Positions 1-64,000 of a stretch of 64,000 nucleotides of DNA are shown one piece after another. The stretch is from Escherichia coli. GTDB taxonomy: Bacteria > Pseudomonadota > Gammaproteobacteria > Enterobacterales > Enterobacteriaceae. The stretch lies in assembly GCF_030013595.1 (NCBI RefSeq), contig NZ_CP122768.1; one strand, written 5' to 3'. The position numbers were made by a program, and so were the translations under genes. How positions within the stretch are numbered: the first letter of the stretch is position 1; the number at the start of each line of letters is the position of its first letter. The notes below the pieces were generated by a model, which did no database searches, had not been told where the DNA came from, and saw only the letters and a program-made list of their open reading frames with translations.

Positions 1-1506
1 AGCGGTTTTCTTACCCAAAAACCGGGGATCTGCCTGACAGTTTCTGCGCCAGGATTCCTCAATGGTTTGACCGCATTGGCCAACGCAACGGTAAATGGTT
101 TTCCGATGATCATGATTAGCGGCTCCAGCGACCGCGCGATCGTCGACCTACAGCAAGGTGATTATGAAGAGCTGGACCAAATGAATGCGGCAAAACCGTA
201 TGCCAAAGCAGCATTCCGCGTTAATCAGCCGCAGGATCTTGGCATTGCATTGGCACGCGCTATCCGGGTCTCAGTATCGGGTCGCCCTGGCGGAGTTTAT
301 CTTGATTTACCAGCAAATGTCCTGGCCGCGACGATGGAAAAAGACGAAGCGTTAACCACGATTGTAAAAGTTGAAAATCCGTCGCCAGCATTATTGCCAT
401 GCCCGAAGTCAGTCACTAGCGCAATTTCGCTTTTAGCAAAAGCTGAACGTCCATTAGTTATCCTTGGCAAAGGCGCGGCGTATTCACAAGCGGATGAACA
501 GCTTCGTGAATTTATTGAAAGTGCCCAGATTCCATTCCTGCCAATGTCTATGGCGAAAGGGATCCTCGAAGATACACATCCACTTTCTGCGGCAACTGCG
601 CGTTCGTTTGCCCTGGCAAATGCTGACGTTGTCATGCTTGTTGGTGCACGACTGAATTGGTTACTGGCACACGGTAAAAAAGGATGGGCGGCAGATACAC
701 AGTTTATTCAACTGGATATTGAACCGCAGGAAATTGACAGCAACCGCCCCATTGCTGTGCCAGTCGTTGGCGATATTGCATCCAGTATGCAAGGTATGCT
801 GGCAGAACTGAAACAAAACACATTTACGACTCCACTGGTATGGCGCGATATTTTAAATATCCACAAGCAGCAAAATGCACAAAAAATGCATGAAAAATTA
901 AGTACAGATACTCAACCATTAAATTACTTTAATGCATTAAGTGCTGTGCGCGATGTATTGCGCGAGAACCAGGATATTTATTTAGTTAATGAAGGTGCAA
1001 ATACCCTGGATAATGCACGAAATATTATTGATATGTATAAACCACGTCGCCGTCTGGATTGTGGTACCTGGGGTGTCATGGGCATCGGTATGGGCTATGC
1101 CATCGGTGCTAGCGTGACCTCTGGTTCTCCGGTTGTCGCCATTGAAGGTGATAGTGCTTTTGGTTTCAGTGGGATGGAGATTGAAACGATTTGTCGATAT
1201 AACCTGCCGGTGACGATCGTTATTTTTAATAATGGCGGCATCTACAGAGGAGACGGTGTTGATCTCAGTGGCGCTGGTGCACCATCACCAACAGATCTAT
1301 TGCACCATGCAAGGTATGACAAATTAATGGATGCGTTTCGTGGCGTTGGCTATAACGTCACTACGACAGATGAACTTCGTCATGCTTTAACCACCGGTAT
1401 TCAGTCGCGCAAACCGACCATTATTAATGTGGTCATCGACCCTGCAGCAGGAACTGAAAGTGGCCATATTACCAAACTTAACCCAAAACAAGTCGCTGGT
1501 AATTAA
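1..1506 (+). CDS. oxc: oxalyl-CoA decarboxylase (TPP enzyme), 5'-truncated by window edge
   Basis: Reading frame is open from position 1; translation has TPP-enzyme character; conserved position upstream of yfdV-yfdE as in E. coli K-12. Confidence 0.85.
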   Translation, partial: SGFLTQKPGICLTVSAPGFLNGLTALANATVNGFPMIMISGSSDRAIVDLQQGDYEELDQMNAAKPYAKAAFRVNQPQDLGIALARAIRVSVSGRPGGVYLDLPANVLAATMEKDEALTTIVKVENPSPALLPCPKSVTSAISLLAKAERPLVILGKGAAYSQADEQLREFIESAQIPFLPMSMAKGILEDTHPLSAATARSFALANADVVMLVGARLNWLLAHGKKGWAADTQFIQLDIEPQEIDSNRPIAVPVVGDIASSMQGMLAELKQNTFTTPLVWRDILNIHKQQNAQKMHEKLSTDTQPLNYFNALSAVRDVLRENQDIYLVNEGANTLDNARNIIDMYKPRRRLDCGTWGVMGIGMGYAIGASVTSGSPVVAIEGDSAFGFSGMEIETICRYNLPVTIVIFNNGGIYRGDGVDLSGAGAPSPTDLLHHARYDKLMDAFRGVGYNVTTTDELRHALTTGIQSRKPTIINVVIDPAAGTESGHITKLNPKQVAGN

Positions 1507-1575
1507 ATACTGACATCGTCTCCTCTTGCCAACTCATTATGCGATGGTGAGGGGACCCTTATCGGAAATACTATT

Positions 1576-2520
1576 ATGCTAACATTTTTTATTGGCGATT
1601 TATTGCCTATTATCGTAATCATGCTGTTGGGTTATTTTAGCGGCAGACGAGAAACTTTTTCAGAAGATCAAGCCCGGGCATTTAATAAACTGGTATTAAA
1701 CTACGCTCTTCCTGCGGCTCTATTTGTATCTATTACCCGAGCAAACAGGGAAATGATTTTTGCGGACACTCGTCTGACCCTTGTATCACTTGTGGTTATT
1801 GTCGGATGTTTCTTTTTCTCCTGGTTCGGTTGCTACAAATTTTTTAAACGTACTCATGCAGAAGCAGCAGTATGTGCATTAATTGCAGGTTCACCTACCA
1901 TTGGATTCCTGGGATTTGCAGTTCTCGATCCTATTTATGGTGATTCCGTATCAACAGGTTTAGTGGTAGCAATTATTTCAATTATCGTTAACGCAATTAC
2001 TATTCCTATTGGTCTGTATTTGCTGAATCCCTCCTCAGGAGCGGATGGTAAGAAGAATAGTAATCTGAGCGCATTAATTTCTGCGGCAAAGGAGCCAGTA
2101 GTATGGGCACCTGTTCTGGCAACGATCCTGGTGTTGGTTGGGGTAAAAATTCCGGCAGCATGGGACCCAACCTTTAATCTGATTGCGAAGGCTAACTCAG
2201 GGGTAGCGGTATTCGCTGCGGGGTTGACTCTGGCTGCACATAAATTCGAGTTCAGTGCCGAAATTGCTTATAACACCTTCCTGAAGCTAATTCTGATGCC
2301 ACTGGCGCTGCTTCTCGTTGGTATGGCATGTCATTTGAACAGCGAACATTTGCAGATGATGGTACTGGCAGGCGCCTTACCGCCGGCATTCTCCGGAATC
2401 ATTATTGCCAGCCGGTTTAATGTCTACACCCGCACTGGTACAGCGTCACTGGCTGTGAGCGTACTGGGCTTTGTCGTCACGGCTCCTTTGTGGATTTATG
2501 TCAGTCGACTGGTTTCATAA
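1576..2520 (+). CDS. yfdV: AEC-family membrane transporter YfdV
   Basis: 314-aa highly hydrophobic multi-helix ORF; synteny oxc-yfdV-yfdE. Confidence 0.8.
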
Positions 2521-2522
2521 TT

Positions 2523-2531
2523 AATCATGTT
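2523..2531. repeat. IS1 target-site duplication, left copy (aatcatgtt)
   Basis: Identical 9-mer immediately flanks both IS1 ends. Confidence 0.85.
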
Positions 2532-2546
2532 GGTAATGACTCCAAC

Positions 2547-3050
2547 TTACTGATAGTGTTTTATGTTCAGATAATGCCCGATGACCTTGTCATGCAGCTC
2601 CACCGATTTTGAGAACGACAGTGACTTCCGTCCCAGCCTTGCCAGATGTTGTCTCAGATTCAGGTTATGCCGCTCAATGCGCTGAGTATAACGCTTGCTG
2701 ATAACGTGCAGCTTTCCCTTCAGGCGTGATTCATACAGCGGCCAGCCATCCGTCATCCATACCACGACCTCAAAGGCCGACAGCAGGCTCAGAAGACGCT
2801 CCAGTGTGGCCAGAGTGCGTTCACCGAAGACGTGCGCCACAACCGTCCTCCGCATCCTGTCATACGCGTAAAACAGCCAGCGCTGACGTGATTTAGCACC
2901 GACGTAGCCCCACTGTTCGTCCATTTCAGCGCAGACAATCACATCACTGCCCGGTTGTATGCGCGAGGTTACCGACTGCGGCCTGAGTTTTTTAAGTGGC
3001 GGAAAATCGTGTTGAGGCCAACGCCAATAATGCGTGCACTGGCGCGACAT
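2547..3050 (-). CDS. insB: IS1 transposase InsB
   Basis: 167-aa ORF matching IS1 InsB, -1 frame relative to insA (InsAB' frameshift arrangement). Confidence 0.9.
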
Positions 3051-3244
3051 CCGACGCCATTCATGGCCATATCAATGATTTTCTGGTGCGTACCGGGCTG
3101 AGAGGCGGCGTAAGTGAACTGTAGTTGCCATGTTTTACGGCAGTGAGAGCAGAGATAGCGCTGATGTCCGGCGGTGCTTTTGCCGTTACGCACCACCCCG
3201 TCAGTAGCTGAACAGGAGGGACAGCTGATAGAAACAGAAGCCAC
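2969..3244 (-). CDS. insA: IS1 InsA (zinc-finger transposition inhibitor)
   Basis: 91-aa [43 protein letters not shown]... Confidence 0.9.
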
Positions 3245-3299
3245 TGGAGCACCTCAAAAACACCATCATACACTAAATCAGTAAGTTGGCAGCATCACC

Positions 3300-3308
3300 A
3301 ATCATGTT
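3300..3308. repeat. IS1 target-site duplication, right copy (aatcatgtt)
   Basis: Identical 9-mer to 2523..2531. Confidence 0.85.
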
Positions 3309-3370
3309 ATTGATTTTACATAAATGCCGAAGTGTCTTTTCACCTTCGGCTTTTTTCAAGGCATAAGCAA

Positions 3371-4516
3371 ATGACAAATAATGAATGCAAAGGGCCGTTT
3401 GAAGGCTTATTAGTTATCGATATGACACATGTCCTTAATGGACCTTTCGGAACTCAACTTCTTTGTAATATGGGCGCAAGGGTAATTAAAGTTGAGCCGC
3501 CGGGTCATGGTGATGATACCCGCACATTTGGTCCCTATGTGGATGGACAGTCACTCTATTACAGTTTTATTAATCATGGCAAAGAGAGTGTGGTTCTTGA
3601 TTTAAAGAATGATCACGATAAAAGTATATTTATAAATATGCTTAAACAAGCTGATGTATTAGCTGAGAATTTTCGCCCAGGTACAATGGAAAAACTGGGG
3701 TTTTCATGGGAAACGCTACAAGAAATCAACCCGCGTCTCATCTATGCTTCATCGTCAGGTTTTGGGCATACCGGCCCGCTAAAAGATGCTCCAGCCTACG
3801 ATACCATCATTCAGGCAATGAGCGGGATAATGATGGAAACAGGGTACCCTGATGCTCCGCCAGTGCGCGTGGGTACCTCTCTTGCGGATTTATGTGGCGG
3901 TGTCTATTTATTCAGTGGAATAGTGAGTGCACTTTATGGCCGCGAAAAGAGCCAGAGAGGGGCGCATGTCGATATAGCGATGTTTGATGCCACGCTGAGT
4001 TTTCTGGAGCATGGTCTGATGGCATATATTGCGACAGGGAAGTCACCACAACGCCTGGGAAATCGCCATCCCTACATGGCACCTTTTGATGTTTTTGATA
4101 CTCAGGATAAGCCGATTACTATTTGTTGTGGTAATGACAAGCTTTTTTCTGCGTTATGCCAGGCACTGGATCTGACGGAGCTGGTTGATGATCCCCGATT
4201 TATCAGCAATATTTTACGCGTACAAAACCAGGCTATTCTTAAACAATATATTGAGCGAACGTTAAAAACGCAGGCAGCTGAAGTTTGGTTAGCCAAAATA
4301 CATGAAGTTGGTGTGCCCGTCGCGCCGTTATTAAGTGTGGCTGAGGCCATTAATTTGCCACAAACTCAGGCGAGAAATATGTTGATTGAAGCCGGAGGAA
4401 TAATGATGCCAGGTAATCCGATAAAAATCAGCGGCTGCGCGGACCCGCATGTTATGCCGGGAGCGGCAACGCTCGACCAGCATGGGGAACAAATTCGCCA
4501 GGAGTTCTCATCATAA
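3371..4516 (+). CDS. yfdE: Family III CoA-transferase (acetyl-CoA:oxalate CoA-transferase YfdE)
   Basis: Translation MTNNECKGPFEGLLVIDMTHVLNGPFGTQLLCNMGARVIKVEPPG... is CaiB/BaiF family; start chosen at internal ATG of the 394-aa ORF. Confidence 0.8.
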   Translation: MTNNECKGPFEGLLVIDMTHVLNGPFGTQLLCNMGARVIKVEPPGHGDDTRTFGPYVDGQSLYYSFINHGKESVVLDLKNDHDKSIFINMLKQADVLAENFRPGTMEKLGFSWETLQEINPRLIYASSSGFGHTGPLKDAPAYDTIIQAMSGIMMETGYPDAPPVRVGTSLADLCGGVYLFSGIVSALYGREKSQRGAHVDIAMFDATLSFLEHGLMAYIATGKSPQRLGNRHPYMAPFDVFDTQDKPITICCGNDKLFSALCQALDLTELVDDPRFISNILRVQNQAILKQYIERTLKTQAAEVWLAKIHEVGVPVAPLLSVAEAINLPQTQARNMLIEAGGIMMPGNPIKISGCADPHVMPGAATLDQHGEQIRQEFSS

Positions 4517-4571
4517 ATGTAAGATGTGCTGGTAAATAGCTCCCACATTTGAATATTGTGGGAGCCGCTAT

Positions 4572-7500
4572 TTAGTCATTTTGTTGACAGAAAACAGCTA
4601 TCTCCTGGTCCAGCTCTGCAATGTGTTCTTTAACAGAGTTCAGCAGCTGAAGAATTTCAGGCTTACTGTCATCTGAAACAGGTGTTATTTCTAACTGATG
4701 GCTAATATTAATCAACTTTTGCAAATTCAGGATGTTAGCCGCACCGTGGATGCGATGAATACACTGATGGAAAGTTCTGTTGTCGCCAGCTTCTAGTGCA
4801 TGAAACGCAGCGGGTAGATCTTTATGCGTTTCATGCTGGAAAGTCATGAGAATCTCCTGCATCAGTTGTAGATCGTTCGCCGTATTATTTTTCAGGGCCT
4901 CGATATCAAGGTGGCGATACTGAGGTGCAATAGGCGCAACCTGGTGTAACTGACTTAAATGTGTTTTCAGTACATCCAGGGTCAACGGTTTGAACAAACA
5001 TAAGTTCATGCCGCAATTTAACCCTTTTTCACGTTCGTTAGCCTGTGCGTTGGCTGTAAGCCCCCAGATGGGTAAGGCCGAATTTTGCTCACGGAGTTTG
5101 CGAGTCAACTCAAAACCATCCATATTCGGCATATTAACGTCAGTAATAAGCAGATCATAATGTTGCATACTGACTTTGTGTAGCGCTTGCACACCATCAG
5201 TGGCTTCATCAACATCATATCCTAATAGATTTAGCTGGCGTTTGAGTAATAGCCTGTTGGTCGGATGATCATCCGCGATTAATATGCTCAACTTTTCAGG
5301 GAGTGTCATAGGTTGTTCTGCTTTTGCCTCGACAGTCGCCACTTGTTGGGTAATTTCTACCGGGATTGTGATCGTAAATGTCGTTCCTATGCCTGGATGA
5401 CTTTCTAATGACAAATCGCCCTGCATGTTTTTAATTAATTCTTTGCAGATCATTAAGCCTAAACCAGAACCTGTTTGCTGACGACCTGCACTTGTTTGGC
5501 TATAGCGTTTAAACAGTTGTTGTTGTTCTTCCTGCGATAATCCACTTCCAGAATCCATAATCGTCATTTTGATTACAGCGTGGTTGTCATCAATGTTAAC
5601 CAGGGAGGTCGTAATTTTTACTGCCCCCTCGGTGGTAAATTTGAGAGCATTGCTCAGTAAATTAGATAAGACCTGCTTAAACGCCTGAGGGTCGATCTTA
5701 ACCAGGTAATGTTCAGGAAACGTACTGCTGCAACTTAATGCGATGGATTTGCTTGCAGCAATCGCACCGAAAGAGTGACAAGTGTTCTGGACTAAAGTAG
5801 GGATATCGACCCATTGTGGTTGAAGTTGATAGTTACCCGACTCAATTTTGTCGACATCAAGGATTTCACCAATTAAGCCGAGGAGTGATTGTCCGGTGGC
5901 GTAGGCAAGTGAAATCGCCTCCACCCGTTGTTCCTTGCTAAGACCAGAACCCGACAGAAGTTCCAGGAAGCCCATAATGGAGCTTATTGGTGTTCTTATT
6001 TCGTGACTCATTGTTGCCAGAAACTGACTTTTTGCGACAGTTGCATTGATCGCTTTATTTCTCTCTACTTCGAGAGCGTGAATTAAATCACGTGTCTCGG
6101 TAATATCTTGCCAACCACAAATATAAACAGCATGATCGCTGGCTGGCAGATTGCATAATGTATGCCAGTGATTAATGCATCTTTTCTCGATGCCATTATC
6201 AATTTCAAATACCTGTGTGTATATTGTTCGATTTTCTTTCGTTTCTGCTGTGACTTCATGCGCATTAGAAAAAACATCTTTAAAGGGTGAGTCACTGTTT
6301 TCTAATGGTAACATTGCATTTTTGTAGTAATCCGCAGTGAAATAATGTTCAAAAGCACTATTATGACTAATGACATTACCTTGCCAGTTTACAACATAAG
6401 TTGGATTCGGTAAGGAATCCGAGAGTGCTTTTCGGAATGATATTTGGTTTTCTAAATCACCCTGAATGACTTTACGACGACGAACTGAGCGTAACAGGTA
6501 GAATCCCCATAAAAGGCTACTGCCAACTAATAAAACGGATAATGTCGTGACAATATAAAATTGCTCGCTATAGAGGTCCCATGTGTCAATGGTCACATTG
6601 GGCATTTTAATCCATTTTTCCGTCAGGCGCAGAACTTCGCTTGGGGGAATTGCATTCAGAGCTTTATTAATAATATCCTTAAGTTCCGGTTCTCCGCGAG
6701 GAAAAGCGAACGAAAGCGATGCATTCTGAACGCCGGGAATAAGAAAATGATAAAGTTCATTAGGATAGTAATGGTCGATCATGTAACGCGAATTTAGCTG
6801 TGTCGCGACCAGAGCATCAAGTTCACCTTCCTTGACCTTGTGAAATGCAGCGCTGGCGTTATCGACTTTTATCCACTCTACCTCCGGATACATCTCTTTT
6901 AATTGCGAATGCAGCTCATAATAATATGGAATGGCAACTTTCATTCCTTTTTTTAATGTTTGTTCACTGTCAGGCGCTTTTTGCATGACAAAAACGTAAG
7001 GCGTTGTTATGAAGGCTTCAGCAAATAAAACATTATTTTCTCTATCTTCACTATAAATAGCACCGGGTAATATATCCCATCCGCCGGGATTCAGCTGTGT
7101 TCCAGCATGGATATTGTGTGAAACGGTGATCGGAGAAAAATTTAAACCTGTTTGCAAGGTAATAATATTAAGAATATCCCCCATAACGCCCCGAACCGAG
7201 CCATTTTCATCCGTCATAGAATAGGGAGGGGAGTAAGGATTTTCCAACACCTTTAAATCGGGATGCTGCTTAATCCACTGTTTTTCATGTTCAGTGAGTT
7301 CTAATGGTTTGTTCAGAAAGGCCAGGTTTCCTGTATCAAGCCAATTTTGTGATACTTCATAGCGAACTTCGTTTGTCAAAGCATCAACAAATCGATTGAG
7401 TACTTCATTAAGAACGACAGATTCTTTTCTGGTCAAGAAAAAATTATATTGACGCGGTGAGTTATAATATTTCACTACATTTAAGGAGTGAGTGAAATAG

Positions 7501-8165
7501 CGGGAAATCATACTGCTGGTAATAATGTTACTACCAATAAAGTAATCATTCTGTCCGGCTGAGACGGATGCTAATGCCTGATATAAATTTGTAAAAGAGA
7601 TAATTGTTGCTTTTGGAAATGATTGATGAATTACCTCATCTGGAGGGTAATTTGCTACCCGAGCAATATTTACTGGTTTTGATGAGGTAAGCGGTCTCAT
7701 TGAATCGTGAAGGGTGGTGACCAGCGCCGGAAAGGTAATTATCAGCGGTTTGGTTGCAGCAATGTCATCATTAAGAGGCGGCGAAGCAACTAAATGTGAT
7801 AACACTATATCGACTTCCCCTTCTGTAAGCGCGTCCATTGCTTTTTGATGATCTGCGTATTCCCGGAGTGTTAATTTGATATTTAACGCTCTTTTTAAAA
7901 GATTTAAATAATCAGCATTAATACCACGAACCCGTTGCTGCGAATCGGTACGCAACAAAGTAGCCGTTTGGGACTTGTGTACTGCAATCACAAGATTTTT
8001 TTTGCTCGCTAACCAACGTAATTCCTTGTTGCTCAGACGTAGTGGATCAAGCGTGACACGGTTGTTACTACTGATGCCACGATATTCGATGTAATCTTCG
8101 TCTGCGAAACTTATAGTCGACCAAAGACCACAACAGAGAAGAATAATATAGGGTAAAAACTTCAT
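4572..8165 (-). CDS. evgS: Hybrid sensor histidine kinase EvgS (periplasmic solute-binding-like domains, HisKA/HATPase, receiver, HPt)
   Basis: 1197-aa ORF with SHEIRTP H-box, receiver domain and C-terminal HPt; immediately downstream of evgA. Confidence 0.9.
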   Translation of the reverse strand: MKFLPYIILLCCGLWSTISFADEDYIEYRGISSNNRVTLDPLRLSNKELRWLASKKNLVIAVHKSQTATLLRTDSQQRVRGINADYLNLLKRALNIKLTLREYADHQKAMDALTEGEVDIVLSHLVASPPLNDDIAATKPLIITFPALVTTLHDSMRPLTSSKPVNIARVANYPPDEVIHQSFPKATIISFTNLYQALASVSAGQNDYFIGSNIITSSMISRYFTHSLNVVKYYNSPRQYNFFLTRKESVVLNEVLNRFVDALTNEVRYEVSQNWLDTGNLAFLNKPLELTEHEKQWIKQHPDLKVLENPYSPPYSMTDENGSVRGVMGDILNIITLQTGLNFSPITVSHNIHAGTQLNPGGWDILPGAIYSEDRENNVLFAEAFITTPYVFVMQKAPDSEQTLKKGMKVAIPYYYELHSQLKEMYPEVEWIKVDNASAAFHKVKEGELDALVATQLNSRYMIDHYYPNELYHFLIPGVQNASLSFAFPRGEPELKDIINKALNAIPPSEVLRLTEKWIKMPNVTIDTWDLYSEQFYIVTTLSVLLVGSSLLWGFYLLRSVRRRKVIQGDLENQISFRKALSDSLPNPTYVVNWQGNVISHNSAFEHYFTADYYKNAMLPLENSDSPFKDVFSNAHEVTAETKENRTIYTQVFEIDNGIEKRCINHWHTLCNLPASDHAVYICGWQDITETRDLIHALEVERNKAINATVAKSQFLATMSHEIRTPISSIMGFLELLSGSGLSKEQRVEAISLAYATGQSLLGLIGEILDVDKIESGNYQLQPQWVDIPTLVQNTCHSFGAIAASKSIALSCSSTFPEHYLVKIDPQAFKQVLSNLLSNALKFTTEGAVKITTSLVNIDDNHAVIKMTIMDSGSGLSQEEQQQLFKRYSQTSAGRQQTGSGLGLMICKELIKNMQGDLSLESHPGIGTTFTITIPVEITQQVATVEAKAEQPMTLPEKLSILIADDHPTNRLLLKRQLNLLGYDVDEATDGVQALHKVSMQHYDLLITDVNMPNMDGFELTRKLREQNSALPIWGLTANAQANEREKGLNCGMNLCLFKPLTLDVLKTHLSQLHQVAPIAPQYRHLDIEALKNNTANDLQLMQEILMTFQHETHKDLPAAFHALEAGDNRTFHQCIHRIHGAANILNLQKLINISHQLEITPVSDDSKPEILQLLNSVKEHIAELDQEIAVFCQQND

Positions 8166-8169
8166 GTGG

Positions 8170-8784
8170 TTAGCCGATTTTGTTACGTTGTGCGAATGTG
8201 TAAAGATCCATCAGTGATTTACATTCTAATTTTTCCATCAGGCGACTTTTATAAGTGCTGACAGTTTTGTTGCTGATGAACATTTTTTCCGCAATGTCAT
8301 TATTATCCTTGCCATCAAGAATATATCGCATGACACTAATTTCTTGTTTCGATAAGGAGTCGAGTTTTTGCTGGTCGGACGTTAAACTTCCAACAAACCG
8401 GTTGAGAGAGAAGGGGAAATAGCAGTAGCCATTTTTTGCAGCTTCAATAGCCGCAATGATATTGTTCATGCCTTCTTTTTTACTCACGAATCCATTAGCG
8501 CCAGCATCAGCACAATGTTTCCCGTAAAAATGGTCATTTTTAGCGGAGACGATAATAATAATTCCGCTATATTGGCGCTTCCTCAGCGTTTCTAACACCT
8601 GGATACCGTTAACTCCGGGGATATCGACATCAATGATGACGATATCAGGTTTAAGTGTTTCCACCCGCTGAACGGCACTTCCCCCTTCAGTCAACTCCGC
8701 TAAGATTTCAATATCGTTTTTGATCAATAAATTACGAATTGCTGCGATAGCAAGAGGATGGTCATCAATAATTATTGCGTTCAT
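8170..8784 (-). CDS. evgA: Response regulator EvgA (receiver + LuxR-type HTH)
   Basis: 204-aa ORF MNAIIIDDHPLAIAAIRNLL...; operon with evgS. Confidence 0.9.
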   Translation of the reverse strand: MNAIIIDDHPLAIAAIRNLLIKNDIEILAELTEGGSAVQRVETLKPDIVIIDVDIPGVNGIQVLETLRKRQYSGIIIIVSAKNDHFYGKHCADAGANGFVSKKEGMNNIIAAIEAAKNGYCYFPFSLNRFVGSLTSDQQKLDSLSKQEISVMRYILDGKDNNDIAEKMFISNKTVSTYKSRLMEKLECKSLMDLYTFAQRNKIG

Positions 8785-9008
8785 AGATTATTCCCTTGGC
8801 AATGAAGCATCTCCCTTCTCCCTGTAGTAATACAGACATAAGGCATCATCTCATTTTCTCAATAAAAATAAGAAAATTTGAGCTTCCTTTAAGATAATTC
8901 GACAAGTATACCATATAAATAGTCGGCATAAATGAAATGTCAACAATAAAATCAGGGATTGTACCGATGATTTATAGTTTCACATTAGCACTATAAGTCT
9001 TCTCACTA

Positions 9009-9026
9009 ATCCTACATGCGTAAGAA
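9009..9026. promoter_or_regulatory. Candidate EvgA box (ATCCTACA-TG-CGTAAGAA imperfect inverted repeat) in evgA-emrK divergent region
   Basis: Near-match to the recalled EvgA consensus TTCPyTACA...TGTAPuGAA; sits in the divergent promoter region. Confidence 0.35.
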
Positions 9027-9199
9027 TTGTATTGCAAAAGCTACGGTTTAGTCCTCTGTTGTTTTTTTTGCACCTCATTTAAATTAGGCCTCCAACGTTC
9101 CTGGGACAATGTGCAACACATGCACTGTGTTTGATATGAAGAATGAATACTCTTTTCATTCAATTCATAAATTTCATCTATGCGAAATGAGAGATAATA

Positions 9200-10363
9200 G
9201 TGGAACAGATTAATTCAAATAAAAAACATTCTAACAGAAGAAAATACTTTTCTTTATTGGCGGTAGTTTTATTTATTGCGTTTTCAGGTGCCTATGCCTA
9301 TTGGTCAATGGAATTAGAAGACATGATTAGTACAGATGATGCCTATGTCACGGGGAATGCAGATCCAATTTCTGCACAAGTTTCAGGCAGCGTCACTGTC
9401 GTTAATCATAAAGATACGAACTACGTTCGACAGGGTGACATTTTAGTCTCACTGGATAAGACTGATGCCACTATCGCACTCAATAAAGCTAAAAATAATC
9501 TGGCAAATATTGTTCGGCAAACGAATAAACTGTACTTACAGGATAAACAATACAGTGCCGAAGTCGCTTCAGCACGTATTCAGTATCAACAATCTTTAGA
9601 AGATTATAACCGTCGTGTGCCTTTAGCGAAGCAGGGGGTTATTTCAAAAGAAACGCTGGAGCATACCAAAGATACGTTAATAAGTAGCAAAGCGGCATTG
9701 AATGCCGCTATCCAGGCTTATAAAGCGAATAAAGCTTTAGTAATGAACACACCATTAAACCGTCAGCCACAAGTCGTTGAAGCTGCGGATGCAACCAAAG
9801 AAGCCTGGTTGGCGCTTAAACGTACGGATATTAAGAGTCCGGTTACCGGCTATATTGCCCAGCGAAGTGTTCAGGTCGGCGAAACAGTGAGTCCCGGACA
9901 ATCGTTAATGGCTGTCGTACCGGCACGTCAAATGTGGGTTAATGCTAACTTTAAAGAAACACAACTCACGGATGTACGGATTGGTCAATCGGTCAATATT
10001 ATCAGCGATCTTTATGGTGAAAATGTTGTGTTTCATGGTCGGGTGACAGGGATCAATATGGGAACCGGCAATGCGTTCTCCTTATTACCTGCACAAAATG
10101 CGACAGGGAACTGGATCAAAATCGTTCAGCGTGTACCGGTTGAAGTTTCTCTTGATCCAAAAGAACTCATGGAACATCCCTTACGTATTGGTTTATCGAT
10201 GACAGCAACTATTGATACGAAGAACGAAGACATTGCCGAGATGCCTGAGCTGGCTTCAACCGTGACGTCCATGCCTGCTTATACCAGTAAGGCTTTAGTT
10301 ATCGATACCAGTCCGATAGAAAAAGAAATTAGCAACATTATTTCGCATAATGGACAACTTTAA
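9200..10363 (+). CDS. emrK: Multidrug efflux membrane-fusion protein EmrK (EmrA family)
   Basis: 387-aa ORF with N-terminal membrane anchor and HlyD-like coiled coil; overlaps emrY start. Confidence 0.85.
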   Translation: MEQINSNKKHSNRRKYFSLLAVVLFIAFSGAYAYWSMELEDMISTDDAYVTGNADPISAQVSGSVTVVNHKDTNYVRQGDILVSLDKTDATIALNKAKNNLANIVRQTNKLYLQDKQYSAEVASARIQYQQSLEDYNRRVPLAKQGVISKETLEHTKDTLISSKAALNAAIQAYKANKALVMNTPLNRQPQVVEAADATKEAWLALKRTDIKSPVTGYIAQRSVQVGETVSPGQSLMAVVPARQMWVNANFKETQLTDVRIGQSVNIISDLYGENVVFHGRVTGINMGTGNAFSLLPAQNATGNWIKIVQRVPVEVSLDPKELMEHPLRIGLSMTATIDTKNEDIAEMPELASTVTSMPAYTSKALVIDTSPIEKEISNIISHNGQL

Positions 10364-11901
10364 TGGCAATCACTAAATCAACTCCGGCACCATTAACCGG
10401 TGGGACGTTATGGTGCGTCACTATTGCATTGTCATTAGCGACGTTTATGCAAATGTTGGATTCCACTATTTCTAACGTCGCAATACCGACAATATCTGGC
10501 TTTCTGGGAGCATCAACAGACGAAGGCACCTGGGTTATCACTTCGTTTGGCGTAGCAAATGCCATTGCGATCCCTGTTACCGGCAGGCTGGCACAAAGAA
10601 TAGGCGAATTAAGATTATTTTTACTTTCAGTCACTTTTTTTTCGCTGTCTTCCTTAATGTGTAGCCTATCGACCAATCTTGATGTGCTGATATTTTTTAG
10701 AGTCGTTCAGGGGTTAATGGCGGGGCCGTTAATTCCACTGTCACAGAGTTTATTATTAAGGAATTATCCGCCAGAAAAAAGAACATTTGCTTTGGCATTA
10801 TGGTCAATGACCGTAATTATCGCTCCGATATGTGGGCCGATATTGGGCGGCTATATTTGCGATAACTTTAGCTGGGGTTGGATATTTTTAATCAATGTCC
10901 CTATGGGGATTATCGTCCTGACATTATGCTTAACCTTACTTAAAGGAAGAGAAACTGAGACTTCACCGGTCAAAATGAATCTACCAGGACTGACCCTGTT
11001 AGTGCTCGGTGTTGGTGGCTTGCAAATTATGCTCGATAAAGGGCGCGATCTGGATTGGTTCAACTCGAGTACAATAATAATACTAACAGTAGTGTCAGTT
11101 ATTTCTCTGATCTCTTTAGTCATTTGGGAGTCGACCTCAGAGAATCCGATTCTTGACCTCAGTTTGTTTAAGTCCCGTAATTTCACCATTGGTATTGTGA
11201 GTATCACATGCGCGTATTTATTTTACTCTGGGGCAATAGTCCTTATGCCGCAATTACTCCAGGAAACGATGGGGTATAATGCGATATGGGCCGGACTTGC
11301 CTATGCGCCCATCGGCATCATGCCGCTATTAATATCACCTTTGATAGGACGTTATGGCAACAAAATTGATATGCGGTTATTGGTGACATTTAGTTTTTTA
11401 ATGTATGCGGTTTGCTATTACTGGCGTTCTGTGACATTTATGCCAACGATTGATTTTACAGGCATCATTTTGCCACAGTTTTTCCAGGGATTCGCCGTTG
11501 CCTGTTTCTTTTTACCCTTAACAACGATTTCGTTTTCAGGGTTGCCAGATAATAAATTTGCCAATGCCTCGAGTATGAGTAATTTTTTTCGTACCTTGTC
11601 AGGATCAGTTGGTACGTCGTTGACAATGACGCTGTGGGGACGACGCGAATCGTTACACCATAGTCAGTTGACAGCAACCATCGATCAATTTAACCCCGCG
11701 TTTAATTCATCGTCACAAATTATGGATAAATACTATGGTTCGCTTTCAGGAGTTCTTAATGAAATTAATAGTGAAATAACCCAGCAGTCACTTTCTATTT
11801 CTGCAAATGAGATTTTCCGTATGGCGGCTATTGCTTTTATCTTACTTACGGTTTTGGTTTGGTTTGCGAAACCGCCGTTTACAGCGAAAGGCGTTGGGTG
11901 A
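10363..11901 (+). CDS. emrY: MFS multidrug efflux pump EmrY (EmrB family, 14 TMS)
   Basis: 512-aa polytopic membrane ORF; synteny evgAS-emrKY. Confidence 0.9.
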   Translation: MAITKSTPAPLTGGTLWCVTIALSLATFMQMLDSTISNVAIPTISGFLGASTDEGTWVITSFGVANAIAIPVTGRLAQRIGELRLFLLSVTFFSLSSLMCSLSTNLDVLIFFRVVQGLMAGPLIPLSQSLLLRNYPPEKRTFALALWSMTVIIAPICGPILGGYICDNFSWGWIFLINVPMGIIVLTLCLTLLKGRETETSPVKMNLPGLTLLVLGVGGLQIMLDKGRDLDWFNSSTIIILTVVSVISLISLVIWESTSENPILDLSLFKSRNFTIGIVSITCAYLFYSGAIVLMPQLLQETMGYNAIWAGLAYAPIGIMPLLISPLIGRYGNKIDMRLLVTFSFLMYAVCYYWRSVTFMPTIDFTGIILPQFFQGFAVACFFLPLTTISFSGLPDNKFANASSMSNFFRTLSGSVGTSLTMTLWGRRESLHHSQLTATIDQFNPAFNSSSQIMDKYYGSLSGVLNEINSEITQQSLSISANEIFRMAAIAFILLTVLVWFAKPPFTAKGVG

Positions 11902-12008
11902 TGGTAAAAGCAGGGGGTTATAGCGGGTAAGACCGGGGATCTTAAGTCTGCGCCATCGGCAGCATCGCTCACCCAGGGAAAGGATGGCGATGCTGCATTG
12001 AAAATTAA

Positions 12009-13337
12009 TTAGCGGCCTTTTGCCAGATATTGCTCCATCTCTTCTTCCGGCACCATTCCACCTCCCGTCGCCCACACCAGATGAGTGGCATTACGCAGTT
12101 GTTCTGCGCTGAAACCGTGCATCTGTTGGTAACTTACTGATGCGCACACGCGCTGAGGCCCGGCCATACCCGCCAGTGCCGAAGGTTCAAGACGAATACC
12201 TTCTTCCTGCGCCAGCCAGCCAAGCATGTCATACATGGTTTGATCGCTAAGGGTATAGAAGCCATCCAGTAGACGCTCCATTGCCCGCCCGACAAAGCCT
12301 GATGCGCGACCAACTGCAAGGCCATCCGCTGCGGTAAGGTTGTCGATACCAATATCCTGAACAGAAATCTGATCGTGTAATCCTGTATGGACGCCTAACA
12401 GCATACAAGGGGAGTGCGTTGGTTCGGCAAAAAAGCAGTGAACATGATCGCCAAATGCCAGTTTAAGCCCGAATGCGACGCCACCAGGACCACCGCCAAC
12501 ACCACACGGCAGATAGACAAACAGAGGGTTATCAGCATCGACAATACGACCTTGCTCGGCAAATTGCGCTTTAAGACGCTGGCCTGCGACGGAATACCCA
12601 AGGAACAACGTGCGGGAATTCTCGTCATCAATAAAGAAACAGTTCGGGTCAGACTGCGCTGCTTTACGTCCTTCCTCGACTGCAACACCATAATCTTGCT
12701 CATATTCCACGACCGTAACGCCATGGCTGCGCAGTTTCGCTTTTTTCCATGCCCGGGCATCAGAAGACATATGTACTGTCACCTTAAAGCCAATGCGGGC
12801 GCTCATAATGCCGATTGATAACCCCAGATTTCCGGTTGAGCCCACAGCAATGCTGTATTGGCTAAAGAACTGTTTAAACTCCGGAGAAAGCAGTTTGCTG
12901 TAGTCATCTTCAGGCGTCAGCAACCCCGCTTCCAGAGCCAGTTTTTCTGCATGTGCCAGGACTTCATAAATCCCGCCGCGTGCTTTTATGGAGCCGGAAA
13001 TGGGCAAATGGCTATCTTTTTTCAGTAGCAGTTGCCCGCTGATCGGTTGTTGATATTCCTTTTCCAGCCGTTTTTGCATAGCCGGAATGGCAACCAGTTC
13101 TGATTCAATAATCCCCCCAGTCGCAGCAGTTTCAGGAAATGCTTTTGCCAGATAGGGTGCAAAACGGGATAAGCGCGCATGGGCGTCCTGAACATCCTGT
13201 TCGGTCAGGCCAACATAAGGTAAACCTTCAGCCAATGAGGTCGTGCCAGGATTAAACCAGGTGGTTTCTTTAAGAGCAACCAGATCCTTTACCAACGGAT
13301 ACTGGGCGATGAGCGAGTTCATTTTAGCGTTTTCCAT
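12009..13337 (-). CDS. dsdA: D-serine ammonia-lyase (D-serine dehydratase, PLP-dependent)
   Basis: 442-aa [34 protein letters not shown]... with PLP-lysine motif SGSIKARGG. Confidence 0.9.
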
Positions 13338-13354
13338 AGTACGTCTCTTTGCGC

Positions 13355-13573
13355 TTAGATGATAAATGACAGCAGGAATGTGCCCGCCAGAGCGACGACT
13401 GAAGCGATAAATGTCGCGGTCGTATAGTATTTAAATGTTTCATTGAGCGTAGCGCCGCAATATTGCTTCACCAGCCAGAAAAGCGAGTCCGTAACGATCG
13501 TGCAGCCAATCGCACCTGAACCGATAGCAATCGCAATAATTTCCGGGCTGATGTCGGGATACAGCGGCAGCAC
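13355..13573 (-). pseudogene. dsdX: 3' remnant of D-serine permease gene dsdX (GntP family), truncated by the csc island
   Basis: 72-aa hydrophobic ORF immediately upstream of dsdA with no full-length permease; csc genes begin ~240 bp further on. Confidence 0.55.
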
Positions 13574-13815
13574 AATGATCCATATTTATATTTTCTTCTC
13601 CAGATTGGCGATGCCAGTTGGCATGTTTTACCTACTTGTCTACATGGTTACTCGTTGGCGAGAACAGAGGCGGAATTGGGTACAATTGTCCGGGAATTAT
13701 TGTTATTTTTTATTGTATTGCCGTGTCGGGTGATAGGGCGTCGAGAATATCGTTGGATCTCGCCAGTGACGTCTGTTTCTGCTACAGTGCCCGTTTTACG
13801 GCAAACGGCTTGGGT

Positions 13816-14811
13816 ATGGCTTCATTAAAGGATGTCGCACGCCTGGCGGGAGTGTCGATGATGACAGTCTCCCGGGTGATGCATAATGCAGAATCTGTGC
13901 GTCCTGCAACGCGTAACCGCGTATTGCAGGCAATCCAGACCCTGAATTATGTTCCTGATCTTTCCGCCCGTAAGATGCGCGCTCAAGGACGTAAGCCGTC
14001 GACTCTCGCCGTGCTGGCGCAGGACACGGCCACCACTCCTTTCTCTGTTGATATTCTGCTTGCCATTGAGCAAACCGCCAGCGAGTTTGGCTGGAATAGT
14101 TTTTTAATCAATATTTTTTCTGAAGATGACGCTGCCCGCGCGGCACGTCAGCTGCTTGCCCACCGTCCGGATGGCATTATCTATACTACAATGGGGCTGC
14201 GACATATCACGCTGCCTGAGTCTCTGTATGGTGAAAATATTGTATTGGCGAACTGTGTGGCGGATGACCCAGCGTTACCCAGTTATATCCCTGATGATTA
14301 CACTGCACAATATGAATCAACACAGCATTTGCTCGCGGCGGGCTATCGTCAACCGTTATGCTTCTGGCTACCGGAAAGTGCGTTGGCAACAGGGTATCGT
14401 CGGCAGGGATTTGAGCAGGCCTGGCGTGATGCTGGACGAGATCTGGCTGAGGTGAAACAATTTCACATGGCAACAGGTGATGATCACTACACCGATCTCG
14501 CAAGTTTACTCAATGCCCACTTCAAATCGGGCAAACCAGATTTTGATGTTCTGATATGTGGTAACGATCGCGCAGCCTTTGTGGCTTATCAGGTTCTTTT
14601 GGCGAAGGGGGTACGTATCCCGAAGGATGTCGCCGTAATGGGCTTTGATAATCTGGTTGGCGTCGGGCATCTGTTTTTACCGCCGCTGACCACAATTCAG
14701 CTTCCACATGACATTATCGGGCGGGAAGCTGCATTGCATATTATTGAAGGTCGTGAAGGGGGAAGAGTGACGCGGATCCCTTGCCCGCTGTTGATCCGTT
14801 GTTCCACCTGA
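13816..14811 (+). CDS. cscR: LacI-family sucrose operon repressor CscR
   Basis: N-terminal HTH MASLKDVARLAGVSMMTVSRVMHN... plus periplasmic-binding-protein-like sugar-binding core; start set at internal ATG 13816. Confidence 0.8.
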   Translation: MASLKDVARLAGVSMMTVSRVMHNAESVRPATRNRVLQAIQTLNYVPDLSARKMRAQGRKPSTLAVLAQDTATTPFSVDILLAIEQTASEFGWNSFLINIFSEDDAARAARQLLAHRPDGIIYTTMGLRHITLPESLYGENIVLANCVADDPALPSYIPDDYTAQYESTQHLLAAGYRQPLCFWLPESALATGYRRQGFEQAWRDAGRDLAEVKQFHMATGDDHYTDLASLLNAHFKSGKPDFDVLICGNDRAAFVAYQVLLAKGVRIPKDVAVMGFDNLVGVGHLFLPPLTTIQLPHDIIGREAALHIIEGREGGRVTRIPCPLLIRCST

Positions 14812-14818
14812 TATTATG

Positions 14819-16252
14819 TTAACCCAGTTGCCAGAGTGCTCCATGTTGCAGCACAGCCACTCCGTGGGAGGCATAGAGCGACAGTTCCCGTTCTTCTGGC
14901 TGCGGATATATTCGGCTACTCATCACCGCCTCCCCGTCGTTAATAAATACTTCCACGGATGATGTATCGATAAATATCCTTAGGGCGAGCATGTCACCCT
15001 GCGGGAGGGGAATACTACGGTAGCCATCTAAATTCTCGTGTGGGTAATACCGCCACAAAACAAGTCGCTCAGATTGGTTATCAATATACAGCCGCATTCC
15101 AGCGCCGAGCTGTAATCCGTAATGTTCGGCATCACTGTTCTTCAGCGCCCACTGCAACTGAATCTCAACTGCTTGCGCGTTTTCCTGCAAAACATATTTA
15201 TTGCTGATTGTGCGGGGAGAGATAGATTGATGCTGCTGGCGTAACGACTCAGCTTCGTGTACCGGGCGTTGTAGGAGTTTGCCATTGCTCTCTGATAGCT
15301 CGCGCGCCAGCGTCATGCAGCCTGCCCAGCCTTCACGTTTTGAGGGCATTGGCGATTCCCACATATCCATCCAGCCGATAACAATACGCCGACCATCCTT
15401 CGCTACAAAGCTTTGTGGTGCATAAAAGTCATGCCCGTTATCAAGTTCAGTAAAATGCCCGGATTGTGCAAAAAGTCGTCCTGGCGACCACATTCCGGGT
15501 ATTACGCCACTTTGAAAGCGATTTCGATAACTGTATCCCTCGGCATTCATTCCCTGCGGGGAAAACATCAGATAATGCTGATCGCCAAGGCTGAAAAAGT
15601 CCGGACATTCCCACATATAGCTTTCACCCGCATCAGCGTGGGCCAGTACGCGATCGAAAGTCCATTCACGCAATGAACTGCCGCGATAAAGCAGGATCTG
15701 CCCCGTGTTGCCTGGGTCTTTCGCCCCGACTACCATCCACCATGTGTCGGCTTCACGCCACACTTTAGGATCGCGGAAGTGCATGATGCCTTCTGGTGGA
15801 GTGAGGATCACACCCTGTTTCTCGAAATGAATACCATCCCGACTGGTAGCCAGACATTGTACTTCGCGAATTGCATCGTCATTACCTGCACCATCGAGCC
15901 AGACGTGTCCGGTGTAGATAAGTGAGAGGACACCATTGTCATCGACAGCACTACCTGAAAAACACCCGTCTTTGTCATTCTCGTCTCCTGGCGCTAGCGC
16001 AATAGGCTCATGCTGCCAGTGGATCATATCGTCGCTGGTGGCATGTCCCCAGTGCATTGGCCCCCAGTGTTCGCTCATCGGGTGATGTTGATAAAACGCG
16101 TGATAACGATCGTTAAACCAGATCAGGCCGTTTGGATCGTTCATCCACCCGGCAGGAGGCGCGAGGTGAAAATGGGGATAGAAAGTGTTACCTCGGCGCT
16201 CGTGAAGTTTTGCTAGTGCGTTTTGCGCCGCATGCAATCGAGATTGCGTCAT
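14819..16252 (-). CDS. cscA: Sucrose-6-phosphate hydrolase / invertase CscA (GH32)
   Basis: GH32 signature WMNDPNGL near N-terminus; ~477 aa. Confidence 0.85.
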   Translation of the reverse strand: MTQSRLHAAQNALAKLHERRGNTFYPHFHLAPPAGWMNDPNGLIWFNDRYHAFYQHHPMSEHWGPMHWGHATSDDMIHWQHEPIALAPGDENDKDGCFSGSAVDDNGVLSLIYTGHVWLDGAGNDDAIREVQCLATSRDGIHFEKQGVILTPPEGIMHFRDPKVWREADTWWMVVGAKDPGNTGQILLYRGSSLREWTFDRVLAHADAGESYMWECPDFFSLGDQHYLMFSPQGMNAEGYSYRNRFQSGVIPGMWSPGRLFAQSGHFTELDNGHDFYAPQSFVAKDGRRIVIGWMDMWESPMPSKREGWAGCMTLARELSESNGKLLQRPVHEAESLRQQHQSISPRTISNKYVLQENAQAVEIQLQWALKNSDAEHYGLQLGAGMRLYIDNQSERLVLWRYYPHENLDGYRSIPLPQGDMLALRIFIDTSSVEVFINDGEAVMSSRIYPQPEERELSLYASHGVAVLQHGALWQLG

Positions 16253-16285
16253 TTTAATCATCCTGGTTAAGCAAATTTGGTGAAT

Positions 16286-16298
16286 TGTTAACGTTAAC
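16286..16298. promoter_or_regulatory. Candidate CscR operator copy 1 (TGTTAACGTTAAC, palindromic core GTTAACGTTAAC)
   Basis: Perfect 12-bp palindrome, present twice in the cscA/cscKB divergent intergenic region. Confidence 0.45.
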
Positions 16299-16349
16299 TT
16301 TTATAAAAATAAAGTCCCTTACTTTCATAAATGCGATGAATATCACAAA

Positions 16350-16362
16350 TGTTAACGTTAAC
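16350..16362. promoter_or_regulatory. Candidate CscR operator copy 2 (TGTTAACGTTAAC)
   Basis: Identical 13-mer 64 bp from copy 1. Confidence 0.45.
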
Positions 16363-16467
16363 TATGACGTTTTGTGATCGAATATGCATGTTTTAGTAAA
16401 TCCATGACGATTTTGCGAAAAAGAGGTTTATCACTATGCGTAAGTCAGATGAATTTAAGGGAAAAAA

Positions 16468-17382
16468 ATGTCAGCCAAAGTATGGGTTTTAGGGGATGCG
16501 GTCGTAGATCTCTTGCCAGAATCAGACGGGCGGCTACTGCCTTGTCCTGGCGGCGCGCCAGCTAACGTTGCGGTGGGAATCGCCAGATTAGGCGGAACAA
16601 GTGGGTTTATAGGTCGGGTCGGTGATGATCCTTTTGGTGCGTTAATGCAAAGAACGCTGCTAACTGAGGGTGTCGATATCACGTATCTGAAGCAAGATGA
16701 ATGGCACCGGACATCCACGGTGCTTGTCGATCTGAATGATCAAGGAGAACGTTCATTTACGTTTATGGTCCGCCCCAGTGCCGATCTTTTTTTAGAGACG
16801 ACAGACTTGCCCTGCTGGCGACATGGCGAATGGTTACATCTCTGTTCAATTGCGTTGTCTGCCGAGCCTTCGCGTACCAGCGCATTTACTGCGATGACGG
16901 CGATCCGGCATGCCGGAGGTTTTGTCAGCTTCGATCCCAATATTCGTGAAGATCTATGGCAAGACGAGCATTTGCTCCGCTTGTGTTTGCGGCAGGCGCT
17001 ACAACTGGCGGATGTCGTCAAGCTCTCGGAAGAAGAATGGCGACTTATCAGTGGAAAAACACAGAACGATCGGGATATATGCGCGCTGGCAAAAGAGTAT
17101 GAGATCGCCATGCTGTTGGTGACTAAAGGTGCAGAAGGGGTGGTGGTCTGTTATCGAGGACAAGTTCACCATTTTGCTGGAATGTCTGTGAATTGTGTCG
17201 ATAGTACTGGGGCGGGAGATGCGTTCGTTGCCGGGTTACTCACAGGTCTGTCCTCTACGGGGTTATCTACAGATGAGAGAGAAATGCGACGAATTATTGA
17301 TCTTGCTCAACGTTGCGGAGCGCTTGCAGTAACGGCGAAAGGGGCGATGACAGCGCTGCCATGTCGACAAGAACTGGAATAG
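16468..17382 (+). CDS. cscK: Fructokinase CscK (PfkB/ribokinase family)
   Basis: 304-aa ORF MSAKVWVLGDAVVDLLPE... with C-terminal GAGDAF motif. Confidence 0.85.
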   Translation: MSAKVWVLGDAVVDLLPESDGRLLPCPGGAPANVAVGIARLGGTSGFIGRVGDDPFGALMQRTLLTEGVDITYLKQDEWHRTSTVLVDLNDQGERSFTFMVRPSADLFLETTDLPCWRHGEWLHLCSIALSAEPSRTSAFTAMTAIRHAGGFVSFDPNIREDLWQDEHLLRLCLRQALQLADVVKLSEEEWRLISGKTQNDRDICALAKEYEIAMLLVTKGAEGVVVCYRGQVHHFAGMSVNCVDSTGAGDAFVAGLLTGLSSTGLSTDEREMRRIIDLAQRCGALAVTAKGAMTALPCRQELE

Positions 17383-17453
17383 TGAGAATTAAACGGCGAA
17401 GTCGCTCTTATCTCTAAATAGGACGTGAATTTTTTAACGACAGGCAGGTAATT

Positions 17454-18701
17454 ATGGCACTGAATATTCCATTCAGAAATGCGTACTATCGTTTGGCATC
17501 CAGTTACTCATTTCTCTTTTTTATTTCCTGGTCGCTGTGGTGGTCGTTATACGCTATTTGGCTGAAAGGACATCTAGGATTAACAGGGACGGAATTAGGT
17601 ACACTTTATTCGGTCAACCAGTTTACCAGCATTCTATTTATGATGTTCTACGGCATCGTTCAGGATAAACTCGGTCTGAAGAAACCGCTCATCTGGTGTA
17701 TGAGTTTCATTCTGGTCTTGACCGGACCGTTTATGATTTACGTTTATGAACCGTTACTGCAAAGCAATTTTTCTGTAGGTCTAATTCTGGGGGCGCTCTT
17801 TTTTGGCCTGGGGTATCTGGCGGGATGCGGTTTGCTTGACAGCTTCACCGAAAAAATGGCGCGAAATTTTCATTTCGAATATGGAACAGCGCGCGCCTGG
17901 GGATCTTTTGGCTATGCTATTGGCGCGTTCTTTGCCGGTATATTTTTTAGTATCAGTCCCCATATCAACTTCTGGTTGGTCTCGCTATTTGGCGCTGTAT
18001 TTATGATGATCAACATGCGTTTTAAAGATAAGGATCACCAGTGCATAGCGGCGGATGCGGGAGGGGTAAAAAAAGAGGATTTTATCGCAGTTTTCAAGGA
18101 TCGAAACTTCTGGGTTTTCGTCATATTTATTGTGGGGACGTGGTCTTTCTATAACATTTTTGATCAACAACTCTTTCCTGTCTTTTATGCAGGTTTATTC
18201 GAATCACACGATGTAGGAACGCGCCTGTATGGTTATCTCAACTCATTCCAGGTGGTACTCGAAGCGCTGTGCATGGCGATTATTCCTTTCTTTGTGAATC
18301 GGGTAGGGCCAAAAAATGCATTACTTATCGGTGTTGTGATTATGGCGTTGCGTATCCTTTCCTGCGCGTTGTTCGTTAACCCCTGGATTATTTCATTAGT
18401 GAAGCTGTTACATGCCATTGAGGTTCCACTTTGTGTCATATCCGTCTTCAAATACAGCGTGGCAAACTTTGATAAGCGCCTGTCGTCGACGATCTTTCTG
18501 ATTGGTTTTCAAATTGCCAGTTCGCTTGGGATTGTGCTGCTTTCAACGCCGACTGGGATACTCTTTGACCACGCAGGCTACCAGACAGTTTTCTTCGCAA
18601 TTTCGGGTATTGTCTGCCTGATGTTGCTATTTGGCATTTTCTTCCTGAGTAAAAAACGCGAGCAAATAGTTATGGAAACGCCTGTACCTTCAGCAATATA
18701 G
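17454..18701 (+). CDS. cscB: Sucrose:H+ symporter CscB (LacY-like MFS)
   Basis: 415-aa 12-TMS ORF; downstream of cscK. Confidence 0.85.
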   Translation: MALNIPFRNAYYRLASSYSFLFFISWSLWWSLYAIWLKGHLGLTGTELGTLYSVNQFTSILFMMFYGIVQDKLGLKKPLIWCMSFILVLTGPFMIYVYEPLLQSNFSVGLILGALFFGLGYLAGCGLLDSFTEKMARNFHFEYGTARAWGSFGYAIGAFFAGIFFSISPHINFWLVSLFGAVFMMINMRFKDKDHQCIAADAGGVKKEDFIAVFKDRNFWVFVIFIVGTWSFYNIFDQQLFPVFYAGLFESHDVGTRLYGYLNSFQVVLEALCMAIIPFFVNRVGPKNALLIGVVIMALRILSCALFVNPWIISLVKLLHAIEVPLCVISVFKYSVANFDKRLSSTIFLIGFQIASSLGIVLLSTPTGILFDHAGYQTVFFAISGIVCLMLLFGIFFLSKKREQIVMETPVPSAI

Positions 18702-19142
18702 ACGTAAACTTTTTCCGGTTGTTGTCGATATCTCCATATCCCTCAACCGGAAAATAATAATACAAAAATGCTTAGCCCAACTAATAATCACCTAATCCAA
18801 ACGCCTCATTCATGTTCTGGTACAGTCGCTCAAATGTACTCCGGATACGCGGTTCGCTGATTTCCAGGACATTGTCGTCATTCAGCGACCTGTCCCGAGT
18901 ATCACGGGCCTGCGAATTCATCAAGGAATGCATTGCAGAGTGAAGTATCGAGTCACGCCATATTTCGCTATCAGGATTCTGTATGATGGTTACATCGCCC
19001 GGCCCAGGGCTGTTTAGTCATCAGCGCTTTCTGACAGTGCTGAGATTTCAACCTGTTGCAGTAAAAATGAGTAGATATAGGGCAAGTGTGCTGCCAAACC
19101 CATCTTTTACGGGGTGAAGGTAGATTTGGTTTGAAGGGTATC

Positions 19143-19157
19143 TGGTGTCCCCTGCAG
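19143..19157. repeat. Prophage attL core: 15-bp direct repeat of the argW 3' end (tggtgtcccctgcag)
   Basis: Exact 15-bp copy of the tRNA 3' terminus found at 58665..58679; phage genes lie between the two copies. Confidence 0.7.
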
Positions 19158-19230
19158 ACATCTACTTGAGGCGGCAGGGGATTGATTGGAATGGTGTTTT
19201 TTAGATGTGAAAAATATTTTACCCGCTATT

Positions 19231-19431
19231 TTACCCATTGGCGCGGCTTAAGAGCTTATTTTTGAATTCACAATGGTCACGATATAACCATCTTGCTCGC
19301 CCGTGGATAACTTTGGCTTTTGGCAGGTCGCCGGACTTAATCCGGTCATAGATGAAGGTTTTACCGAATCCAGTATCGGCCATGATGAATTTCAAATCAA
19401 CCAGTGAATCAGGCTGTAGTTCGTGTTGCAT
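19231..19431 (-). CDS. AlpA-family phage transcriptional regulator / putative excisionase
   Basis: 66-aa ORF with small HTH (…LKFIMADTGFGKTFIYDRIKSGDLPKAK…); adjacent to attL. Confidence 0.55.
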   Translation of the reverse strand: MQHELQPDSLVDLKFIMADTGFGKTFIYDRIKSGDLPKAKVIHGRARWLYRDHCEFKNKLLSRANG

Positions 19432-19473
19432 GAGTGCTATCTCCGAATAGGGAATCGAACCTGCAAATCAGGC

Positions 19474-19498
19474 AATAAAAAACCGCCATCAGGCGGCT
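19474..19498 (-). terminator. Rho-independent terminator (minus strand) between the zinc-ribbon gene and the AlpA-like gene
   Basis: GC hairpin aaccgcc/ggcgg followed by a T-run on the minus strand. Confidence 0.5.
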
Positions 19499-19562
19499 TG
19501 GTGTTCTTTCAGTTCTTCAATTCGAATATTGGTTACATTGTTTTAATATATGAATAAATAAA

Positions 19563-19775
19563 TTAGCTTTTTTCGTTGCCTTCGCGTTCTTTATTAATTT
19601 TAACAAACTCGTTTTTACCACGCTCTCCAAATGCGTCTTTAGAGTCGTTGTATCCGCAATCGCAGCACACATAATCACCAGACCATCCACGCATTGTTTT
19701 TTCTTTTGCAATATTTCCAGAACCGCATTTTGGACAAGACATATCACTACCTCCAAAGCATGAGTGAGATGACAA
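19563..19775 (-). CDS. Small zinc-ribbon protein (CPKC...CCDC)
   Basis: 70-aa ORF with two Cys pairs; the overlapping 126-aa ORF in another frame was judged less likely. Confidence 0.4.
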   Translation of the reverse strand: MSSHSCFGGSDMSCPKCGSGNIAKEKTMRGWSGDYVCCDCGYNDSKDAFGERGKNEFVKINKEREGNEKS

Positions 19776-19838
19776 CGTAACATTGATTGGAGATTAACAA
19801 TAGATTGCTGATGTAAAAGATATGTATAAGCTTCGCTT

Positions 19839-20393
19839 TCAAAGTGGAGGCTCTGGTAGCGGCATCCAGTGTGACGGCTCACATACCACCTCAACACCGT
19901 TCATGTAAAAGAATTGAAATAACCCTTTACCTTTGTGAAACCCTACCATCTGCTCTTTTGTGTCTGAACAATAAACCAAAACATCTTCTTCGTTTGGCAT
20001 CCACTCACTACAGCTTATCCAACCATCTGGAATTACCGGAGAGTTGCCCGACATCTCATTCAACTTGTAAGTCTGGCTTACAGGTTTGGCTTCCAGTTCT
20101 GCAATGCGCTTACCTCCATCCGCGATTACTCCCTCGTAATATTCACGCTGCTCGTTGAGTTTTGATTTTGCTTCCTCAAGCTCAACTCTCAGCTTCCCTA
20201 CCGTTAGCGCAATATCCTCGTTCTCCTGGTCACGGCGTTTGATGTATTGCTGGTTTCTTTCCCGTTCATCCAGCAGTTCCAGCACAATCGATGGTGTTAC
20301 CAATTCATGGAAAAGGTCTGCGTCAAATCCCCAGTCGTCATGCATTGCCTGCTCTGCCGCTTCACGCAGTGCCTGAGAGTTAATTTCGCTCAC
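19839..20393 (-). CDS. Prophage early protein, DUF551-like C-terminal domain
   Basis: 184 aa; C-terminal ...PDGWISCSEWMP...HWMPLPEPP resembles the DUF551 family common in lambdoid prophages (recalled). Confidence 0.45.
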   Translation of the reverse strand: MSEINSQALREAAEQAMHDDWGFDADLFHELVTPSIVLELLDERERNQQYIKRRDQENEDIALTVGKLRVELEEAKSKLNEQREYYEGVIADGGKRIAELEAKPVSQTYKLNEMSGNSPVIPDGWISCSEWMPNEEDVLVYCSDTKEQMVGFHKGKGLFQFFYMNGVEVVCEPSHWMPLPEPPL

Positions 20394-20611
20394 TTCGAAC
20401 CTCTCTGTTTACTGATAAGTTCCAGATCCTCCTGGCAACTTGCACAAGTCCGACAACCCTGAACGGCCAAGCGTCTTCGTTCATCTATCGGATCGCCACA
20501 CTCACAACAATGAGTGGCAGATATAGCCTGGTGGTTCAGGCGGCGCATTTTTATTGCTGTGTTGCGCTGTAATTCTTCAATTTCTGATGCTGAATCAATG
20601 ATGTCTGCCAT
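20390..20611 (-). CDS. TraR/DksA-family C4 zinc-finger protein
   Basis: 73 aa with CCECGDPI...CRTCASCQ four-Cys motif. Confidence 0.55.
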   Translation of the reverse strand: MADIIDSASEIEELQRNTAIKMRRLNHQAISATHCCECGDPIDERRRLAVQGCRTCASCQEDLELISKQRGSK

Positions 20612-20709
20612 CTTTCATTAATCCCTGAATTGTTGGTTAATACGCTTGAGGGTGAATGCGAATAATAAAAAAGGAGCCTGTAGCTCCATGATGATTTTGT
20701 TTTTCATGC

Positions 20710-20991
20710 TCACCGTTCCTTAAAGACGCCGTTTAACATGCCGATCGCCAGGCTTAAATGAGTCGGTGTGAATCCCATCAGCGTTACCGTTTCGCGGTGC
20801 TTCTTCAGTACGCTACGGCAAATGTCATCGACGTTTTTATCCGGAAACTGCTGTCTGGCTTTTTTGATTTCATAATTAGCCTGACGGGCAATACTGCGAA
20901 GGGCGTTTTCTTGCTGAGGTGTCATTGAACAAGTCCCATGTCGGCAAGCATAAGCACACAGAATATGAAGCCCGCTGCCAGAAAAATGCAT
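20710..20991 (-). CDS. Hypothetical early protein (start uncertain)
   Basis: ORF in the pL operon, co-oriented with its neighbours. Confidence 0.3.
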   Translation of the reverse strand: MHFSGSGLHILCAYACRHGTCSMTPQQENALRSIARQANYEIKKARQQFPDKNVDDICRSVLKKHRETVTLMGFTPTHLSLAIGMLNGVFKER

Positions 20992-21001
20992 TCAGTGGTT
21001 G

Positions 21002-21193
21002 TCATACCTGGTCTCTCTCATCTGCTTCTGCTTTCGCCACCATCATTTCCAGCTTTTGTGAAAGGGATGTGGCTAACGTATGAAATTCTTCGTCTGTTTC
21101 TACTGGTATTGGCACAAACCTGACTCCAATTTGAGCGAGGCTATGTGCCATCTCGATACTCGTTCTTAACTCAACGGGAGATGCTTTGTGCAT
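21002..21193 (-). CDS. Hypothetical early protein (63 aa), upstream of exo
   Basis: ORF co-oriented in the pL operon; no function assigned. Confidence 0.35.
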   Translation of the reverse strand: MHKASPVELRTSIEMAHSLAQIGVRFVPIPVETDEEFHTLATSLSQKLEMMVAKAEADERDQV

Positions 21194-21344
21194 ACAGCCC
21201 CCCGTTTATTATTTATCTCCTCAGCCAGCCGCTGGGCTTTCAGTGGATTTTGGATAACAGAAAGGCCGGGAAATACCCAGCCTCGCTTTGTAACGGAGTA
21301 GACGAAAGTGATCGCGCCTACCCGGATATTATCGTGAGGATGCG

Positions 21345-22025
21345 TCATCGCCATTGCTCCCCAAATACAAAACCAATTTCAGCCAGTGCCTCGTCCATTT
21401 TTTCGATGAACTCCGGCACCATCTCGTCAAAACTCGCCATGTACTTTTCATCCCGCTCAACCACGACATAATGCAGTCCTTCACGCTTCATACGCGGGTC
21501 ATAGTTGGCAAAGTACCAGGCATCTTTTCGCGTCACCCACATGCTGTACTGCACCTGGGCCATGTAAGCCGACTTTATGGCCTCGAAACCACCGAGCCGG
21601 AACTTCATGAAATCCCGGGAGGTAAACGGGCATTTCAGCTCAAGGCCATTGCCGTCACTGCATAAACCATCGGGAGAGCAGGCGGTGCGCATACTTTCGT
21701 CGCGATAGATGATCGGGGATTCAGTAACATTCACGCCGGAAGTGAATTCAAACAGGGTTCTGGCGTCGTTCTCGTACTGTTTTCCCCAGGCCAGCGCCTT
21801 AGCATTAACTTCCGGAGCCACACCGGTGCAAACCTCAGCCAGCAGGGTGTGGAAGTAGGACATTTTCATGTCAGGCCACTTCTTTCCTGAGCGGGGCTTT
21901 GCTATCACGTTGTGAACTTCTGAAGCGGTGATGACGCCGAGCCGTAATTTGTGCCACGCATCATCCCCCTGTTCGACAGCTCTCACGTCGATCCCGGTAC
22001 GCTGCAGGATAATGTCCGGTGTCAT
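21345..22025 (-). CDS. exo: Lambda-type exonuclease (Red-alpha)
   Basis: 226-aa [43 protein letters not shown]... essentially identical in character to lambda Exo. Confidence 0.9.
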
Positions 22026-22807
22026 GCAGCCACCTTCTGTTCAGAGGCTTTCTGTTTCAGGAATCCAAGAGCTTTCACTGCTTCGGCCTGTGTCAGTTCT
22101 GACGATGCGCGAATGTCGCGGCGAAATATCTGGGAACAGAGCGGCAATAAGTCGTCATCCCATGTTTTATCCAGGGCGATCAGCAGAGTGTTAATCTCCT
22201 GCATGGTTTCATCGTTAACCGGAGTGATGTCGCGTTCCGGCTGGCGTTCTGCAGTGTGTGCAGTATTTTCGACAATGCGCTCGGCTTCATCCTTGTCATA
22301 GATACCAGCAAATCCGAAGGCCAGACGGGCACACTGAATCATGGCTTTATGCCGTAACATCCGTTTGGGATGCGACTGCCACGCCCCCGTGATTTCTCTG
22401 CCTTCGCGAGTTTTGAATGGTTCGCGGCGGCATTCATCCATCCATTCGGTAACGCAGATCGGATGATTACGGTCCTTGCGGTAAATCCGGCATGTACAGG
22501 ATTCATTGTCCTGCTCAAAGTCCATGCCATCAAACTGCTGGTTTTCATTGATGATGCGGGACCAGCCATCAACGCCCACCACCGGAACGATGCCGTTCTG
22601 CTTATCAGGGAAGGCGTAAATTTCTTTCGTCCACGGATTAAGGCCGTACTGGTTGGCGACGATCAACAATGCGATGAACTGCGCATCGCTGGCATCACCT
22701 TTAAATGCCGTCTGGCGAAGAGTGGTGATCAGTTCCTGTGGGTCGACAGAATCCATGCCGACACGTTCAGCCAGCTTCCCTGCCAGCGTTGCGAGTGCTG
22801 TACTCAT
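22022..22807 (-). CDS. bet: Lambda-type recombinase Bet (Red-beta single-strand annealing protein)
   Basis: 261-aa [40 protein letters not shown]...; overlaps exo start. Confidence 0.9.
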
Positions 22808-22812
22808 CCGTT

Positions 22813-23109
22813 TTATACCTCTGAATCAATATCAACCTGGTGGTGAGCAATGGTTTCAACCATGTACCGGATGTGTTCTGCCATGCGCTCCTGAAACTCA
22901 ACATCGTCATCAAACGCACGGGTAATGGCTTTTTTGCTGGCCCCGTGGCGTTGCAAATGATCGATGCATAGCGATTCAAACAGGTGCTGGGGCAGGCCTT
23001 TTTCCATGTCGTCTGCCAGTTCTGCCTCTTTCTCTTCACGAGCGATCTGCTGGTAGTGACGCGCCCAGCTCTGAGCCTCAAGACGATCCTGAATGTAATA
23101 AGCGTTCAT
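22813..23109 (-). CDS. gam: Gam, RecBCD inhibitor (short form; the long form may start upstream)
   Basis: 98-aa [41 protein letters not shown]... Confidence 0.85.
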
Positions 23110-23184
23110 GGCTGAACTCCTGAAAATGGCTGTGAAAATAGCGCCCGCGAAATGCCAGGCTGATTAGGAAAACAGGAAAGGGGG

Positions 23185-23328
23185 TTAGTGAATGCTTTTG
23201 CTTGATCTCAGTTTCAGCATTAATATCCATTTTTTATAAGCGTCGACGGCTTCACGAAACATCTTTTCATCGCCAATAAAAGTGGCGATAGTGAATTTAG
23301 TCTGGATAGCCATAAGTGTTTGATCCAT
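23185..23328 (-). CDS. kil: Kil (host-killing FtsZ inhibitor), 47 aa
   Basis: Internal start of the 89-aa ORF gives [36 protein letters not shown]...SSKSIH, matching lambda Kil. Confidence 0.7.
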
Positions 23329-23461
23329 TTTTTGGGACTCCTGGCTGATTAAGTATGTCGATAAGGCGTTTCCATCCGTCACGTAATTTACGGGTGATTC
23401 GTTCAAGTAAAGATTCGGAAGGGCAGCCAGCAACAGGCCACCCTGCAATGGCATATTGCAT
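23297..23461 (-). CDS. cIII: cIII (FtsH inhibitor), 54 aa; below the ORF-track length cutoff
   Basis: Manual translation of the minus strand: [54 protein letters not shown]. Confidence 0.7.
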   Translation of the reverse strand: MQYAIAGWPVAGCPSESLLERITRKLRDGWKRLIDILNQPGVPKNGSNTYGYPD

Positions 23462-23533
23462 GGTGTGCTCCTTATTTATACATAACGAAAAACGCCTCGA
23501 GTGAAGCGTTATTGGTATGCGGTAAAGCCGCGC

Positions 23534-23845
23534 TTAGGCGGCTGATGTTTCTTCTTTCAGGCTTTCGAGATATTTACGTGGGTCGTCGTAACATTGGCAT
23601 TCGCTGTACCAATCCACCCAGCGATCAGTAAGCCCCACCTCTGATAAATCTTCATCGGTAAGGCTCTCATCCCACATCTCAAGGCCGTTAGCATTGCAGT
23701 AATCAGGCTTGATGTTGTTGTCATACTGAAAGGCGTCATAATCAGCCAGTGCGTCCATCAGGCGAACACCCTCTTCAACACTTGCCACTTCTACAATGAA
23801 CGGCTTCATAGGTACTTGCGGGATATGCCAGACACGTAATTTCAT
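23534..23845 (-). CDS. Hypothetical early protein (position of lambda ea10)
   Basis: 103-aa acidic Cys-containing ORF co-oriented in the pL operon. Confidence 0.45.
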   Translation of the reverse strand: MKLRVWHIPQVPMKPFIVEVASVEEGVRLMDALADYDAFQYDNNIKPDYCNANGLEMWDESLTDEDLSEVGLTDRWVDWYSECQCYDDPRKYLESLKEETSAA

Positions 23846-23989
23846 ATTTCCTCCGTCAAAAAAATGCCCTCACACTGGAGGGCAAAGAAGATTTCCAATA
23901 ATCAGAACAAGTCGGCTCCTGTTTAGTTACGAGCGACATTGCTCCGTGTATTCACTCGTTGGAATGAATACACAGTGCTTATTCGCAGC

Positions 23990-24397
23990 CTACATAATCA
24001 TTCCGGTTATTATTACCATTTCAATATCGCTATCTTTCATAATGATTGGAGTTGAGTTATCAACTTTACTTTTACTCCATTTTCCTGCATCAGTTTTTAC
24101 CGCTCCACAATAAGAAAGCCAATCATCATCACAATGTTCTGGATCACTAATTCTGACAAGAACACGTGATAGTGCTTTTTCGATACTTTCATCACAATTA
24201 GCATTTGTGTAATTGCCGTGAGACAATTTCAAATCGTTAACTTCATCTTCATTGGCATCAAAAATATAGATTTCAGTCGACTCTGGAACATTTTCATAAA
24301 CCATTAAAACTTTCATTTTTACCCCATATTGTTTATGCCAAAAATAAAGGCCACCATTAGGCAGCCTTGTTGTTCTGTTTACCAAGTTCTCTGGCAA
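23990..24397 (-). CDS. AT-rich accessory ORF (moron) of unknown function between ral and the ea10-position gene
   Basis: 135-aa ORF (possibly starting at internal Met MKVLMVYENVPE...); local GC clearly lower than its neighbours. Confidence 0.4.
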   Translation of the reverse strand: MPENLVNRTTRLPNGGLYFWHKQYGVKMKVLMVYENVPESTEIYIFDANEDEVNDLKLSHGNYTNANCDESIEKALSRVLVRISDPEHCDDDWLSYCGAVKTDAGKWSKSKVDNSTPIIMKDSDIEMVIITGMIM

Positions 24398-24557
24398 TCA
24401 TTGCCGTCGTTCGTATTGCCCATTTATCGACATATTTCCCATCTTCCATTACAGGAAACATTTCTTCAGGCTTAACCATGCATTCCGATTGCAGCTTGCA
24501 TCCATTGCATCGTTTGAATTGTCCACACCATTGATTTGTATCAATAGTCGTAGTCAT
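24357..24557 (-). CDS. ral: Ral, restriction alleviation protein
   Basis: 66-aa ORF MTTTIDTNQWCGQFKRCNGCKLQSECMVKPEEMFPVMEDGKYVDKWAIRTTAMIARELGKQNNKAA, matching lambda Ral as recalled. Confidence 0.75.
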   Translation of the reverse strand: MTTTIDTNQWCGQFKRCNGCKLQSECMVKPEEMFPVMEDGKYVDKWAIRTTAMIARELGKQNNKAA

Positions 24558-24685
24558 ACGGATAGTCCTGGTATTGTTCCATCACATCCTGAGGATGCTC
24601 TTCGAACTCTTCAAATTCTTCTTCCATATCTCACCTCAAATAAGTGGTTTGCTGCCTAATTTCATTTTCTGGCGACCAACACAAG

Positions 24686-24958
24686 TCATCTTGCTGTCAG
24701 CTGTTTGGATTTCCTGTAGCCTGCCGCGTAAATGGCTACATTTGGAAGACAAGTTGAGCCTTCATATTTTCTGGTCAACGTTGTCAGTGTTATTACTTCT
24801 GCTCTCATTACTGGTTTGCGTTTGCATTGTAAGACCACTCGTGAAGGGGTTGGCCTGTGTAGCTTGTCAGAGCTGATCGCCTCCTGACTTTGCAGGTTTG
24901 CACGACGAGCTCTACGGCGAGAAGCTGCGGTGCCTTTAAATTCTGTTTTTCTGGACAT
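24686..24958 (-). CDS. N-like transcription antiterminator (arginine-rich motif; P22 gp24-like C-terminus)
   Basis: Arg-rich motif ASRRRARRA near the N-terminus; C-terminus ...VAIYAAGYRKSKQLTAR resembles P22 gp24; start set at internal Met. Confidence 0.65.
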   Translation of the reverse strand: MSRKTEFKGTAASRRRARRANLQSQEAISSDKLHRPTPSRVVLQCKRKPVMRAEVITLTTLTRKYEGSTCLPNVAIYAAGYRKSKQLTAR

Positions 24959-25397
24959 AGATTCCTCCCGAATAAACTTTGGCGATGCAATCTCGAAGCT
25001 CCTCCTGAGACGGTTGCTTCGGCATTGCATCCCACAGCTTATATGGTTGGGTGATCTGGCTTTTCAGCCACGTAGTCGAGTGTTCGACGTTGTTTAAAGA
25101 GCCTGCCAGTCTGCTCCGTTTGGCTTACAGCGTCCTGCTGACGGTTAAATAGTACGATATGTACTTTATTGGGTCAATACAATTTGTTCTAAAATGGGGT
25201 GATTTTTTATAACGCTTTGTATTTAATAGTGTTGTTTTTTAGCGTGGGTGTATCGCCTCGGCGATGTAAGGAGAGATCAGAATTGCGTGGTTTAGTGAGT
25301 TGTATCTATTTATTTTTCAATAAATACATTTGGTTATGTGTCTTTAGGTGGGGGCGTGAGGCAAAGAAAACCCGGCTCGGTGGCCGGGTTGATGGGA

Positions 25398-26255
25398 TTA
25401 TCGTTTATTTCTTTGATGTTTCTTTGCTGACTCAGCTTGAGTGTTTCCATACCTGCGTTTACCGCTATTGTTTTTTCCTCTAGGCTTGCCTTTTTTTCGA
25501 TCTTCCCACCAGTCAGGTGCCGGGTCTGGCTCAACATGTAAAGCATCGGCAAGTCCTGATATCAAGCTGTATGACTGAACTCCATCAATGTGCTCTGACA
25601 GTGATGGGGTAACATTCTGTCTTAGTGGATCAAGAATAAAATCAATACCTTTAATTCTGGCGTGTTTGGCGGCAGGCACAAAGTCTGAGTCCCCAGCAAC
25701 AAGGACAATTACATCAACAAGTTTTTCATAAGCTAAAGTCGTGATATCCATCCCTAGCTTGATATCAACTTGTTTTTGTTTGATGTCATAGTAAAAATCA
25801 TCATTTGTCAGTTCATCCCATTTTTTCGTTCCTTTCATCAGAGCATCAAGGGAGAATGTAGTTAGTTGCCATCGCTTATTATCAACAAGATTCCCTAATC
25901 TTAAGGCTGTTTTTCGAGTTTTTCTTAACTCTTCATGCAGCTCCGTTCTCAGAATATATGATTTTTCGAGTTTGAAATTCTTGCGACCAGGCGTCTTATT
26001 GCCAGGCTCAGGAAGTGGAAGGCGTGTTTGAATGTCGAGTGGTGGACAGTCATAGAAGTAAATTCTATAAAGCTCAAGCGGTTCCCTACGTTCTTGTGAT
26101 TGACGTTTTCCATTAAGATGGGAAAGAACCATTGACCATATTACTTTCATTATGCATTGCGCAGTCAGTTCATGCTCGGCGAAGTGTTTACGATGCGTAG
26201 CATGAACACGCTGCATGAAAAAACCCGCATCAATTAAAATTGCTGCTTTCTTCAT
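25398..26255 (-). CDS. NYN-domain (LabA/PIN-like) putative nuclease, in the position lambda uses for rexAB
   Basis: 285 aa; N-terminal MKKAAILIDAGFF and VIVLVAGDSDFVPAAKHARIKGIDFIL motifs typical of NYN domains; lies between cI and the pL/N region. Confidence 0.65.
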   Translation of the reverse strand: MKKAAILIDAGFFMQRVHATHRKHFAEHELTAQCIMKVIWSMVLSHLNGKRQSQERREPLELYRIYFYDCPPLDIQTRLPLPEPGNKTPGRKNFKLEKSYILRTELHEELRKTRKTALRLGNLVDNKRWQLTTFSLDALMKGTKKWDELTNDDFYYDIKQKQVDIKLGMDITTLAYEKLVDVIVLVAGDSDFVPAAKHARIKGIDFILDPLRQNVTPSLSEHIDGVQSYSLISGLADALHVEPDPAPDWWEDRKKGKPRGKNNSGKRRYGNTQAESAKKHQRNKR

Positions 26256-26263
26256 AAGAGTCC

Positions 26264-26323
26264 CAAAAAAATAGCCCAGAGCCGTTATGCAGATATTAAC
26301 AATTGTCTGCGAACGGGGCTGGG
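26264..26323 (-). terminator. Hairpin + T-run (minus strand) between the cI stop and the NYN gene start
   Basis: Inverted repeat gcccagagccgtt...aacggggctgggc followed on the minus strand by TTTTTTT. Confidence 0.45.
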
Positions 26324-26382
26324 CTTGGTTTAATTAATCTATGCCAAGTTGACTGTGCCGTCAACATAAAACTTACTTCCTA

Positions 26383-27042
26383 TCACCCAAACGTCTCTTC
26401 AGGCCACTGACTAGCGATAACTTTCCCCACAACGGAACAACTCTCATTGCATGGGATCATTGGGTATTGTGGGTTTAGTGGCTGTAGAAACACCTGACCG
26501 CTATCCCTGATCAGTTTCTTGAAGGTAAACTCATCACCACCAAGTCTGGCTATACAGAAATCGCCTGGCTCAACAGCCTGCTCAGGGTCAACCAGAATTA
26601 ACATCCCGTCAGGAAAGCTGGGCTTGGATCCTGTTGGTGCGGTCATGGAATTACCTTCAACCTCAAGCCAGAATGCAGAGCCACTGGCTTTTTTGGTTGT
26701 GCTTACCAATCTCTCCGCATCGCCTTTGGTAAAGGTTCTGAGTTCTGGAGAGAACATCCCAGCCTGAACATGAGAAAATACAGGGTACTCATATTGTTTT
26801 TTAACTGGGGCCGATGAGTATTCGCCAACAGGTGAAAATGTCCCGTCGTGGTTGAATGATATGTTATCAATACCAAGGTATTTAAACACCACACCAATAT
26901 CACTAAGAGATGGATGACGAGATCCGCGCAACCAGTGTCCAATCCCACCCTGCGTCATACCTAGCTCTTCGGCTAACTTCTCTTGAGTTATGCCGAGCTC
27001 TTTCATTCTGGATCTAGCCAGTTCATACCATTTCATTTTCAT
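26383..27042 (-). CDS. cI: cI-type prophage repressor (HTH_XRE + S24 LexA-like autopeptidase)
   Basis: N-terminal HTH (…[25 protein letters not shown]…) and C-terminal S24 peptidase-like domain; start could also be 27084 or 27036. Confidence 0.85.
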
Positions 27043-27152
27043 GTCCTTATTATTACGCTCTGTACTGGAACCATCAATGCACAATGTGTATTTTTGCTTG
27101 TATTTGGAAAGTACATATTGTATTTTTTATTCGAGGTTACTATGGAGGGCAT

Positions 27153-27368
27153 ATGAGCAACCTACGAAAATATCGAGAGTCACTGAATATCTCTCAAACA
27201 ACACTTGCTAAGGCAGTTGGATGCACACAGGGAGCTATCGGACATTGGGAATCTGGTCGTCGCTTCCCAGACCTTAAAACATGCCGTGCTCTTGTTGCGT
27301 GCCTAAATAAGTTAGGCGCAAAAGTAAGTCTTGATGACGTGTTCCCGCCGGAACACAAAGCCGCTTAA
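27153..27368 (+). CDS. cro: Cro-like HTH repressor
   Basis: 71 aa MSNLRKYRESLNISQTTLAKAVGCTQGAIGHWESGRR...; SD GGAGGG 4 nt upstream; divergent from cI. Confidence 0.8.
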   Translation: MSNLRKYRESLNISQTTLAKAVGCTQGAIGHWESGRRFPDLKTCRALVACLNKLGAKVSLDDVFPPEHKAA

Positions 27369-27509
27369 TAAGCGGAGCCGCTCTTTGTAACAACGGACAT
27401 TCGTCCTACGTCGCTGAAAAGCGAGTCCCAAGATATCTGACCAACTAAGGCCATATGCGTTTCCACGCATACCTTTCAACTAACTATTCACTATTGGAAA
27501 TCTTAAGAA

Positions 27510-27806
27510 ATGGAACGAACAAGTTACAGCAAACTATCACAGCGTGACGTTGATCGCGCAGAAACAGATTTACTCATCAACCTATCAACGCTTACCCAGC
27601 GCGGTCTGGCAAAGATGATTGGCTGTCATGAATCGAAGATAAGCAGAACGGACTGGAGATTTATTGCTTCGGTCTTGTGTGCTTTCGGAATGGCATCAGA
27701 CATCAGTCCGATTAGCAGGGCTTTTAAGTATGCGCTTGATGAAATCACAAAGAAAAAATCCCCGGCCGCCACCGAGGATTTTAAGCAAATTGATATGCAA
27801 TTCTGA
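27510..27806 (+). CDS. cII: cII-like transcriptional activator
   Basis: 98 aa; C-terminal ...KKKSPAATEDFKQIDMQF resembles the lambda cII tail; position after cro. Confidence 0.65.
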   Translation: MERTSYSKLSQRDVDRAETDLLINLSTLTQRGLAKMIGCHESKISRTDWRFIASVLCAFGMASDISPISRAFKYALDEITKKKSPAATEDFKQIDMQF

Positions 27807-27838
27807 GGGAATTACTGGATCAATCTACAGGGGTCATT

Positions 27839-28738
27839 ATGACAAATACAGCAAAAATACTCAACTTCTGCAGAGGTAACTTTGCCGAACAGGAGCGTAA
27901 TGTGGCAGATCTCGATGATGGTTACGCCAGACTATCAAATATGCTGCTTGAGGCTTATTCAGGCGCAGATCTGACCAAGCGACAGTTTAAAGTGCTGCTT
28001 GCCATTCTGCGTAAAACCTATGGGTGGAATAAACCAATGGACAGAATCACCGATTCTCAACTTAGCGAGATTACAAAGTTACCTGTCAAACGGTGCAATG
28101 AAGCCAAGTTAGAGCTCGTCAGAATGAATATTATCAAGCAGCAAGGCGGCATGTTTGGACCAAATAAAAACATCTCAGAATGGTGTATCCCTCAAAACGA
28201 GGGAAAATCCCCTAAAACGAGGGATAAAACATCCCTCAAATTGGGGGATTGCTATCCCTCAAAACAGGGGAACACAAAAGACACTAATACAAAAGAAAAA
28301 AGAAAAGATTATTCGTCAGAGAATTCTGGCGAATCCTCTGACCAGCCAGAAAACGATCTTTCTGTGGTTAAACCGGATGCTGCAATTCAGAGCGGCAGCA
28401 AGTGGGGAACAGCAGAAGACCTGACCGCCGCAGAGTGGATGTTTGACATGGTGAAGACCATCGCGCCATCAGCCAGAAAACCGAATTTTGCTGGGTGGGC
28501 TAACGATATCCGCCTGATGCGTGAACGTGACGGACGTAACCACCGCGATATGTGTGTGCTTTTCCGCTGGGCCTGCCAGGACAACTTCTGGTCCGGTAAC
28601 GTGCTGAGTCCGGCCAAACTCCGCGACAAGTGGACCCAGCTCGAAATCAACCGTAACAAGCAACAGGCAGGCGTGACAGCCAGCAAACCAAAACTCGACC
28701 TGACAAACACTGACTGGATTTACGGGGTGGATTTATGA
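27839..28738 (+). CDS. O: Replication initiator O (lambda-type)
   Basis: 299 aa; four iterons and an AT-rich tract embedded mid-gene; followed by P. Confidence 0.85.
   Translation: MTNTAKILNFCRGNFAEQERNVADLDDGYARLSNMLLEAYSGADLTKRQFKVLLAILRKTYGWNKPMDRITDSQLSEITKLPVKRCNEAKLELVRMNIIKQQGGMFGPNKNISEWCIPQNEGKSPKTRDKTSLKLGDCYPSKQGNTKDTNTKEKRKDYSSENSGESSDQPENDLSVVKPDAAIQSGSKWGTAEDLTAAEWMFDMVKTIAPSARKPNFAGWANDIRLMRERDGRNHRDMCVLFRWACQDNFWSGNVLSPAKLRDKWTQLEINRNKQQAGVTASKPKLDLTNTDWIYGVDL
28187..28310. other. Lambda-type origin of replication: four ~18-bp iterons (ATCCCTCAAAACGAGGGA-like) plus AT-rich tract
   Basis: Iterons at 28187, 28208, 28231 and 28254, followed by an A-rich segment 28272..28310. 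Confidence 0.75.
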
Positions 28739-29436
28739 AAAACATCGCCGCACAGATGGTTAACTTTGACCGTGAGCAGATGCGTCGGATCGCCAACAAC
28801 ATGCCGGAACAGTACGACGAAAAGCCGCAGGTACAACAGGTAGCGCAGATCATCAATGGTGTGTTCAGCCAGTTACTGGCAACTTTCCCGGCGAGCCAGG
28901 CTAACCGGGACCAGAACGAACTGAACGAAATCCGCCGCCAGTGGGTGCTGGCTTTCCGGGAAAACGGGATCACCACGATGGAACAGGTTAACGCAGGAAT
29001 GCGCGTAGCCCGTCGGCAGAATCGACCATTTCTGCCATCACCCGGGCAGTTTGTTGCATGGTGCCGGGAAGAAGCATCCGTTACCGCCGGACTGCCAAAC
29101 GTCAGCGAGCTGGTTGATATGGTTTACGAGTATTGCCGGAAGCGAGGCCTGTATCCGGATGCGGAGTCTTATCCGTGGAAATCAAACGCGCACTACTGGC
29201 TGGTTACCAACCTGTATCAGAACATGCGGGCCAATGCGCTTACTGATGCGGAATTACGCCGTAAGGCCGCAGATGAGCTTGTCCATATGACTGCGAGAAT
29301 TAACCGTGGTGAGGCGATCCCTGAACCAGTAAAACAACTTCCTGTCATGGGCGGTAGACCTCTAAATCGTGCACAGGCTCTGGCGAAGATCGCAGAAATC
29401 AAAGCTAAGTTCGGACTGAAAGGAGCAAGTGTATGA
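28735..29436 (+). CDS. P: Replication protein P (DnaB helicase loader)
   Basis: 233-aa ORF MKNIAAQMVNFDREQMRRIANNMPEQYDEKPQVQQ...; overlaps O stop. Confidence 0.85.
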   Translation: MKNIAAQMVNFDREQMRRIANNMPEQYDEKPQVQQVAQIINGVFSQLLATFPASQANRDQNELNEIRRQWVLAFRENGITTMEQVNAGMRVARRQNRPFLPSPGQFVAWCREEASVTAGLPNVSELVDMVYEYCRKRGLYPDAESYPWKSNAHYWLVTNLYQNMRANALTDAELRRKAADELVHMTARINRGEAIPEPVKQLPVMGGRPLNRAQALAKIAEIKAKFGLKGASV

Positions 29437-29723
29437 CGGGCAAAGAGGCAATTATTCATTACCTGGGGACGCATAATAGCTTCTGTGCGCCGGACGTTGC
29501 CGCGCTAACAGGCGCAACAGTAACCAGCATAAATCAGGCCGCGGCTAAAATGGCACGGGCAGGTCTTCTGGTTATCGAAGGTAAGGTCTGGCGAACGGTG
29601 TATTACCGGTTTGCTACCAGGGAAGAACGGGAAGGAAAGATGAGCACGAACCTGATTTTTAAGGAGTGTCGCCAGAGTGCCGCGATGAAACGGGTATTGG
29701 CGGTATATGGAGTTAAAAGATGA
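29433..29723 (+). CDS. ren: Ren (protection from Rex exclusion)
   Basis: 96-aa ORF MTGKEAIIHYLGTHNSFCAPDVAALTGATVTSINQAAAKMARAGLLVIEGK..., matching lambda Ren as recalled. Confidence 0.8.
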   Translation: MTGKEAIIHYLGTHNSFCAPDVAALTGATVTSINQAAAKMARAGLLVIEGKVWRTVYYRFATREEREGKMSTNLIFKECRQSAAMKRVLAVYGVKR

Positions 29724-29778
29724 CCATCTACATTACTGAGCTAATAACAGGCCTGCTGGTAATCGCAGGCCTTTTTAT

Positions 29779-30237
29779 TTGGGGGAGAGGGAAGTCATGA
29801 AAAAACTAACCTTTGAAATTCGATCTCCAGCACATCAGCAAAACGCTATTCACGCAGTACAGCAAATCCTTCCAGACCCAACCAAACCAATCGTAGTAAC
29901 CATTCAGGAGCGCAACCGCAGCTTAGACCAAAATCGGAAGCTTTGGGCTTGCCTTGGTGACGTTTCGCGTCAGGTTGAATGGCATGGTCGCTGGCTGGAT
30001 GCAGAAAGCTGGAAGTGTGTGTTTACCGCAGCATTAAAGCAGCAGGATGTTGTTCCTAACCTTGCCGGGAATGGCTTTGTGGTAATAGGCCAGTCAACCA
30101 GCAGGATGCGTGTAAACGAATTTGCGGAGCTATTAGAGCTTATACAGGCATTCGGTACAGAGCGTGGCGTTAAGTGGTCAGACGAAGCGAGACTGGCTCT
30201 GGAGTGGAAAGCGAGATGGGGAGATCGGGCTGCATGA
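29779..30237 (+). CDS. ninB: NinB (Orf-family recombination mediator)
   Basis: 152-aa ORF MKKLTFEIRSPAHQQNAIHAVQQILPDPTKPIVVTIQERNRSLDQNRKLWA... Confidence 0.85.
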   Translation: MGEREVMKKLTFEIRSPAHQQNAIHAVQQILPDPTKPIVVTIQERNRSLDQNRKLWACLGDVSRQVEWHGRWLDAESWKCVFTAALKQQDVVPNLAGNGFVVIGQSTSRMRVNEFAELLELIQAFGTERGVKWSDEARLALEWKARWGDRAA

Positions 30238-30761
30238 CTATCAAATCAAATACGCCAGCACACGACAAGGACTGCTGGCAAACGCCGCTTTGGCTTTTTG
30301 ATGCACTGGATATTGAGTTTGGATTCTGGCTGGATTCGGCAGCGAGCGACAAAAATGCTCTGTGTGCTCACTGGCTAACTGAGGCCGACGACGCGCTCAA
30401 TTCTGAGTGGGTAAGCCACGGTGCAATCTGGAATAACCCACCGTACAGCAATATCAGGCCGTGGGTGGAAAAAGCCGCTGAGCAGTGCATACAACAGCGA
30501 CAGACGGTAGTGATGCTTGTGCCAGAGGATATGTCAGTCGGATGGTTCAGCAAGGCTCTGGAGAGTGTCGACGAAGTTCGCATTATCACTGATGGACGGA
30601 TTAATTTTATCGAACCATCGACGGGGCTGGAGAAGAAGGGAAACAGCAAAGGCTCCATGCTGCTGATTTGGCGACCGTTCATCAGTCCTCGACGGATGTT
30701 TACTACCGTATCCAAAGCGGCATTGATAGCGATCGGGCAGGGCGTCAGGAGGGCGGCATGA
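30234..30761 (+). CDS. Phage DNA N6-adenine methyltransferase (Dam-like, NPPY motif), orphan
   Basis: 176 aa from internal ATG overlapping the ninB stop (ATGA); contains NPPY catalytic motif and an SAM-binding-like segment. Confidence 0.7.
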
Positions 30762-30934
30762 GGCGACAGCGACGAAGTTTCACCGACATCATCTGCGAAA
30801 ACTGCAAATACCTTCCAACGAAACGCTCCAGAAATAAACGCAAGCCAATCCCAAAAGAATCTGACGTAAAAACCTTCAACTACACGGCTCACCTGTGGGA
30901 TATCCGGTGGCTAAGACATCGTGCGAGGAAATGA
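30758..30934 (+). CDS. ninE: NinE-like protein
   Basis: [58 protein letters not shown]; start overlaps the Dam stop. Confidence 0.55.
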
Positions 30935-30984
30935 CAATGCTTTTAATTCAACCTGGATTTGGCCTTAGCATCAAAAAAGGACAC

Positions 30985-31338
30985 ATGTTTGGCGAGAAAG
31001 AGTCACAACGAAAAATGGTGTCTATCCGGTTGCCATTTATCAGTATTTATTGGCTAAACAGGGAGGCAACAAATTATTGGTATACATGCGCCAGAGCAGC
31101 ATTTAACGACCCTGACTGGTTTGTGAAAAACCACCATGCGGTTCGTCAGGCAAAGAGAAAGGCCAATACGACATACATGAAGGCGTATCGAAAAGCATGG
31201 AAAGAACACCGCGATCGATACCAGCAAGACATGGAAAAGCTTGAATCAGAAAACATGGAATTAAGACGAAAGCTTGGTGAAGCAAAACGAGACATTGATG
31301 CTTACAAGCGACTTTTTAATGGTGAAAGCCATGCTTAG
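30985..31338 (+). CDS. Hypothetical nin-region protein (start uncertain)
   Basis: ORF 30895..31338; basic coiled-coil C-terminus; overlaps ninE in another frame, so the start is unclear. Confidence 0.3.
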   Translation: MFGEKESQRKMVSIRLPFISIYWLNREATNYWYTCARAAFNDPDWFVKNHHAVRQAKRKANTTYMKAYRKAWKEHRDRYQQDMEKLESENMELRRKLGEAKRDIDAYKRLFNGESHA

Positions 31339-31507
31339 CCCATCCCAAACCCTTCAATACCAGAAAGAAAGCGTCGAGCGAGCTTTAACGTGCGCTAACT
31401 GCGGTCAGAAGCTGCATGTGCTTGAAGTTCATGTGTGTGAGCACTGCTGCGCAGAACTGATGAGCGATCCGAATAGCTCAATGTACGAGGAAGAAGACGA
31501 TGAATGA
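31331..31507 (+). CDS. ninF: NinF-like zinc-binding protein
   Basis: MLSPSQTLQYQKESVERALTCANCGQKLHVLEVHVCEHCCAELMSDPNSSMYEEEDDE. Confidence 0.6.
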   Translation: MLSPSQTLQYQKESVERALTCANCGQKLHVLEVHVCEHCCAELMSDPNSSMYEEEDDE

Positions 31508-32222
31508 GTTAATAAATGGCAATGCCATCAAAATGACAAGCATTGAAATCGCTGAGTTGGTGGGTAAGCGTCATGACAATGTGAAACGTACCATCGAAAC
31601 GCTGGCTAAAAATGGTGTTATCCGGCTTCCTCAAATTGAGGTTTCCGAAAGAATCAATAACTTAGGGTTCAATGTTCAGTACGAGCATTACGTCTTCGAA
31701 GGCGAACAAGGTAAGCGAGATAGTATTGTTGTTGTTGCCCAGTTGTCGCCAGAGTTCACCGCTCGCCTTGTTGACCGCTGGCGAGAGCTTGAAGAAACTG
31801 CGGCTAATATCCCCAAAACGCTACCAGAAGCGTTGCGCCTTGCTGCTGATCTTGCTGAGCAGAAAATGCAACTGGAAAACCAGCTCGCAATTGCCGCACC
31901 TAAAGTTGAGTTTGCCGATCGTGTTGGCGAGGCCAGCGGAATTTTGATTGGAAACTTTGCAAAGGTTGTTGGAATTGGTCAAAACAAACTGTTTGCGTGG
32001 ATGCGCGATCACAAAATCCTTATTGCTTCAGGTTCCCGGCGCAATGTGCCAATGCAGGAATATATGGATCGCGGCTATTTCACAGTGAAAGAAACAGCGG
32101 TCAATACAAATCACGGAATACAGATATCGTTCACCACAAAAATCACCGGGCGTGGCCAACAGTGGCTGACCAGAAAGCTGCTCGATAACGGAATGCTGAA
32201 AGTAACAGGGGAGGCTGCTTAA
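31500..32222 (+). CDS. Rha-family / KilA-C domain phage regulatory protein (antirepressor-like)
   Basis: 240 aa; N-terminal MNELINGNAIKMTSIEIAELVGKRHDNVKRTIETLAKNGVI (Rha-like) and a KilA-C-like C-terminal half. Confidence 0.6.
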   Translation: MNELINGNAIKMTSIEIAELVGKRHDNVKRTIETLAKNGVIRLPQIEVSERINNLGFNVQYEHYVFEGEQGKRDSIVVVAQLSPEFTARLVDRWRELEETAANIPKTLPEALRLAADLAEQKMQLENQLAIAAPKVEFADRVGEASGILIGNFAKVVGIGQNKLFAWMRDHKILIASGSRRNVPMQEYMDRGYFTVKETAVNTNHGIQISFTTKITGRGQQWLTRKLLDNGMLKVTGEAA

Positions 32223-32512
32223 TGGCCAATCTACGCAAAGAAGCACGCGGCAGAGAATGTCAGGTACGTATTTACGGCGTATGCAATGGCAATCCTGAAA
32301 CTACAGTTCTGGCACATTACCGGATGGCTGGAATTTGCGGAACGGGAATGAAGCCTGACGACCTGATCGGCGCATGGGCTTGTAGCGCGTGTCACGATGA
32401 AATCGACCGACGCACCCATAATCTCGACAACAAAGACGCCAGACTTTACCACCTCGAAGGTGTGATCAGGACGCAGGCGATACTGCTGAAGGAGGGGAAG
32501 ATTAAGCCATGA
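32222..32512 (+). CDS. DUF1364-like nin-region protein (Cys/His-rich, putative nuclease-associated)
   Basis: 96-aa ORF with CxxC...CxxCH pattern, typically found beside rusA. Confidence 0.45.
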   Translation: MANLRKEARGRECQVRIYGVCNGNPETTVLAHYRMAGICGTGMKPDDLIGAWACSACHDEIDRRTHNLDNKDARLYHLEGVIRTQAILLKEGKIKP

Positions 32513-32871
32513 ACGAATATCAGTTTGTGCTTCCTTACCCGCCGTCGGTGAATACCTACTGGCGAAGACGGGGAAGCCAATACTACATCAGCGATAAAGG
32601 CCAGAAATACCGAAAAGACGTTCAGCAAATCATTCGCCAACTCAAGTTAGACATTTTCACCAAATCACGACTCCGTATCAAAGTCATCGCAGACGTTCCA
32701 GACTCCCGCCGCCGCGACCTCGACAACATCCTGAAAGGTTTACTCGACTCCCTTATCCACGCCGGATTTGCGGAAGACGACGAGCAATTCGATGACATTC
32801 GCGTAATTCGTGGTGTGAAAGTACCAGGCGGAAGGCTTGGAATAAAAATCACCGAACTGGAGAACGTATGA
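32509..32871 (+). CDS. rusA: RusA Holliday-junction resolvase
   Basis: 120-aa ORF MNEYQFVLPYPPSVNTYWRRRG... with catalytic Asp cluster. Confidence 0.8.
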   Translation: MNEYQFVLPYPPSVNTYWRRRGSQYYISDKGQKYRKDVQQIIRQLKLDIFTKSRLRIKVIADVPDSRRRDLDNILKGLLDSLIHAGFAEDDEQFDDIRVIRGVKVPGGRLGIKITELENV

Positions 32872-33056
32872 ACGCCACAATTCAAACGATACCAGAACTT
32901 CTTATCCAGACACGAGGCAATCAGACCGAAGTGGCGAGGAGGCTTTCCTGTGCAAGAGGAACAGTGCTCAAGTACAACAGAGACAGCAAAGGCGAGCGTC
33001 ACGCAATAGTTAACGGCGTCCTGATGGTCAAACAGGGCAAGAGGGGAAGACGATGA
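32868..33056 (+). CDS. ninH: NinH-like small HTH protein
   Basis: 62 aa ...GNQTEVARRLSCARGTVLKY...; immediately precedes Q. Confidence 0.55.
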   Translation: MNATIQTIPELLIQTRGNQTEVARRLSCARGTVLKYNRDSKGERHAIVNGVLMVKQGKRGRR

Positions 33057-33676
33057 GACTCGAAAGCGTAGCTAAATTTCATTCTCCAAAAAGCCCGATG
33101 ATGAGCGACTCACCACGGGCTACAGCTTCTGACTCTCTTTCCGGTACTGATGTGATGGCTGCTATGGGGATGGCGCAATCACAAGCCGGATTCGGTATGG
33201 CTGCATTCTGCGGTAAGCATGAACTCAGCCAGAACGACAAACAAAAGGCTATCAACTATCTGATGCAATTTGCACACAAGGTATCGGGGAAATACTGTGG
33301 TGTGGCAAAGCTTGAAGGAAATACTAAGGCAAAGGTACTGCAAGTGCTCGCAACATTCGCTTATGCGGATTATTGCCGTAGTGCCGCGACGCCGGGCGCA
33401 AGATGCAGAGATTGCCACGGTACAGGCCGTGCGGTTGATATAGCCAAAACAGAGCAGTGGGGGAGAGTTGTTGAGAAAGAGTGCGGAAGATGCAAAGGTG
33501 TCGGCTATTCAAGAATGCCAGCAAGCGCCGCATATCGCGCTGTAACGATGCTAATCCCAAACCTTACTCAACCCACCTGGTCACGCACTGTTAAGCCGCT
33601 GTATGACGCTCTGGTGGTGCAATGCCACAAAGAAGAGTCAATCGCAGACAACATTTTGAATGCGGTCACACGTTAG
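33053..33676 (+). CDS. Q: Late-gene antiterminator Q (lambda-type)
   Basis: 207-aa ORF MRLESVAKFHSPKSPMMSDSPRATASDSLSGTDVMAAMGMAQSQAGFG...; followed by PR' and tR'. Confidence 0.9.
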   Translation: MRLESVAKFHSPKSPMMSDSPRATASDSLSGTDVMAAMGMAQSQAGFGMAAFCGKHELSQNDKQKAINYLMQFAHKVSGKYCGVAKLEGNTKAKVLQVLATFAYADYCRSAATPGARCRDCHGTGRAVDIAKTEQWGRVVEKECGRCKGVGYSRMPASAAYRAVTMLIPNLTQPTWSRTVKPLYDALVVQCHKEESIADNILNAVTR

Positions 33677-33718
33677 CAGCATGATTGCCACGGATGGCAA
33701 CATATTAACGGCATGATA

Positions 33719-33747
33719 TTGACTTTTTGAATAAAGTTGGGTAAATT
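33719..33747 (+). promoter_or_regulatory. Late promoter PR' (TTGACT-N17-TAAATT) with downstream qut region
   Basis: -35/-10 hexamers with 17-bp spacing immediately downstream of Q, as in lambda. Confidence 0.65.
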
Positions 33748-33888
33748 TGACCCAACGATGGGTTAATTCGCTCGTTGTGGTAGTGAGATGAAAAGAGGCG
33801 GCGCTTACTACCGATTCCGCCTAGTTGGTCACTTCGACGTATCGTCTGGAACTCCAACCATAGCAGGCTGAGAGGTCTGCAAAATGCA

Positions 33889-33948
33889 ATCCCGAAACAG
33901 TTCGCAGGTAATAGTTAGAGCCTGCACAACGGTTTCGGGATTTTTTAT
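33889..33948 (+). terminator. tR' terminator (end of 6S-RNA-like late leader)
   Basis: Inverted repeat aatcccgaaac...gtttcgggatt followed by TTTTTT, about 190 nt downstream of PR'. Confidence 0.7.
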
Positions 33949-33950
33949 TT

Positions 33951-34025
33951 GGGTCAGTCGTATAAAGGTCATTACGGAAGGCTGTTAACCTTCTTATCGT
34001 GGTTCGAGTCCACGCTGTCCCGCCA
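33951..34025 (+). tRNA. Candidate phage-encoded tRNA (anticodon GTT, Asn-like); atypical D-arm and one acceptor-stem mismatch
   Basis: Manual fold: acceptor GGGTCAG/CTGTCCC, anticodon stem GAAGG/CCTTC with loop CTGTTAA, T-arm CGTGG-TTCGAGT-CCACG, 3' GCCA. Confidence 0.45.
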
Positions 34026-34030
34026 AATAT

Positions 34031-34106
34031 GCTGGTTTAGCTCCAATGGTAGAGCGGTCGCCTTGTAAGCGAATGGGTAGCGGTTCAAGTCCGTTAACCA
34101 GCACCA
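34031..34106 (+). tRNA. Candidate phage-encoded tRNA (anticodon TGT, Thr-like)
   Basis: Manual fold: acceptor GCTGGTT/AACCAGC, D-arm GCTC-CAATGGTA-GAGC, anticodon loop CTTGTAA, T-arm AGCGG-TTCAAGT-CCGTT, 3' ACCA. Confidence 0.5.
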
Positions 34107-34348
34107 TAACTGAGCCGTAGCCACTGGCTATCCTGAATTCATGAGTGATAGTTACGCTGCGGCCTTCTACACATGATCTTCGTGAAAGCGGGTGACAGGA
34201 GGTCGCGCTAACAACCTCCTGCCGTTTTGCCCGTGCATATCGGTCACGAACAAATCTGATTACTAAACACAGTAGCCTGGATTTGTTCTATCAGTAATCG
34301 ACCTTATTCCTAATTAAATAGAGCAAATCCCCTTATTGGGGGTAAGAC

Positions 34349-34672
34349 ATGAAGATGCCAGAAAAACATGACCTGTTAGCCGCCATTCTCGCGGCAAAGG
34401 AACAAGGCATCGGGGCAATCCTTGCGTTTGCAATGGCGTACCTTCGCGGCAGATATAATGGCGGTGCGTTTACAAAAACAGTAATCGACGCAACGATGTG
34501 CGCCATTATCGCCTGGTTCATTCGTGACCTTCTCGACTTCGCCGGACTAAGTAGCAATCTCGCTTATATAACGAGCGTGTTTATCGGCTACATCGGTACT
34601 GACTCGATTGGTTCGCTTATCAAACGCTTCGCTGCTAAAAAAGCCGGAGTAGAAGATGGTGGAAATCAATAA
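34349..34672 (+). CDS. S: Holin S (class I, lambda-type)
   Basis: 107-aa [44 protein letters not shown]... with TM segments and dual start MKM. Confidence 0.9.
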
Positions 34673-35132
34673 TCAACGTAAGGCGTTCCTCGATATGCTG
34701 GCGTGGTCAGAGGGAACTGATAACGGACGGCAGAAAACCAGAAATCATGGTTATGACGTCATTGTAGGCGGAGAGCTATTCACTGATTACTCCGATCATC
34801 CTTGCAAACTTGTCACGCTAAACCCCAAACTCAAATCAACAGCAGCCGGACGTTACCAGCTTCTTTCCCGTTGGTGGGATGCCTATCGTAAGCAGCTTGG
34901 CTTGAAAGATTTCTCTCCGAAAAGCCAGGACGCAGTTGCACTGCAGCAGATTAAAGAGCGTGGCGCTTTACCTATGATTGATCGCGGTGATATCCGTCAG
35001 GCAATCGACCGTTGCAGCAATATCTGGGCTTCACTGCCGGGCGCTGGTTATGGTCAGTTCGAGCATAAGGCTGACAGCCTGATTGCAAAATTCAAAGAAG
35101 CAGGCGGAGCGGTCAGAGAGATTGAGGTATGA
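34656..35132 (+). CDS. R: Endolysin R (lytic transglycosylase, lambda-type)
   Basis: 158-aa [42 protein letters not shown]... Confidence 0.9.
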
Positions 35133-35596
35133 GCAGAGTAACCGCGATTATCTCCGCTCTGGTTATTTGCATCATCGTCTGCCTGTCATGGGCTGTTAAT
35201 CATTACCGTGATAACGCCATCGCCTACAAAGAACAGCGAGATAAAAAAGTCAGTGAGCTGAAGCAGGCGACCGCCACCATTACTGACATGCAGCAGCGCC
35301 AGCGTTCTGCTGATGCGCTCGATGCTAAATACACGAAGGAGTTAGCTGATGCGAAAGCTGAAAATGATGCTCTTCGGCGCAAGCTTGATAATGGTGGTCG
35401 GGTGTTCGTCAAAGGAAAATGCCCTGTGCCATCCTCAGCCGAAACCTCCGGCGCCTCCGGCATGGGCAATGATGCCACCGTCGAACTCTCTCCAGTTGCT
35501 GGACGAAACGTTCTCGGTGTCCGGGACGGAATTATCCGCGACCAAACAGCACTGAGAACGCTTCAGGAATACATCAGGACGCAATGCCTTCGATGA
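35129..35596 (+). CDS. Rz: Spanin inner-membrane subunit Rz
   Basis: 155 aa with N-terminal TM segment and coiled coil; overlaps R stop. Confidence 0.85.
35349..35555 (+). CDS. Rz1: Spanin outer-membrane lipoprotein Rz1 (embedded in Rz, +1 frame)
   Basis: [21 protein letters not shown]... lipobox-like signal and proline-rich body, nested within Rz. Confidence 0.6.
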
Positions 35597-35941
35597 TAGC
35601 GATAATTTTACTCATCATCCTTCACATCTGGCTCTGTAGACAGGGTGGTGATCACTTCTGGAGTGAATCCAGATTAAACATCTCATTGCTGATGCTTGAA
35701 GTTGAGCATCTGGCGCGCGGTAAGGGGCTGCGTTGAGATAAGAGCCAGTCATTACAAATACCAGGATTTAGCCTCGCATTCGCGGGGCTTTTTTATATCT
35801 GCAACAAACGCGCTTCACACGCGCGACTTATGAACACAGAACCTTTCAGGATGACCCTTGAGGATGCCGGTTTGGTGATCGGTGCCTTTCTGTGGGCCGG
35901 AATCCTGTGTGACAAGGTTCATCACTAAAAGGTGAGCACTG

Positions 35942-36484
35942 ATGAATTATCCAACTATCGTTAACGGCATCGATTTCCGAGAACTGATTTTTGTGGCAAA
36001 CAACGATCCGGTTACAGATTCTTTTATGGTGGCAAAAGCATTTGGAAAGCTGCCGAAGAACGTGGTTCGTGACATTGAGCGAACCATAGAAGCTTGCCCT
36101 CCTGAGTTTGATACAAAGCTCAACTTTGAGCTTTGCTATAAAAACAATGAGTTACAGAATGGTAAGCCGCAAAAATTCTACCGTCTACGCAAGGATGGGT
36201 TGATGCTTTTGGTTATGTCCTACACCAAAAAAGAAGCAATGCGTATCAAAATTGCTTACATCAACGCATTTAACTGGATGTACGCCATGCTTCAGGTTGG
36301 TCATCGTCAATTTGAAGAAGAGAGAAATGCCGTAATGCTGGAGTACATGAAAGAGAAGGATGTTGCCAGCATGTCAGGTCGCCTGCTAAATCGCTGGGGC
36401 AAAATTAAGAAGCCACAGTTGCTGGCTAGAATTGAACGCCTTGAACAGCACGGGCAAACCGTAATCCCCGGACTCATCAATTAA
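35942..36484 (+). CDS. Rha-family phage regulatory protein (second copy of the fold in this prophage)
   Basis: 180 aa MNYPTIVNGIDFRELIFVANNDPVTDSFMVAKAFGKLPKNVVRDIERTIE...; between the lysis cassette and terminase, as in P22. Confidence 0.6.
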   Translation: MNYPTIVNGIDFRELIFVANNDPVTDSFMVAKAFGKLPKNVVRDIERTIEACPPEFDTKLNFELCYKNNELQNGKPQKFYRLRKDGLMLLVMSYTKKEAMRIKIAYINAFNWMYAMLQVGHRQFEEERNAVMLEYMKEKDVASMSGRLLNRWGKIKKPQLLARIERLEQHGQTVIPGLIN

Positions 36485-36691
36485 CGGCAGTACCGCGAAA
36501 CAACCCAAGCCAGTAAGTGGGGAAATAACTGAAAGATGAACCTCCAGCCTTATGGCAAAAAAGATTCTTTGTGGTGGCGGACTGATGGAAAGACATCGGA
36601 TAGAATAAAACAGTGGCTAGGGTAGCTCCCGAAAAGCGGAATCGTCACCGCCAGCCACTGAATCTATGACGAACAACTAGACGAGGTTGAT

Positions 36692-36934
36692 ATGAGTGAA
36701 ATTGATAAAATAATAAATGGTACATGTAACTTTCAATCAATGCCGCCAGGTAGTTATGTAAAACAATGTAGTGAAATAGTTAATGGTCAGCTTGTAATGT
36801 CAAATGCAGGACGTGGAGTTTCTACGGATGAAAAAAAATCAATAAATGAAGCCCTATTAAGCATCAATGTTTTTGACTTGTTTCGCCCATCTTGGGTTAT
36901 TTTGCAAAATAGTAGTCAATTCCCACATTATTGA
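36692..36934 (+). CDS. AT-rich moron ORF (80 aa) of unknown function with its own terminator
   Basis: Low-GC ORF preceded by GAGGT SD; hairpin + T-run terminator 36953..36977. Confidence 0.4.
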   Translation: MSEIDKIINGTCNFQSMPPGSYVKQCSEIVNGQLVMSNAGRGVSTDEKKSINEALLSINVFDLFRPSWVILQNSSQFPHY

Positions 36935-36952
36935 TAAATTAATTAATAAATT

Positions 36953-36977
36953 GGTCGCTCAGGCGGCCTTTTTTATT
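36953..36977 (+). terminator. Rho-independent terminator after the moron ORF
   Basis: ggtcgc-tcag-gcggcc hairpin followed by TTTTTTATT. Confidence 0.55.
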
Positions 36978-37081
36978 GCCATCACAAAAGCCATTCCCTA
37001 CAGAGTGGCTTTGATAATGGCTTATACCCTACACGGGATAACTTAACTGATATCCCTTTTAACGGATAAACGGAGCCAACA

Positions 37082-37324
37082 ATGGCAGAGATTATTCCCA
37101 TGACTGAAGAACAGAAATTCCAGTTAGAGATTTACAAGCTGGTCATGAACCAGAACGCAGCCGCAGAAGAAGCATTTCAATTCATTGGCACTGACGAACT
37201 GAAGCTTGAGCTATTCAAAATTCACTTCCAGTCAGGTGGCGCTAATTCAGATATCACGACCCGAACTATCGAAGCGGTGCGTAAATCGAAGGAAGCGTTA
37301 GACCTGTTCACTACCGGAGCATAA
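37082..37324 (+). CDS. Hypothetical protein (80 aa) upstream of the small terminase gene
   Basis: ORF co-oriented with the late operon. Confidence 0.4.
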   Translation: MAEIIPMTEEQKFQLEIYKLVMNQNAAAEEAFQFIGTDELKLELFKIHFQSGGANSDITTRTIEAVRKSKEALDLFTTGA

Positions 37325-37403
37325 ACATGGCAACTCAAGGTTTCGACAACCCATCCAAATTCCGCGATGAATGGGATAAGCAAGCAGAAGGGAAATAATC
37401 AAT

Positions 37404-37892
37404 ATGGCAGCACCAAAGGGCAACCGATTTTGGGAGGCCCGCAGTAGTCATGGGCGAAATCCTAAATTCGAATCGCCTGAGGCGCTGTGGGCTGCTTGTT
37501 GTGAATACTTCGAGTGGGTAGAAGCTAACCCGCTATGGGAGATGAAGGCGTTCTCGTATCAGGGTGAAGTGATACAAGAGCCTATCGCCAAGATGCGAGC
37601 GATGACCATTACCGGACTCACTCTGTTCATTGATGTGACGCTTGAAACATGGCGCACATATCGCCTGCGAGAAGATTTATCTGAAGTCGTTACGCGAGCA
37701 GAGCAGGTCATCTACGACCAGAAATTCTCTGGCGCAGCCGCTGACCTTCTCAACGCTAACATCATCGCCCGTGATTTGGGCCTCAAAGAGCAGTCGCAAG
37801 TTGAAGACGTGACACCTGATAAGGGAGATCGCGATAAGCGACGCTCTCGTATCAAGGAGCTATTCAACCGTGGAACTGGACGCGATTCTTGA
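37404..37892 (+). CDS. Terminase small subunit (P22 gp3-like)
   Basis: 162-aa [53 protein letters not shown]...; precedes the large terminase. Confidence 0.8.
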
Positions 37893-39369
37893 TAACCTGA
37901 GCGACGAAGAGCAAATCGAGTTGCTCGAGCTACTCGAAGAAGAAGAGAACTACCGGAACACACACCTGCTATATGAATTTACGCCATACAGCAAACAGCG
38001 TGAGTTCATCGACGCCGGGCATGACTATCCAGAGCGCTGTTTTATGGCTGGTAACCAGCTTGGTAAGTCATTTACTGGTGCTGCTGAAGTCGCGTTTCAC
38101 CTTACCGGGCGTTATCCGGGCACAAAAGGCTATCCGGCTGATGGTAAATATGGTGGGGAGTGGAAAGGTAAGCGTTTCTATGAGCCTGTTGTCTTCTGGA
38201 TTGGCGGCGAGACAAACGAGACTGTAACCAAAACGACTCAACGCATCCTGTGCGGTCGTATCGAAGAGAATGATGAGCCTGGCTACGGCTCCATACCGAA
38301 AGAGGACATCATTAGCTGGAAGAAGTCTCCTTTCTTTCCGAACCTTGTTGATCACCTTCTGGTTAAGCATCACACGGCTGATGGCGTTGAAGATGGCATT
38401 TCAATCTGCTACTTCAAGCCATACTCGCAAGGTCGTGCTCGCTGGCAGGGTGACACAATCCACGGAGTGTGGTTTGACGAAGAACCACCATACAGCATTT
38501 ATGGCGAAGGGCTTACCCGTACCAACAAATACGGGCAATTCTCAATCCTGACGTTTACCCCGCTGATGGGGATGTCTGACGTTGTTACCAAGTTCCTGAA
38601 GAATCCCAGCAAGTCGCAGAAAGTGGTCAACATGACCATCTATGACGCTGAGCACTATACCGACGAGCAGAAAGAGCAAATCATCGCATCCTATCCAGAG
38701 CATGAGAGAGAGGCTCGAGCTCGCGGTATTCCTACGATGGGTAGTGGTCGAATCTTCCAGATACCGGAAGAGACGATTAAGTGTCAGCCGTTCGAGTGTC
38801 CTGATCACTTCTACGTAATTGGCGGGATGGATTTCGGATGGGATCACCCTCAGGCGCAGGTTCAGCTTTGGTGGGATAAGGACGCAGACACAATCTACGT
38901 TTCGCGCGTGTGGAAGGCGAAAGAAAAGACAGCTGTTCAGGCGTGGGGAGCCGTTAAACCATGGGCGCATAAAGTGCCAACCGCATGGCCCCATGACGGA
39001 AACCAGCACGAGAAGGGCGGCGGTGAGCAGCTTAAAGGGCAGTACGCGGACGCTGGTTTTATGATGTTGCAGGAGCATGCGACATGGCCTGATGGCGGTA
39101 ACGCTGTGGAGCCTGGAATCACTGAATTGCGCGACATGATGCTTGATGGTCGCTTCAAAGTATTCAACACCTGTGAGCCATTCTTTGAGGAGTTCCGCCT
39201 CTATCACCGTGATGAAAACGGGAAGATCGTCAAGCTTAACGACGACGTGCTATCCGCCGTTCGCTATGCATACATGATGCGCCGCTTCGCAAAAATGATG
39301 CGCGACATCAAAAAACCAAAAGAGAAAAAGATACCAGCCCCAATCAGGCCCATCGCACGGAGAACTTAA
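37870..39369 (+). CDS. Terminase large subunit (P22 gp2-like)
   Basis: 499-aa ORF with ATPase and nuclease regions; overlaps the small subunit end. Confidence 0.85.
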
Positions 39370-41535
39370 ATGGCCGACGAAAACAGACTCAATTCCATTC
39401 TGTGTAAGTTTGACGCAGACTGGATGGCGAGCGATGAAGCCAGAACCGAGGCGACAAATGACCTGTATTTTAGCCGAGTGTCGCAATGGGATGACTGGCT
39501 ATCAAACTACACCACCCTGCAATATCGCGGACAATTCGATGTTGTCCGCCCGGTTGTCAGGAAGTTGGTCGCAGAGATGCGCCGGAACCCTATCGACGTT
39601 CTCTTCCGACCAAAAGACGGTGCTAATCCTGATGCTGCCGATGTGCTGATGGGGATGTATCGTACTGATATGCGCCATAACACGGCAAAAATTGCCGTTA
39701 ATGTTGGCGTTCGTGAGCAGATAGAGTCAGGCGTTGGTGCATGGCGTCTGGTCACGCAGTACGAAGACAACGACCCAACAAGCAACAATCAGGTAATCCG
39801 ACGCCTGCCAATCCATGAAGCCTGCTCACACGTCATATGGGACGCCAACAGCAAGCAGATGGATAAGAGCGACGCTAAGCACTGCACGGTGATTAACGCC
39901 TTGTCACGCAATGGCTGGAAAGAGTTCGCAGAGGATTACGGTATTGATCCTGACACCTTGCCATCTTTCCAGAATCCGAACGATACATGGCTGTTTCCGT
40001 GGGTATCGAATGATGTCGTCTACGTCGCTGAGTATTACGAGGTCGAAGAGAAGAAGGAGAAGGTCTTCATCTACCGCGACCCGCTGACAGGTGAGCCGGT
40101 CAGCTATTACCAGCAGGATATCAAAGACGTCATCGACGACCTGGCTAATCGTGGATTCATTAAGGTAGCAGAGCGCAAGGTGAAGCGTCGGCGTGTGTAT
40201 AAGTCGATCATCACCTGCACGCAGATACTGAAAGACCGAGAAAAGATAGCCGGAGAGCATATCCCAATCGTTCCAGTGTATGGAGAATGGTCATTCGCTG
40301 GTGACAAGGAGTGCTACGAAGGAGTGGTAAGGCTGACGAAAGACGGTCAACGCCTTCGTAACATGATCATGTCATTCAACGCCGATATTGTTGCTCGTTC
40401 ACCGAAGAAGAAACCGACCTTCTTCCCTGAGCAAATCGAAGGCTACGAATACATGTACGGTGGAAATGATGACTATCCGTACTATCTGCAGAACAGGACC
40501 GATGAAAACGGTAACGACCTGCCGATTGGTCCAATCTCCTACATGGAAAACCCTGAAGTGCCGCAAGCCAACGCTTATATGCTTGAGGCTGCCACCAACG
40601 CAGTGAAAGAGGTGGCTAGTCTTGGTGTGGATGCGCAGGCAGCAAACTCTCAGGTCGCTTTCGATACCGTCAATCAACTGAACATGCGGGCAGACCTTGA
40701 GACATACGTGTTTCAGGATAACCTGGCTACCGCAATGCGACGTGATGGCGAGATTTATGCCTCAATGGTCAACGATATTTATGACGTTCCTCGTCATGTA
40801 ACGCTGACACTTGAAGATGGAAGCGAGAAAGACGTTCAACTCTATGCGCAAGTTGTCGATTACCAGTCCGGCAATGTGGTCACACTCAACGACATTCGTG
40901 GTCGCTATGAGTGCTATACAGACGTTGGACCATCCTTCCAGAGTATGAAGGAACAGAACCGCGCAGAGATTCAGGAGTTACTCACCAAGGTTCCGCAAGG
41001 TACTCCAGAGTTCCAGATGCTGATGCTGCAATACTTCACGCTCCTTGACGGTAAAGGCGTCGAGATGATGCGAGAGTACGCGAACAAGCAACTGGTGATG
41101 ATGGGGCTGAAGAAACCAGAAACACCTGAAGAGATGGAGATGGTACAACAGGCACAACAACAGCCGCAGCAGCCATCAGCAGAGCAAATTCAGGCGCAGG
41201 GTATCCTTCTGCAAGGTCAGGCTGAATTGCTCAAGGCAGAGAACCAACAGGCACAGATTCAGGTTGAAGCCGCCAAGGTTGAAGCCCAAAACCAACTCAA
41301 CGCCGCGAAGATTGCAGAAATCTTCAACAATATGGACCTCGACAAGCAGGCAGAACTGCGTGAGTACCTCAAGCTAGTAGGTCAATTCCAGCAACAGCGC
41401 AGCAAAGATGCTCGTGCTAACGCTGAGCTGCTTCTTAAAGATGCAGACCAGAATCATTCACAACGCATGGATTTCGCGAATCTTATGCGTCAAGTTCAAA
41501 TCCCCTCCGGCGGAGTAGCCGAGACACCTCAATAA
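39370..41535 (+). CDS. Portal protein (P22 gp1-like)
   Basis: 721-aa ORF with Gln-rich C-terminal coiled-coil barrel region typical of P22-like portals. Confidence 0.85.
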
Positions 41536-41548
41536 GAGAGAGTTAATC

Positions 41549-42460
41549 ATGGACCAAACCACCGACATTCAGGCTTCTGAAGAATTAACCCTGCCCGGCA
41601 ATCATGCAGCGGCATCTGCTGATGGCTTAGTTGTCGATAATGCCAACGACAACGCAGGTCAGGAAGAAGGCTTTGAGATTGTCCTGAAAGACGATGAGAA
41701 ACCAAAACAAGACCCGGCAACTAATGCTGAATTTGCCCGTCGCCGCATCGAACGCAAACGCCAGCGTGAGCTTGAGCAGCAGATGGAAGCGGTTAAGCGT
41801 GGAGAGTTGCCGGAGCACCTGCGGGTGAACCCTGAGTTACCAAAACAACCAGACCCTAACGATTATCTTTCCGAAGATGCACTGGCTAAGTACGACTATG
41901 ACCAGAGCCGCGCACTGGCTGCCTTCCAGCAGGCAAACAGTGAATGGCAGATCAAGGCTATGGACGCACGAAGCCAGGCTGTCGCCGAGCAGGGCCGCAA
42001 AACTCAGGAGTTCACCCAGCAATCAGCGCAATACGTCGAGGCCGCCCGTAAGCACTACGATGCAGCGGAAAAGCTTAATATCCCTGACTATCAGGAGAAA
42101 GAGGATGCATTCATGCAACTGGTGCCGCCAGCAGTCGGTGCCGACATCATGCGCCTCTTCCCGGAGAAATCCGCCGCTCTCATGTATCACCTTGGTGCTA
42201 ATCCTGAGAAAACACGCCAGTTGCTGGCGATGGACGGGCAATCCGCGCTGATTGAACTCACTCGACTGTCAGAACGTTTAACTCTCAAGCCTCGAGCAAA
42301 GCCTGTTTCAGAAGCCCCGTTACCTGATGAACCCATTCAGGGACACGCTGTTGCTGCAAATATCTCTGCGATTGAAAAGCAGATGGAAGCGGCAGCAAAC
42401 AAAGGGGATGTAGAGACGTACCGCAAGCTCAAGGCGCAACTGAATAAAGGAATTCGATAA
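41549..42460 (+). CDS. Scaffolding protein (P22 gp8-like)
   Basis: 303-aa acidic alpha-helical protein between portal and coat. Confidence 0.75.
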
Positions 42461-43755
42461 TGGCATTAAATGAAGGTCAACTGGTCACGTATGCTCTGGA
42501 TGAAATCATCGAAACCGTCCAGAACCTGACGCCAATGGCGTCCAAAGTGACAAAATACACCCCTCCGGCAGAATCCATGCAGCGTTCAAGCAACACCGTG
42601 TGGATGCCTGTTGAGCAGGAAGCGCCAACCCAGACTGGCTGGGATTTAACTGGCAACGCAACCGGGATTCTGGAACTCTCCGTGAAATGCAACATGGGCG
42701 ATCCGGATAACGATTTCTTCGAGCTTCGTGCAGATGACCTGCGTGATGAGCGTTCTTACCGTCGCCGCATCCAGGCATCCGCCAAAAAACTGGCGAATAA
42801 CATTGAGTCAGCGATTGCCAAACAGGCAACTGAAATGGGCTCGCTTGTTGTTCACGATACCCGCGCAATTGGTCCATCTACTGGCCTTTCTGGCTGGGAT
42901 TTTGTGTCTGATGCAGAGCGCCTGATGTTCTCCCGTGAGCTAAACCGCGATATGGGCATCAGTTACTTCCTGAACCCTGACGATTACCGCAAAGCAGGCC
43001 GCAACCTGGTAGATGGTGACATCTTCGGGCGCGTTACTGAAGACGCGTATCACAACGGTACTATTCAGCGTCAGATTGCTGGCTTTGATGAAATTCTTCG
43101 CTCACCGAAACTTCCCGCAGTTACCAAGTCAACCGCTACTGGTGTAACTGTTTCTGGTGCGCAGAAGTTTAAGCCGCAGGCATACACCCTTGATACCGAT
43201 GGTAACAAAGAGAACGTCGATAACCGTGTTGCAACGGTGACCGTATCCTCCACCACCGGATTTAAGCGCGGCGACAAAATCAGCTTCACTGGTGTGAAAT
43301 TCCTGTCTCAGATGGCGAAGAACGTGCTGACTGATGATGCGACTTTCTCAATCACCCGTGTGATCGATGGTACTCACATCGAAATCACGCCGAAGCCGAT
43401 TGCGCTGGATGACGCGTCACTGACAAAAGAAGAGAAGGCTTACGCTAACGTAAACACCTCTCTTGCTGATACCACTCCGGTAAACGTTCTGAACGTGGCA
43501 ACAACCACCGCTAACGTGTTCTGGGCTGATGACTCAATCCGTCTGCTGTCTCAGCCGATCCCGGTAACCCATGAACTGTTTGCTGGCATGAAAACGTCTT
43601 CCTTCAGCATTCCTGGTATTGGTGTTAACGGCATCTTCGCAACGCAGGGGGATATCAACACTCTGTCTGGCAAGTGCCGTATTGCTGTGTGGTATTCAGC
43701 ATGTGCTGTACGACCAGAGGCAATTGGTGTTGGTCTGCCTAACCAGACCGCGTGA
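42460..43755 (+). CDS. Major coat protein (P22 gp5-like, HK97 fold)
   Basis: 431-aa [36 protein letters not shown]...; followed by a strong terminator. Confidence 0.85.
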
Positions 43756-43761
43756 TAACCA

Positions 43762-43790
43762 GAGGGAGCTTCGGCTCCCTTTTTTATCTG
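43762..43790 (+). terminator. Rho-independent terminator after the coat gene
   Basis: gggagc-ttcg-gctccc hairpin followed by TTTTTTAT. Confidence 0.7.
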
Positions 43791-43799
43791 GAGACAAGC

Positions 43800-44054
43800 A
43801 TGACACACATGATCTTTCGTCATGGAGACATGAAGAAGTGGAAAGGCGTTGGATACGACTTTGAAATCGTGAAAGCCGAAGAGCTTCAGGAATATCTGGA
43901 TGCTGGCTGGTTTGCACATCCCGATGACCTTCTGAAGGATGTTGCAGAGTCAGAGCCAGAGCTAGAACCAGAGTCAGAGCCAGAAGAAAAACAGCGTAAA
44001 AAGCCTGGTCGAAAACCTAAGGCGGTAGCAGATGAACCTGACAACGAAGGGTGA
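43800..44054 (+). CDS. Hypothetical acidic protein between coat and gp4
   Basis: ATG 43800 preceded by GGAGA SD; C-terminus [24 protein letters not shown]. Confidence 0.4.
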
Positions 44055-44532
44055 TTTAGTTCTTGCGGCATTACGTAAGCTCGGTGTGGCATCAAATGCC
44101 ACGTTAACCGATGTCGAACCGCAGTCTATGGAAGATGGCGTCAACGACCTTGAAATGATGATGGCTGAATGGCTTGGCGGTGATGCGTCACCTGGGATCA
44201 ACGTTGGCTACATTTTCGCTGATGCAGATGTCGCTCCAGATCCGGGCGATGAGCACGGCTTATCAAATAACGCTATAAATGCCGTCATTTTCAACCTTGC
44301 CTGCCGCATTGCTCCAGATTATGCGCTGGAAGCGCCAGCAAAACTTATAACCACTGCCAGATACGGGAAAGAGCGACTCGTCAAACCGTCTGCAATGGAC
44401 AGAGCAAAAGCCGCTAAATGTAAGTCCGGTTATCCAAACCGTATGCCTGTTGGTAGCGGTAACCAGTTGGCGAAGTGGAATGGTTGGAATTACTTCCACC
44501 GAAAGGAACCTTGCGATAACGGGAGCGAATAA
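44032..44532 (+). CDS. Head-completion / tail-adaptor protein (P22 gp4-like)
   Basis: 166 aa, first ORF after the coat module in P22-like order. Confidence 0.65.
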
Positions 44533-45951
44533 ATGCCGATTCAGCAACTTCCGCTTATGAAAGGTGTCGGCAAAGACTTTCGAAACGCCGACTATATCGA
44601 CTATCTGCCAGTGAATATGCTGGCTACACCCAAAGAAATCCTGAACAGCAGCGGATATCTTCGCTCATTCCCTGGCATTGCCAAACGCTCTGATGTGAAC
44701 GGTGTATCTCGCGGCGTCGAGTACAACATGGCGCAGAATGCTGTTTATCGTGTGTGTGGTGGCAAGCTGTACAAAGGAGAAAGTGAAGTCGGTGACGTCG
44801 CCGGAAGTGGTCGCGTATCAATGGCGCATGGTCGTACATCTCAGGCGATAGGTGTTAATGGTCAACTGGTCGAGTATCGCTATGATGGCACGATTAAAAC
44901 CGTCTCAAACTGGCCTACAGATAGTGGATTCACTCAGTATGAGCTAGGTTCGGTTCGTGACATTACGCGCTTACGTGGGCGTTATGCGTGGTCAAAAGAC
45001 GGCACTGATTCATGGTTTATCACTGATCTTGAAGACGAATCGCATCCTGACCGCTACAGCGCACAATATCGTGCCGAGTCTCAGCCGGACGGCATCATCG
45101 GCATCGGCACATGGAGAGACTTCATCGTCTGCTTTGGTTCATCGACGATTGAATATTTCTCCCTGACTGGTGCAACCACCGTTGGTGCTGCTTTGTATGT
45201 CGCACAGCCATCACTGATGGTGCAGAAAGGCATTGCCGGGACTTACTGCAAAACGCCGTTTGCTGACTCGTATGCGTTCATCAGCAATCCGGCAACAGGT
45301 GCGCCGTCTGTATACATCATCGGCTCCGGTCAGGTATCACCAATCGCCAGCGCGAGCATTGAGAAAATACTACGCTCCTACACTGCTGATGAACTGGCTG
45401 AAGGCGTGATGGAATCGCTGCGGTTTGATGCGCATGAGTTGCTGATTATCCATCTTCCGCGCCATGTTCTCGTATACGACGCATCTTCAAGCGCCAATGG
45501 TCCGCAATGGTGTGTATTGAAAACAGGCCTGTATGACGATGTGTACCGCGCTATCGACTTCATTTACGAAGGCAATCAGATAACGTGCGGCGATAAGCTG
45601 GAATCGGTGATCGGGAAATTGCAGTTCGATATCAGCAGCCAGTACGACAAGCAACAGGAACACCTGCTGTTTACTCCGTTGTTCAAAGCGGATAACGCCA
45701 GATGCTTTGATCTGGAGGTGGAATCATCGACTGGTGTTGCGCAGTATGCTGACCGCCTGTTCCTCTCTGCAACCACTGACGGCATCAATTACGGTCGTGA
45801 GCAGATGATTGAGCAGAATGAACCGTTCGTTTACGACAAACGCGTTTTGTGGAAGCGAGTTGGGCGCATCAGGAAAAATGTCGGCTTCAAATTGCGCGTT
45901 ATCACTAAGTCACCTGTCACTCTGTCAGGCTGCCAGATAAGGATTGAGTAA
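44533..45951 (+). CDS. Tail hub protein (P22 gp10-like)
   Basis: 472 aa; position between gp4-like and the needle. Confidence 0.65.
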
Positions 45952-46799
45952 TGGCTGATTCGAATCTCAATGTGCCGGTAATCATTCAGGCTACACGGCT
46001 CGACACATCAGTCCTTCCACGCAATATCTTCTCGCAGTCGTATCTGCTTTACGTTATCGCACAGGGTACTGATGTTGGTAACGTGGCGAACAAAGCCAAC
46101 GAGGCCGGACAGGGTGCTTATGACGCACAAGTCAGGAACGATGAGCAGGATGTGATTCTCGCTGACCATGAGCAGCGAATTTCTGCTGCGGAAGCAACGC
46201 TTGTTAATCATGAGGAGCGAATCAGCCAGGCAGAATCAACTCTTCAGGAACATGAAACGCGAATCGCTCAGAATGAAAGCGATATTGCGTCGCTTGATAC
46301 CAGAGTTCAGTCGCTGGAGTCGCAGGTTTCAGACCATGAATCGCGCATCGATTCTCTGGAGTATGCCACTACTCGCAAAAAGTCAGAGGTTGTTTACTCT
46401 GGCGTATCTGTAACCATTCCGACAGCGCCGACCAACCTTGTTAGCCTGCTGAAAACGCTCACGCCGTCATCAGGCTCGTTGGCACCATTCTTCGACACCG
46501 TTAACAACAAGATGATTGTGTTCAACGAGAACAAAACCTTGTTCTTCAAGCTGTCGATCGTCGGGACGTGGCCCAGCGGAACAGCCAACAGGTCAATGCA
46601 GCTAACCTTTTCCGGCTCTGTTCCTGACACACTGGTAAGCAGTCGCAACTCGGCTACAACAACCGATAACATCCTGTTAGCTACGTTCTTCAGCGTGGAT
46701 AAAGACGGCTTTCTTGCCACAAATGGCAGCACGTTAACCATCCAGTCAAATGGTGCGGCGTTTACTGCCACAACTATCAAAATCATTGCGGAGCAGTGA
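45951..46799 (+). CDS. Tail needle protein (P22 gp26-like) with extended C-terminal knob
   Basis: N-terminus [43 protein letters not shown] resembles P22 gp26; heptad-repeat coiled coil; longer C-terminus. Confidence 0.75.
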
Positions 46800-47266
46800 T
46801 GGAAATAAAGCTCATCGATAATCCGGTGAAGCTTGCAGAATTCCTCAACAACCCGGCAAACACGGGAAATATCGTAGATAGTGGAGATAAATACTACATC
46901 AAGCCTGATGCGGTATACCTCGGCATCTACGAAGGATTAGTGCTGGCTGGCGTTCATGAAGTGCGTAACTTCTGGCATAGCGTTGTTGAATGCCATGCGG
47001 TGTACGACCCCGGATTCCGTGGTGAATATGCACTGCAAGGGCATCGATTATTCTGCAAGTGGCTTCTCGAAAACTCACCATTCCTTAACAGCATTACCAT
47101 GGTTCCTGACACCACGAAATACGGACGGGCAATTATCCGTTTGCTTGGCGCTACCCGTGTTGGTCACCTTGATGATGCGTACATGAGTAACGGAAAACCG
47201 GTTGGAATCACCCTCTATCAATTACCTCGTTCAAAATATGAGGAGCTATTAAATGTTAGTACTTAG
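46796..47266 (+). CDS. Head assembly protein (P22 gp14-like)
   Basis: 156 aa, positional. Confidence 0.5.
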
Positions 47267-47933
47267 CGAAAGCTTCAAGAATAAATTGCTTCCCATGAAT
47301 GGGTATATGAAAGGCGGCAGCGACTCCGGATCTAAAGCCCAGGCACGCGCAACTGAAAAGGGCATCGAACTGCAGCGTGAAATGTGGCAAACGAACATGC
47401 AGAACCTTGCACCGTTCACGCCACTCGCTAAGCAGTACGTATCACAGTTGCAGAATCTTTCCTCTCTTCAGGGGCAAGGTCAGGCGCTTAACCAGTATTA
47501 CAACTCTCAGCAGTATAAAGACCTTGCAGGGCAGGCACGCTATCAGAGTCTGGCAGCAGCAGAGGCAACGGGTGGATTAGGCTCTACAGCAACAGGAAAC
47601 CAGTTAGCAGCAATCGCACCTACACTCGGTCAAAACTGGCTGTCAGGTCAGATGAACAACTACAACAATCTGGCAAACATTGGCCTTGGTGCTCTTACAG
47701 GTCAGGCAAACGCTGGGCAGAACTACGCTAACAACGTCAGCCAATTGTATCAACAGCAGGCGGCAGCATCTGCGGCGAATGCTAACCGACCATCAGGACT
47801 GCAATCAGCCTTGGGAGGTGCCATGAGCGGTGCGGCATCAGGGGCGATGATTGGCTCTGTGGTGCCAGGAATAGGTACAGCTGTTGGCGCTATTGGTGGC
47901 GGTATTATCGGTGGTCTTGGATCATTGTTTTAA
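47253..47933 (+). CDS. Ejection protein (P22 gp7-like)
   Basis: 226 aa, Gln/Ala/Gly-rich with glycine-zipper C-terminus; positional. Confidence 0.55.
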   Translation: MLVLSESFKNKLLPMNGYMKGGSDSGSKAQARATEKGIELQREMWQTNMQNLAPFTPLAKQYVSQLQNLSSLQGQGQALNQYYNSQQYKDLAGQARYQSLAAAEATGGLGSTATGNQLAAIAPTLGQNWLSGQMNNYNNLANIGLGALTGQANAGQNYANNVSQLYQQQAAASAANANRPSGLQSALGGAMSGAASGAMIGSVVPGIGTAVGAIGGGIIGGLGSLF

Positions 47934-47942
47934 GGTGGGAAT

Positions 47943-49325
47943 ATGGCTAGTTGGCAACAAGGAATCAACTCAGGCGGCTTTCTTGCTGGTATCGGTGGGC
48001 AAAACTCAAATGCGCCAAAGGCAAGTGATGTAAGTGAGGCGTTGGCCTATATTCGCCAGAACAACGAAATGGAGCGCTCAGGTCGCAATAACATCGGCCT
48101 TCAGGCGTTGCAGGGGCTTGGTAGTGTCGCTCAAACATATCAAGCCGCAAAGCAACAGGAATTCCAAAAAGAATATGCGGCAGCCATCCAGTCAGGTGAT
48201 CGGCAGCAGGTGCGAGATCTGATGACCAAATATCCTGGTCAATTAGAGAAGATTCAGTCTGGTATGAAGTGGGCAGACGAAGACCAGCGCAATTCTATCG
48301 GCACCTTAGCGGCTGGCGCACGCCTTGCGTCATCGTCTCCAGAAGCAATGCAATCATGGCTGCAAAACAACGCCAAGGAACTGGCGCGCGTCGGTGTTGA
48401 CCCTAACAGCGTTGCTCAGATGTATCAGCAAAACCCTTCAGGATTTGGTGAGTTTGTTGATCACCTTGGAATGGCTGCTCTTGGTCCGATTGATTACTTC
48501 AATGTTCAGGACAAGATGGCTGGTCGTGAAATTGACCGAGGCAAACTGGCAGAGACAATCCGCAGCAATCAGGCTGGCGAGGCGCTAACAGCACGAGGCC
48601 AGAACATCACGATGCGCGGTCAGGACTTATCTGCTTCTACTGCGCGACGAGGTCAGGATTTGGCAATGCAGCGAGCGTCAACAAGACGAATCGCTGGGAA
48701 TGATGAGCGTACAGTTCAGTTATCAGATGGCAGAACTGTAACGGTAGGCGGGAAGCTTCACGGCGCTGGGGCTAATGCGTTCTACGAAGGCATCGACAAC
48801 GAGGGGAATATGGTTCGCGTCCCTGCTGGCTCTATTGCCGCTCCGGCTACATCGGCAGCAAGCGCGCAGAATTACGCAATGAAGAAAGATCTTGATGCAA
48901 TTTCTGGTGCATCAATTGACGATCTTGGCTTCATGACTGGCATTACAGGCTCTTCAGGTTCTCCTGCTCTTGGTGCAGATATTCGTAGCCGTGCATCTGG
49001 TGGTGATCAGAGGAAACTATACAACGCTGCACAGCGAATCCAAGGAAAGATGCAGAATCAGGGCATTGCAGCAGCCAGAGACATGGGGGCATCCGGTATC
49101 AACACCGTTGCAGAAGCAAAGATGTATTTTCAAGGTATGCCACAGGTTGATTTCTCAAGCCCTGAAGCACTGCAACAATCAATGCGCGACATTCAGCAAT
49201 ATACCGACAATTACAACCAGCAATATAACGTTAATGTTGGTAAATCTCAGCGGCAGCAATCTCAACCTGCACAGGTATCACAGCCAGCAGCCAGCAGTAA
49301 CTTTTCTTCACTATGGGGTGATTAA
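47943..49325 (+). CDS. Ejection protein (P22 gp20-like)
   Basis: 460 aa, positional. Confidence 0.55.
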
Positions 49326-51430
49326 TGGCTAAAGCATGGAAAGATGTTATCGCTTCTCCACAGTATCAGGCGTTAGCACCAGAACAAAAAGCGCAGGCTC
49401 AGGAGCAATACTTCAATGAAGTCGTGGCCCCGCAAGCCGGAGAAAGTGTAGAGCAGGCTAAGCAGGCTTTTTATGCTGCCTATCCACTACCATCAACGAA
49501 TGAAATAGACCGATACCAATCAGCAACTCAAAATATTCAACATACATCATCTGATAATTCTCTTGCGTCAGGGTATGCAAAGTTAGCTACTCAGCAAAGA
49601 GAGGGGCTTGAGCGTTCAGCAGAACAGGGAGCCAGTCTTGGGGCTGCGATGCGCGATGCTATAACAGGCGAAAGCCGAATGACTCCAGAGATGGAGAGAC
49701 TGCAAAATGTCGACCTTGCCCCAGAGTTAACCTCACTCAGCATGGATGCTCTAAAAGCTCGATGGTCTCAACTTTTCGGCTCTGACGCATCTCAGGAAAA
49801 GATTCTTCAGAGCATGGGAGCGAAATTAAGGCAGGATGAGAAGGGGAACACTATCGTTTCCCTGCCATCCGGTGATTATGCTCTGAACAAGCCGGGTTTA
49901 TCGCCGCAAGACGTGGCATCGTTTCTGGCTAATGCGCTGGCGTTTACACCAGCGGGCAGGGCTGGAACGGTGCTTGGTGCCATAGGAAAATCAGCAGCTA
50001 CAGATTTAGCACTACAGGGAGCCACCAGCCTTGCTGGTGGAGAAGATATTGATCCGTTACAAACGGTAATTTCTGCTGGCATTGGTGGTATTGGTAAGGG
50101 GCTGGAAAATACAGCGAGTGCGGTTTCGAGGGCTGTTCGTGGTGATATGTCGCCTGAAGCAAAGGCTGCTGTCGACTTTGCATCGGAAAGAAATCTGCCG
50201 TTAATGACCAGTGACATGCTGAAAGATAAAACCTTTATGCAGAGTCAGGCTCAGACATTAGGCGAAAGAGTTCCTTTTTTTGGAACCGGTAAGAATCGGC
50301 TGAATCAACAACAAGCACGAGAAAATTTAGTCAGAACATTTAGCGATGGTCTGGGTGGTATTTCTGATAAACAGCTTTATGAATCTGCGACTAAAGGGCA
50401 ACAAAAATTCATTGAGGCAGCAGGAAAGCGATATAACCGCATAATTGACGCTATGGGGGATACCCCTGTCGATCTCTCAAACACGGTAAAAGCTATCGAC
50501 AATCAGATTGCCGTGTTAAGCCGCCCGGGCAAATCTCAGGATAGAGCCGCGGTAAAAGTCTTGCAGCAATTTAAAGACGATATCACCAGCGGGCCAAATG
50601 ACCTGCGTCTGGCGAGGGAAAACAGAACCGATCTTCGAAAGCGATTTATGGCGTCATCTGACACTGTTGATAAAGATACGCTCCAGAAAGCCAGCGATAT
50701 TATCTACAAGGCATATACGGCGGATATGAAAAAAGCCGTAGCCAAAAATCTTGGAGCAGACGAAGCCATTAATATGGCAAGGGTTGATCGCTCATGGTCT
50801 AAATTCAATGACATGATGGGAAGAACGCGCGTTCAAAAGGCAATAGCCAGCGGCAAGGCCACGCCTGAGGATGTAACAAAACTCGTTTTTAGCCAAAGCC
50901 CATCAGAACGTTCTCAGCTTTACAGGCTTCTGGATGACAATGGTAGGCAAAACGCACGAGCAGCCATAGTTCAGAATGCTGTAGATAAGGCGACTGATCC
51001 GTCTGGAAATATCAGTGTTGAGAAGTTTATTAATGCGTTACACCGGAACAGGAAGCAATCAGCAACTTTCTTTAAAGGCGTACATGGAAAGGAACTGGAC
51101 GGCGTTATTAAATACCTCAACGATACAAGACACGCGGCAAAAGCGAACGTTCAAAACTTAAATGGTCAGCAGCTTTATGGATTGTTAGTTGGTGGTGGCA
51201 TCATAAACGCAGCAGTATTAGCGGGGATGCTAAAAACGGCTGCGTTTGTTGTTCCTGCTGCTGGTGCCGTAGGCGGAGCAGCGAAGGCATACGAAAGCCC
51301 TGTTATACGAAATGCCTTGTTACGTCTGGCAAATACGCCAAAAGGTAGCACAGCATATGACAGAGCGATCAGTACGGTCACACAATCGCTCACCAGAGTC
51401 GCACAGGCATCACAAAAAGAAGCTCAATAA
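49325..51430 (+). CDS. Ejection protein (P22 gp16-like)
   Basis: 701 aa with hydrophobic C-terminal segments; last gene of the ejection-protein block. Confidence 0.6.
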   Translation: MAKAWKDVIASPQYQALAPEQKAQAQEQYFNEVVAPQAGESVEQAKQAFYAAYPLPSTNEIDRYQSATQNIQHTSSDNSLASGYAKLATQQREGLERSAEQGASLGAAMRDAITGESRMTPEMERLQNVDLAPELTSLSMDALKARWSQLFGSDASQEKILQSMGAKLRQDEKGNTIVSLPSGDYALNKPGLSPQDVASFLANALAFTPAGRAGTVLGAIGKSAATDLALQGATSLAGGEDIDPLQTVISAGIGGIGKGLENTASAVSRAVRGDMSPEAKAAVDFASERNLPLMTSDMLKDKTFMQSQAQTLGERVPFFGTGKNRLNQQQARENLVRTFSDGLGGISDKQLYESATKGQQKFIEAAGKRYNRIIDAMGDTPVDLSNTVKAIDNQIAVLSRPGKSQDRAAVKVLQQFKDDITSGPNDLRLARENRTDLRKRFMASSDTVDKDTLQKASDIIYKAYTADMKKAVAKNLGADEAINMARVDRSWSKFNDMMGRTRVQKAIASGKATPEDVTKLVFSQSPSERSQLYRLLDDNGRQNARAAIVQNAVDKATDPSGNISVEKFINALHRNRKQSATFFKGVHGKELDGVIKYLNDTRHAAKANVQNLNGQQLYGLLVGGGIINAAVLAGMLKTAAFVVPAAGAVGGAAKAYESPVIRNALLRLANTPKGSTAYDRAISTVTQSLTRVAQASQKEAQ

Positions 51431-51448
51431 CTGGTTAGCCATGGATGG

Positions 51449-51637
51449 TTATTTCCTTAGCACATGAAACAATGTTTGCTTTAATTCCACCCATACAATT
51501 ATGACCACTATAGACAGACAAAAGAAACTGAATGCATTGGCATCACGATCGAAACCTTCTCCGGCACTAAATCCGTAAAAGGTCATAAAAAATATAAAAA
51601 TTGCGCACTTTGCAACGTTTACAAATTTTTTCTTCAC
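51449..51637 (-). CDS. Small hydrophobic membrane protein (62 aa, two predicted TM helices), antisense to the tail operon
   Basis: GTG start 5 nt after a perfect AAGGAGG SD on the minus strand; strongly hydrophobic translation. Confidence 0.5.
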   Translation of the reverse strand: MKKKFVNVAKCAIFIFFMTFYGFSAGEGFDRDANAFSFFCLSIVVIIVWVELKQTLFHVLRK

Positions 51638-52011
51638 ACCAACCTCCTTAGTTTTGCTCAGGATACCAGATGATACTTTATTGGTGGAGTGGTGTGTGAA
51701 AACGTGTCAACGACAAACCATCCACAACTTGGACGAATGATTTAGCAAAAAGTGCTATTTTTGGTGTTTAGTGTCATAGAAAAGTGAATAGCTCACTTTT
51801 CAACATTGCATGAAACTTGCAGGAAATGTGACATTACCTTATAGGTAATTTCGGCGAAAATGCAGTAAATGTGAAACGTAATGGTTTAAACATGTCGCTA
51901 AAGTGGTTGTAAGTTAGCCTCCGAAGGATTGCTGATAGCTTTGTTATAGTATTAAATGACATTTGACATAGTTGGATACTTAGCTGTGGCTATCAAGATG
52001 GAGGTGTGTTC

Positions 52012-52455
52012 ATGCTTACTTGTTTTGATGTCGCCGACTACTTCCTGTCGCGGTGTGACGAGGATAGCGGTGACACAATCTCTAATTTAAAATTACAAAA
52101 GCTTGTTTACTATGCTCAGGGGTTTTCATTGGCGTTGCTTGGTGAGCCTCTTTTTCAGAATAAGATGGAAGCTTGGATGCATGGCCCTGTTGTCCCTGAG
52201 CTTTATCGCCGTTATAAACAATATGGTAATGGAGCTATCCCTTCTCCAGAGTCTTTTGATGCTGAAAAATTCAGCGAAGAACAGTTAGAGCTATTAGAAG
52301 AAGTCTGGGATGTTTTTGGGCAATTTTCTGCCTGGAAACTGAGGAACATGACACACGAAGAGTCACCATGGAGATCAAACTATATTGAGGGTGTTGGTGG
52401 TTCTGAAATTAGCTCTAAGGAGATGGCAGAGTACTTTGCAACTCGGATTAACTAA
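52012..52455 (+). CDS. Panacea/DUF4065-like (SocA/GepA-type) protein, putative antitoxin-type component
   Basis: MLTCFDVADYFLSRC...NLKLQKLVYYAQGFSLALLGEPLF...AWMHGPVVPELY matches the recalled DUF4065 signature; GAGGTG SD upstream. Confidence 0.55.
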   Translation: MLTCFDVADYFLSRCDEDSGDTISNLKLQKLVYYAQGFSLALLGEPLFQNKMEAWMHGPVVPELYRRYKQYGNGAIPSPESFDAEKFSEEQLELLEEVWDVFGQFSAWKLRNMTHEESPWRSNYIEGVGGSEISSKEMAEYFATRIN

Positions 52456-52459
52456 CGAG

Positions 52460-52879
52460 ATGGCAAGAAAATCTAAAAGGATTATCCCCCCTGCTGAATC
52501 TACAGGTAAGTTAAAGTTAGGGCCGCAGTCAGGGGGGAATTCAGATCAAAAGAAACCGAAATTTTCATTCTGTTACATCCAAAGCTCTCACTGCATAACG
52601 AAATGCCAAAAAGATGAGAAAGCTGGCTTAGCTGATAAATTATACAGATTAAGTCAACTAACATGGGCAGAGATTAAGCAGCAAGGTAGGCATAAGCTTG
52701 GATTTGAGAAGATTGCAAGGGGTGCAATTAAAGCTGGTATCCCCGGTCATATAACGGAAGACGTAGATCATTTCTTGGCTTTTAGATTTGATGATTTGAA
52801 AGCCATGGTTGGTTATCGTCTTGGATCGACATTTTTTGTTATATGGCTTGATAGAGAGTTCAACCTATACAAGCACTAA
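52460..52879 (+). CDS. Unknown partner protein (139 aa), translationally coupled to the Panacea-like gene; candidate toxin/effector
   Basis: ATG 4 bp after the upstream stop; basic N-terminus, Cys/His cluster, C-terminal ...GYRLGSTFFVIWLDREFNLYKH; strong terminator follows. Confidence 0.5.
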   Translation: MARKSKRIIPPAESTGKLKLGPQSGGNSDQKKPKFSFCYIQSSHCITKCQKDEKAGLADKLYRLSQLTWAEIKQQGRHKLGFEKIARGAIKAGIPGHITEDVDHFLAFRFDDLKAMVGYRLGSTFFVIWLDREFNLYKH

Positions 52880-52881
52880 TA

Positions 52882-52908
52882 AAACCCACCGTCAGGTGGG
52901 TTTTTTTG
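52882..52908 (+). terminator. Rho-independent terminator ending the two-gene operon
   Basis: cccacc-gtca-ggtggg hairpin followed by TTTTTTT. Confidence 0.75.
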
Positions 52909-52923
52909 TTGGAGATAAAATGG

Positions 52924-53127
52924 TTAACCAAATCGATCCTTAAAGCGTCTATCGCTGTTGCGTCTCTCCATTTTACTGTTGCAGTACGGACAAAGATGCT
53001 GTTTCTTTCCATCGATAGTCCATGTGAAGTACTTTTTCTTAAATCCAGCACCACAGATATCGCAACTTCTTGGTTTAAACATACTGGCTATGAAGATAAG
53101 AACAACAAATCCTATGATCCATTCCAT
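52924..53127 (-). CDS. Small membrane-anchored zinc-ribbon protein (67 aa)
   Basis: N-terminal TM helix MEWIIGFVVLIFIASMF followed by CDICG...CPYC zinc-ribbon pattern. Confidence 0.35.
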   Translation of the reverse strand: MEWIIGFVVLIFIASMFKPRSCDICGAGFKKKYFTWTIDGKKQHLCPYCNSKMERRNSDRRFKDRFG

Positions 53128-53268
53128 ATCATGTACCTGTTTTAACTTTATTTTTTGATTTTTAGGGATTAATCAGAAACTTTATCTTGCGATTAAGCAA
53201 AGCTACTAGCTAACAAAAGAGTGCGTATACAATCAATCGTTTCACATCAACCTCAACAAGGAGAAATC

Positions 53269-53454
53269 ATGACCATAGAAGAACGCCTGAACAACATTGA
53301 GTTGAACCAAACCCTGCTTGACCAGCGACTTTCAGATCTTGAGCTTAAAGATCTGGATGCGCAAATATCAGAAGCAGAAGCCAAGCTCTCCAGCTTAAAC
53401 CACCGCAAGAAGCAAATCCGCAACAGAATTACTCAGGGACGCGGAAGCCGTTGA
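53269..53454 (+). CDS. Small coiled-coil protein (61 aa)
   Basis: ATG preceded by AAGGAG SD at ideal spacing; heptad-like MTIEERLNNIELNQTLLDQRLSDLELKDLDAQISEAEAKL. Confidence 0.4.
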   Translation: MTIEERLNNIELNQTLLDQRLSDLELKDLDAQISEAEAKLSSLNHRKKQIRNRITQGRGSR

Positions 53455-53463
53455 AATCCTAGT

Positions 53464-53781
53464 CTATTTTTTCTCAGAGCTCATATTGTAATAGGTGGTA
53501 TAAATAGAGATTGATTTCTGACATGCTTCAAGAAATTGCTGCGGAGTCATCCCGAGCCTTGCTTGCTCTGTAGTAAGGAATCTCTGTAAGAATTCATTCC
53601 CACCTGGCATGTTTGTAGATTCTTGGAATATTGCCATTTGTTTGATTGCACCACACATACCAGCCATTTTAGAAGCTATCATGAGGCCTTGTATTTCATC
53701 AAAACTGCTATCGTCTGATTTTGTTTCTGCGTTAGCTATGCTCGAGAGACACAGGAGCAATAGGATAGCGATACGTTTCAT
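53464..53781 (-). CDS. Secreted/periplasmic protein (105 aa, cleavable signal peptide), co-transcribed with the mnt-like gene
   Basis: MKRIAILLLLCLSSIANA signal sequence; start overlaps the mnt-like stop (ATGA). Confidence 0.5.
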   Translation of the reverse strand: MKRIAILLLLCLSSIANAETKSDDSSFDEIQGLMIASKMAGMCGAIKQMAIFQESTNMPGGNEFLQRFLTTEQARLGMTPQQFLEACQKSISIYTTYYNMSSEKK

Positions 53782-54029
53782 TTTTCACCATTGCCATGCA
53801 TACATTTTAACTTCTCAACATCATGCTCAAGCTCTATCAGTCGCGATGCTATAGTTGCAAGATCTAGTGCTTGAATGTGTTTGTTTTTTTCGGTCCATGC
53901 TTCAAGTGCTGCGACCATCTCAGCATTTAATGAACGAGAATTAGCCTCAGCCAGTTCAATAAGACGTTCCTTTATCTCTACAGGAAGCCTCAGATTCACT
54001 TGAGGGTTTTTGTACTTACGATCAGACAT
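53778..54029 (-). CDS. Mnt-like ribbon-helix-helix repressor (Arc/MetJ family)
   Basis: 83 aa; N-terminal ...NLRLPVEIKERLIELAEANSRSLNAEMVAALEAW RHH fold; divergent from the arc/ant pair as in P22 immI. Confidence 0.7.
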   Translation of the reverse strand: MSDRKYKNPQVNLRLPVEIKERLIELAEANSRSLNAEMVAALEAWTEKNKHIQALDLATIASRLIELEHDVEKLKCMHGNGEK

Positions 54030-54104
54030 CGGCGCATCCTGAATAATTTTTTACCACAGGATATGTAGGTATCTATTGACTATCAATGCGTACCTAAATA
54101 CTAT

Positions 54105-54121
54105 GTATGCGTACCACATAC
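54105..54121. promoter_or_regulatory. Candidate operator: imperfect palindrome GTATGCGTACCACATAC with ATGCGTACC repeated 21 bp upstream
   Basis: In the divergent mnt-like/arc-like intergenic region, just upstream of the arc-like start. Confidence 0.4.
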
Positions 54122-54133
54122 AAAGGAGCAAAA

Positions 54134-54280
54134 ATGAAAGTTAAGACATTAAGGATGCCAGAATGGCTGGAAAAGGCTTTGGAGCAGTCCGCGAAAAAGG
54201 ATGATCGGTCGTTCAGTAATGAGGTATTGAGGAGACTAAAGGAGTCAGTAGCTAAGGATGGAATTGTTTGTCCAGAATGA
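54134..54280 (+). CDS. Arc-like ribbon-helix-helix repressor (48 aa; below ORF-track cutoff)
   Basis: Manual translation MKVKTLRMPEWLEKALEQSAKKDDRSFSNEVLRRLKESVAKDGIVCPE; GGAG SD upstream; precedes the ant-like gene. Confidence 0.55.
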   Translation: MKVKTLRMPEWLEKALEQSAKKDDRSFSNEVLRRLKESVAKDGIVCPE

Positions 54281-54346
54281 GTAAAGCCCAAGCTATTGCG
54301 AGTAGCTCGGGCTTAAATCGCCAGTAAATTTTGAGGAAAAACTGAC

Positions 54347-55276
54347 ATGAAAAGTATAGCAACAGCAGTATCTACTATCAACGTGCCATTCCACGGCGCA
54401 GAGCTTTATGTCGTCAATCACAACGGTGAGCCGTACACCCCAATGAAACCTATCGTTGAAGGTATGGGTATGGATTGGGCTTCACAGTTTACGAAAATAA
54501 AGCAACGGTTTAAAACCTCCATTGTGAAAATCACAATGCAGCTTCCTGGTGATGAACAGTGCCGTGAGATTATTTGTTTGGCACTTCGCAAACTTGCTGG
54601 CTGGCTGCAAACCATCAGTCCAAACAAAGTCCGCCCTGAAATCCGCGACAAGGTAATCCAGTATCAGGAAGAGTGTGACGATGTGCTATACGAGTACTGG
54701 ACTAAAGGCCATGTAGTTAACCCACGCAAAGCTAAAAAGGCGTTGCCGGGTAAAATCACCACTGAACAGCAGGAAGCCATTAAACAACTCGTCATGAGTC
54801 GCGGTCAGTCTCTGCCAAAAGAAAAACAGGCTAAGGCGATGATCACCATGTGGTCGTCACTGAAATCCCATTTTGGATGTTCGTACAAAGAAATCAGTGA
54901 GGAGCAGTTTACCGAAGCACTGTCACTTGCTGCTCGAGTTCCACTTGAAGGTGAGTTCATTGGCAAACAAGAGAAGAAAACCAACGAGCTTTCTGCAAAA
55001 GAAGCAAACAGCCTTGTATGGCTCTGGGATTATGCTAACCGTTCACAGGCATTATTCCGCGAATTGTATCCGGCGCTAAAACAAATTCAATCGAACTATT
55101 CCGGCAGATGCTACGACTACGGTCATGAATTCTCGTATGTTATCGGAATGGCGAGAGACGTTTTAATCAATCACACACGAGATGTTGATATTAATGAGCC
55201 AGACGGACCAACGAATCTTTCCGCATGGATGAGACTTAAGAATAAAGAATTACCTCCTTCAGTACATAACTACTGA
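54347..55276 (+). CDS. Antirepressor (Ant-like)
   Basis: 309-aa ORF following the arc-like gene, in the position of P22 ant. Confidence 0.6.
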
Positions 55277-55376
55277 CAGATAACCAACGCAACGACCCAG
55301 CTTCGGCTGGGTTTTTTTATGCCCAAAATTCACCGTGGCCACGCTGCGGCGATTCATTGTATCTGGAGCAAATTAA

Positions 55377-57272
55377 ATGACAGACATTACAGCCAATGTG
55401 ATCGTATCGATGCCTTCGCAACTCTTCACTATGGCGCGTTCTTTTAAAGCCGTAGCCAATGGCAAAATTTATATAGGGAAAATTGACACTGACCCGGTAA
55501 ATCCTGAAAACCAGATTCAGGTTTATGTGGAGAATGAAGATGGCTCTCACGTTCCTGTTTCGCAACCAATAATCATTAACGCTGCCGGATATCCGGTATA
55601 TAACGGACAGATTGCCAAGTTCGTAACTGTGCAAGGCCATTCTATGGCTGTTTATGATGCGTATGGGGCGCAGCAGTTCTATTTTCCTAATGTGCTGAAG
55701 TATGACCCTGACCAATTAAGACAGGAGCTATCTAAGCAGACTGATGGTTATTTTTTTAACCTTCCTCAAGGTGGTGTACTACATGATGCAATAAAGTATG
55801 TAACACCAGAAATGTATATCAATACATCTTCAGATATTACATCTGCTATACAAAGTGCATTTGACAATGGAAATGTGATTGATATGTCAGGTAGAGACTG
55901 GACTCTTGAGAGAACAATCCATGTCGGTGATGGCACTGAAATAAAGTTAGGCGCATCAACAATTACATGTCAACTTGGTTCTAAACCTGCTTTTGACTTT
56001 AGAGGAACAGATAAAGGACTCCTGGTCACAGGAGGTAAGTTTATTGGTAATTGCTCTGCAGTATTTTATTTCCAAGGGACTACTGCTTTCCCTTCTCAAT
56101 CAGGTCACTATGCAAGAAAAATAAGAATATACGGCACAGATGCTACTTCAGATACGGATGAGATAATTGATTTCATCTATATGAAGGACGCTGTAAGGCA
56201 AGTTTTTATTGATTCATGTTATGCATATGTAAAAAACGGCATTACTGCAAGCGGGAAATGTGTGGAGGTGAAAGTCCAAAAAAGCATATTCAACTCAGGA
56301 ACTTCCGATCAAAGTTCTTCTAGGATAAGTCTAAATTCACCGTCAGGAGCAAGTTATTACAACGAAGGTTGGCATTTTAGTGATTGTACAATTGATGGAG
56401 TTGGAAAATCATTTAATGTTACCGATATATATTCGTTAACCATCAATGGAGGATTTATCGGTGGTGAGGTTGCGTTTGGACAGCCAATAACAACACATTG
56501 CCGTGAGATCGTACTCGGTGGTGGATTAATCATGAAAGGGCGTGTTACTTTCACGCCAACCGTACAATATGACTACAGGGCCAACATATCTCCTTCTCTT
56601 ATGTTTGGTAATGGTGGAGTTGGAAACGTGGTCCTTAATGCAGGTGCTTCAGGCATCAACGTTAGCACAAAACTTGAAAGTTCTGGTGTTTCAGGAGGAA
56701 CTGGCGTTATTGTTAATGAAGGATGTTCTAATGTTAACGTTGACCTGAGCGCTGATAATACGTATGAAAGACTGGCGTCATTCAATGGTTACGGACCAAG
56801 GTGTTCCGCTTTGATACGTAACTACATGGGAAGCTCTCACCCAATTTATACAGAGCGACCATTAAAGATTATATCATCGCCTGTCACTGACGACGCTGGT
56901 TCTCTGCAGGTTATGAGTTTTGTAAATATACCAGCAGGAAGCTATATTGTTGGTTCTGTTATGTCTGAGGTGAAAGTGACTGCACCAAAAGGTTCTAGAG
57001 GGAAAATTTCTCTTACCATTTCACTGAGTGGATTAACAGGCACATCTTCACAGGCGCTTATTGTAAATATTCCTGCCGGAATGGTTACCCCATCCGGTTT
57101 AGGTTGGGCTTCAAATGTTATTAGACCTCAGTTTGCGGCTGGAATAATGAGTATTGAAATACCATTTTATACAACCACAGACATTGCAGAATCCTCATTA
57201 TCTGTATCTAATTTCTCAGGAAATACAGCAATTGTTGGACTAAACTCTTACATTGGATATTTTTTGATATGA
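55377..57272 (+). CDS. Tailspike protein: conserved P22/Sf6/HK620-type head-binding domain + divergent beta-helix receptor-binding domain
   Basis: N-terminal ~113 aa [60 protein letters not shown]...VLKYDPDQ; remainder Gly/Ser/Thr/Asn-rich and repetitive. Confidence 0.85.
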
Positions 57273-57348
57273 TAGGAAATATCGTGTGAGAAAAATTATC
57301 GCAAAGCATCTAAACATGTGAAGATGGTGAGATACTTTGCGATATCAA

Positions 57349-58539
57349 TTATTCATTTTCATCAAGCCAGTCCGCCCACCACTGCATCATTTCTCTGCGC
57401 TTGTCTAGATACTGAGCATGGTTGTAAATCCCACGCACAGATCCGCCGTTGGCATGTGCCAGTTGCACTTCAATAGCGTCAGCAGGCCATTCGTGCTCGT
57501 TCATAATTGTGCTGAATTCATGCCTGAATCCGTGACCGCTTTCCAGACCCTCATAGCCGATTTGTTTGATCACAAGCAATACCGCGTTCTCGCAGATTGG
57601 CTTCTTCTTATCGTTGCGCCCTGCAAAAACAAACTCTGATACTGGTTTGGTGATGGAGCTTAACGTAGTGAGAAGTTCAACCACCTGGTCTGACATCGGG
57701 ACCACATGAATTTTGCGTCCCTTCATCACGCTGGCGTCGATGGTGATAATCCTGTTTTCAAAATCGACGTTCTTCCATTGCATGGAGCGAAGCTCTTTCG
57801 TTCTTAGGGCTGTATAACGTAAAACTTTTGTCGCAATAAGCGATACGATACTTCCTGAAAATGTTGCCAGTGCTTTGTTGAATGCCGGGATCTGGTCTGC
57901 AGGAAGAAACGGGAAGTTCTTCTTGCGGTATCCTTTCATGGCGTCTGCAAGGTCAGGTGCCGGGTTATATTTAGCCCTTCCGGTGACAATAGCGTAACGG
58001 AAAACCTCTCCGCATCTTCTGCGGGCTTTGTTGGCTCGCTCCATTGCACCGCGATCTTCAAACCTGCGGATTACTTCAAGAAGTTGCATCGGCTCAATAT
58101 CCTGAATTTCAAGACCGCCGATGATGGGTAAAATGTCGTCATCAAACATTTTGGCAAGTTCAGTCGCATACCCTACAGACCAGACTTGCTTCTTGTGCTC
58201 GTACCATTCCTTGTAAATGGCGCTAAAGGAATTGTTGTTAGACGAAGCCTTTTTCGCTTTTACCGGATCGATGCCAACCGAGATGTCTTTCCTCGCAGTC
58301 CATGCTTTATCCCTTGCCTCTTGCAAAGTCATAAGCGGATATTTTCCGACGGTCAGGATTTTCTCCTTACCGTCAATCTTGTAGCGAAGCTGCCATACCT
58401 TTTTCCCGGATACAGGGACATAAAGGTACAATCCATTACCATCGAGAAGGCGGTATGGTTTTTCTTTCGGCTTTGCTGCTTCAATCTGCTTAACGGTGAG
58501 CATGGGTAAAAATCCGGTGGGTAAAATTATTTTATCCAC
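57349..58539 (-). CDS. intS: Tyrosine integrase, P4-type (IntS-like); start possibly at internal Met 58503
   Basis: ...MLTVKQIEAAKPKEKPYRLLDGNGLYLYV... with C-terminal catalytic region (HGFRH ... Y); directly adjacent to argW. Confidence 0.9.
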   Translation of the reverse strand: MDKIILPTGFLPMLTVKQIEAAKPKEKPYRLLDGNGLYLYVPVSGKKVWQLRYKIDGKEKILTVGKYPLMTLQEARDKAWTARKDISVGIDPVKAKKASSNNNSFSAIYKEWYEHKKQVWSVGYATELAKMFDDDILPIIGGLEIQDIEPMQLLEVIRRFEDRGAMERANKARRRCGEVFRYAIVTGRAKYNPAPDLADAMKGYRKKNFPFLPADQIPAFNKALATFSGSIVSLIATKVLRYTALRTKELRSMQWKNVDFENRIITIDASVMKGRKIHVVPMSDQVVELLTTLSSITKPVSEFVFAGRNDKKKPICENAVLLVIKQIGYEGLESGHGFRHEFSTIMNEHEWPADAIEVQLAHANGGSVRGIYNHAQYLDKRREMMQWWADWLDENE

Positions 58540-58664
58540 TTTTTACCCGTCATGGAGTGCGGCTGTCAACGATCTGACGCGAACCATTACGAACTGTGAA
58601 TCTACGGAAGGCTTGATATTCAGGGGATTTTGCGGACTGGTACGGATGGGAGCGAACTGATAAA

Positions 58665-58679
58665 TGGTGTCCCCTGCAG
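58665..58679. repeat. Prophage attR core: 15-bp direct repeat (tggtgtcccctgcag) within the argW 3' end
   Basis: Exact copy of 19143..19157. Confidence 0.7.
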
Positions 58680-58739
58680 GAATCGAACCTGCAATTAGCC
58701 CTTAGGAGGGGCTCGTTATATCCATTTAACTAAGAGGAC
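58665..58739 (-). tRNA. argW: tRNA-Arg (anticodon CCU), argW; prophage attR at its 3' end
   Basis: Reverse complement reads GTCCTCTTAGTTAAATGGATATAACGAGCCCCTCCTAAGGGCTAATTGCAGGTTCGATTCCTGCAGGGGACACCA. Confidence 0.9.
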
Positions 58740-58814
58740 AATGCGGCATGAGTATACCCGCTAATGGACTGCGGGGTAAGTACGCTGCCGCTCGATTGCT
58801 TAAACCCTCGCCAT

Positions 58815-59747
58815 TTATGCCGGGTTTTTATCATTTTTCTTAATGTTTTCCGCACGTTCTGCTTTTTGGCGTGCTTCTGCTTTGCGCTTGTTGCTCATGT
58901 CGTTGCGGATCTGTGCATGACTCATTAACGCGAAGATAAAGGTGCCGCCGCAGATGTTCCCCGCTAAAGTAGGTAGTGCGAAGGGCCAGATGAAATCGCT
59001 CCAGTGCAGCGTACCGTTAAACACCAGATAGAGGATTTCAACAGAACCGACAACGATGTGAGTGGTGTCACCCAGGGCAATAAGCCAGGTCATCAATATA
59101 ATCACCACAATCTTTGCCGCACCCGCTGCAGGAAACATCCATACCATAGTGGCGATCAGCCAGCCGGAAATGATCGCGTTGGCAAACATCTCGCTGGGGG
59201 TGTTCTTCATCACATCCATGCCGATTTTGACAAATGCATCGCGAGTTTCTTCATTGAAGATTGGCATATATTCAAATGCCCACGCCGCAATACCTGTCCC
59301 GAGAATATTACCCAGCAGCACGACGCCCCATAACCGCATAAGTAAGCCAACGTTGCTCATTGTCGGTTTTTGCATGACGGGTAGTACCGCAGTCACGGTG
59401 TTTTCGGTAAATAATTGCTGGCGGGCCATAATGACGATAATAAAACCAAAGGTATAACCGAGATTCTCCAGCAAGAAGCTGCCCGGCACGCCTTCCAGTT
59501 CGACATGAAATATCCCTTTTGCCAGTAATGAAGCGCCCATCGACAGACCCGCCGCAATGGCTGACCACAGTAGTGCCATTGCGTCGCGTTCCAGCTCTTT
59601 TTCACCATCCTGGCGGATATGCTCATGAATTGCCATCGCCCGGGAGGGGAGTCGGTCTTCATCTATTTCTATTTTTTTGCCGCGCTCTTTTTCTTCGCTC
59701 TCAACTTCAATTTCGTCGCTGTGTTGATCAATTTTGTCGTTGTCCAT
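58815..59747 (-). CDS. yfdC: Formate/nitrite transporter-family inner membrane protein YfdC
   Basis: Polytopic membrane ORF; start set at internal Met MDNDKIDQHSDEIE... of the 349-aa ORF. Confidence 0.8.
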   Translation of the reverse strand: MDNDKIDQHSDEIEVESEEKERGKKIEIDEDRLPSRAMAIHEHIRQDGEKELERDAMALLWSAIAAGLSMGASLLAKGIFHVELEGVPGSFLLENLGYTFGFIIVIMARQQLFTENTVTAVLPVMQKPTMSNVGLLMRLWGVVLLGNILGTGIAAWAFEYMPIFNEETRDAFVKIGMDVMKNTPSEMFANAIISGWLIATMVWMFPAAGAAKIVVIILMTWLIALGDTTHIVVGSVEILYLVFNGTLHWSDFIWPFALPTLAGNICGGTFIFALMSHAQIRNDMSNKRKAEARQKAERAENIKKNDKNPA

Positions 59748-60040
59748 GGTCTCTTCTCTTGAATTAGCACGTATAGCTAAAGCGTAGCGGCTTTTTTGCT
59801 CGCAACTGGCGGGAGTTACTCTGAAAATGTAGAAAAGGCCGCGTTTGCCTTTTTCTGTTTCCATAGAATCAAGTAGCCTACAGGGCGGCGATTACCAGGC
59901 TATGATCAAATCAGCAAATCAGGGCGTCTGGACATCAGTTGACGTGCTGTTACAATCGCCCACACCTAAACAGGCGGATACGGTATCGTTCCGTCATGGA
60001 TGGCAAACTGCATAAGCCATAAAAAAACAGGGAGACATTT

Positions 60041-60796
60041 ATGAAGCTTCGCCTGTCGGCGCTTGCTCTGGGAACTACGCTTCTGGTGGGGTGTGCGAGT
60101 TCCGGTACAGATCAGCAAGGGCGTTCTGACCCGTTAGAAGGGTTCAACCGCACCATGTACAACTTTAACTTCAATGTATTAGACCCGTATATTGTTCGAC
60201 CGGTCGCTGTCGCCTGGCGTGATTATGTTCCGCAACCGGCGCGTAACGGTTTGAGCAATTTTACCGGCAACCTTGAAGAACCTGCGGTGATGGTTAACTA
60301 CTTCTTGCAGGGCGACCCTTATCAGGGGATGGTCCACTTTACCCGCTTTTTCCTGAACACCATTTTGGGGATGGGCGGCTTTATTGATGTTGCAGGGATG
60401 GCGAACCCGAAACTGCAACGGACTGAACCTCACCGCTTCGGTAGTACGCTTGGTCATTATGGCGTGGGTTATGGCCCGTACGTTCAATTACCGTTCTACG
60501 GTAGCTTCACGCTGCGTGATGACGGTGGTGATATGGTGGATGGTCTTTACCCGGTTCTTTCCTGGTTGACCTGGCCGATGTCTGTGGGTAAATGGACGCT
60601 TGAAGGTATCGAAACCCGCGCACAGCTGCTGGATTCCGACGGTCTGCTGCGTCAGTCGTCCGATCCTTACATTATGGTGCGCGAAGCGTACTTCCAGCGT
60701 CATGATTTCATCGCTAATGGCGGCGAACTCAAACCGCAGGAAAATCCGAACGCGCAAGCGATTCAGGATGATTTAAAAGATATCGATTCTGAATAA
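60041..60796 (+). CDS. mlaA: Outer-membrane lipoprotein MlaA (VacJ)
   Basis: 251 aa with lipoprotein signal MKLRLSALALGTTLLVGCASS. Confidence 0.9.
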   Translation: MKLRLSALALGTTLLVGCASSGTDQQGRSDPLEGFNRTMYNFNFNVLDPYIVRPVAVAWRDYVPQPARNGLSNFTGNLEEPAVMVNYFLQGDPYQGMVHFTRFFLNTILGMGGFIDVAGMANPKLQRTEPHRFGSTLGHYGVGYGPYVQLPFYGSFTLRDDGGDMVDGLYPVLSWLTWPMSVGKWTLEGIETRAQLLDSDGLLRQSSDPYIMVREAYFQRHDFIANGGELKPQENPNAQAIQDDLKDIDSE

Positions 60797-60804
60797 GAAA
60801 CAAA

Positions 60805-60840
60805 TAAAAAAGGTGAGTCGCAAAACTCACCTTTTTTGTT
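60805..60840 (+). terminator. Rho-independent terminator after mlaA (A-run/T-run flanked)
   Basis: aggtgagt-cgcaaa-actcacct hairpin followed by TTTTTT. Confidence 0.75.
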
Positions 60841-60977
60841 GTTATCCCTCAATTACCACAAGTAAAAGGAGATAAACCGACAATGACCCGGACGTAATGA
60901 TGTAAAAATACTGATGTTCGTCATTGACTATTTCCGATATTCAGTCGTTGAAAAATCAAAAAACTGGAAAAATAATT

Positions 60978-64000: not shown

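Follow-up and report, generated by a model that had tools for sequence, protein, structure and literature searches.

Few bacterial insertion sequences have been studied as thoroughly as IS1, and its simple insertion into intergenic DNA, with the typical 9-bp target-site duplication, is routine. In the classical work on gal and lac, IS1 was polar in both orientations, and this polarity was Rho-dependent. The IS1F copy of E. coli K-12 MG1655 (4518472-4519239) is, like the copy described here, 768 bp long and has the same IRL-insA-A6C-insB'-IRR arrangement. The two align without gaps and are identical at 737 of 768 positions (96.0%), but they differ by 31 substitutions and occupy different genomic sites, and insB is open in the present copy whereas the K-12 IS1F insB7 is annotated as a pseudogene. 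The IS1A and IS1B isoforms have in common with it the terminal sequences (GGTAATGACTCC... and ...GGCAGCATCACC), the length of 768 bp and the programmed frameshift, with target duplications of 8-10 bp; the IS1A/IS1B copies found at the same locus in other strains show 93.4-94.0% nucleotide identity to it. RefSeq labels the copies identical to ours generically as 'IS1 family transposase', in contrast to 'IS1-like element IS1A/IS1B family transposase'. Neither the element nor this kind of event is new. The operon concerned, yfdXWUVE (yfdX-frc-oxc-yfdV-yfdE), has been described as EvgA-activated, and yfdE was reported to be co-expressed within it (PMC3720670, citing Masuda and Church 2002, 2003).

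In the window (the whole 64-kb stretch of E. coli DNA that was analysed), an element of this kind lies in the spacer between yfdV and yfdE. As the sequence-only reading had proposed, the interval 2523-3308 consists of an intact IS1 (2532-3299, minus strand) and both of its target duplications, with the two terminal inverted repeats present and insA and insB both intact. Pattern searches and the identity to K-12 IS1F assign it to an IS1F-like isoform. The insB-proximal repeat IRR, GGTAATGACTCCAACTTACTGAT, faces yfdV (2532-2554, plus strand) and the insA-proximal repeat IRL, GGTGATGCTGCCAACTTACTGAT, faces yfdE (3277-3299, minus strand); these 23-bp ends agree at 20 of 23 positions. An IS1-end pattern matched twice in the whole window, at the two ends of this element, with 0 matches expected by chance.

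The transposase genes are antisense to the yfdV/yfdE operon, an orientation that the sequence-only reading had not given. The insA gene (2969-3244, minus strand) starts with GTG and codes for a 91-residue repressor and DNA-binding protein with a zinc ribbon and a helix-turn-helix, and the insB' frame (2547-3050, minus strand) is open over 167 codons from its first ATG. The A6C motif (AAAAAAC) of the programmed -1 frameshift from insA to insB' is located at 2987-2993 on the minus strand (IS1 positions 307-313), its first A being the third position of an insA codon, and the InsAB' fusion is predicted from this sequence to be made by -1 frameshifting at the motif. The conceptual fusion of 232 residues matched the NCBIfam IS1 transposase model NF033558 over its full length with 242.8 bits, for a cut-off of 100, and gave end-to-end matches to the Pfam families Zn_ribbon_InsA (PF03811), HTH_Tnp_IS1 (PF12759) and DDE_Tnp_IS1 (PF03400, 1-131 of 131). 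The length of 768 bp, the inverted repeats of about 23 bp of the GGT(A/G)ATG type, the overlapping insA and insB', the protein domains and the target-site duplication are all those of the IS1 family. A promoter-like site for insA, CTGCCA-16-TATGAT, overlaps IRL (3292-3265, minus strand).

On re-inspection the flanking 9-mers were indeed identical, both reading AATCATGTT (2523-2531 on the left and 3300-3308 on the right), as found by sequence reading and pattern search. This 9-mer occurs twice in the 64-kb window, each time abutting one IS1 end, and the probability of a chance identity at a fixed position is about 4e-6. IS1 copies at the yfdV-yfdE locus of various strains have duplications of 8, 9 or 10 bp. 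The order of the junction is the yfdV stop codon TAA (2518-2520), the dinucleotide TT, AATCATGTT, IS1, AATCATGTT, 62 bp of spacer and the ATG of yfdE at 3371, so that the IS1 end lies 11 nt past the yfdV stop codon. The target is AT-rich, with 71% A+T over 49 bp and seven of nine positions in the duplication.

The two flanking genes are intact and co-oriented on the plus strand, and their location within the EvgA-regulated operon agrees with the description of yfdXWUVE in the literature (PMC3720670). The yfdV gene (1576-2520) codes for an AEC-family transporter of 314 residues (PF03547, 270 bits) that is 100% identical to the K-12 protein over its full length. The yfdE gene (3371-4516) codes for a family III CoA-transferase of 381 residues (PF02515, 382 bits), acetyl-CoA:oxalate CoA-transferase by its published function (PMC3720670), which is full length and differs from the K-12 protein at 7 residues. 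At codon 103 of yfdE (window position 3678), proline is found in the window and in K-12 and leucine in the pig isolate HCP5S3_I2, the only amino-acid difference between the window and this isolate across yfdV and yfdE. The window begins inside oxc, with frc, yfdX and the EvgA binding sites lying outside it, the latter upstream; its open reading frames are collinear with the annotation of this locus in HCP5S3_I2 and in K-12, which gives the gene order frc-oxc-yfdV-yfdE. Downstream of yfdE are evgS and evgA, convergent with yfdE, and then emrKY, as in K-12.

We compared the locus with IS1-free alleles, as the sequence-only reading had suggested. When 2532-3308, that is IS1 and one 9-mer, was removed in silico, the central 120 bp matched exactly the yfdV-yfdE junction of HCP5S3_I2, and the entire reconstructed spacer of 73 bp was the same as in K-12 MG1655; the IS-free alleles carry a single copy of AATCATGTT. 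HCP5S3_I2 is the closest genome, with a backbone about 99.9% identical to the window: of five shared blocks, four show 99.89-99.96% identity over about 20 kb, and the fifth (58664-64000) shows 99.65%, with a single mismatch and a single gap. The other differences between the two are restricted to mobile elements, namely the IS1 of the window, an IS4 that HCP5S3_I2 carries between cscA and cscK, and the island at argW.

Queries of 400 bp spanning the left and the right junction were run against 5,426 complete E. coli genomes, and no genome contained this IS1 junction; the queries returned only IS1 copies at other positions of the locus that the search tool had joined. The reconstructed empty site was covered in one piece in 5,381 of the same 5,426 genomes, and a 30-nt query over the left junction had no match in the JGI metagenome contigs. 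We rejected a composite transposon or a rearrangement, as the 64-kb window holds a single IS1, with an intact duplication and collinear flanks. Because the junction is absent from the 5,426 genomes and 5,381 of them have an uninterrupted spacer, the insertion is, on this comparison of sequences, a recent and strain-specific simple transposition, later than the split from the nearest sequenced relative. The proposal of a recent simple insertion was therefore borne out by the exact empty site in K-12 and HCP5S3_I2, by the missing junction in other genomes and by the identity of the element to other copies.

These other copies were found in at least 55 records, each 100% identical to the present IS1 over 768 bp, and those listed all came from pigs. 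The pig E. coli strains concerned include enterotoxigenic (ETEC) and edema-disease isolates, among them UMNF18, O139:H1 W13-16, O141:H4 P13-6, the ETEC17xx/40xx series and HCP5S3_I2. The identical copies sit on chromosomes and on plasmids, HCP5S3_I2 having one of each, and none of those in the pig strains is located in the yfdV-yfdE spacer. Among the records listed there were up to 22 IS1-matching places per record, all isoforms counted, and a copy with at least 99% identity was present in 150 of 9,595 IS1-positive records. This distribution suggests a host-associated and currently active IS1F-like sublineage in pig E. coli, among the records listed. The copy in the window appears active itself, because its frames and ends are intact, its duplication is fresh and many 100% identical copies occupy different sites in related strains. 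On this evidence, an apparently functional copy of an IS1F-like element circulating in pig-associated E. coli jumped into the AT-rich 73-bp spacer with the usual 9-bp duplication, its source probably being a chromosomal or plasmid copy within the same lineage.

The insertion point falls between the yfdV stop codon and a native terminator-like structure that the sequence-only reading had not noticed. This structure (3326-3356, plus strand, same sequence in K-12) is a hairpin, GCCGAAGTG-loop-CACCTTCGGC (3326-3350), with nine pairs, one bulge and a 6-nt loop, directly followed by a T6 tract (3351-3356) that ends 15 nt short of the yfdE ATG. RNA folding gave a centroid energy of -12.4 kcal/mol, more stable than that of shuffled sequence (z = -2.25); the consensus terminator scan had missed the hairpin, apparently owing to the bulge in the stem. 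The presence of a hairpin inside an operon described as co-transcribed suggests partial termination or a 3'-end stabiliser of the yfdV mRNA, from which the IS1 would cut yfdV off. Since these 15 nt are too few to hold a promoter past the hairpin, yfdE would have to be transcribed through the spacer; the terminator-like hairpin makes the extent of yfdV-yfdE co-transcription uncertain. A published map of K-12 3' ends has no entry at yfdV, the operon being probably uninduced in that study, and a text search of the literature gave no 3'-end data for the spacer hairpin. An Rfam scan of 2200-3700 returned only sub-threshold chance hits, with no known RNA disrupted.

What the insertion does to yfdE was left between two outcomes in the sequence-only reading, polarity and outward promoter activity. 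EvgA-driven transcripts that run past yfdV would have 768 nt of untranslated sequence, antisense to IS1, and then the hairpin ahead of them before they reach yfdE, and the expected result would be transcriptional polarity, with EvgA-dependent yfdE expression lowered and frc, oxc and yfdV unaffected. IS1 was reported to contain a transcription terminator of its own (Hubner et al. 1987, as cited in PMC12095673). The consensus scan found no sigma-70-like promoter on the operon-sense strand within IS1, and the sole promoter site that it reported inside the element was the region of the own insA promoter, on the opposite strand. Over about 400 nt (2560-2959), the operon-sense IS1 RNA is C-rich and G-poor, with C/G ratios of 1.05-1.71, and resembles in its base composition the sites where Rho loads. 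We consider reduced yfdE expression the likeliest effect, with a probability of roughly 0.6, because no consensus promoter was found within IS1 in the sense direction, its RNA is similar in composition to Rho sites, a terminator within it has been reported and its polarity is classical. Any added polar effect may be smaller than these points suggest, because the native hairpin and T6 may limit co-transcription of yfdE even without IS1.

A rival reading is that yfdE is functionally unaffected by the insertion, either because most yfdV transcripts already terminate at the native hairpin and yfdE is hardly expressed in the first place, or because read-through of IS1 is efficient. The hairpin, canonical-looking and directly upstream of yfdE in K-12 as in the window, speaks for it. 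However, yfdE was reported to be co-expressed with the rest of the operon on EvgA activation (PMC3720670), and the short distance between the T-tract and the ATG implies some native read-through, which 768 nt of untranslated RNA should lower. We regard an unaffected yfdE as rather unlikely, yet it takes most of the probability that is left once polarity and outward promoter activity have had their share, chiefly in the form of no measurable effect.

Outward promoter activity would come from a hybrid promoter, with a -35-like element in IRL and a -10-like element in the flank, that drives low and EvgA-independent yfdE expression. The inverted repeat of IS1 is known to carry an outward -35 box (PMC8764528, PMC9330008), and in IRL the plus strand reads TTGGCA (3286-3291, five of six matches) 16 nt before TATTGA (3308-3313); a TGn of the extended -10 type stands in front of the latter (TGnTATTGA, 3305-3313). 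Against this, the candidate -10 has three of six matches and lacks the conserved final T, the consensus promoter scan did not report the hybrid (3286-3313), and a transcript starting near 3320 would meet the hairpin and T6 within about 10 nt. Moreover, IS1 insertions without an optimally placed -10 left expression unchanged or lowered it in the cases of ugd and osmB (PMC8764528). A working hybrid promoter is thus improbable, and polar reduction of EvgA-dependent yfdE expression stays the preferred reading.

IS1 was found in the yfdV-yfdE locus of at least eight other complete genomes. Five different sites are involved, three within yfdV, one at the 5' end of yfdE and one in the spacer, and a separate duplication of 8-10 bp accompanies each. 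This count is a lower bound, since the junction queries favour copies in the same orientation. The spacer copy, in GTEN_23 (NZ_CP113486.1), is IS1A-like with 94.0% identity to ours and occupies the same 73-bp spacer with both flanking genes intact, but it is inserted at the T-tract of the hairpin, 49 bp downstream of our site, with an 8-bp duplication CTTTTTTC, and in the opposite orientation, its transposase being co-directional with the operon. Judged by its sequence and position, it is an independent event. In strains FFFEB2, LR-33, O177:H21 and APEC IMT5155, four independent IS1A/IS1B insertions, flanked by duplications of 9-10 bp, interrupt either yfdV (three sites) or the 5' end of yfdE; the evgS gene of LR-33 also has a pseudogene annotation, with an internal stop. 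An apparent bias to co-orientation in the first four insertions found at the locus proved to be an artefact of detection, as opposite-strand pieces were not joined by the search and the GTEN_23 copy is in the opposite orientation.

These copies, at five sites in eight other genomes, together with an IS1 insertion in yfdV that reached 21% in a sorbitol-evolved laboratory population (PMC7407084), could be taken as signs of a preferred target or of selected loss of yfdV/yfdE function, a reading we hold very improbable: the about 59,000 chromosomal IS1 places in the collection, if spread uniformly, give about 26 per 2.2 kb of a 5-Mb chromosome versus the eight genomes observed, and the spacer is uninterrupted in 5,381 of the 5,426 genomes. 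On this rough expectation an insertion hot spot was rejected. Equally improbable is a non-neutral insertion that would, in a lineage of the pig gut, uncouple yfdE from the acid response under EvgA and, with the other IS1 hits, make the distal half of the operon a repeated target of adaptive loss; yfdV would then be parted from its 3' hairpin, and a Rho-sensitive RNA stretch of 768 nt would come to precede yfdE.

As a lineage-specific marker, the insertion cleanly distinguishes the source strain from HCP5S3_I2, and the two strains form a natural pair of alleles for the polarity of IS1 and for the role of the yfdV-yfdE hairpin. It also points to an IS1F-like isoform, apparently active and confined to pig E. 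coli among the records listed. Beyond strain annotation, its import is small.

Elsewhere in the window, a sucrose-utilisation (csc) cluster at 13618-18701 adjoins dsdA, where K-12 has dsdX and dsdC. Collinearity with the HCP5S3_I2 annotation assigns to it a LacI-type regulator, cscA, a kinase and an oligosaccharide MFS transporter; the IS4 of HCP5S3_I2 lies between cscA and the kinase gene cscK and is missing from the window. A P22-like prophage of about 39.5 kb (19163-58663) adjoins tRNA-Arg(CCT) (58665-58739, argW), where HCP5S3_I2 carries another island, about 12.7 kb long, with integrase, toprim-domain, ogr/Delta-like and P2-family capsid genes. The best phage matches of the prophage, APC_JM3.2, IME10 and Louie, cover only about 50% of it at about 95% identity, and none of the complete E. 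coli genomes covers 80% or more of the part that was searched (18700-43000). Its terminase, portal, scaffold and coat genes are at 37870-43755, an open reading frame of tailspike size is at 55377-57272 and the integrase gene is at 57349-58539 on the minus strand. The prophage also carries two tRNA genes, Asn(GTT) and Thr(TGT), which lie 5 bp apart at 33951-34106, upstream of a pair of open reading frames at 34656-35596.

Follow-up and report, generated by a model that had tools for sequence, protein, structure and literature searches.

EvgS and EvgA were named for their similarity to BvgS and BvgA, and the homologous regulator BvgA of Bordetella, as it acts at the Pfha and Pptx promoters, is among the closest systems described. 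In Bordetella, further low-affinity BvgA dimers follow at 22-bp intervals along one helical face as far as the -35, and the heptads of a BvgA site abut, as in TAAGAAA/TTTCCTA (the primary site of Pfha is TAAGAAATTTCCTA). The lux boxes of LuxR and TraR, inverted repeats of ~20 bp, resemble the EvgA box in that a repeat of 18-20 bp is likewise read by a dimer with a GerE/LuxR helix-turn-helix. Lux boxes are usually located at about -42.5 (class II), whereas the EvgA box considered here is placed at about -74.5. The nearest relatives are the EvgA boxes of Escherichia coli K-12 at emrK/evgA, ydeP, safA-ydeO, yfdX and yegR, which have in common an 18-bp layout, a polarity and the spacing to a TCYT motif and a -10-like element.

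An EvgA site has been found at all of the genes that EvgA regulates directly, and induction of emrK, which serves as a reporter for EvgA, is lost without evgA or evgS. At the level of the promoter, published work citing Kato et al (2000) describes binding of EvgA to the emrKY promoter region and direct regulation of emrKY. The product of the operon, the EmrKY-TolC pump, contributes to tolerance of bile salts and drugs and to the survival of Shigella in macrophages. EvgA is not the only protein to bind the region, since CpxR shifts a fragment spanning the whole of the evgA-emrK spacer in EMSA; emrKY is also up 3-4 fold in a cpxRA mutant.

The stretch of DNA analysed here, which we refer to as the window, comprises 64 kb of E. 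coli sequence. A preliminary description, made from the letters of the sequence, had proposed a candidate EvgA box in the divergent region between evgAS and emrKY, and the site does indeed lie at 9009-9026 within the 415-bp spacer between evgA on the minus strand and emrK on the plus strand. It reads ATCCTACATGCGTAAGAA (18 bases, read directly from the sequence). The features of the locus are as follows:

4572-8165, minus strand: evgS, sensor kinase (ORF list and annotation of a 99.8% identical E. coli record)
8170-8784, minus strand: evgA (ORF list and annotation of the same 99.8% identical record)
9009-9026, plus strand: EvgA box (assigned from the match, the rebuilt consensus, conservation and polarity)
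9009-9016: half-site ATCCTACA of the box
9017-9018: TG between the half-sites
9019-9026: half-site CGTAAGAA of the box
9200-10363, plus strand: emrK (ORF list and annotation of the same 99.8% identical record)
10363-11901, plus strand: emrY, which with emrK forms the efflux-pump operon, the presumed target of the box

The EvgA encoded next to the box is identical to that of K-12 at 204 of 204 residues, and has a Response_reg domain and a GerE/LuxR helix-turn-helix domain. As a consensus for its binding site we used TTCYTACA-N2-TGTARGAA, which we take to be that of Masuda and Church (2002/2003). The preliminary description had called the site a near match to the EvgA inverted repeat, and this was borne out: 14 of the 16 specified positions agree with TTCYTACANNTGTARGAA, the two mismatches being at 9009, where A replaces T, and at 9019, where C replaces T. 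The inverted repeat itself is imperfect, with pairing at five of the eight arm positions. No other match with up to three mismatches was found on either strand of the 64-kb window. This count is weak evidence taken alone, because 0.92 sites per window are expected by chance at that threshold. At up to two mismatches, however, the expectation falls to 0.06 sites per 64-kb window, and six of 100 shuffles gave one. We judge the box to be non-random because of its two-mismatch quality together with its position inside a single 415-bp spacer.

None of the papers searched in full text prints the EvgA consensus or the exact site sequence, and the consensus was therefore rebuilt independently from K-12. 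The regions used were those upstream of ydeP, safA-ydeO, yfdX, yegR and gadE, plus the emrK-evgA spacer, with ydeP, safA-ydeO, yfdX, yegR and emrK/evgA taken as direct EvgA targets. A match to the consensus with one or two mismatches occurs once in each of the upstream regions of ydeP, safA, yfdX, yegR and emrK/evgA; upstream of yfdX there is in addition a second, weaker copy 38 bp downstream of the first. The 798-bp region upstream of gadE has no box with up to four mismatches and was for this reason left out of the motif set. A search that made no use of the consensus returned, as the best shared 18-mer, the same motif shifted by one base; its summed distance was 14, compared with 17-22 in 40 shuffles, and the search picked the place of the box in the emrK-evgA spacer. 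The consensus is a real shared element of EvgA-controlled promoters. With a symmetrised leave-one-out matrix, built only from the four sites other than emrK, 9009-9026 ranks first of the ~64,000 positions of the window with a score of 17.3, which was reached in three of 300 random 64-kb sequences. The second-best site, 24733-24750, has a score of 12.6, within random expectation (mean maximum 13.0). Neither the consensus scan nor the matrix scan revealed a second box-like site in the evgA-emrK spacer.

The pattern of conservation was investigated in an alignment of ten sequences: the window, K-12, six further E. coli sequences (down to 95% spacer identity) and two diverged relatives, L007 and L008. 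Of the 18 columns of the box 14 are invariant, compared with 56% of columns across the whole spacer. Variation is confined to the two outermost bases, one of the two bases between the arms and the initial base of the proximal arm. No invariant run in the evgA-emrK spacer is longer than GTAAGAATTGTATT, 14 bases at 9020-9033, which covers the emrK-proximal arm and includes a conserved flank:

9027-9033, plus strand: TTGTATT, completing the invariant run that begins with 9020-9026

This flank is specific to emrK and is absent from the other EvgA boxes. The form ATCCTACA-NG-CGTAAGAA is kept in all eight of the aligned E. coli sequences. Two departures from the consensus are found in these E. coli copies, the window included: one at the outermost base, the other at the base with which the proximal arm begins. 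At the second of these positions the two diverged relatives have the T of the consensus.

The orthologous site in K-12, ATCCTACAGGCGTAAGAA, lies at the same place in the same spacer, and the window differs from it only at the first base between the arms; the K-12 form is also that of each of the six further E. coli genomes. At this position, 9017, the window has T, K-12 and seven other aligned sequences have G and L008 has C. Of 5426 complete E. coli genomes, 5398 have the evgA-emrK spacer and 369 (~7%) the T form at 9017, a count that is about the number of genomes with at least 99% spacer identity to the window. The T-for-G variant looks neutral, though it might tune affinity. As regards the box, the emrKY control region of this strain is intact, the difference from K-12 being confined to one base that is presumably not contacted. 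Some of the matches in the complete-genome set are plasmid-borne (14 of those to the 36-bp sequence, 20 of those to the spacer). One such copy is on plasmid pCFSAN061762 (NZ_CP042902.1, 114 kb), where positions 1850-7556 of the extracted locus hold an IS1-flanked copy of evgAS with the box, and IS1 is found in place of emrK.

Relatives were scanned using one genome per species with EvgA. The diverged Escherichia L007, whose EvgA is 98% identical, has a perfect box, TTCTTACACCTGTAGGAA. Its distance to the evgA ATG is 232.5 bp, compared with 233.5 bp in the window, and the distance from the box to the emrK start codon, 182.5-184.5 bp, is conserved as well as that to evgA. L008, labelled Yersinia vastinensis and with an EvgA 94% identical, has a box with one mismatch and a divergent emrK. 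An emrK-evgA-evgS cluster occupies positions 1-5612 of this locus, which comes from a 590-kb contig of 'Yersinia vastinensis' IP38594 (NZ_CACVAF010000001.1). One review, in contrast, confines EvgS/EvgA to E. coli and Shigella; L008 is not simple E. coli contamination, because its spacer is clearly diverged. In a Rhizobium cauense assembly, a 398-bp contig (NZ_JAEUAT010000078.1) encodes EvgA residues 1-114 with 100% identity; this contig most likely stems from contamination with E. coli. Distant homologues of EvgA, 66-71% identical and found in Hafnia, Klebsiella, Enterobacter and Buttiauxella, have a box-like repeat upstream of their own gene (GTCCTACGTATGTAGGCG, TTCCTACAGCTGTCATCC, which occurs twice, and TTCCTACGTCTGTAGTCC; at L009 2065-2082, L010 203-220, L011 2413-2430 and L013 2196-2213). 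The presence of these repeats suggests that autoregulatory boxes are conserved across the EvgA family.

To describe the geometry of the promoters, each box was oriented to its gene and positions were counted from the promoter-proximal end of the box. The GTAAGAA arm is the proximal one in ydeP, safA and emrK, the last of these in K-12, the window, L007 and L008; yfdX has GTAAGAC/GTAAGAT, nearly identical to it, and yegR has GTAGGAA on both arms. A TCYT motif is present at +26 to +29 past the box in ydeP, safA, yegR and emrK (again in K-12, the window, L007 and L008), that is in four of the five promoters, yfdX having no TCYT at +26. A TAnnnT hexamer starting at +53 or +54 is present in all five, in yfdX when counted from its proximal box. 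Neither coincidence was reproduced in 2000 shuffles (0/2000 for TCYT at +26 and 0/2000 for TAnnnT at +53/54), though ydeP and safA may agree in part because their promoters have a common ancestor and not through independent constraint. In the window the two elements are:

9052-9055, plus strand: TCCT element, 26-29 nt past the end of the box and 42 bp downstream of TCCT in the distal half-site
9080-9085, plus strand: putative -10 of emrK, TAAATT, starting 54 nt past the end of the box

With this -10 the transcription start of emrK is predicted at ~9092 (+/-3), which would place the centre of the box near -74.5. By analogy with BvgA, the TCCT at 9052-9055 may be a secondary half-site for EvgA, just upstream of the -35 position. 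There is no usable -35 hexamer for emrK, and a simple sigma-70 scan of the spacer returned no emrK promoter, as would be expected of a promoter that depends on an activator; the only match of that scan, 8923-8952 on the plus strand, was no better than in shuffles and was ignored. The leader RNA of ydeP used by Gorelik et al. starts at -178 from the start codon, which corresponds to an offset of +66 past the box, the start expected for a -10 at +53 to +58. We also considered a class II placement, with the box near -41.5 and TTTAGT at 9047-9052 as the -10, for which yegR has TATAAT at the same offset. This was rejected because all five promoters have TAnnnT at +53/54 and because the 178-nt ydeP leader fits that spacing and not a class II one. 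Within the predicted leader of emrK, at 9111-9125 on the plus strand, a short, GC-containing hairpin runs into a T-rich tail (GTGCAACACATGCAC TGTGTTTGAT), the sole terminator-like match in the spacer.

At EvgA and BvgA promoters alike, the high-affinity inverted repeat stands well upstream and the promoter has no good -35, and the two regulators use the same hexamer words, TAAGAA and TTCCTA. The half-site-like TCYT of emrK lies 42 bp, or two times 21, downstream of the distal arm, which may be compared with the 22-bp array of BvgA. The arrangement of the half-sites differs, however. While the BvgA heptads abut, the order is reversed in the EvgA box, with six bases between, TCCTA-CANNCG-TAAGA, and abutting heptads of the BvgA type were not found at the EvgA box. 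We also considered TAAGAAT/TGTATTG as a BvgA-style pair of adjoining heptads but rejected this, since the other EvgA boxes lack the flank TTGTATT. A search of emrK for a BvgA-like array gave only the conserved TCYT 42 bp downstream of the distal arm; no recognisable middle site was seen by eye. Multiple EvgA dimers at emrK are something that we infer from the comparison, and the third position would fall near -32.5, not abutting the -35 as in BvgA.

It is possible, though we put this forward only tentatively, that the EvgA promoters of emrK, ydeP, safA and yegR, and probably of yfdX through its proximal box, follow a rigid three-part design, in which the box would lie near -74.5, a TCYT would follow 42 bp (four helical turns) downstream, and a TAnnnT -10 would stand without a -35. 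If so, phosphorylated EvgA would work like phosphorylated BvgA, starting at a strong site upstream and spreading to weak contacts downstream that fall on the same face of the helix. From the fixed spacing, the position of the emrK start and a second EvgA contact can be predicted in a form open to testing.

On the evgA side of the spacer, the following elements were identified:

8943-8916, minus strand: core promoter 1 of evgA, with -35 TTGACA at 8943-8938, -10 TATTTA at 8921-8916 and a spacing of N16, start near 8908 (hexamers by reading)
8913-8905, minus strand: core promoter 2 of evgA, extended -10 TGgTATACT, start near 8898 (hexamers by reading)
8810-8781, minus strand: evgL, leader peptide MLHCQGNNL, its stop codon overlapping the start codon of evgA

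Transcripts of evgA have been described as starting at -114 and -124 from the ATG, with mention of sigma-S and sigma-70 starts, and a function of the evgL leader is described in the same paper (Gorelik et al., PMC11210196). In the window these starts correspond to 8898 and 8908 respectively, ~110-120 bp from the centre of the box. The leader peptide differs from that of K-12, MLHCKGNNL, by the substitution K5Q.

Taken together, the evidence indicates that 9009-9026 is very probably the high-affinity operator of a dimer of phosphorylated EvgA that activates emrKY; the bases contacted we infer from the sequence. The EvgA box identity given in the preliminary description is supported by the rebuilt K-12 consensus, the consensus-free search, the leave-one-out matrix, the conservation and the promoter geometry. 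An alternative is that the EvgA-bound box serves mainly in autoregulation of evgAS, with emrKY being controlled elsewhere or indirectly. The site lies in a divergent spacer shared by both operons and upstream of each, and its distance to the evgA ATG is nearly constant between the window and the diverged Escherichia, but the spacing to the emrK start codon is conserved to the same degree. Further, the box is ~110-120 bp from the evgA starts, and neither the TCYT at +26 nor the TAnnnT at +53/54 is present in that direction, whereas both are present toward emrK, with the arm polarity the same as in ydeP, safA and yfdX. As the spacer has no second box-like site, and as the literature calls emrK a direct EvgA target and uses it as an EvgA reporter, we consider it improbable that evgAS is the main target. 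That the site is a chance near-palindrome in an AT-rich spacer, with no regulatory role, might be proposed from its imperfect repeat and from the roughly one match per 64 kb expected at up to three mismatches. At the two mismatches observed, however, the expectation is far lower, and much less again for one 415-bp spacer. The matrix built without emrK ranks the site first, its conservation is well above the background of the spacer, including at a locus where the spacer has otherwise diverged heavily, and its geometry is shared with unrelated EvgA promoters, making coincidence extremely improbable.

The box could also be the operator of another regulator, either CpxR or a protein of the LuxR family that reads TAAGAA/TTCCTA, such as RcsB. 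The EMSA shift of the spacer fragment by CpxR and the 3-4 fold rise of emrKY in the cpxRA mutant fit with the former, yet no GTAAA-N5-GTAAA with up to two mismatches overlaps 9009-9026. The only match at this threshold in the spacer, 8862-8876, is off the box and the count in the window is near chance, and a reading of 9009-9026 as a CpxR box was rejected, there being no CpxR direct repeat at the site. The same hexamers as in the EvgA box are used in the RcsAB box and in the primary BvgA site of Pfha. In those sites, however, the hexamers abut in the opposite order, while here TCCTA and TAAGA are separated by six bases in exactly the arrangement of the EvgA-regulated promoters. An operator for a regulator other than EvgA would thus seem highly improbable.

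Returning to the reading of 9009-9026 as an EvgA operator for emrKY, we propose that mild acid together with alkali metal would activate EvgS, leading to phosphorylation of EvgA. Phosphorylated EvgA, a NarL/LuxR-type regulator encoded next to the box, would then bind the imperfect inverted repeat as a dimer and, from a position ~74 bp upstream of the predicted start of emrK, turn on the weak emrKY promoter, which lacks a -35. By analogy with BvgA, a secondary contact of EvgA at the conserved TCCT beside the -35 position would help. The same box may in addition exert feedback on evgAS, but the way it is oriented and spaced fits emrK. As judged from its sequence, the operator is one already known, and hence ordinary, that would act mainly on emrKY. 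Through it, the sensing of acid and alkali metal by EvgS would be coupled to the expression of EmrKY-TolC, an efflux pump. The box leaves current understanding unchanged, the modest addition being the fixed spacing common to the EvgA promoters.

Beyond the operon, downstream of emrY, the region at ~12009-16261 contains dsdA, after which, as judged from strain NRZ14408, come a truncated remnant of dsdX, a regulator of the LacI family and cscA. The arrangement resembles an insertion for sucrose utilisation at the dsd locus, absent there in K-12.

Follow-up and report, generated by a model that had tools for sequence, protein, structure and literature searches.

A csc sucrose island in place of dsdC and most of dsdX at the argW-dsd locus of an Escherichia coli chromosome

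At the argW-dsd variable locus of E. coli, the window (the whole 64-kb stretch of DNA that was analysed) very probably holds the widespread csc-type allele, in which dsdA is silent and a csc regulon is present. The exchange of dsdCX for csc is a long-described, ordinary E. coli arrangement that is already known, and it has been on record in the literature since 1979-2006. A preliminary description of this DNA had proposed that dsdC and most of dsdX have given way to a csc island, and this structural reading was right, as dsdA is left without DsdC and without the DsdC-dependent dsdX promoter. For the window the practical gain is an accurate annotation. The strain falls in the csc-type half of E. 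coli, its dsdX remnant is a pseudogene, and dsdA is to be read as a silent gene that can be reactivated by deletion, not as a sign of D-serine catabolism.

Structure of the dsdA-csc segment

In the E. coli chromosome the locus forms part of evgS-evgA-emrK-emrY-dsdA ... argW-yfdC-mlaA. Junctions were determined by blastn and base-by-base comparison with an intact K-12-type locus (L002), and the features of the segment are as follows.

12009..13337, minus strand: dsdA, D-serine ammonia-lyase, 442 aa, intact, no internal stop
13355..13572, minus strand: dsdX remnant, the last 71 codons plus the stop codon (homology and base-by-base breakpoint)
13573..19142: the 5,570-bp csc sucrose island (from blastn comparison with L002)
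13573..13815, plus strand: non-coding stretch from the breakpoint to cscR, presumed site of the cscR promoter; native dsdX promoter and DsdC site absent
13816..14811, plus strand: cscR, LacI-family sucrose repressor, 331 aa, intact (LacI helix-turn-helix and Peripla_BP_1, full length)
14819..16252, minus strand: cscA, GH32 invertase/sucrose hydrolase, 477 aa, intact (Glyco_hydro_32N and 32C)
16283-16299 and 16347-16363: palindrome TGTTAACGTTAACT, twice, in the control region between the divergent cscA and cscK
16468..17382, plus strand: cscK, fructokinase, 304 aa, intact (PfkB domain)
17454..18701, plus strand: cscB, LacY-family sucrose:H+ symporter, 415 aa, intact (TIGR00882, 594 bits)
18781..18933, minus strand: DUF4942 gene remnant, 50 aa, at the argW-proximal end of the island (PF13708, positions 18-62 of 190, 26.1 bits)
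19143..19157: 15-bp copy of the argW 3' end, TGGTGTCCCCTGCAG, the prophage attachment core, identical to 58665-58679
58665..58739, minus strand: argW, tRNA-Arg(CCT), anchor of the variable locus (tRNA scan)

Homology to L002 extends from 3300 to 13572 and begins again at 19143, and the left breakpoint lies between 13572 and 13573, inside dsdX. The preliminary description had suggested defining the junction by alignment with an intact dsdCXA locus; that alignment places it at 13572/13573, and the interval singled out there (13338-13815) runs exactly from the dsdA start codon to the cscR start codon. Overall, 5,570 bp has come in and 2,368 bp of the K-12 arrangement has gone, the lost sequence comprising the first 1,119 bp (5' end) of dsdX, the intergenic control region between dsdX and dsdC, the dsdC gene itself and a further 95 bp downstream. 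This 2,368-bp K-12 segment (L002 16374-18741) had no meaningful DNA match in the 64-kb window, and a tblastn search of the window with DsdC gave zero matches, so that the absence of dsdC is borne out. Judged from the sequence, the functional dsdCXA operon is lost, the activator DsdC, the DsdC-dependent dsdXA promoter and a full-length DsdX all being missing from the window.

The dsdA reading frame is uninterrupted, as had been claimed, and its product aligns over 442 of 442 residues with the K-12-type DsdA at 98.6% identity (six substitutions relative to K-12). It matches the D-serine ammonia-lyase equivalog model TIGR02035 over its full length with 808 bits (cut-off 368), and Lys118, which we take to be the PLP-binding lysine, is kept in the motif SGSIKARGG. 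Separated from dsdA by 17 bases on its upstream side, an open reading frame of 72 aa on the minus strand (13355-13573) aligns to DsdX residues 374-445 only (of 445). Its score of 146 bits against the DsdX model (positions 374-445 of 445; cut-off 618) marks it as a fragment, not a full-length GntP-family permease, in agreement with the 72-aa C-terminal fragment noted earlier. Base 13573 is foreign, and the frame runs on to it as codon 374 has changed by chance from ATG to GTG; the remnant therefore consists of 71 true DsdX codons and one junction codon. The 72 residues of its product are all identical to those in O157:H7 and O158:H23 strains, and in related genomes the remnant is annotated by RefSeq as a pseudogene with a 'missing N-terminus'.

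The four csc genes follow directly in the order cscR-cscA-cscK-cscB, as had been described, with the cscR start at 13816, 242 bp past the breakpoint, and all four are uninterrupted. Their products are full length and differ by 2-4 residues from the O157:H7 alleles. CscR contains no stops and shows 2-4 amino acid differences from the O158 and O157 alleles, and the name cscR is used in some RefSeq records. CscA scored 477 bits against TIGR01322 (cut-off 356) and CscK 508 bits against the fructokinase equivalog NF006957 (above its cut-off of 450), while CscB aligned to LacY_symp over positions 2-412 of 413 with 642 bits and has three differences from O157. Both TGTTAACGTTAACT palindromes are probably CscR operators, a putative assignment that presumes their equivalence to the published operators. 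No Rfam RNA family was found within the dsd/csc segment. A promoter scan of 11850-19200 returned 0 sigma-70-like sites against 9.9 expected from shuffled sequences and was too crude to be interpreted.

The right edge of the island coincides with the argW attachment core. In the window argW is set apart from the island by a 39.5-kb P22-like prophage, and in a prophage-free relative (L001) the csc island directly adjoins argW. A search for terminal repeats, direct or inverted, and for IS ends found none flanking the csc segment, and the DUF4942 remnant, which is also annotated in related genomes and by its position is presumably z3622 of EDL933, is the sole relic of mobility within it. The alignment at the left breakpoint, made against the intact K-12-type locus, showed no obvious shared bases. 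The few genomes with a match that starts 40 bp further in, M1/5 among them, were considered as possible csc loci in a pre-deletion context; they were rejected because they carry the same dsdX remnant (219 nt in M1/5).

Sucrose and D-serine phenotypes

The family assignments, read together with the literature, suggest that CscB would import sucrose, CscA would split it and CscK would phosphorylate the fructose, and that CscR would repress the divergent cscA and cscKB promoters except when sucrose is fairly plentiful. A sucrose-positive phenotype is the weaker half of the prediction made in the preliminary description; it is likely but not assured, because csc-only strains often grow slowly, very slowly or not at all. 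It is conceivable, if on balance unlikely, that the csc genes are intact and yet phenotypically cryptic owing to CscR repression and weak induction, in which case the strain would be sucrose-negative or very slow and the D-serine half of the prediction would hold. In minimal medium with sucrose, csc-only isolates of phylogroups D, B1 and E showed slow, very slow or no growth (Stephens et al. 2024, PMC11251922, Table 1), several of the poorly growing isolates having no identifiable lesion (PMC11251922). In E. coli W, efficient sucrose use was seen only above 1% (PMC3938415), and with cscR intact repression is expected here. However, all four genes of the window are full length and within 2-4 residues of their O157:H7 counterparts, wild-type EHEC can live on sucrose as its only carbon source (O'Boyle et al. 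2020, PMC7486766), and the cscA-cscK control region here contains no IS element, unlike that of the closest relative, HCP5S3_I2. Growth on sucrose therefore remains the likely outcome.

The predicted D-serine non-use or sensitivity is supported by its agreement with published experiments on other strains with the same junction. In the unrearranged csc-type locus the intact dsdA frame would be essentially silent because DsdC and the DsdC-dependent dsdXA promoter have been lost; D-serine would continue to be imported via CycA and SstT, accumulate and inhibit growth. It would not be deaminated or serve as a carbon or nitrogen source, and it would be bacteriostatic in minimal medium, as shown for EHEC with the same junction. 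In EDL933 the dsdCXA locus is truncated, a sucrose locus substituting dsdC and part of dsdX at the argW hotspot (Connolly et al. 2015, PMC4366372); that paper cites Jahreis 2002 and Moritz & Welch 2006 for this substitution and credits the first observation to Alaeddinoglu & Charles 1979. EHEC and EPEC grew on D-serine only when dsdA was given in trans (PMC4366372), and EHEC EDL933/TUV93-0 did not grow on D-serine, was inhibited by it and grew on sucrose (PMC4366372; PMC7486766). O'Boyle et al. 2020 (PMC7486766) report dsdA to be silent and the growth rate of EHEC to fall from 0.63 to 0.19 per hour under D-serine; spontaneous deletions removing cscR allowed read-through from the cscA promoter into dsdA, with D-serine catabolism restored and growth on sucrose lost. 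The same paper gives CycA and SstT as the D-serine uptake routes, transporter loss also conferring tolerance. E. coli W carries the same insertion, grows on sucrose and has lost D-serine use (Archer et al. 2011, PMC3032704). Among gut isolates D-serine use follows the dsd allele (PMC13054288), and such isolates have been typed across the csc junction by a triplex PCR whose primers sit in dsdA, cscR and dsdX (2026, PMC13054288).

Silence of dsdA would not be complete if sucrose, by relieving CscR, allowed transcripts from the cscA promoter to extend, antisense to cscR, across the dsdX remnant and into dsdA. Such sucrose-induced read-through is conceivable because cscA and dsdA lie on the same strand and a simple scan found no convincing intrinsic terminator between them; the sole terminator-like site on the minus strand (13389-13370) lies within a part of dsdX that K-12 transcribes together with dsdA. 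Deletion of cscR alone led to dsdA expression and D-serine tolerance (PMC7486766), text searches of that paper showed no experiment in which sucrose was used to induce the unrearranged locus, and dsdA is still intact in all csc-type genomes examined. If true, the idea would explain this intactness and would mean that half of all E. coli have D-serine detoxification rewired to sucrose instead of D-serine. We nevertheless regard it as improbable: a reporter fragment running from the wild-type cscA promoter to dsdA gave 63-134 RFU as opposed to 2,001 for the deletion fragment (PMC7486766), the transcript would run against convergent transcription of cscR over about 1 kb, csc-type strains have been consistently D-serine-negative in phenotype surveys (PMC4366372, PMC13054288), and the low dN/dS of dsdA can be accounted for by divergence older than its linkage to csc (see below).

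Distribution, origin and neighbouring elements

The frequency of the arrangement was surveyed in 5,426 complete E. coli genomes. A 751-bp query spanning the junction was at least 80% covered in 2,656 of the 5,426, about half, and carriers of the junction include O157:H7 strains and isolates from many hosts. Any match to the csc left end was found in 2,691 genomes, about 99% of csc loci having the same junction, and the non-coding stretch 13573..13815 is conserved together with the csc locus in these 2,691 genomes. The K-12 dsdCX segment was at least 80% covered in 2,698 genomes and matched in any part in 2,772, while the combined query (csc left end or dsdCX) was matched in 5,382 of the 5,426. 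The csc island and any dsdCX DNA therefore occur together in at most 81 genomes (2,691 + 2,772 - 5,382), or 3% of the 2,691 csc genomes, and part of the dsdCX matches in this overlap are 41-bp scraps. The csc and dsdCX alleles roughly halve the species and are nearly mutually exclusive. In the literature the alternative between them has been tied to niche choice (urinary tract versus gut), to LEE-dsdCXA incompatibility and to fitness in Crohn's disease, and it is used as a PCR marker.

These counts bear on whether a second, complete dsdCXA might lie outside the window, as in many K1, B2 and F strains. With such a copy the strain would be able to use D-serine despite the truncated locus of the window, and DsdC acting in trans would be irrelevant to the promoterless dsdA of the window. 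Genomes with two copies do exist, the dsdCX segment being found at 2,972 places in 2,772 genomes, with two dsdX-dsdA places each in IAI39 and one ST131 strain; NMEC CE10 is given with two dsdCXA copies (PMC7486766), and a few strains have both loci complete (PMC11251922). A second copy here is very improbable, however, because at most 81 of the 2,691 csc-bearing genomes (3%) hold any dsdCX DNA, some of it as the scraps noted above; moreover, all 28 csc-type genomes sampled had a single place, and strains with two copies are mostly of the dsdCXA type at argW. The idea that the junction is a chance feature or an artefact of assembly or chimerism is discarded, as the identical junction recurs in 2,656 genomes that were finished independently and the dsdX pseudogene is annotated by RefSeq in such genomes.

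The comparison of five alleles and the counts above suggest that a single ancestral replacement occurred and was afterwards disseminated by homologous recombination via the conserved flanks, as the breakpoint is identical across phylogroups and csc has diverged less than dsdA. When the window is compared with M1/5 (phylogroup B2), the cscR region is 98.4% identical, as against about 94.6% for dsdA (72 differences). dsdA was intact in every csc-type genome examined, with a dN/dS of 0.04-0.1 (window against L001, L003, L004 and L005). This ratio was dropped as a test of selection after silencing: the much lower divergence of csc DNA than of dsdA between phylogroups indicates that the divergence of dsdA predates its linkage to csc.

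The closest backbone was found in the UK pig isolates HCP5S3_I2 and LCP30S3_I5 (99.9% over 15.9 kb). In HCP5S3_I2 (L003, NZ_CM149870.1) an IS4 lies in the cscA-cscK control region (L003 5418-6755), and the LCP30S3_I5 match also shows IS4. At argW, HCP5S3_I2 carries a P4-like satellite element with a MazEF-type pair (L003 9685-21961), not a P22-like prophage, and its comparison with the window illustrates the fast turnover of the argW hotspot. The prophage of the window is P22-like (podovirus), spans 39.5 kb (19143-58664), is integrated in argW with the 15-bp attachment core at both ends, and contains the following recognisable features.

19231-19431, minus strand: TorI-like excisionase
23416-23474, minus strand: lambda CIII thermoregulator RNA
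33951-34106: phage tRNA-Asn and tRNA-Thr
36610-36672: int-alpA RNA match
54347-55276: P22 antirepressor
55377-57272: tailspike with P22 head-binding domain
57349-58539, minus strand: integrase

The prophage is a mosaic, the best phage record covering only 54% of its first 25 kb. A 3-kb query across the left prophage junction (18600-21600) was covered to more than 93% in no complete E. coli genome, and the window backbone together with the P22-like prophage was found in no complete genome. In the prophage region upstream of the antirepressor, an open reading frame with a SocA/Panacea antitoxin domain (52006-52455) overlaps a 164-aa frame that has no Pfam match (52385-52879), and this pair (52006-52879) may be a candidate Panacea-type toxin-antitoxin or defence pair.

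Two further differences lie elsewhere in the window. A 768-bp IS1 copy (2532-3299), with inverted repeats GGTAATGACTCCAACTTACTGAT and GGTGATGCTGCCAACTTACTGAT and the 9-bp target duplication AATCATGTT, sits between yfdV, whose stop codon it follows by 2 bp, and the downstream yfdE in the EvgA-regulated yfdXWUVE acid-resistance cluster; it is missing from K-12 and from the O158:H23 relative. Downstream of mlaA (61668-62019), the counterpart of K-12 yfdF is divergent, with patchy 74-81% identity to the O158:H23 relative and an alignment to K-12 that is broken at 61822-61884.

Comparison with known systems

The nearest known type is that of O157:H7 EDL933/Sakai, E. coli W and EC3132, with which the window shares the dsdX breakpoint and its 219-nt remnant, the gene order and orientation cscR(+), cscA(-), cscK(+), cscB(+) between the dsdX remnant and argW, the dsdA-argW position and the DUF4942 remnant, the proteins being 2-4 residues apart. 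The differences from this type are only allelic or lie in neighbouring mobile elements (here the P22-like prophage in argW and the IS1 downstream of yfdV). The intact dsdCXA locus of K-12 and UPEC CFT073 occupies the same position (emrY - dsdA ... argW), encodes a DsdA 98.6% identical in protein and shares the last 72 dsdX codons, whereas the window has lost dsdC, residues 1-373 of DsdX and the promoter region between these two divergent genes, so that the inducible operon is gone. The PTS-dependent Scr system of Klebsiella and some B2 E. coli likewise provides for sucrose use with a GH32 hydrolase, a fructokinase and a LacI-type repressor (PMC11251922), but it relies on the PTS enzyme II ScrA and the porin ScrY and gives fast growth, whereas the transporter in the window is a LacY-family symporter.

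Follow-up and report, generated by a model that had tools for sequence, protein, structure and literature searches.

The window analysed here, a stretch of 64,000 nucleotides from Escherichia coli (contig NZ_CP122768.1), carries the chromosomal csc sucrose regulon of this species, with gene calls based on the open reading frames, on NCBIfam and Pfam matches and on the RefSeq annotation of a region of E. coli identical to it. From left to right, emrY (10363–11901, plus strand) and dsdA (12009–13337, minus strand) are followed by cscR (13816–14811, plus strand), identified by Pfam, NCBIfam and the annotation as the gene of a LacI-family repressor of 331 aa and convergent with cscA (14819–16252, minus strand), which encodes a sucrose hydrolase of family GH32 and is transcribed leftward from the control region. 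On the other side of that region lie cscK (16468–17382, plus strand), the fructokinase gene that opens the cscKB operon, and cscB (17454–18701, plus strand), the gene of a sucrose:H+ symporter of the oligosaccharide MFS transporter type. The csc intergenic region was found in 2,663 of the 5,426 complete E. coli genomes, that is, in about half of them, and always on the chromosome. Upstream of the intact dsdA only a short dsdX remnant (~13355–13573) and no dsdC is present; this corresponds to the usual either-or configuration of csc and dsd, with dsdA silent in transcription unless a rearrangement has occurred (PMC7486766). A P22-like prophage (~19000–58540) begins directly after cscB, with genes for an O-like replication initiator, terminase, portal, major head protein, DNA-transfer (ejection) proteins, tailspike (55377–57272) and integrase (57349–58539), and with two tRNA genes, Asn-GTT and Thr-TGT, in its interior (33951–34106). 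The prophage abuts tRNA-Arg(CCT) (argW, 58665–58739), a known integration hot spot beside csc.

The 215-bp intergenic region between the divergent cscA and cscK contains two palindromic boxes. An exact pattern search placed the 13-mer TGTTAACGTTAAC at 16286–16298 and 16350–16362 on the plus strand, 64 bp apart from start to start, in agreement with the preliminary description, which had reported two copies at this distance between the cscA and cscK starts. The claim of a perfect 12-bp palindrome also held, as the core 12-mer GTTAACGTTAAC (16287–16298 and 16351–16362) can be read directly as such, with CG at its centre, and the repeat is longer than had been claimed: according to the repeat finder, the identity of the two copies reaches 17 nt, AA[T/A]TGTTAACGTTAACT (16283–16299 and 16347–16363). 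The cscA-proximal box, named O1, is the 14-mer TGTTAACGTTAACT at 16286–16299, with its centre at 16292.5, 40.5 bp upstream of the cscA ATG (16252). The distal, central box, O2, is the same 14-mer at 16350–16363, with its centre at 16356.5, 111.5 bp upstream of the cscK ATG (16468); no strand is assigned to either box. The GTTAAC half-site is palindromic in its own right, and the 12-mer therefore doubles as a tandem repeat of one hexamer. GTTAAC is the recognition site of HpaI and AACGTT that of AclI.

When up to two mismatches were allowed, seven matches to the box were found in the whole window, whereas the mean over 100 dinucleotide-preserving shuffles was 1.3 and none of them had as many as seven, which excludes a chance origin of the boxes. 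The matches away from the control region, at 43444 (two mismatches) and at 56732 (both strands, with one and two mismatches), fall inside the prophage major-head and tailspike coding sequences; they were rejected as additional CscR targets and are most likely due to chance. The pattern search of the window found no box near dsdA or cscR, and a direct action of CscR at dsdA was likewise rejected, since no box is nearby and CscR is not a direct repressor of that gene (PMC7486766). A search by eye of 16390–16467, around the predicted cscK start, for one more box of degenerate sequence gave nothing above about 4 of 12 positions. Two further repeats of the intergenic region were recorded. A 10-nt direct repeat, ATGACG(T/A)TTT, occurs at 16364–16373 and 16404–16413, at a distance of 40 bp and both times between O2 and cscK; its second copy overlaps the predicted cscK −10 hexamer (GATTTT), and the repeat may be due to chance. 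A 14-nt inverted repeat with 86% complementarity, TCCCTTACTTTCAT and ATGAATTTAAGGGA (16315–16328 and 16449–16462), reaches from the cscA promoter spacer, where its first arm is located, to the cscK ribosome-binding site, which its second arm covers, and is possibly also fortuitous.

Sites of LacI-family regulators are even palindromes with a central CG, typically located 30–140 bp upstream of the regulated gene, and multiple sites occur at about 20% of the operons (PMC4052901). The two boxes have this form: both are even, CG-centred palindromes 30–140 bp upstream, and the cognate helix-turn-helix regulator is encoded in the locus. The preliminary description had put the boxes beside a LacI-family gene, and such a gene is indeed part of the locus, but it is not adjacent, as cscA intervenes and cscR lies about 1.5 kb away. 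The assignment of CscR itself is straightforward. Pfam recognises the LacI helix-turn-helix domain (PF00356) at residues 3–48 and a sugar-binding domain (PF00532, Peripla_BP_1) at residues 61–329, the NCBIfam matches are to LacI-family models only, and the closest solved structure, 6NDI, is that of a close CscR orthologue (E = 5e-114). The protein aligns to positions 6–328 of a 358-position LacI-subfamily profile and then ends, and thus it apparently does not possess a LacI-like C-terminal tetramerisation helix.

The literature on the csc genes points in the same direction. According to PMC11251922, Jahreis et al. (2002) described a 12-bp inverted repeat present in two copies between cscA and cscK as putative operators, and one of these repeats is the site of an up-regulating mutation. 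These are the published operator data with which a comparison had been recommended at the outset, and they match the two boxes. Five species have the repeats and a CRP site in common (PMC11251922, 2024), operator sites of cscA and of cscKB have been named and a mutation of the cscKB operator has been re-isolated (PMC3938415), and in EHEC the loss of cscR raises the cscA, cscK and cscB transcripts 28- to 156-fold (PMC7486766).

A further line of evidence is the distribution of the boxes among other species. Nineteen CscR homologues were aligned, and the alignment was used to fetch 80 loci from a species-representative genome collection, in which CscR is 54–96% identical to the protein of the window. 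These loci come from Escherichia, Citrobacter, Pluralibacter, Tatumella, Pectobacterium, Samsonia, Cedecea, Klebsiella, Enterobacter, Rosenbergiella, Yersinia, Rahnella, Ewingella, Serratia, Pantoea, Providencia, Proteus, Moellerella, Gilliamella, an Orbaceae bacterium and Zobellella. A tblastn map of the loci showed that the convergent cscR/cscA pair is conserved and that the layouts of transporter and kinase genes vary, including the divergent cscKB known from E. coli, an operon in which a cscB-like gene precedes cscA, and a divergent cscK only. With at most one mismatch, the 12-mer occurs 153 times in the 978,613 bp of these loci against a shuffle mean of 2.75, and 151 of the 153 copies lie no more than 260 bp upstream of a cscA, cscB or cscK homologue. 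At least one such promoter box is present in 72 of the 80 loci and at least two in 64; the remaining eight are loci in which adjacent sucrose genes are missing or which end before the promoter. The recognition helix of CscR, V13-S14-(M/L)15-M16-T17-V18-S19-R20, is essentially invariant, even though the overall identity of the protein falls to 54%. Its Met-Met presumably aligns with Tyr17-Gln18 of LacI, and the position of the hinge residue Leu54 of PurR would be taken by Met or Ile. A recognition helix and an operator that both appear frozen across such divergence are the expected signature of a cognate repressor/operator pair.

It could be argued that the boxes belong to some other regulator, such as Cra/FruR, TreR or ScrR, that they are palindromes of the restriction-site type, or that they arose as a chance duplication. 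Other LacI-family sugar regulators also bind CG-centred palindromes (PMC4052901), and no report of direct DNA binding by E. coli CscR (EMSA, footprint or biosensor) was found in the literature searched, within whose reach Jahreis 2002 and Sabri 2013 did not fall. A 2026 preprint on a CscR concerns the protein of Pseudomonas protegens rather than that of E. coli, and a full-text literature search for the 12-mer retrieved only unrelated papers with cloning or primer sequences. However, the 12-mer copies follow the target genes of cscR orthologues from Escherichia to Gilliamella and Zobellella far in excess of the shuffles, the 12-mer is missing from loci whose CscR homologue has no neighbouring sucrose genes, and the published operator mutation falls within one of the repeats (PMC11251922). 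Chance, restriction-site and other-regulator origins were rejected on the co-occurrence statistics, and we regard this whole group of explanations as highly improbable. The form of the boxes, their co-occurrence with an invariant helix in the 80 loci and the literature all agree with the earlier reading of CscR operators in the divergent cscA/cscKB region; the two boxes are very probably the operators O1 and O2 of CscR, the repressor of the csc sucrose regulon.

In two Yersinia genomes, Y. similis (L028, 42–53) and Y. pestis (L031, 230–241), CscR homologues without adjacent sucrose genes are accompanied by one box with one mismatch, located some 5.8–5.9 kb upstream at the edge of the locus; a different operon in the vicinity may be the target of these CscR paralogues or orphans. 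A different arrangement is seen in Gilliamella and the Orbaceae (L064, L071–L077, L080 and L081; ~5825–5860), where two overlapping boxes 14 bp apart, TGTTAA[C/T]ATTAACATGTTAACGTTAAA, stand before a cscB-like gene divergent from cscR. This pair matches a described class of LacI-family sites that overlap at a distance of about 13 bp (PMC4052901).

The boxes are embedded in a control region that also contains two CRP-like sites. CRP1 (TGTGATATTCATCGCA, 16332–16347, minus strand, centre 16339.5) agrees with the consensus TGTGA-N6-TCACA at 9 of 10 positions, and the whole window has only four sites that depart from it at one position or none; the CRP1 centre is 17 bp from that of O2 and 47 bp from that of O1. 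The weaker CRP2 (TGTGATCGAATATGCA, 16373–16388, plus strand, centre 16380.5) agrees at 7 of 10 positions and is centred 24 bp from the centre of O2 toward cscK. O2 stands between the two sites, whose centres are 41 bp apart, and this order is conserved across species. Two cAMP-CRP sites have also been described for the csc promoter (PMC3938415). A scan of 16150–16550 for consensus sigma-70 promoters and terminators found none, which is unsurprising because the promoters are CRP-dependent, and the −10 hexamers and transcription starts were therefore placed by the geometry of the CRP sites and by conservation between species. If CRP1 acts from about −41.5, the cscA start would lie at ~16298, which fits TATTTT (16311 to 16306) as the −10 hexamer; with TATAAA (16305 to 16300), the second candidate in the predicted cscA −10 region (16300–16311, minus strand), the predicted start would shift to ~16293. 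TATTTT is partly conserved between species, whereas TATAAA is found only in E. coli. The predicted cscA start (~16293–16298) is thus probably inside O1 or at its edge, and as O1 covers it under either hexamer, the placement agrees with the report that the downstream operator overlaps the transcription start (PMC11251922). For CRP2, the same geometry predicts a cscK start at ~16422 (16421–16423) with GATTTT as the −10 hexamer, and there is no box at this place. O2 would then be centred at about −65 relative to the predicted cscK start, on the DNA that would receive the polymerase alpha C-terminal domain. At class II CRP promoters, this domain normally docks upstream of the CRP site.

An ungapped alignment of 27 dereplicated regions of the 64-bp type showed that the boxes and the two CRP-like sites form conserved islands amid diverged sequence. 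The cross-species consensus of O2 extends to an 18-bp palindrome, AATGTTAACGTTAACATT; CRP1 is strongly conserved in the near-consensus form TGTGATTAACATCACA, 3 nt downstream of O2, and the GATCACA half of CRP2 is highly conserved about 10 nt upstream of O2. Further islands are a short CTT(TAT) motif and AAAA, followed by O1 and then AAT, and O1 keeps its position relative to the CRP site and to the start of the first gene across genera. In Serratia and Yersinia (L019–L027, L044 and L056–L069; the window counterpart is 16370–16391), the neighbouring upstream gene does not diverge from the module but shares its strand, and CRP2 is nevertheless conserved. Since CRP2 is kept there without a divergent gene, the CRP2-O2-CRP1-promoter-O1 module seems to have existed before cscA and cscKB came to diverge as they do in E. 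coli. The boxes of a pair are 64 bp apart in 40 loci, 63 bp in five and 62 bp in three; a spacing of 62–64 bp is found in most of the CscR-encoding species sampled from the Enterobacterales, and also in Zobellella. The exceptions are Proteus, with 68–69 bp in eight loci, and Gilliamella, with 57 bp in eight, both about half a helical turn out of phase with 64 bp; Providencia and Moellerella have a single box. One way to read this pattern is as an ancient and rigid module in which O2 does more than obstruct polymerase and antagonises, or co-assembles with, the flanking CRP dimers, or else pairs with O1. We put this forward tentatively, as a proposal that is on the whole rather doubtful.

Two rival models of operator action have to be weighed. 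In the first, O1 and O2 would be an obligate cooperating pair, with the CscR molecules on the two operators in contact, the intervening 52 bp with CRP1 and the cscA promoter looped out, and the spacing kept at 64 bp so that both boxes face the same side of the helix. The spacing of 62–64 bp is indeed retained in 48 loci across genera despite the divergence of the inter-box sequence, 64 bp is close to six helical turns (6 × 10.5 bp), and helically phased distances have been read as a sign of cooperativity for this family, in which multiple sites are not rare (PMC4052901). The lineages that are about half a turn off and the single box of Providencia fit poorly with an obligate pair, and the fixed geometry of O2, CRP site, −10 hexamer and start, as imposed by CRP and polymerase, explains the spacing equally well. 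A loop of 64 bp would moreover be unusually tight, and CscR, with its 331 aa, appears not to have the C-terminal tetramerisation helix that LacI uses, although other modes of association are conceivable. Looping between O1 and O2 is therefore considered unlikely.

In the second model, CscR would act as an anti-activator in the manner of CytR, held at O2 by the CRP dimers on CRP2 and CRP1 and masking the activating regions of CRP without competing for DNA. At deoP2, cdd and similar promoters, CytR, a LacI-family repressor, likewise occupies a site between tandem CRP sites; O2 is located exactly between two conserved CRP-like sites, also in those Serratia and Yersinia loci that have no divergent gene; and among the NCBIfam models that of CytR gives CscR its highest score, although at 137 bits against a cut-off of 436 this score reflects general family similarity only. 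The operators of CytR are, however, weak and flexible and their occupancy depends on CRP, whereas O2 is a strong, canonical and perfect palindrome that probably overlaps CRP1; its 18-bp footprint would share about 3 bp with the 22-bp footprint of CRP1, which suggests competition rather than co-binding. The CRP sites of CytR promoters are, in addition, about 50 bp apart as compared with 41 bp in csc. All this makes a CytR-like action of CscR quite improbable.

We return to the reading of O1 and O2 as CscR operators that act on promoter and activator sites. From the sequence features described above, and from CscR repression, the operator mutation and CRP dependence as known from the literature, we infer the placement of the starts and the following division of labour between the operators. 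Without inducer, one CscR dimer would sit on each palindrome, each (T)GTTAAC half-site being read by one helix-turn-helix with its recognition helix VSMMTVSR, and the hinge helices would cover the central CG. O1 would block RNA polymerase directly, as it follows closely on the predicted cscA −10 hexamer and extends over the start. O2 abuts or overlaps CRP1, the putative site of cscA activation, and adjoins the upstream side of CRP2, the putative site of cscKB activation, so that CscR bound there would hinder the binding of CRP, or the recruitment of polymerase that depends on it, at both of the divergent promoters. O2 would also be the only box available for the control of cscKB, and because no box is present at the predicted cscKB start, the strong CscR dependence of this operon needs an indirect action from O2. 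At high levels of sucrose, the candidate effector, CscR would be released, and expression would then require cAMP-CRP.

Within E. coli, 2,289 of 2,662 genomes have an identity of 99% or more over the 131-bp core region. In an alignment of five sampled E. coli variants and two divergent Escherichia lineages, no substitution falls within a 12-bp core, and this includes cases in which at least 10 changes have accumulated between the boxes. One strain, CT265 (NZ_CP095795.1; L082, 2491–2643, corresponding to 16286–16362 of the window), carries an exact 64-bp deletion between the repeats, which looks like a repeat-mediated event and leaves one box and CRP2, with the loss of CRP1 and of the predicted cscA promoter. 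The deletion allele is rare, since at most four of the 2,662 csc-positive genomes have partial coverage of the region.

Several known systems are comparable. The csc operators of E. coli EC3132 and W, as far as Jahreis et al. (2002, J Bacteriol 184:5307) is relayed in PMC11251922 and PMC3938415, involve the same locus, region and repeats, two cAMP-CRP sites and repression by the LacI-family CscR; there is no difference in kind, and the window represents another csc-positive strain. A parallel outside csc is the scrY promoter of pUR400 and Klebsiella (Cowan, 1991; Jahreis and Lengeler, 1993), for which the account given in PMC11251922 describes likewise two palindromes, O1 and O2, of a LacI-family sucrose repressor, ScrR, and also resembles csc in having one operator upstream of the −35 region, one over the transcription start and a CRP site further upstream. 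Unlike CscR, ScrR belongs to another orthologous group, closer to FruR, has a different 14-bp motif and regulates a PTS pathway in response to fructose or fructose-1-phosphate; clearly different motifs are the rule among sucrose regulators of different orthologous groups (PMC4052901). More generally, the operators of LacI, PurR and CcpA share with those of csc the even, CG-centred palindrome, recognition by a helix-turn-helix and a hinge helix, and a repressor gene near its targets, with the difference that LacI has the tetramerisation helix apparently absent from CscR.

The boxes were thus already described in 2002, and the observation is correct and ordinary, of a textbook type. The additions made here are modest: the extension of the footprint over some 70 more species, the statistics on spacing and on the conserved module, the invariance of the recognition helix and the natural 64-bp deletion. 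Industrial E. coli strains that are fed on sucrose, both E. coli W and engineered K-12, depend on the csc regulon, and the deletion of cscR is a standard engineering step. Knowledge of the exact operators allows a finer tuning through operator point mutations, sucrose-responsive synthetic promoters and biosensors, and the strong conservation of GTTAACGTTAAC across species points to a clean, portable repressor/operator pair. A point of some interest is the control of the cscKB promoter by a single central operator between two CRP sites. Should the tentative reading of a rigid CRP2-O2-CRP1-promoter-O1 module prove true, a single repressor site could end CRP activation on either side and would thereby account for the repression of cscKB without an operator at its own promoter.

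Follow-up and report, generated by a model that had tools for sequence, protein, structure and literature searches.

The region next to the tRNA gene argW is a well-known hot spot of the Escherichia coli chromosome. In the accessible literature on this variable locus, the sucrose genes cscRAKB are described as replacing dsdC and part of dsdX (PMC13054288, PMC11251922, PMC3032704, PMC7486766, citing Jahreis et al. 2002 and Moritz & Welch 2006), and argW is named as a frequent site of phage integration (PMC13054288, PMC11251922, PMC3032704). No description of the spacer between cscB and argW is contained in that literature, from which the primary reports of Jahreis et al. 2002 and Moritz & Welch 2006 stand apart. 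In E. coli K-12, which carries the dsd haplotype, pawZ is followed by approximately 95 bp and then by dsdC; pawZ represents the attR of the K-12 prophage CPS-53/KplE1, where torI is located beside a 15-nt repeat of argW. Another relevant system is that of the CP4-type islands. In three E. coli contexts, the gene for a full-length DUF4942 protein follows genes for DUF932, antirestriction, JAB/RadC, DUF987, YeeU (CbeA), CbtA, DUF5983, and DUF957 proteins, with YeeU being the antitoxin and CbtA the toxin of the module, and in two of the three cases the distance from the DUF4942 gene to a tRNA gene (tRNA-Ile, tRNA-Ser) is no more than 100-150 bp.

The window analyzed here, a stretch of 64,000 nucleotides of E. 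coli DNA (NZ_CP122768.1), resembles the published argW-dsdCXA/cscRAKB region in that cscRAKB adjoins argW and displaces dsdC and the 5' part of dsdX. It also shares with CPS-53/KplE1 the same 15-nt core at the torI-side boundary of a prophage. Unlike in K-12, a segment of 441 bp (18702..19142) is interposed between cscB and this core. A counterpart of the segment is missing from K-12, with no homology to the pawZ-dsdC spacer being found by blastn, and homology of the window to K-12 begins only at 19143, from where it is 97.5% identical to the pawZ-torI region up to 19260; thus, it is precisely at the argW 3' end that the csc haplotype parts from the dsd haplotype. Once the prophage of approximately 39.5 kb (19158-58664) is removed, argW is the true neighbour of the segment, and in prophage-free strains argW itself starts at the position of the att copy. 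The segment is very probably a non-functional composite scar, in which the tail of the csc cassette adjoins a decayed internal fragment of a DUF4942 gene; this fragment and the DNA between it and argW would most likely be what is left of an old CP4-type island. Its significance is small; it is an ordinary junction scar beside the sucrose genes. The features of the locus are compiled in the table.

Features of the cscB-argW segment and of the adjoining prophage ends (positions in the window)
Feature	Position	Strand	Basis and remarks
cscB	17454..18701	+	TAG stop codon at 18699-18701
Putative csc cassette 3' flank	18702..~18785	+	directly after cscB stop; Citrobacter homology
Hairpin	18711..18754	+	11-bp perfect stem TTTTCCGGTTG / CAACCGGAAAA enclosing inner 5-bp stem
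ATG ORF	18781..18933	-	50 aa; peptide quoted by the initial annotation
DUF4942 pseudogene remnant	18790..19087	-	frameshifted; aa ~38-151 of 281-aa protein; blastn, tblastx, tblastn against L004 6600..7445
No recognisable origin	19088..19142	.	55 bp adjoining argW; 65-bp query and K-12/DUF4942 comparison
15-nt att core copy (K-12 pawZ equivalent)	19143..19157	+	identical to argW 58665-58679; prophage boundary, outside the segment
torI	19231..19431	-	near segment-side att copy
IntS-like integrase gene	57349..58539	-	beside argW
argW, tRNA-Arg(CCU)	58665..58739	-	ARAGORN

Composition of the segment

The segment starts directly after the stop codon of cscB and ends where the 15-nt copy of the argW 3' end, TGGTGTCCCCTGCAG, begins. 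These limits agree exactly with those given in the initial annotation, which had called the adjoining att site attL; as the torI-side copy, it corresponds to attR (the pawZ equivalent) in the CPS-53/KplE1 convention of K-12. The further claim that the segment is devoid of ORFs of at least 60 aa holds as well, since the longest ORFs starting from ATG, GTG, or TTG within 18702..19142 comprise 50, 44, and 43 aa. The minus-strand peptide that had been quoted as a frame of 55 codons does exist, but its length is 50 aa, the higher value being a miscount; without the requirement for a start codon, the frame is open for 78 codons, up to 19017. An ORF of this size in 441 bp would be meaningless by itself, and it is the homology to DUF4942 that is well beyond chance.

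The 78-codon frame matches the Pfam family DUF4942 (PF13708) with a score of 38.3 bits (E=1.5e-9), which exceeds the gathering threshold of 25 bits. Of the 190 profile positions, positions 5-62 are covered, which is under a third of the domain, versus positions 1-190 in the full-length E. coli protein of 281 aa, in which the domain corresponds to residues 87-276. In a tblastn comparison with that protein (E=1e-19), residues 76-151 are matched at 50% identity in one frame (18790-19017), while residues 38-70 are matched in a different frame that contains two stop codons (18978-19076). At the nucleotide level, two blocks are aligned by blastn with the full-length gene at locus L004, namely, 18798-18999 at 75% identity (203 nt, E=9e-34) and 19027-19076 at 80% identity, with approximately 54 nt deleted between them. 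With the profile covered in part only, a frameshift, stop codons, and strain-specific nonsense codons, the segment does not contain a complete DUF4942 domain in an intact ORF. The remnant is an internal, N-proximal piece from which ~37 residues at the N terminus and ~130 at the C terminus are missing, so that of the initially proposed C-terminal gene fragment the gene fragment stands and the C-terminal position does not. The stop codon of the ORF (18781-18783) is found just beyond the point where the DUF4942 alignment ends (codon at 18790), which is also where the csc flank is joined. It arises where the DUF4942 frame enters that flank, which makes the apparent C terminus of the ORF an artefact of the junction. 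In many genomes, the RefSeq annotation (PGAP) lists 18781..18963 as a 60-aa "DUF4942 domain-containing protein" (35.6 bits to PF13708). The feature is ordinary and carries an annotation in thousands of RefSeq genomes, and the entries of 50 or 60 aa should be treated as pseudogene fragments.

The sequence identity over the matched part of the remnant is one likeness to the DUF4942 genes of CP4-type islands; another one is the position within approximately 60 bp of the 3' end of a tRNA gene, given that 55 bp separate the remnant from argW in prophage-free strains. It differs from those genes by its truncation, frameshift, stop codons, and deletion and in that no close intact relative is present in the databases searched. 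A word-indexed protein search with the 78-aa frame returned only the same short E. coli fragments, and among 1.84 billion cluster representatives searched with HMMER the best full-length-like match was 53% identical, with none exceeding ~55%. For this reason, no donor island can be named. An exact 19-mer from the remnant had 0 matches in 100,044 species-representative genomes. The 55 bp between the remnant and the att copy match neither the K-12 pawZ-dsdC spacer nor the 5' end of the DUF4942 gene. When a 65-bp query including them (19078-19142) was compared with all E. coli genomes, matches were obtained in 2630 genomes, all with at least 90% identity and with no weaker or other copies, a number close to the 2644 genomes in which the entire segment is present.

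The opposite end of the segment is homologous to Citrobacter DNA. In Citrobacter amalonaticus and C. sedlakii, the sequence downstream of cscB is 80-84% identical to 18702-18769 (blastn), so that in csc-positive Citrobacter the homology of the csc genes to E. coli, which is of the same degree, runs past cscB through 18769. Beyond this point, a weaker resemblance is suggested by the alignment as far as ~18785, where it reaches the first codons of a Citrobacter gene for a methyl-accepting chemotaxis protein (MCP). A 19-mer from the hairpin region matched the same two species among the species-representative genomes. In csc-negative Citrobacter, the same hairpin and leader are found upstream of the MCP gene, preceded by a different gene, from which it follows that the element is native to the Citrobacter MCP locus. 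The simplest reading would be that the hairpin-leader sequence after E. coli cscB is a donor flank carried along with the cassette, and this Citrobacter-like 3' flank hints at the source of the E. coli csc genes. Co-inheritance with cscB across genera is confined to 18702-18769(-85), the rest of the segment being specific to E. coli. In the ETEC strain L7_E1373, only 18702-18778 is kept beside cscB, with an ISEc46 element shortly after it.

The hairpin has a minimum free energy of -19.4 kcal/mol (z=-3.63 versus shuffled sequences), and its stems are invariant in five E. coli haplotypes and four Citrobacter loci. It is followed by UAAUAAUAC, without a U-run, and the terminator scan made no call there. 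The hairpin may form a 3'-end structure of the cscB transcript that at most helps to end or stabilise it; its perfect preservation between genera makes some function possible. In Citrobacter, with or without csc, the hairpin is located approximately 10 nt upstream of the MCP gene (L013 1592-1660, L020 3510-3580, L021 1045-1115), where it might act as a leader or as an element sequestering the ribosome-binding site. A further csc cassette, 95% identical to 13706-18734 of the window, is found in Escherichia sp. MOD1-EC7003 (L015 61-5088). It has another chromosomal context, adjoining an lpxL-like acyltransferase gene and not dsdX, and the contig ends inside the hairpin region.

Linkage with csc and origin of the junction

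Megablast located the segment in 2644 of the 5426 complete E. coli genomes, in each case on the chromosome, and the last 441 bp of cscB are present in 2645 of them. The segment is found in every sucrose-positive E. coli, and its linkage with csc is 1:1. In strain 746, a 100% identical segment fills the space from the cscB stop codon to argW, without a prophage, and the segment of strain AR_0014 likewise leads directly from cscB to argW. The gene order at these two prophage-free loci (L001, L002) is dsdA, truncated dsdX, cscR, cscA, cscK, cscB, segment, argW, yfdC, with dsdA being intact. The segment is therefore to be assigned to the csc haplotype at the argW-dsd hot spot and not to the prophage.

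The junction is composite. The ~70-85 bp at the cscB end, hairpin included, would be the tail of the imported csc cassette, and they are joined at ~18785-18790 to an internal, frameshifted DUF4942 piece of approximately 300 bp; the 50-aa ORF is what stays open of this piece, with its stop codon at the junction. The remnant, together with the 55 bp next to argW, would most likely represent the remains of a CP4-type island once located at the argW 3' end, which would have lost nearly everything by deletion, while the distal part of the island, along with dsdC and the 5' part of dsdX, would have been replaced by the csc cassette. An old island of this type is the most likely source because DUF4942 genes end island modules and are absent from genuine phages and because the haplotypes split at the argW 3' end. 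The initial annotation had proposed a junction left by the csc insertion or by an older integration event at argW; csc acquisition is supported by the present data, and an older mobile element at argW is probable. The opposite case, as formulated there, was a conserved intergenic block of prophage-free strains lacking gene homology. The segment is indeed such a block, but homology to a gene is present, and the junction interpretation is not refuted.

Against the island origin speaks that the argW locus has retained neither an integrase nor a second att repeat nor any further gene of an island and that the orientation of DUF4942 genes towards tRNA genes is not uniform. Between cscB and argW of the two prophage-free loci, neither a P4-like integrase gene nor genes for DUF932, antirestriction, YeeU/CbtA, or DUF957 proteins were found, and the only integrase near the segment is the IntS-like one of the prophage. 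A search of the window for a distal argW repeat, using the 16-mer TGGTGTCCCCTGCAGG with up to 3 mismatches, returned only argW and the prophage att copy. In ETEC1746, the 3' end of the DUF4942 gene faces tRNA-Ser, while here the 5' end of the remnant faces argW. The orientation of the remnant as a guide to the island end was dropped on these grounds.

DUF4942-remnant loci with at least 90% identity are confined to approximately 2630 genomes, which is close to the csc count, and all loci inspected are csc-positive; hence, the remnant could have been imported together with csc instead of having been resident first. In that case, the whole 441 bp, DUF4942 fragment included, would have come with csc from a donor or an intermediate mobile element, and no island would ever have been present at argW of E. 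coli. The nearly identical counts of segment and csc would be expected as well. However, in Citrobacter it is the MCP gene and not a DUF4942 gene that comes after the hairpin, with the homology to E. coli ending at ~18769-18785, and the difference between the csc and dsd haplotypes from the exact 3' end of argW fits integrase-mediated entry at this site. The csc cassette of MOD1-EC7003 is at a different locus, and its contig, which stops at the equivalent of 18734, is uninformative on the remnant. Altogether, import of the entire segment with csc is considered rather unlikely.

Returning to the composite scar, a more detailed course of events may tentatively be envisaged, although it is doubtful as a whole. 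The scar would record the gain of sucrose utilization by E. coli: a Citrobacter-like csc cassette with ~70-85 bp of chemoreceptor leader might have inserted into the DUF4942 gene that ended a CP4-type island at argW, this island might then have been deleted nearly completely, and the resulting haplotype might have spread through the phylogroups by recombination, thereby displacing dsdC and part of dsdX.

Decay of the remnant

Five diverse haplotypes of the segment were compared. The 78-codon frame contains nonsense codons in two of them (AR_0014, AST85), and two indels, one of 6 bp and one of 2 bp, are located upstream of it. Distinct substitutions are spread over codon positions 1, 2, and 3 in a ratio of 10:13:12, and nonsynonymous substitutions exceed synonymous ones in the three most diverged comparisons, but not in AR_0014. 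When the same strains are compared, the divergence of the segment is 2-3 times that of cscB (3.9% versus 1.2%, 6.8% versus 2.2%, and 9.8% versus 4.3%). At a level of at least 99% identity, the segment is found in 361 genomes, compared with 1942 for the 3' end of cscB. This pattern indicates neutral decay of the remnant.

It has to be considered that the ORF of 50-60 aa encodes a functional small protein or that the segment is a regulatory RNA, given that the ORF is intact in many strains and annotated in RefSeq, and that the segment is kept at 90-100% identity in ~2600 genomes. For a small protein, the nonsense codons, the even spread over the codon positions, and the excess of nonsynonymous substitutions (AR_0014 excepted) are at variance with this view, as is the size of the ORF, which amounts to less than a third of the DUF4942 domain. 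Concerning both a protein and an RNA, the segment diverges faster than the neighbouring genes; no promoter-like site was detected within it, the terminator-like sites all being outside, and a scan of 18500-19600 against Rfam at E values up to 1 gave nothing inside the segment. Either function is thus highly improbable. The suspicious-looking gap is thereby cleared as a fixed, neutrally decaying junction of the csc/dsd/argW hot spot, with no hidden gene or RNA.

The adjoining prophage and its attachment site

A derivation of the segment from the neighbouring P22-like prophage, or from a former argW phage resembling KplE1/CPS-53, is scarcely conceivable: it abuts the prophage att site and is contained in four GenBank "phage genome" records, but these same records also carry cscA, cscK, and cscB and, thus, include chromosomal flank, prophage-free strains carry the segment as well, with 100% identity in one of them, homology to K-12 CPS-53 starts only at the att copy, and the fragment has neither a genuine phage record (tblastn) nor a PHROG family. 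The segment is unrelated to the adjacent prophage. The matches obtained in phage collections consisted of the four csc-bearing records plus one Salmonella chromosomal contig, upon which a phage origin was rejected. The full-length DUF4942 protein matches three PHROG families, one of which is annotated as DNA methyltransferase. The exact boundary at 19142/19143 helps to delimit prophages at argW.

The four records in question, ON470589.1 (L008 1-4323), ON470594.1, ON470608.1, and ON470622.1, are each designated as a complete phage genome, with chromosomal flank taken in at delimitation, so that the DNA of the segment is wrongly included in them. PMC11251922 mentions "four examples in coliphage genomes" of the csc locus, by which these records are probably meant.

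The prophage, which has a 15-nt argW repeat at either end, encodes a tailspike with a P22-type N terminus (55377..57272) and carries tRNA-Asn and tRNA-Thr genes (33951-34106) as well as three iteron-like 20-mers at 28186-28272. In the O157:H7 strain SS52 (L009 3442-4224), neither argW nor a P22-like prophage comes after the segment but a degenerate att copy, TGGTGTCCC-TGCAGGAAT, and then another element, with a "recombinase family protein" gene at its start.

At 19451-19466, 20 bp upstream of the torI start, the 16-nt sequence GGAATCGAACCTGCAA is identical to argW 58679-58694, which adjoins the 15-nt att core. The arrangement resembles a 30-nt argW 3' fragment that is split by a 293-bp torI cassette. 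Both K-12 CPS-53 and a P22-like phage record share this conserved 16-nt sequence, which identifies it as part of the torI/attR module. In the same region, at 19381-19508 on the plus strand, Rfam gave a sub-threshold match to the Salmonella sRNA STnc130 (25 bits versus a gathering score of 55, E=0.29), which spans the 5' end of torI and a bidirectional terminator-like hairpin at 19480-19499.

Follow-up and report, generated by a model that had tools for sequence, protein, structure and literature searches.

The stretch of DNA analysed here (the window: 64,000 nucleotides, one strand, of the Escherichia coli sequence NZ_CP122768.1, assembly GCF_030013595.1) carries between positions 19143 and 58679 what is very probably an ordinary, complete-looking temperate prophage of a P22-like podovirus (Lederbergvirus), inserted in the argW gene of E. 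coli. The element measures 39,537 bp with both copies of its attachment core and 39,522 bp with one. It combines a lambda-like early region with a P22-like virion module, which is the usual make-up of Lederbergvirus and involves no unusual joint, and the prophage represents a new mosaic of a well-known phage type. Genes were annotated with PHROG, Pfam and BLAST, and six reference phages (lambda, P22, Sf6, HK620, E212 and Louie) were aligned with the element.

The original prediction had placed an element of about 39.5 kb between two exact 15-bp repeats equal to the 3' end of argW, and both the repeats and the boundaries were borne out. The window has two exact copies of the 15-mer TGGTGTCCCCTGCAG and no more, each on the + strand (19143-19157 and 58665-58679), and none of 100 shuffled sequences had a match; when three mismatches are allowed, a single extra match appears (42120), which is at chance level. 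The right copy, the attL core, corresponds in reverse complement to the final 15 nt of argW, CCA end included, this gene being a complete tRNA-Arg(CCT) (58665..58739, - strand; called by ARAGORN, Rfam tRNA score 63.4 bits) and annotated in matching genomes as a tRNA-Arg adjoining yfdC. The left copy, the attR core on the torI side, has host DNA to its left and an HK620-type attP arm to its right, and identity beyond the 15-mer breaks on both sides (left, C versus A; right, A versus G). By simple arithmetic an exact pair of 15-mers somewhere in 64 kb is not rare by chance; this one is significant because it equals a tRNA end adjoining an integrase gene and because of the attB and attP reconstructions. 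The simulated attB, with the flanks joined at one core copy, is uninterrupted in 1411 complete E. coli genomes (coverage of at least 80%), with the order cscB, DUF4942 remnant, argW and yfdC; the best matches are in one piece, with 100% coverage and 99.9% identity, and the junction in strain AF39 is identical base for base. The simulated attP, with the prophage ends joined, is identical to the HK620 attP at 407 of 415 positions. Moreover, the prophage ends are contiguous in HK620 (60-1383 and 1369-2103), in Sf6 (16791-18114 and 18100-18493) and in Louie, overlapping each time by exactly the 15-mer, and for HK620 and Sf6 this is where the records annotate the attP core. Empty sites and free-phage attP thus agree on the same ends, and comparative genomics left the predicted boundaries in place.

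The core is the already known argW att core, described together with its recombination module for KplE1, HK620, Sf6 and Kapi1 (PMC2951348, PMC3509656, PMC8787464). Its length is 16 nt in KplE1 (PMC2951348) and 17 nt in Kapi1 (PMC8787464), and it is annotated as 16 nt in the HK620 and Sf6 records. Of the published core ATGGTGTCCCCTGCAG at the argW 3' end, 15 nt out of 16 recur at both prophage ends and the 16th position differs in the host flank only, so that the core is 15 nt here because this flank has C instead of A. A larger mobile unit, in which a composite argW island would extend leftwards beyond 19143 and take in the DUF4942 remnant and the csc sucrose genes, was judged highly improbable. 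A truncated dsdX is indeed separated from the att site by the csc genes and a 50-aa DUF4942 fragment (18781-18933), an arrangement that suggests an older insertion at the argW locus. Nevertheless, cscB, the remnant and argW are contiguous without any prophage in the 1411 genomes, there is no further copy of the core to the left, even a degenerate one, and the 15-mer marks the exact end of the attP in the phages HK620, Sf6 and Louie.

The recombination module of the prophage is of the IntS/TorI (KplE1/HK620/Sf6) type. The P4-type integrase expected beside the tRNA was found at 57349..58503 (- strand; phrog_1), a tyrosine integrase of 384 aa with the Pfam domains Arm-DNA-bind_3 (PF13356, E=4.4e-25), Phage_int_M (PF22022) and Phage_integrase (PF00589, E=2.8e-39), which belongs more precisely to the IntS family: its amino-acid identity to the Sf6, Louie and HK620 integrases is 98-99%, and IntS is the PGAP name for its orthologues. 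With the curated NCBIfam integrase model PRK09692 it scored 237.9 bits over the full length, below the model cut-off of 434, as expected of a relative from outside that subgroup. At the opposite prophage end lies the gene for an excisionase, or recombination directionality factor, of TorI type (66 aa; 19231..19431, - strand; phrog_66), with 100% amino-acid identity to HK620 HkaC, Sf6 gp18 and Louie xis, so that int and torI flank attP, in an arrangement like that of KplE1 and HK620. The terminal segments themselves are 99% (19143-19877 versus HK620 1369-2103) and 96% identical (57356-58679 versus HK620 60-1383). Candidate arm-type IntS sites, the TAAA-containing motifs TTTTACCC and GGGTAAAA, occur in both att arms: two TTTTACCC motifs (19217, 19229) in the attR arm (19158..19240, no strand assigned) and three TTTTACCC/GGGTAAAA motifs (58504, 58519, 58541) in the attL arm (58504..58664, likewise). 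There are 12 copies of TTTTACCC in the window versus 1.7 expected, five of them within 160 bp of the cores. In KplE1 the arm sites carry a TAAA motif, and the intS promoter is located in the region equivalent to the attL arm (PMC2951348). KplE1 (CPS-53), a cryptic prophage of E. coli K-12, shares the argW site, the core, the IntS/TorI module and the int and excisionase ends with the element described here (PMC2951348, PMC3509656), but it is a 10.2-kb remnant without repressor or virion genes and with a duplicated core of 16 nt, whereas the present element is full size with a core of 15 nt.

Inward from attR, the gene order cIII, N, cI, cro, cII, replication, nin, Q and lysis, with divergent PL and PR, is the lambdoid organisation. 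The left arm (all on the - strand) comprises early accessory genes (19517..21354; eaG/ea22-like, a DksA-like zinc finger and homologues of lambda orf61, orf63 and orf60a, by PHROG and BLAST), the lambda Red genes exo, bet and gam (21345..23109; PHROG), which are full length with 97-98% amino-acid identity to lambda, kil and cIII (23185..23474; PHROG), the latter with the cIII RNA thermometer (23416-23474; Rfam Lambda_thermo, 88.5 bits), and a P22 gene-17-like gene, orf135 and ral (23534..24557); within it, 20091-23542 is 97.5% identical to lambda 30093-33544. Further to the right, a block from N through Q (24511-33948) is 99.8% identical over 9.4 kb to E212, a phage isolated from sewage. It contains an N-type antiterminator (24686..25030, - strand; phrog_271), 100% identical to that of E212, and a 285-aa NYN-domain-like accessory gene (25398..26255, - strand; phrog_5783; Pfam NYN, E=1.1e-8), also 100% identical to its E212 homologue. 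This gene is placed between PL and cI, the slot of rexAB in lambda, and it may have an undescribed exclusion or defence function. The cI-type prophage repressor (26383..27078, - strand; phrog_4; start taken from the E212 annotation) has an N-terminal domain of E212/Louie type and a C-terminal domain nearly identical to that of lambda cI, in which the cleavage dipeptide Ala-Gly and the catalytic residues Ser and Lys are conserved. It is followed on the + strand by cro (27153..27368; HTH regulator matches; start deduced from the sequence itself), which matches E212 at 100% and Louie at 92% identity, cII (27510..27806; phrog_191), and the replication genes O and P (27839..29436), with 98-99% amino-acid identity to lambda. 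Among the lambda origin iterons (28187-28271), three of four are exact and the fourth has one mismatch.

All remaining early and lysis genes are on the + strand. The ren gene and the nin region (29433..33056 together) come first; the nin region contains ninB, an N6-adenine methyltransferase, ninE/F-like genes, roi, an HNH-like gene, rusA and ninH, and it is followed by the Q antiterminator (phrog_127) with a downstream stretch corresponding to the lambda late-promoter region (33053..33948 together), 97.4% identical to lambda 43875-44781. The stretch after Q, up to 33948, is presumed from what is known of lambda, and not from features of the record, to hold PR', qut and tR'. Phage-borne tRNA-Asn(GTT) and tRNA-Thr(TGT) come next (33951..34106; ARAGORN, Rfam), then a lysis cassette with S, R, Rz, Rz1 (35349-35555) and orf50 (34349..35736), whose lysis genes are full length with 90-100% identity to lambda, HK620 and Sf6, and finally rha, the AT-rich moron orf80a (36692-36934) and a DUF2560-type orf80 (35942..37324).

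The virion module, entirely on the + strand, follows the head and tail-machine order terS, terL, portal, scaffold, coat, gp4, gp10, gp26, gp14 and gp7/gp20/gp16, with full-profile PHROG matches; long-tail genes (tail tube, tape-measure) are absent from the annotated ORFs. The small and large terminase genes (37404..39369) are of P22 type, TerS being 100% identical in protein to P22 gp3, and an exact copy of the P22 pac 22-mer lies inside terS (37671-37692), so that the sequence feature predicted for headful packaging from a pac site in the small-terminase gene is present. Portal, scaffold and coat (39370..43755) are full length; their amino-acid sequences are 98-99% identical to those of Louie and 72-85% to those of P22. 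They are followed by orf100, gp4, gp10, the gp26 tail needle with knob and gp14 (43752..47266), the needle being 97-98% identical to those of Sf6 and Louie, and by the ejection proteins gp7, gp20 and gp16 (47253..51430). The last of these, which has a transglycosylase region, is full length despite its divergence (Sf6, 32% identity), and a megablast query of 49300-57350, opening with gp16, matched phiv205-1 at 97% over 30% of the length, in four pieces from base 1.

A DUF4065/SocA-like gene and a downstream 139-aa gene (52006..52879, + strand) occupy the slot of sieA in P22, and a region homologous to the pair is found in Salmonella phage Emek and in E212. The first scored 71 bits with NCBIfam SocA_antitoxin, under the cut-off of 190, and its region gave a weak PADLOC NsnC match; the 139-aa partner gave no Pfam match. 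The pair may likewise have an undescribed exclusion or defence function. The immI region consists of mnt (53778-54029, - strand), arc (54134-54280, + strand) and ant (54347-55276, + strand), Ant being full length and 58% identical to that of P22. The tailspike gene (55377..57272, + strand) joins a P22 head-binding domain (aa 1-113; Pfam Head_binding, E=1.4e-66, with PDB matches to the P22 and Sf6 tailspike N-termini) to a rare receptor-binding domain (aa ~125-631). The latter reaches at most 33% identity to any tailspike among 50,697 phage records, and has no detectable relative in Pfam or PDB. Out of 5,426 complete genomes of E. coli, a single one contains its DNA; the domain may confer a new O-antigen or capsule specificity or represent a new type of enzyme. 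It is conceivable, though rather doubtful, that something new resides in this accessory cargo (the tailspike domain, the NYN-like gene and the DUF4065/SocA-like pair), not in the prophage itself.

Alignment with P22, Sf6, HK620 and lambda matched blocks to each of them and confirmed the mosaic, and PHROG, Pfam and BLAST agreed that the interior is all phage in the predicted module order, from Red to the tailspike and then the integrase. Lambda shares about 9 kb at 94-98% nucleotide identity. One shared segment runs from the ea22 region to cIII, with exo, bet, gam and kil in between, and another from the last part of cII to ninB by way of O, P and ren; the others are ral, the C-terminal half of cI, Q together with its downstream stretch, and S, R and Rz. 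Its head and tail genes, cos site and int/xis/attP are absent here, and the immunity specificity differs, since lambda has another cI N-terminal domain, another cro and another N. P22 matches in virion gene order, immI layout, tailspike head-binding domain and proteins (TerS 100%, TerL 92%, scaffold 85%, portal 77% and coat 72% identical), but it integrates at thrW with an unrelated int/xis arrangement, has erf/abc and genes 18 and 12 in place of Red and O/P, and carries gtrABC and sieA; the sar RNA was detected by Rfam in P22 and not in the element. HK620 and Sf6, Lederbergvirus phages that integrate at argW, resemble the element in attP core and arms (96-99% nucleotide identity), in overall gene order, in gp10 (98% identical) and, for Sf6, in the needle with knob (97% identical). 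The roi-to-Q and lysis blocks of HK620 are 94-97% identical to those here, and Sf6 has the tRNA-Asn/tRNA-Thr pair at the same place after Q. Unlike them, the element has terminase, portal, scaffold and coat of P22/Louie type (25-34% amino-acid identity to the Sf6/HK620 type), lambda Red instead of Erf or Sak4, lambda O/P instead of a DnaB-type helicase, no O-antigen modification gene between tailspike and int, a different tailspike receptor-binding domain and a full mnt/arc/ant, of which HK620 keeps only immI remnants. Louie (PQ850616) shows 94-96% nucleotide identity between terS and gp20 and 97-98% in int-attP-xis, but its early region and tailspike are different ones, and an HNH insertion separates its scaffold and coat genes. 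In E212 (MZ043897) the 99.8% identity extends over N, the NYN-like gene, cI, cro, cII, O, P, nin and Q, whereas its head module, integrase (21% identity) and early-left arm are different.

The whole element is absent from all 50,697 phage records and 5,426 complete E. coli genomes, the best single record covering 59-71% of each prophage half. This, together with the fact that long near-identical stretches common to lambdoid prophages can mislead assemblers, could suggest that the assembly fused two different prophages of this genome, a lambda-like and a P22-like one, into a chimera, a reading that is very improbable. Most joints between blocks are spanned by independent genomes: E212 spans N through Q as well as the lysis genes and terS/terL, Louie spans terS to gp20 and int-attP-xis, Emek extends over immI as far as the head-binding part of the tailspike, and E. 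coli JX2 spans the tailspike receptor-binding domain into intS. Two segments, 19878-20090 and 23543-24328, have a match of at least 90% in none of the six reference phages. The reading frames are intact over the joints, and 39.5 kb fits the P22-like genome size of 38-42 kb.

A genuine mosaic prophage could still be cryptic (defective), if subtle missense changes, promoter or operator lesions or incompatible modules blocked excision or infectious particles, which we regard as possible but unlikely. The full mosaic is in none of these database records; gp16 and the tailspike receptor-binding domain lie far from isolated phages, and their function is less certain because their relatives there are only distant. 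Boundaries, gene content, full-length genes and conserved cis sites can be read directly from the DNA, but activity, promoter function, missense defects and induction itself cannot be judged from sequence. Against a cryptic state, the essential genes are all full length by comparison with lambda, P22, Sf6, HK620, E212 or Louie, as predicted, and the annotated prophage showed neither insertion sequences nor truncated or frameshifted genes. Also intact are the pac site, the cI cleavage residues and the origin iterons; the att arms match those of HK620 at 96-99% identity, and the N-through-Q block is nearly that of an isolated phage. Inducibility of the prophage is plausible on this basis.

On the favoured reading, a temperate phage lysogenised an E. 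coli strain when its IntS-type integrase recombined the attP core with the identical 15 nt at the argW 3' end, putting int in the tRNA-proximal position (attL) and the TorI-type excisionase in the distal one (attR), with the tRNA remaining intact. In the life cycle proposed from the parts, the cI repressor, with its lambda-type self-cleaving C-terminal domain, would hold PL and PR shut, the mnt/arc-controlled antirepressor of immI acting as a second circuit. DNA damage would lead to RecA-stimulated cleavage of cI, and with N antitermination TorI, O/P and the Red genes could be expressed; IntS and TorI would then excise the element at the 15-bp core, and replication would begin at the lambda-type origin within O. 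Finally, Q would switch on the late operon, DNA would be packaged by the headful mechanism from the P22 pac site into short-tailed virions with needle, ejection proteins and an O-antigen-type tailspike, and S, R, Rz and Rz1 would lyse the cell.

The limits of the prophage were examined in 5,426 complete E. coli genomes, which were searched with an attB construct joining 700 nt of the left flank to the sequence from position 58665, so that a single copy of the core 15-mer, TGGTGTCCCCTGCAG, was retained. At a coverage of at least 80% this construct was present in 1411 genomes, the best matches being a single unbroken piece (100% coverage, 99.9% identity) annotated as an MFS transporter (cscB), a DUF4942 fragment, tRNA-Arg and yfdC. 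In E. coli AF39, a strain with an empty site, the 75 nt around the junction equalled the construct base for base, with 3 mismatches in 1415 nt overall, which identifies the host as E. coli; the order of the locus is emrKY, dsdA, truncated dsdX, cscRAKB, argW, yfdC and mlaA. On the phage side, window positions 57356-58679 align with positions 60-1383 of HK620 and positions 19143-19877 with 1369-2103, which means that the two ends of the prophage are contiguous in this free phage and overlap exactly at 1369-1383, the attP core being annotated in its record at 1368-1383. The ends are also contiguous in Sf6 (16791-18114 and 18100-18493; annotated core, 18099-18114) and, likewise, in Louie. The predicted attP junction reads ...GATAAA-TGGTGTCCCCTGCAG-ACATCTAC..., and the simulated excision junction was identical to the HK620 attP at 407 of 415 positions. 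The original prediction of a prophage bounded by 15-bp direct repeats at argW is thus borne out by the empty attB in 1411 genomes and by the attP of the three phages; comparative genomics, which could have placed the boundaries elsewhere, did not do so. Judged by these alignments, the prophage is inserted exactly at the 15-mer, and the coordinates 19143-58679 are reliable enough for masking or annotation.

The 64-kb window has two exact copies of the core, at 19143-19157 and 58665-58679, and no others; none of 100 shuffles yielded a match. ARAGORN and Rfam put a complete argW, a minus-strand tRNA-Arg(CCT), at 58665-58739, and the right copy is therefore the reverse complement of the last 15 nt of this gene, including the CCA end. 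By simple arithmetic, an exact 15-mer pair of some kind is not rare by chance in 64 kb, and the weight of the repeat comes from the tRNA end, the adjoining integrase gene and the attB and attP tests. The repeat stops at 15 nt, the flanking bases on both sides disagreeing between the copies. Published cores measure 16 nt in KplE1, the cryptic K-12 prophage at argW (PMC2951348), and 17 nt in Kapi1, whose attP is shared by Sf6, HK620 and KplE1 except for one 5' A (PMC8787464); in the present prophage just 15 nt are duplicated because the base that is A in the phage is C in the host flank. A larger composite island that would include the csc genes is contradicted by the empty sites, which keep csc, and by the lack of any further core copy: allowing up to 3 mismatches, the search of the window for a third copy, the sign of a tandem or composite element, returned a single extra match at 42120, inside the scaffold gene and at chance level.

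Every substantial ORF between the cores has a phage-family match, in accordance with the predicted prophage-only content of lambda-type early genes and P22-type virion genes. The leftward arm (minus strand) starts with the TorI-type excisionase, ea-type genes and a DksA-like protein, followed by exo, bet, gam, kil and cIII, the last with its RNA thermometer (Rfam), then by a P22 gene-17-like gene, ral and N, and ends with a 285-aa NYN-like gene and cI. The rightward arm (plus strand) comprises cro, cII, O, P and ren; a nin region with ninB, an N6-adenine methyltransferase, roi, an HNH-like gene, rusA and ninH; Q, followed by tRNA-Asn and tRNA-Thr; the lysis genes S, R, Rz and Rz1, and then rha; the head genes terS, terL, portal, scaffold and coat; the tail machine genes gp4, gp10, needle with knob and gp14; the ejection proteins gp7, gp20 and gp16; and, at its end, a DUF4065-like gene pair, mnt, arc, ant and the tailspike. 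The integrase gene (minus strand) adjoins argW. The phage-borne tRNA-Asn(GTT) and tRNA-Thr(TGT), at 33951-34106 between Q and the holin gene, have their counterpart in the same pair at the same place in Sf6, whose record notes a similarity to phage 21.

A lambda early region plus a P22 virion module is the normal build of the genus Lederbergvirus, to which the prophage, with its IntS/TorI module for argW, belongs together with HK620, Sf6, CUS-3, Kapi1, Louie and E212. It carries lambda Red and O/P instead of Erf or Sak4 and a DnaB-type helicase, while its head genes are of the P22 type and not of the Sf6 type. Whole-prophage alignment, the check proposed originally, resolved mosaic blocks. Lambda accounts for 9.0 kb at 94-98% (20091-23542, ral, the C-terminal half of cI, 27745-30237, Q with the stretch after it, and S-R-Rz), E212 for 24511-33948 at 99.8%, and Louie for 37404-49431 at 94-96% plus int and the att region. 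HK620 matches att, xis and int, roi to Q, and the lysis genes; Sf6, gp10, the needle and the tRNA pair; and P22, terL to gp10 at about 78% nucleotide identity. TerS and P22 gp3 are identical proteins (100%), and the 22-mer pac site of P22 recurs unchanged at 37671. The least familiar stretch is 49.5-57.3 kb. Its gp16 is just 32% identical to the Sf6 protein and had no match in a PDB sequence search; the region opening with gp16 matches phiv205-1 in four pieces at about 97% nucleotide identity, and the immI (mnt/arc/ant) region is 94% identical to that of Salmonella phage Emek. No identical phage was found in the phage collection, nor did any record there or among the complete E. coli genomes contain the whole mosaic or cover at least 80% of either half. 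An assembly chimera, in which the blocks would have been joined artificially, is unlikely, as most block joints are bridged by an independent genome. The prophage, a clean and well-bounded case of a P22-like element at the argW hotspot, shows how modules are commonly exchanged between lambda, P22, Sf6/HK620 and newer coliphages, and has little importance past annotation.

As regards the recombination module, the integrase contains the Arm-DNA-bind_3, Phage_int_M and Phage_integrase domains, by which the label P4-type is right for the architecture; more precisely, the protein is IntS, 98-99% identical to the integrases of Sf6, HK620 and Louie. The excisionase at the far end is 100% identical to HkaC/gp18, which has been equated with TorI (PMC3509656). 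Furthermore, the motif TTTTACCC has 12 copies in the window, where 1.7 would be expected, and 5 of them lie within 160 bp of the cores, a clustering that fits candidate arm sites like those of KplE1, which contain TAAA (PMC2951348).

The essential modules look intact, as predicted. All essential genes reach the full length of a homologue in a cultured phage, and neither a transposase nor a frameshift was found among the annotated ORFs of the prophage. The C-terminal domain of cI is nearly the same as in lambda and keeps the Ala-Gly site as well as the Ser and Lys residues. Of the four iterons of the lambda origin, three are conserved without change and a single base differs in the fourth; none of mnt, arc and ant is missing; and the length of 39.5 kb falls inside the 38-42 kb of the reference genomes. 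On these grounds an active, SOS-inducible prophage is the best reading, and inducibility is rather probable; a cryptic prophage with subtle lesions is less probable but deserves some weight. The strain may release transducing phage (headful, P22-pac). As to operators, a simple comparison of words and palindromes between the PL and PR regions yielded a single common 11-mer, AAAGTACATAT.

The mildly unusual features are all accessory: a rare tailspike domain, the NYN-like gene, the DUF4065-like pair and an AT-rich moron. The receptor-binding part of the tailspike (window 55750-57272, aa ~125-631) has no domain detectable in Pfam or PDB, the PDB match being through the head-binding domain only, and is at most 33% identical to any record of the phage collection. 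Its DNA was found in one of the 5,426 complete E. coli genomes, that of JX2, in another P22-like prophage at argW. The domain looks like a rare host-range specificity, and the tailspike might serve for O-antigen typing or as a depolymerase, provided that its target is found. The NYN-like gene (25398-26255, minus strand) has a weak Pfam match to the NYN nuclease domain (1.1e-8), belongs to phrog_5783 (function unknown) and is 100% identical in E212; it takes the slot between PL and cI held in lambda by rexAB, and is a candidate exclusion or defence gene. The plus strand has two neighbouring genes at 52006-52879: the first resembles DUF4065/SocA antitoxins (71 bits in NCBIfam, under the cut-off), and the next, of 139 aa, matches nothing in NCBIfam or Pfam. 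They lie after gp16, where P22 has sieA, in a region that E212 and Emek also carry, and may form a toxin-antitoxin or exclusion pair. PADLOC recognised no defence system among ten accessory ORFs, giving weak matches only (HEC-09/NYN; NsnC, in the region of the DUF4065-like pair, 1.4e-5; LmuB, 0.0055), and orf105 had no NCBIfam match. The moron segment (36610-36985) comprises an Rfam match to int-alpA RNA (42 bits, gathering score 35.8; fold z-score -2.95) directly upstream of an AT-rich 80-aa ORF with no PHROG match and, as read from the sequence, an apparent terminator-like hairpin of its own. It is absent from Sf6, HK620 and P22, and reaches at least 80% coverage in just 14 of the 5,426 genomes. 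In the immI region (53400-55300) Rfam gave no sar antisense RNA, which the same search detects in P22; either divergence of sar or a different control of ant would account for this.

Outside the prophage, the left flank (16468-18933) contains cscK and cscB, from the csc genes for sucrose utilisation, and, immediately beside the att site, a DUF4942 fragment of 50 aa (18781-18933, minus strand); the matching flank of AF39 also has a truncated dsdX. The csc genes, the fragment and the truncated dsdX suggest an older history of insertion and deletion at the argW-dsd locus. Farther to the left, positions 5000-11000 have a low GC content (0.39-0.42) and, by position relative to the AF39 annotation, are probably the evg/emrKY region. 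On the other side, a 424-aa ORF lies in a low-GC stretch (0.37-0.40) at 60978-62252 (minus strand), between mlaA and the region toward fadL, at a variable spot occupied by a hypothetical protein in AF39 and by yfdF in JX2.
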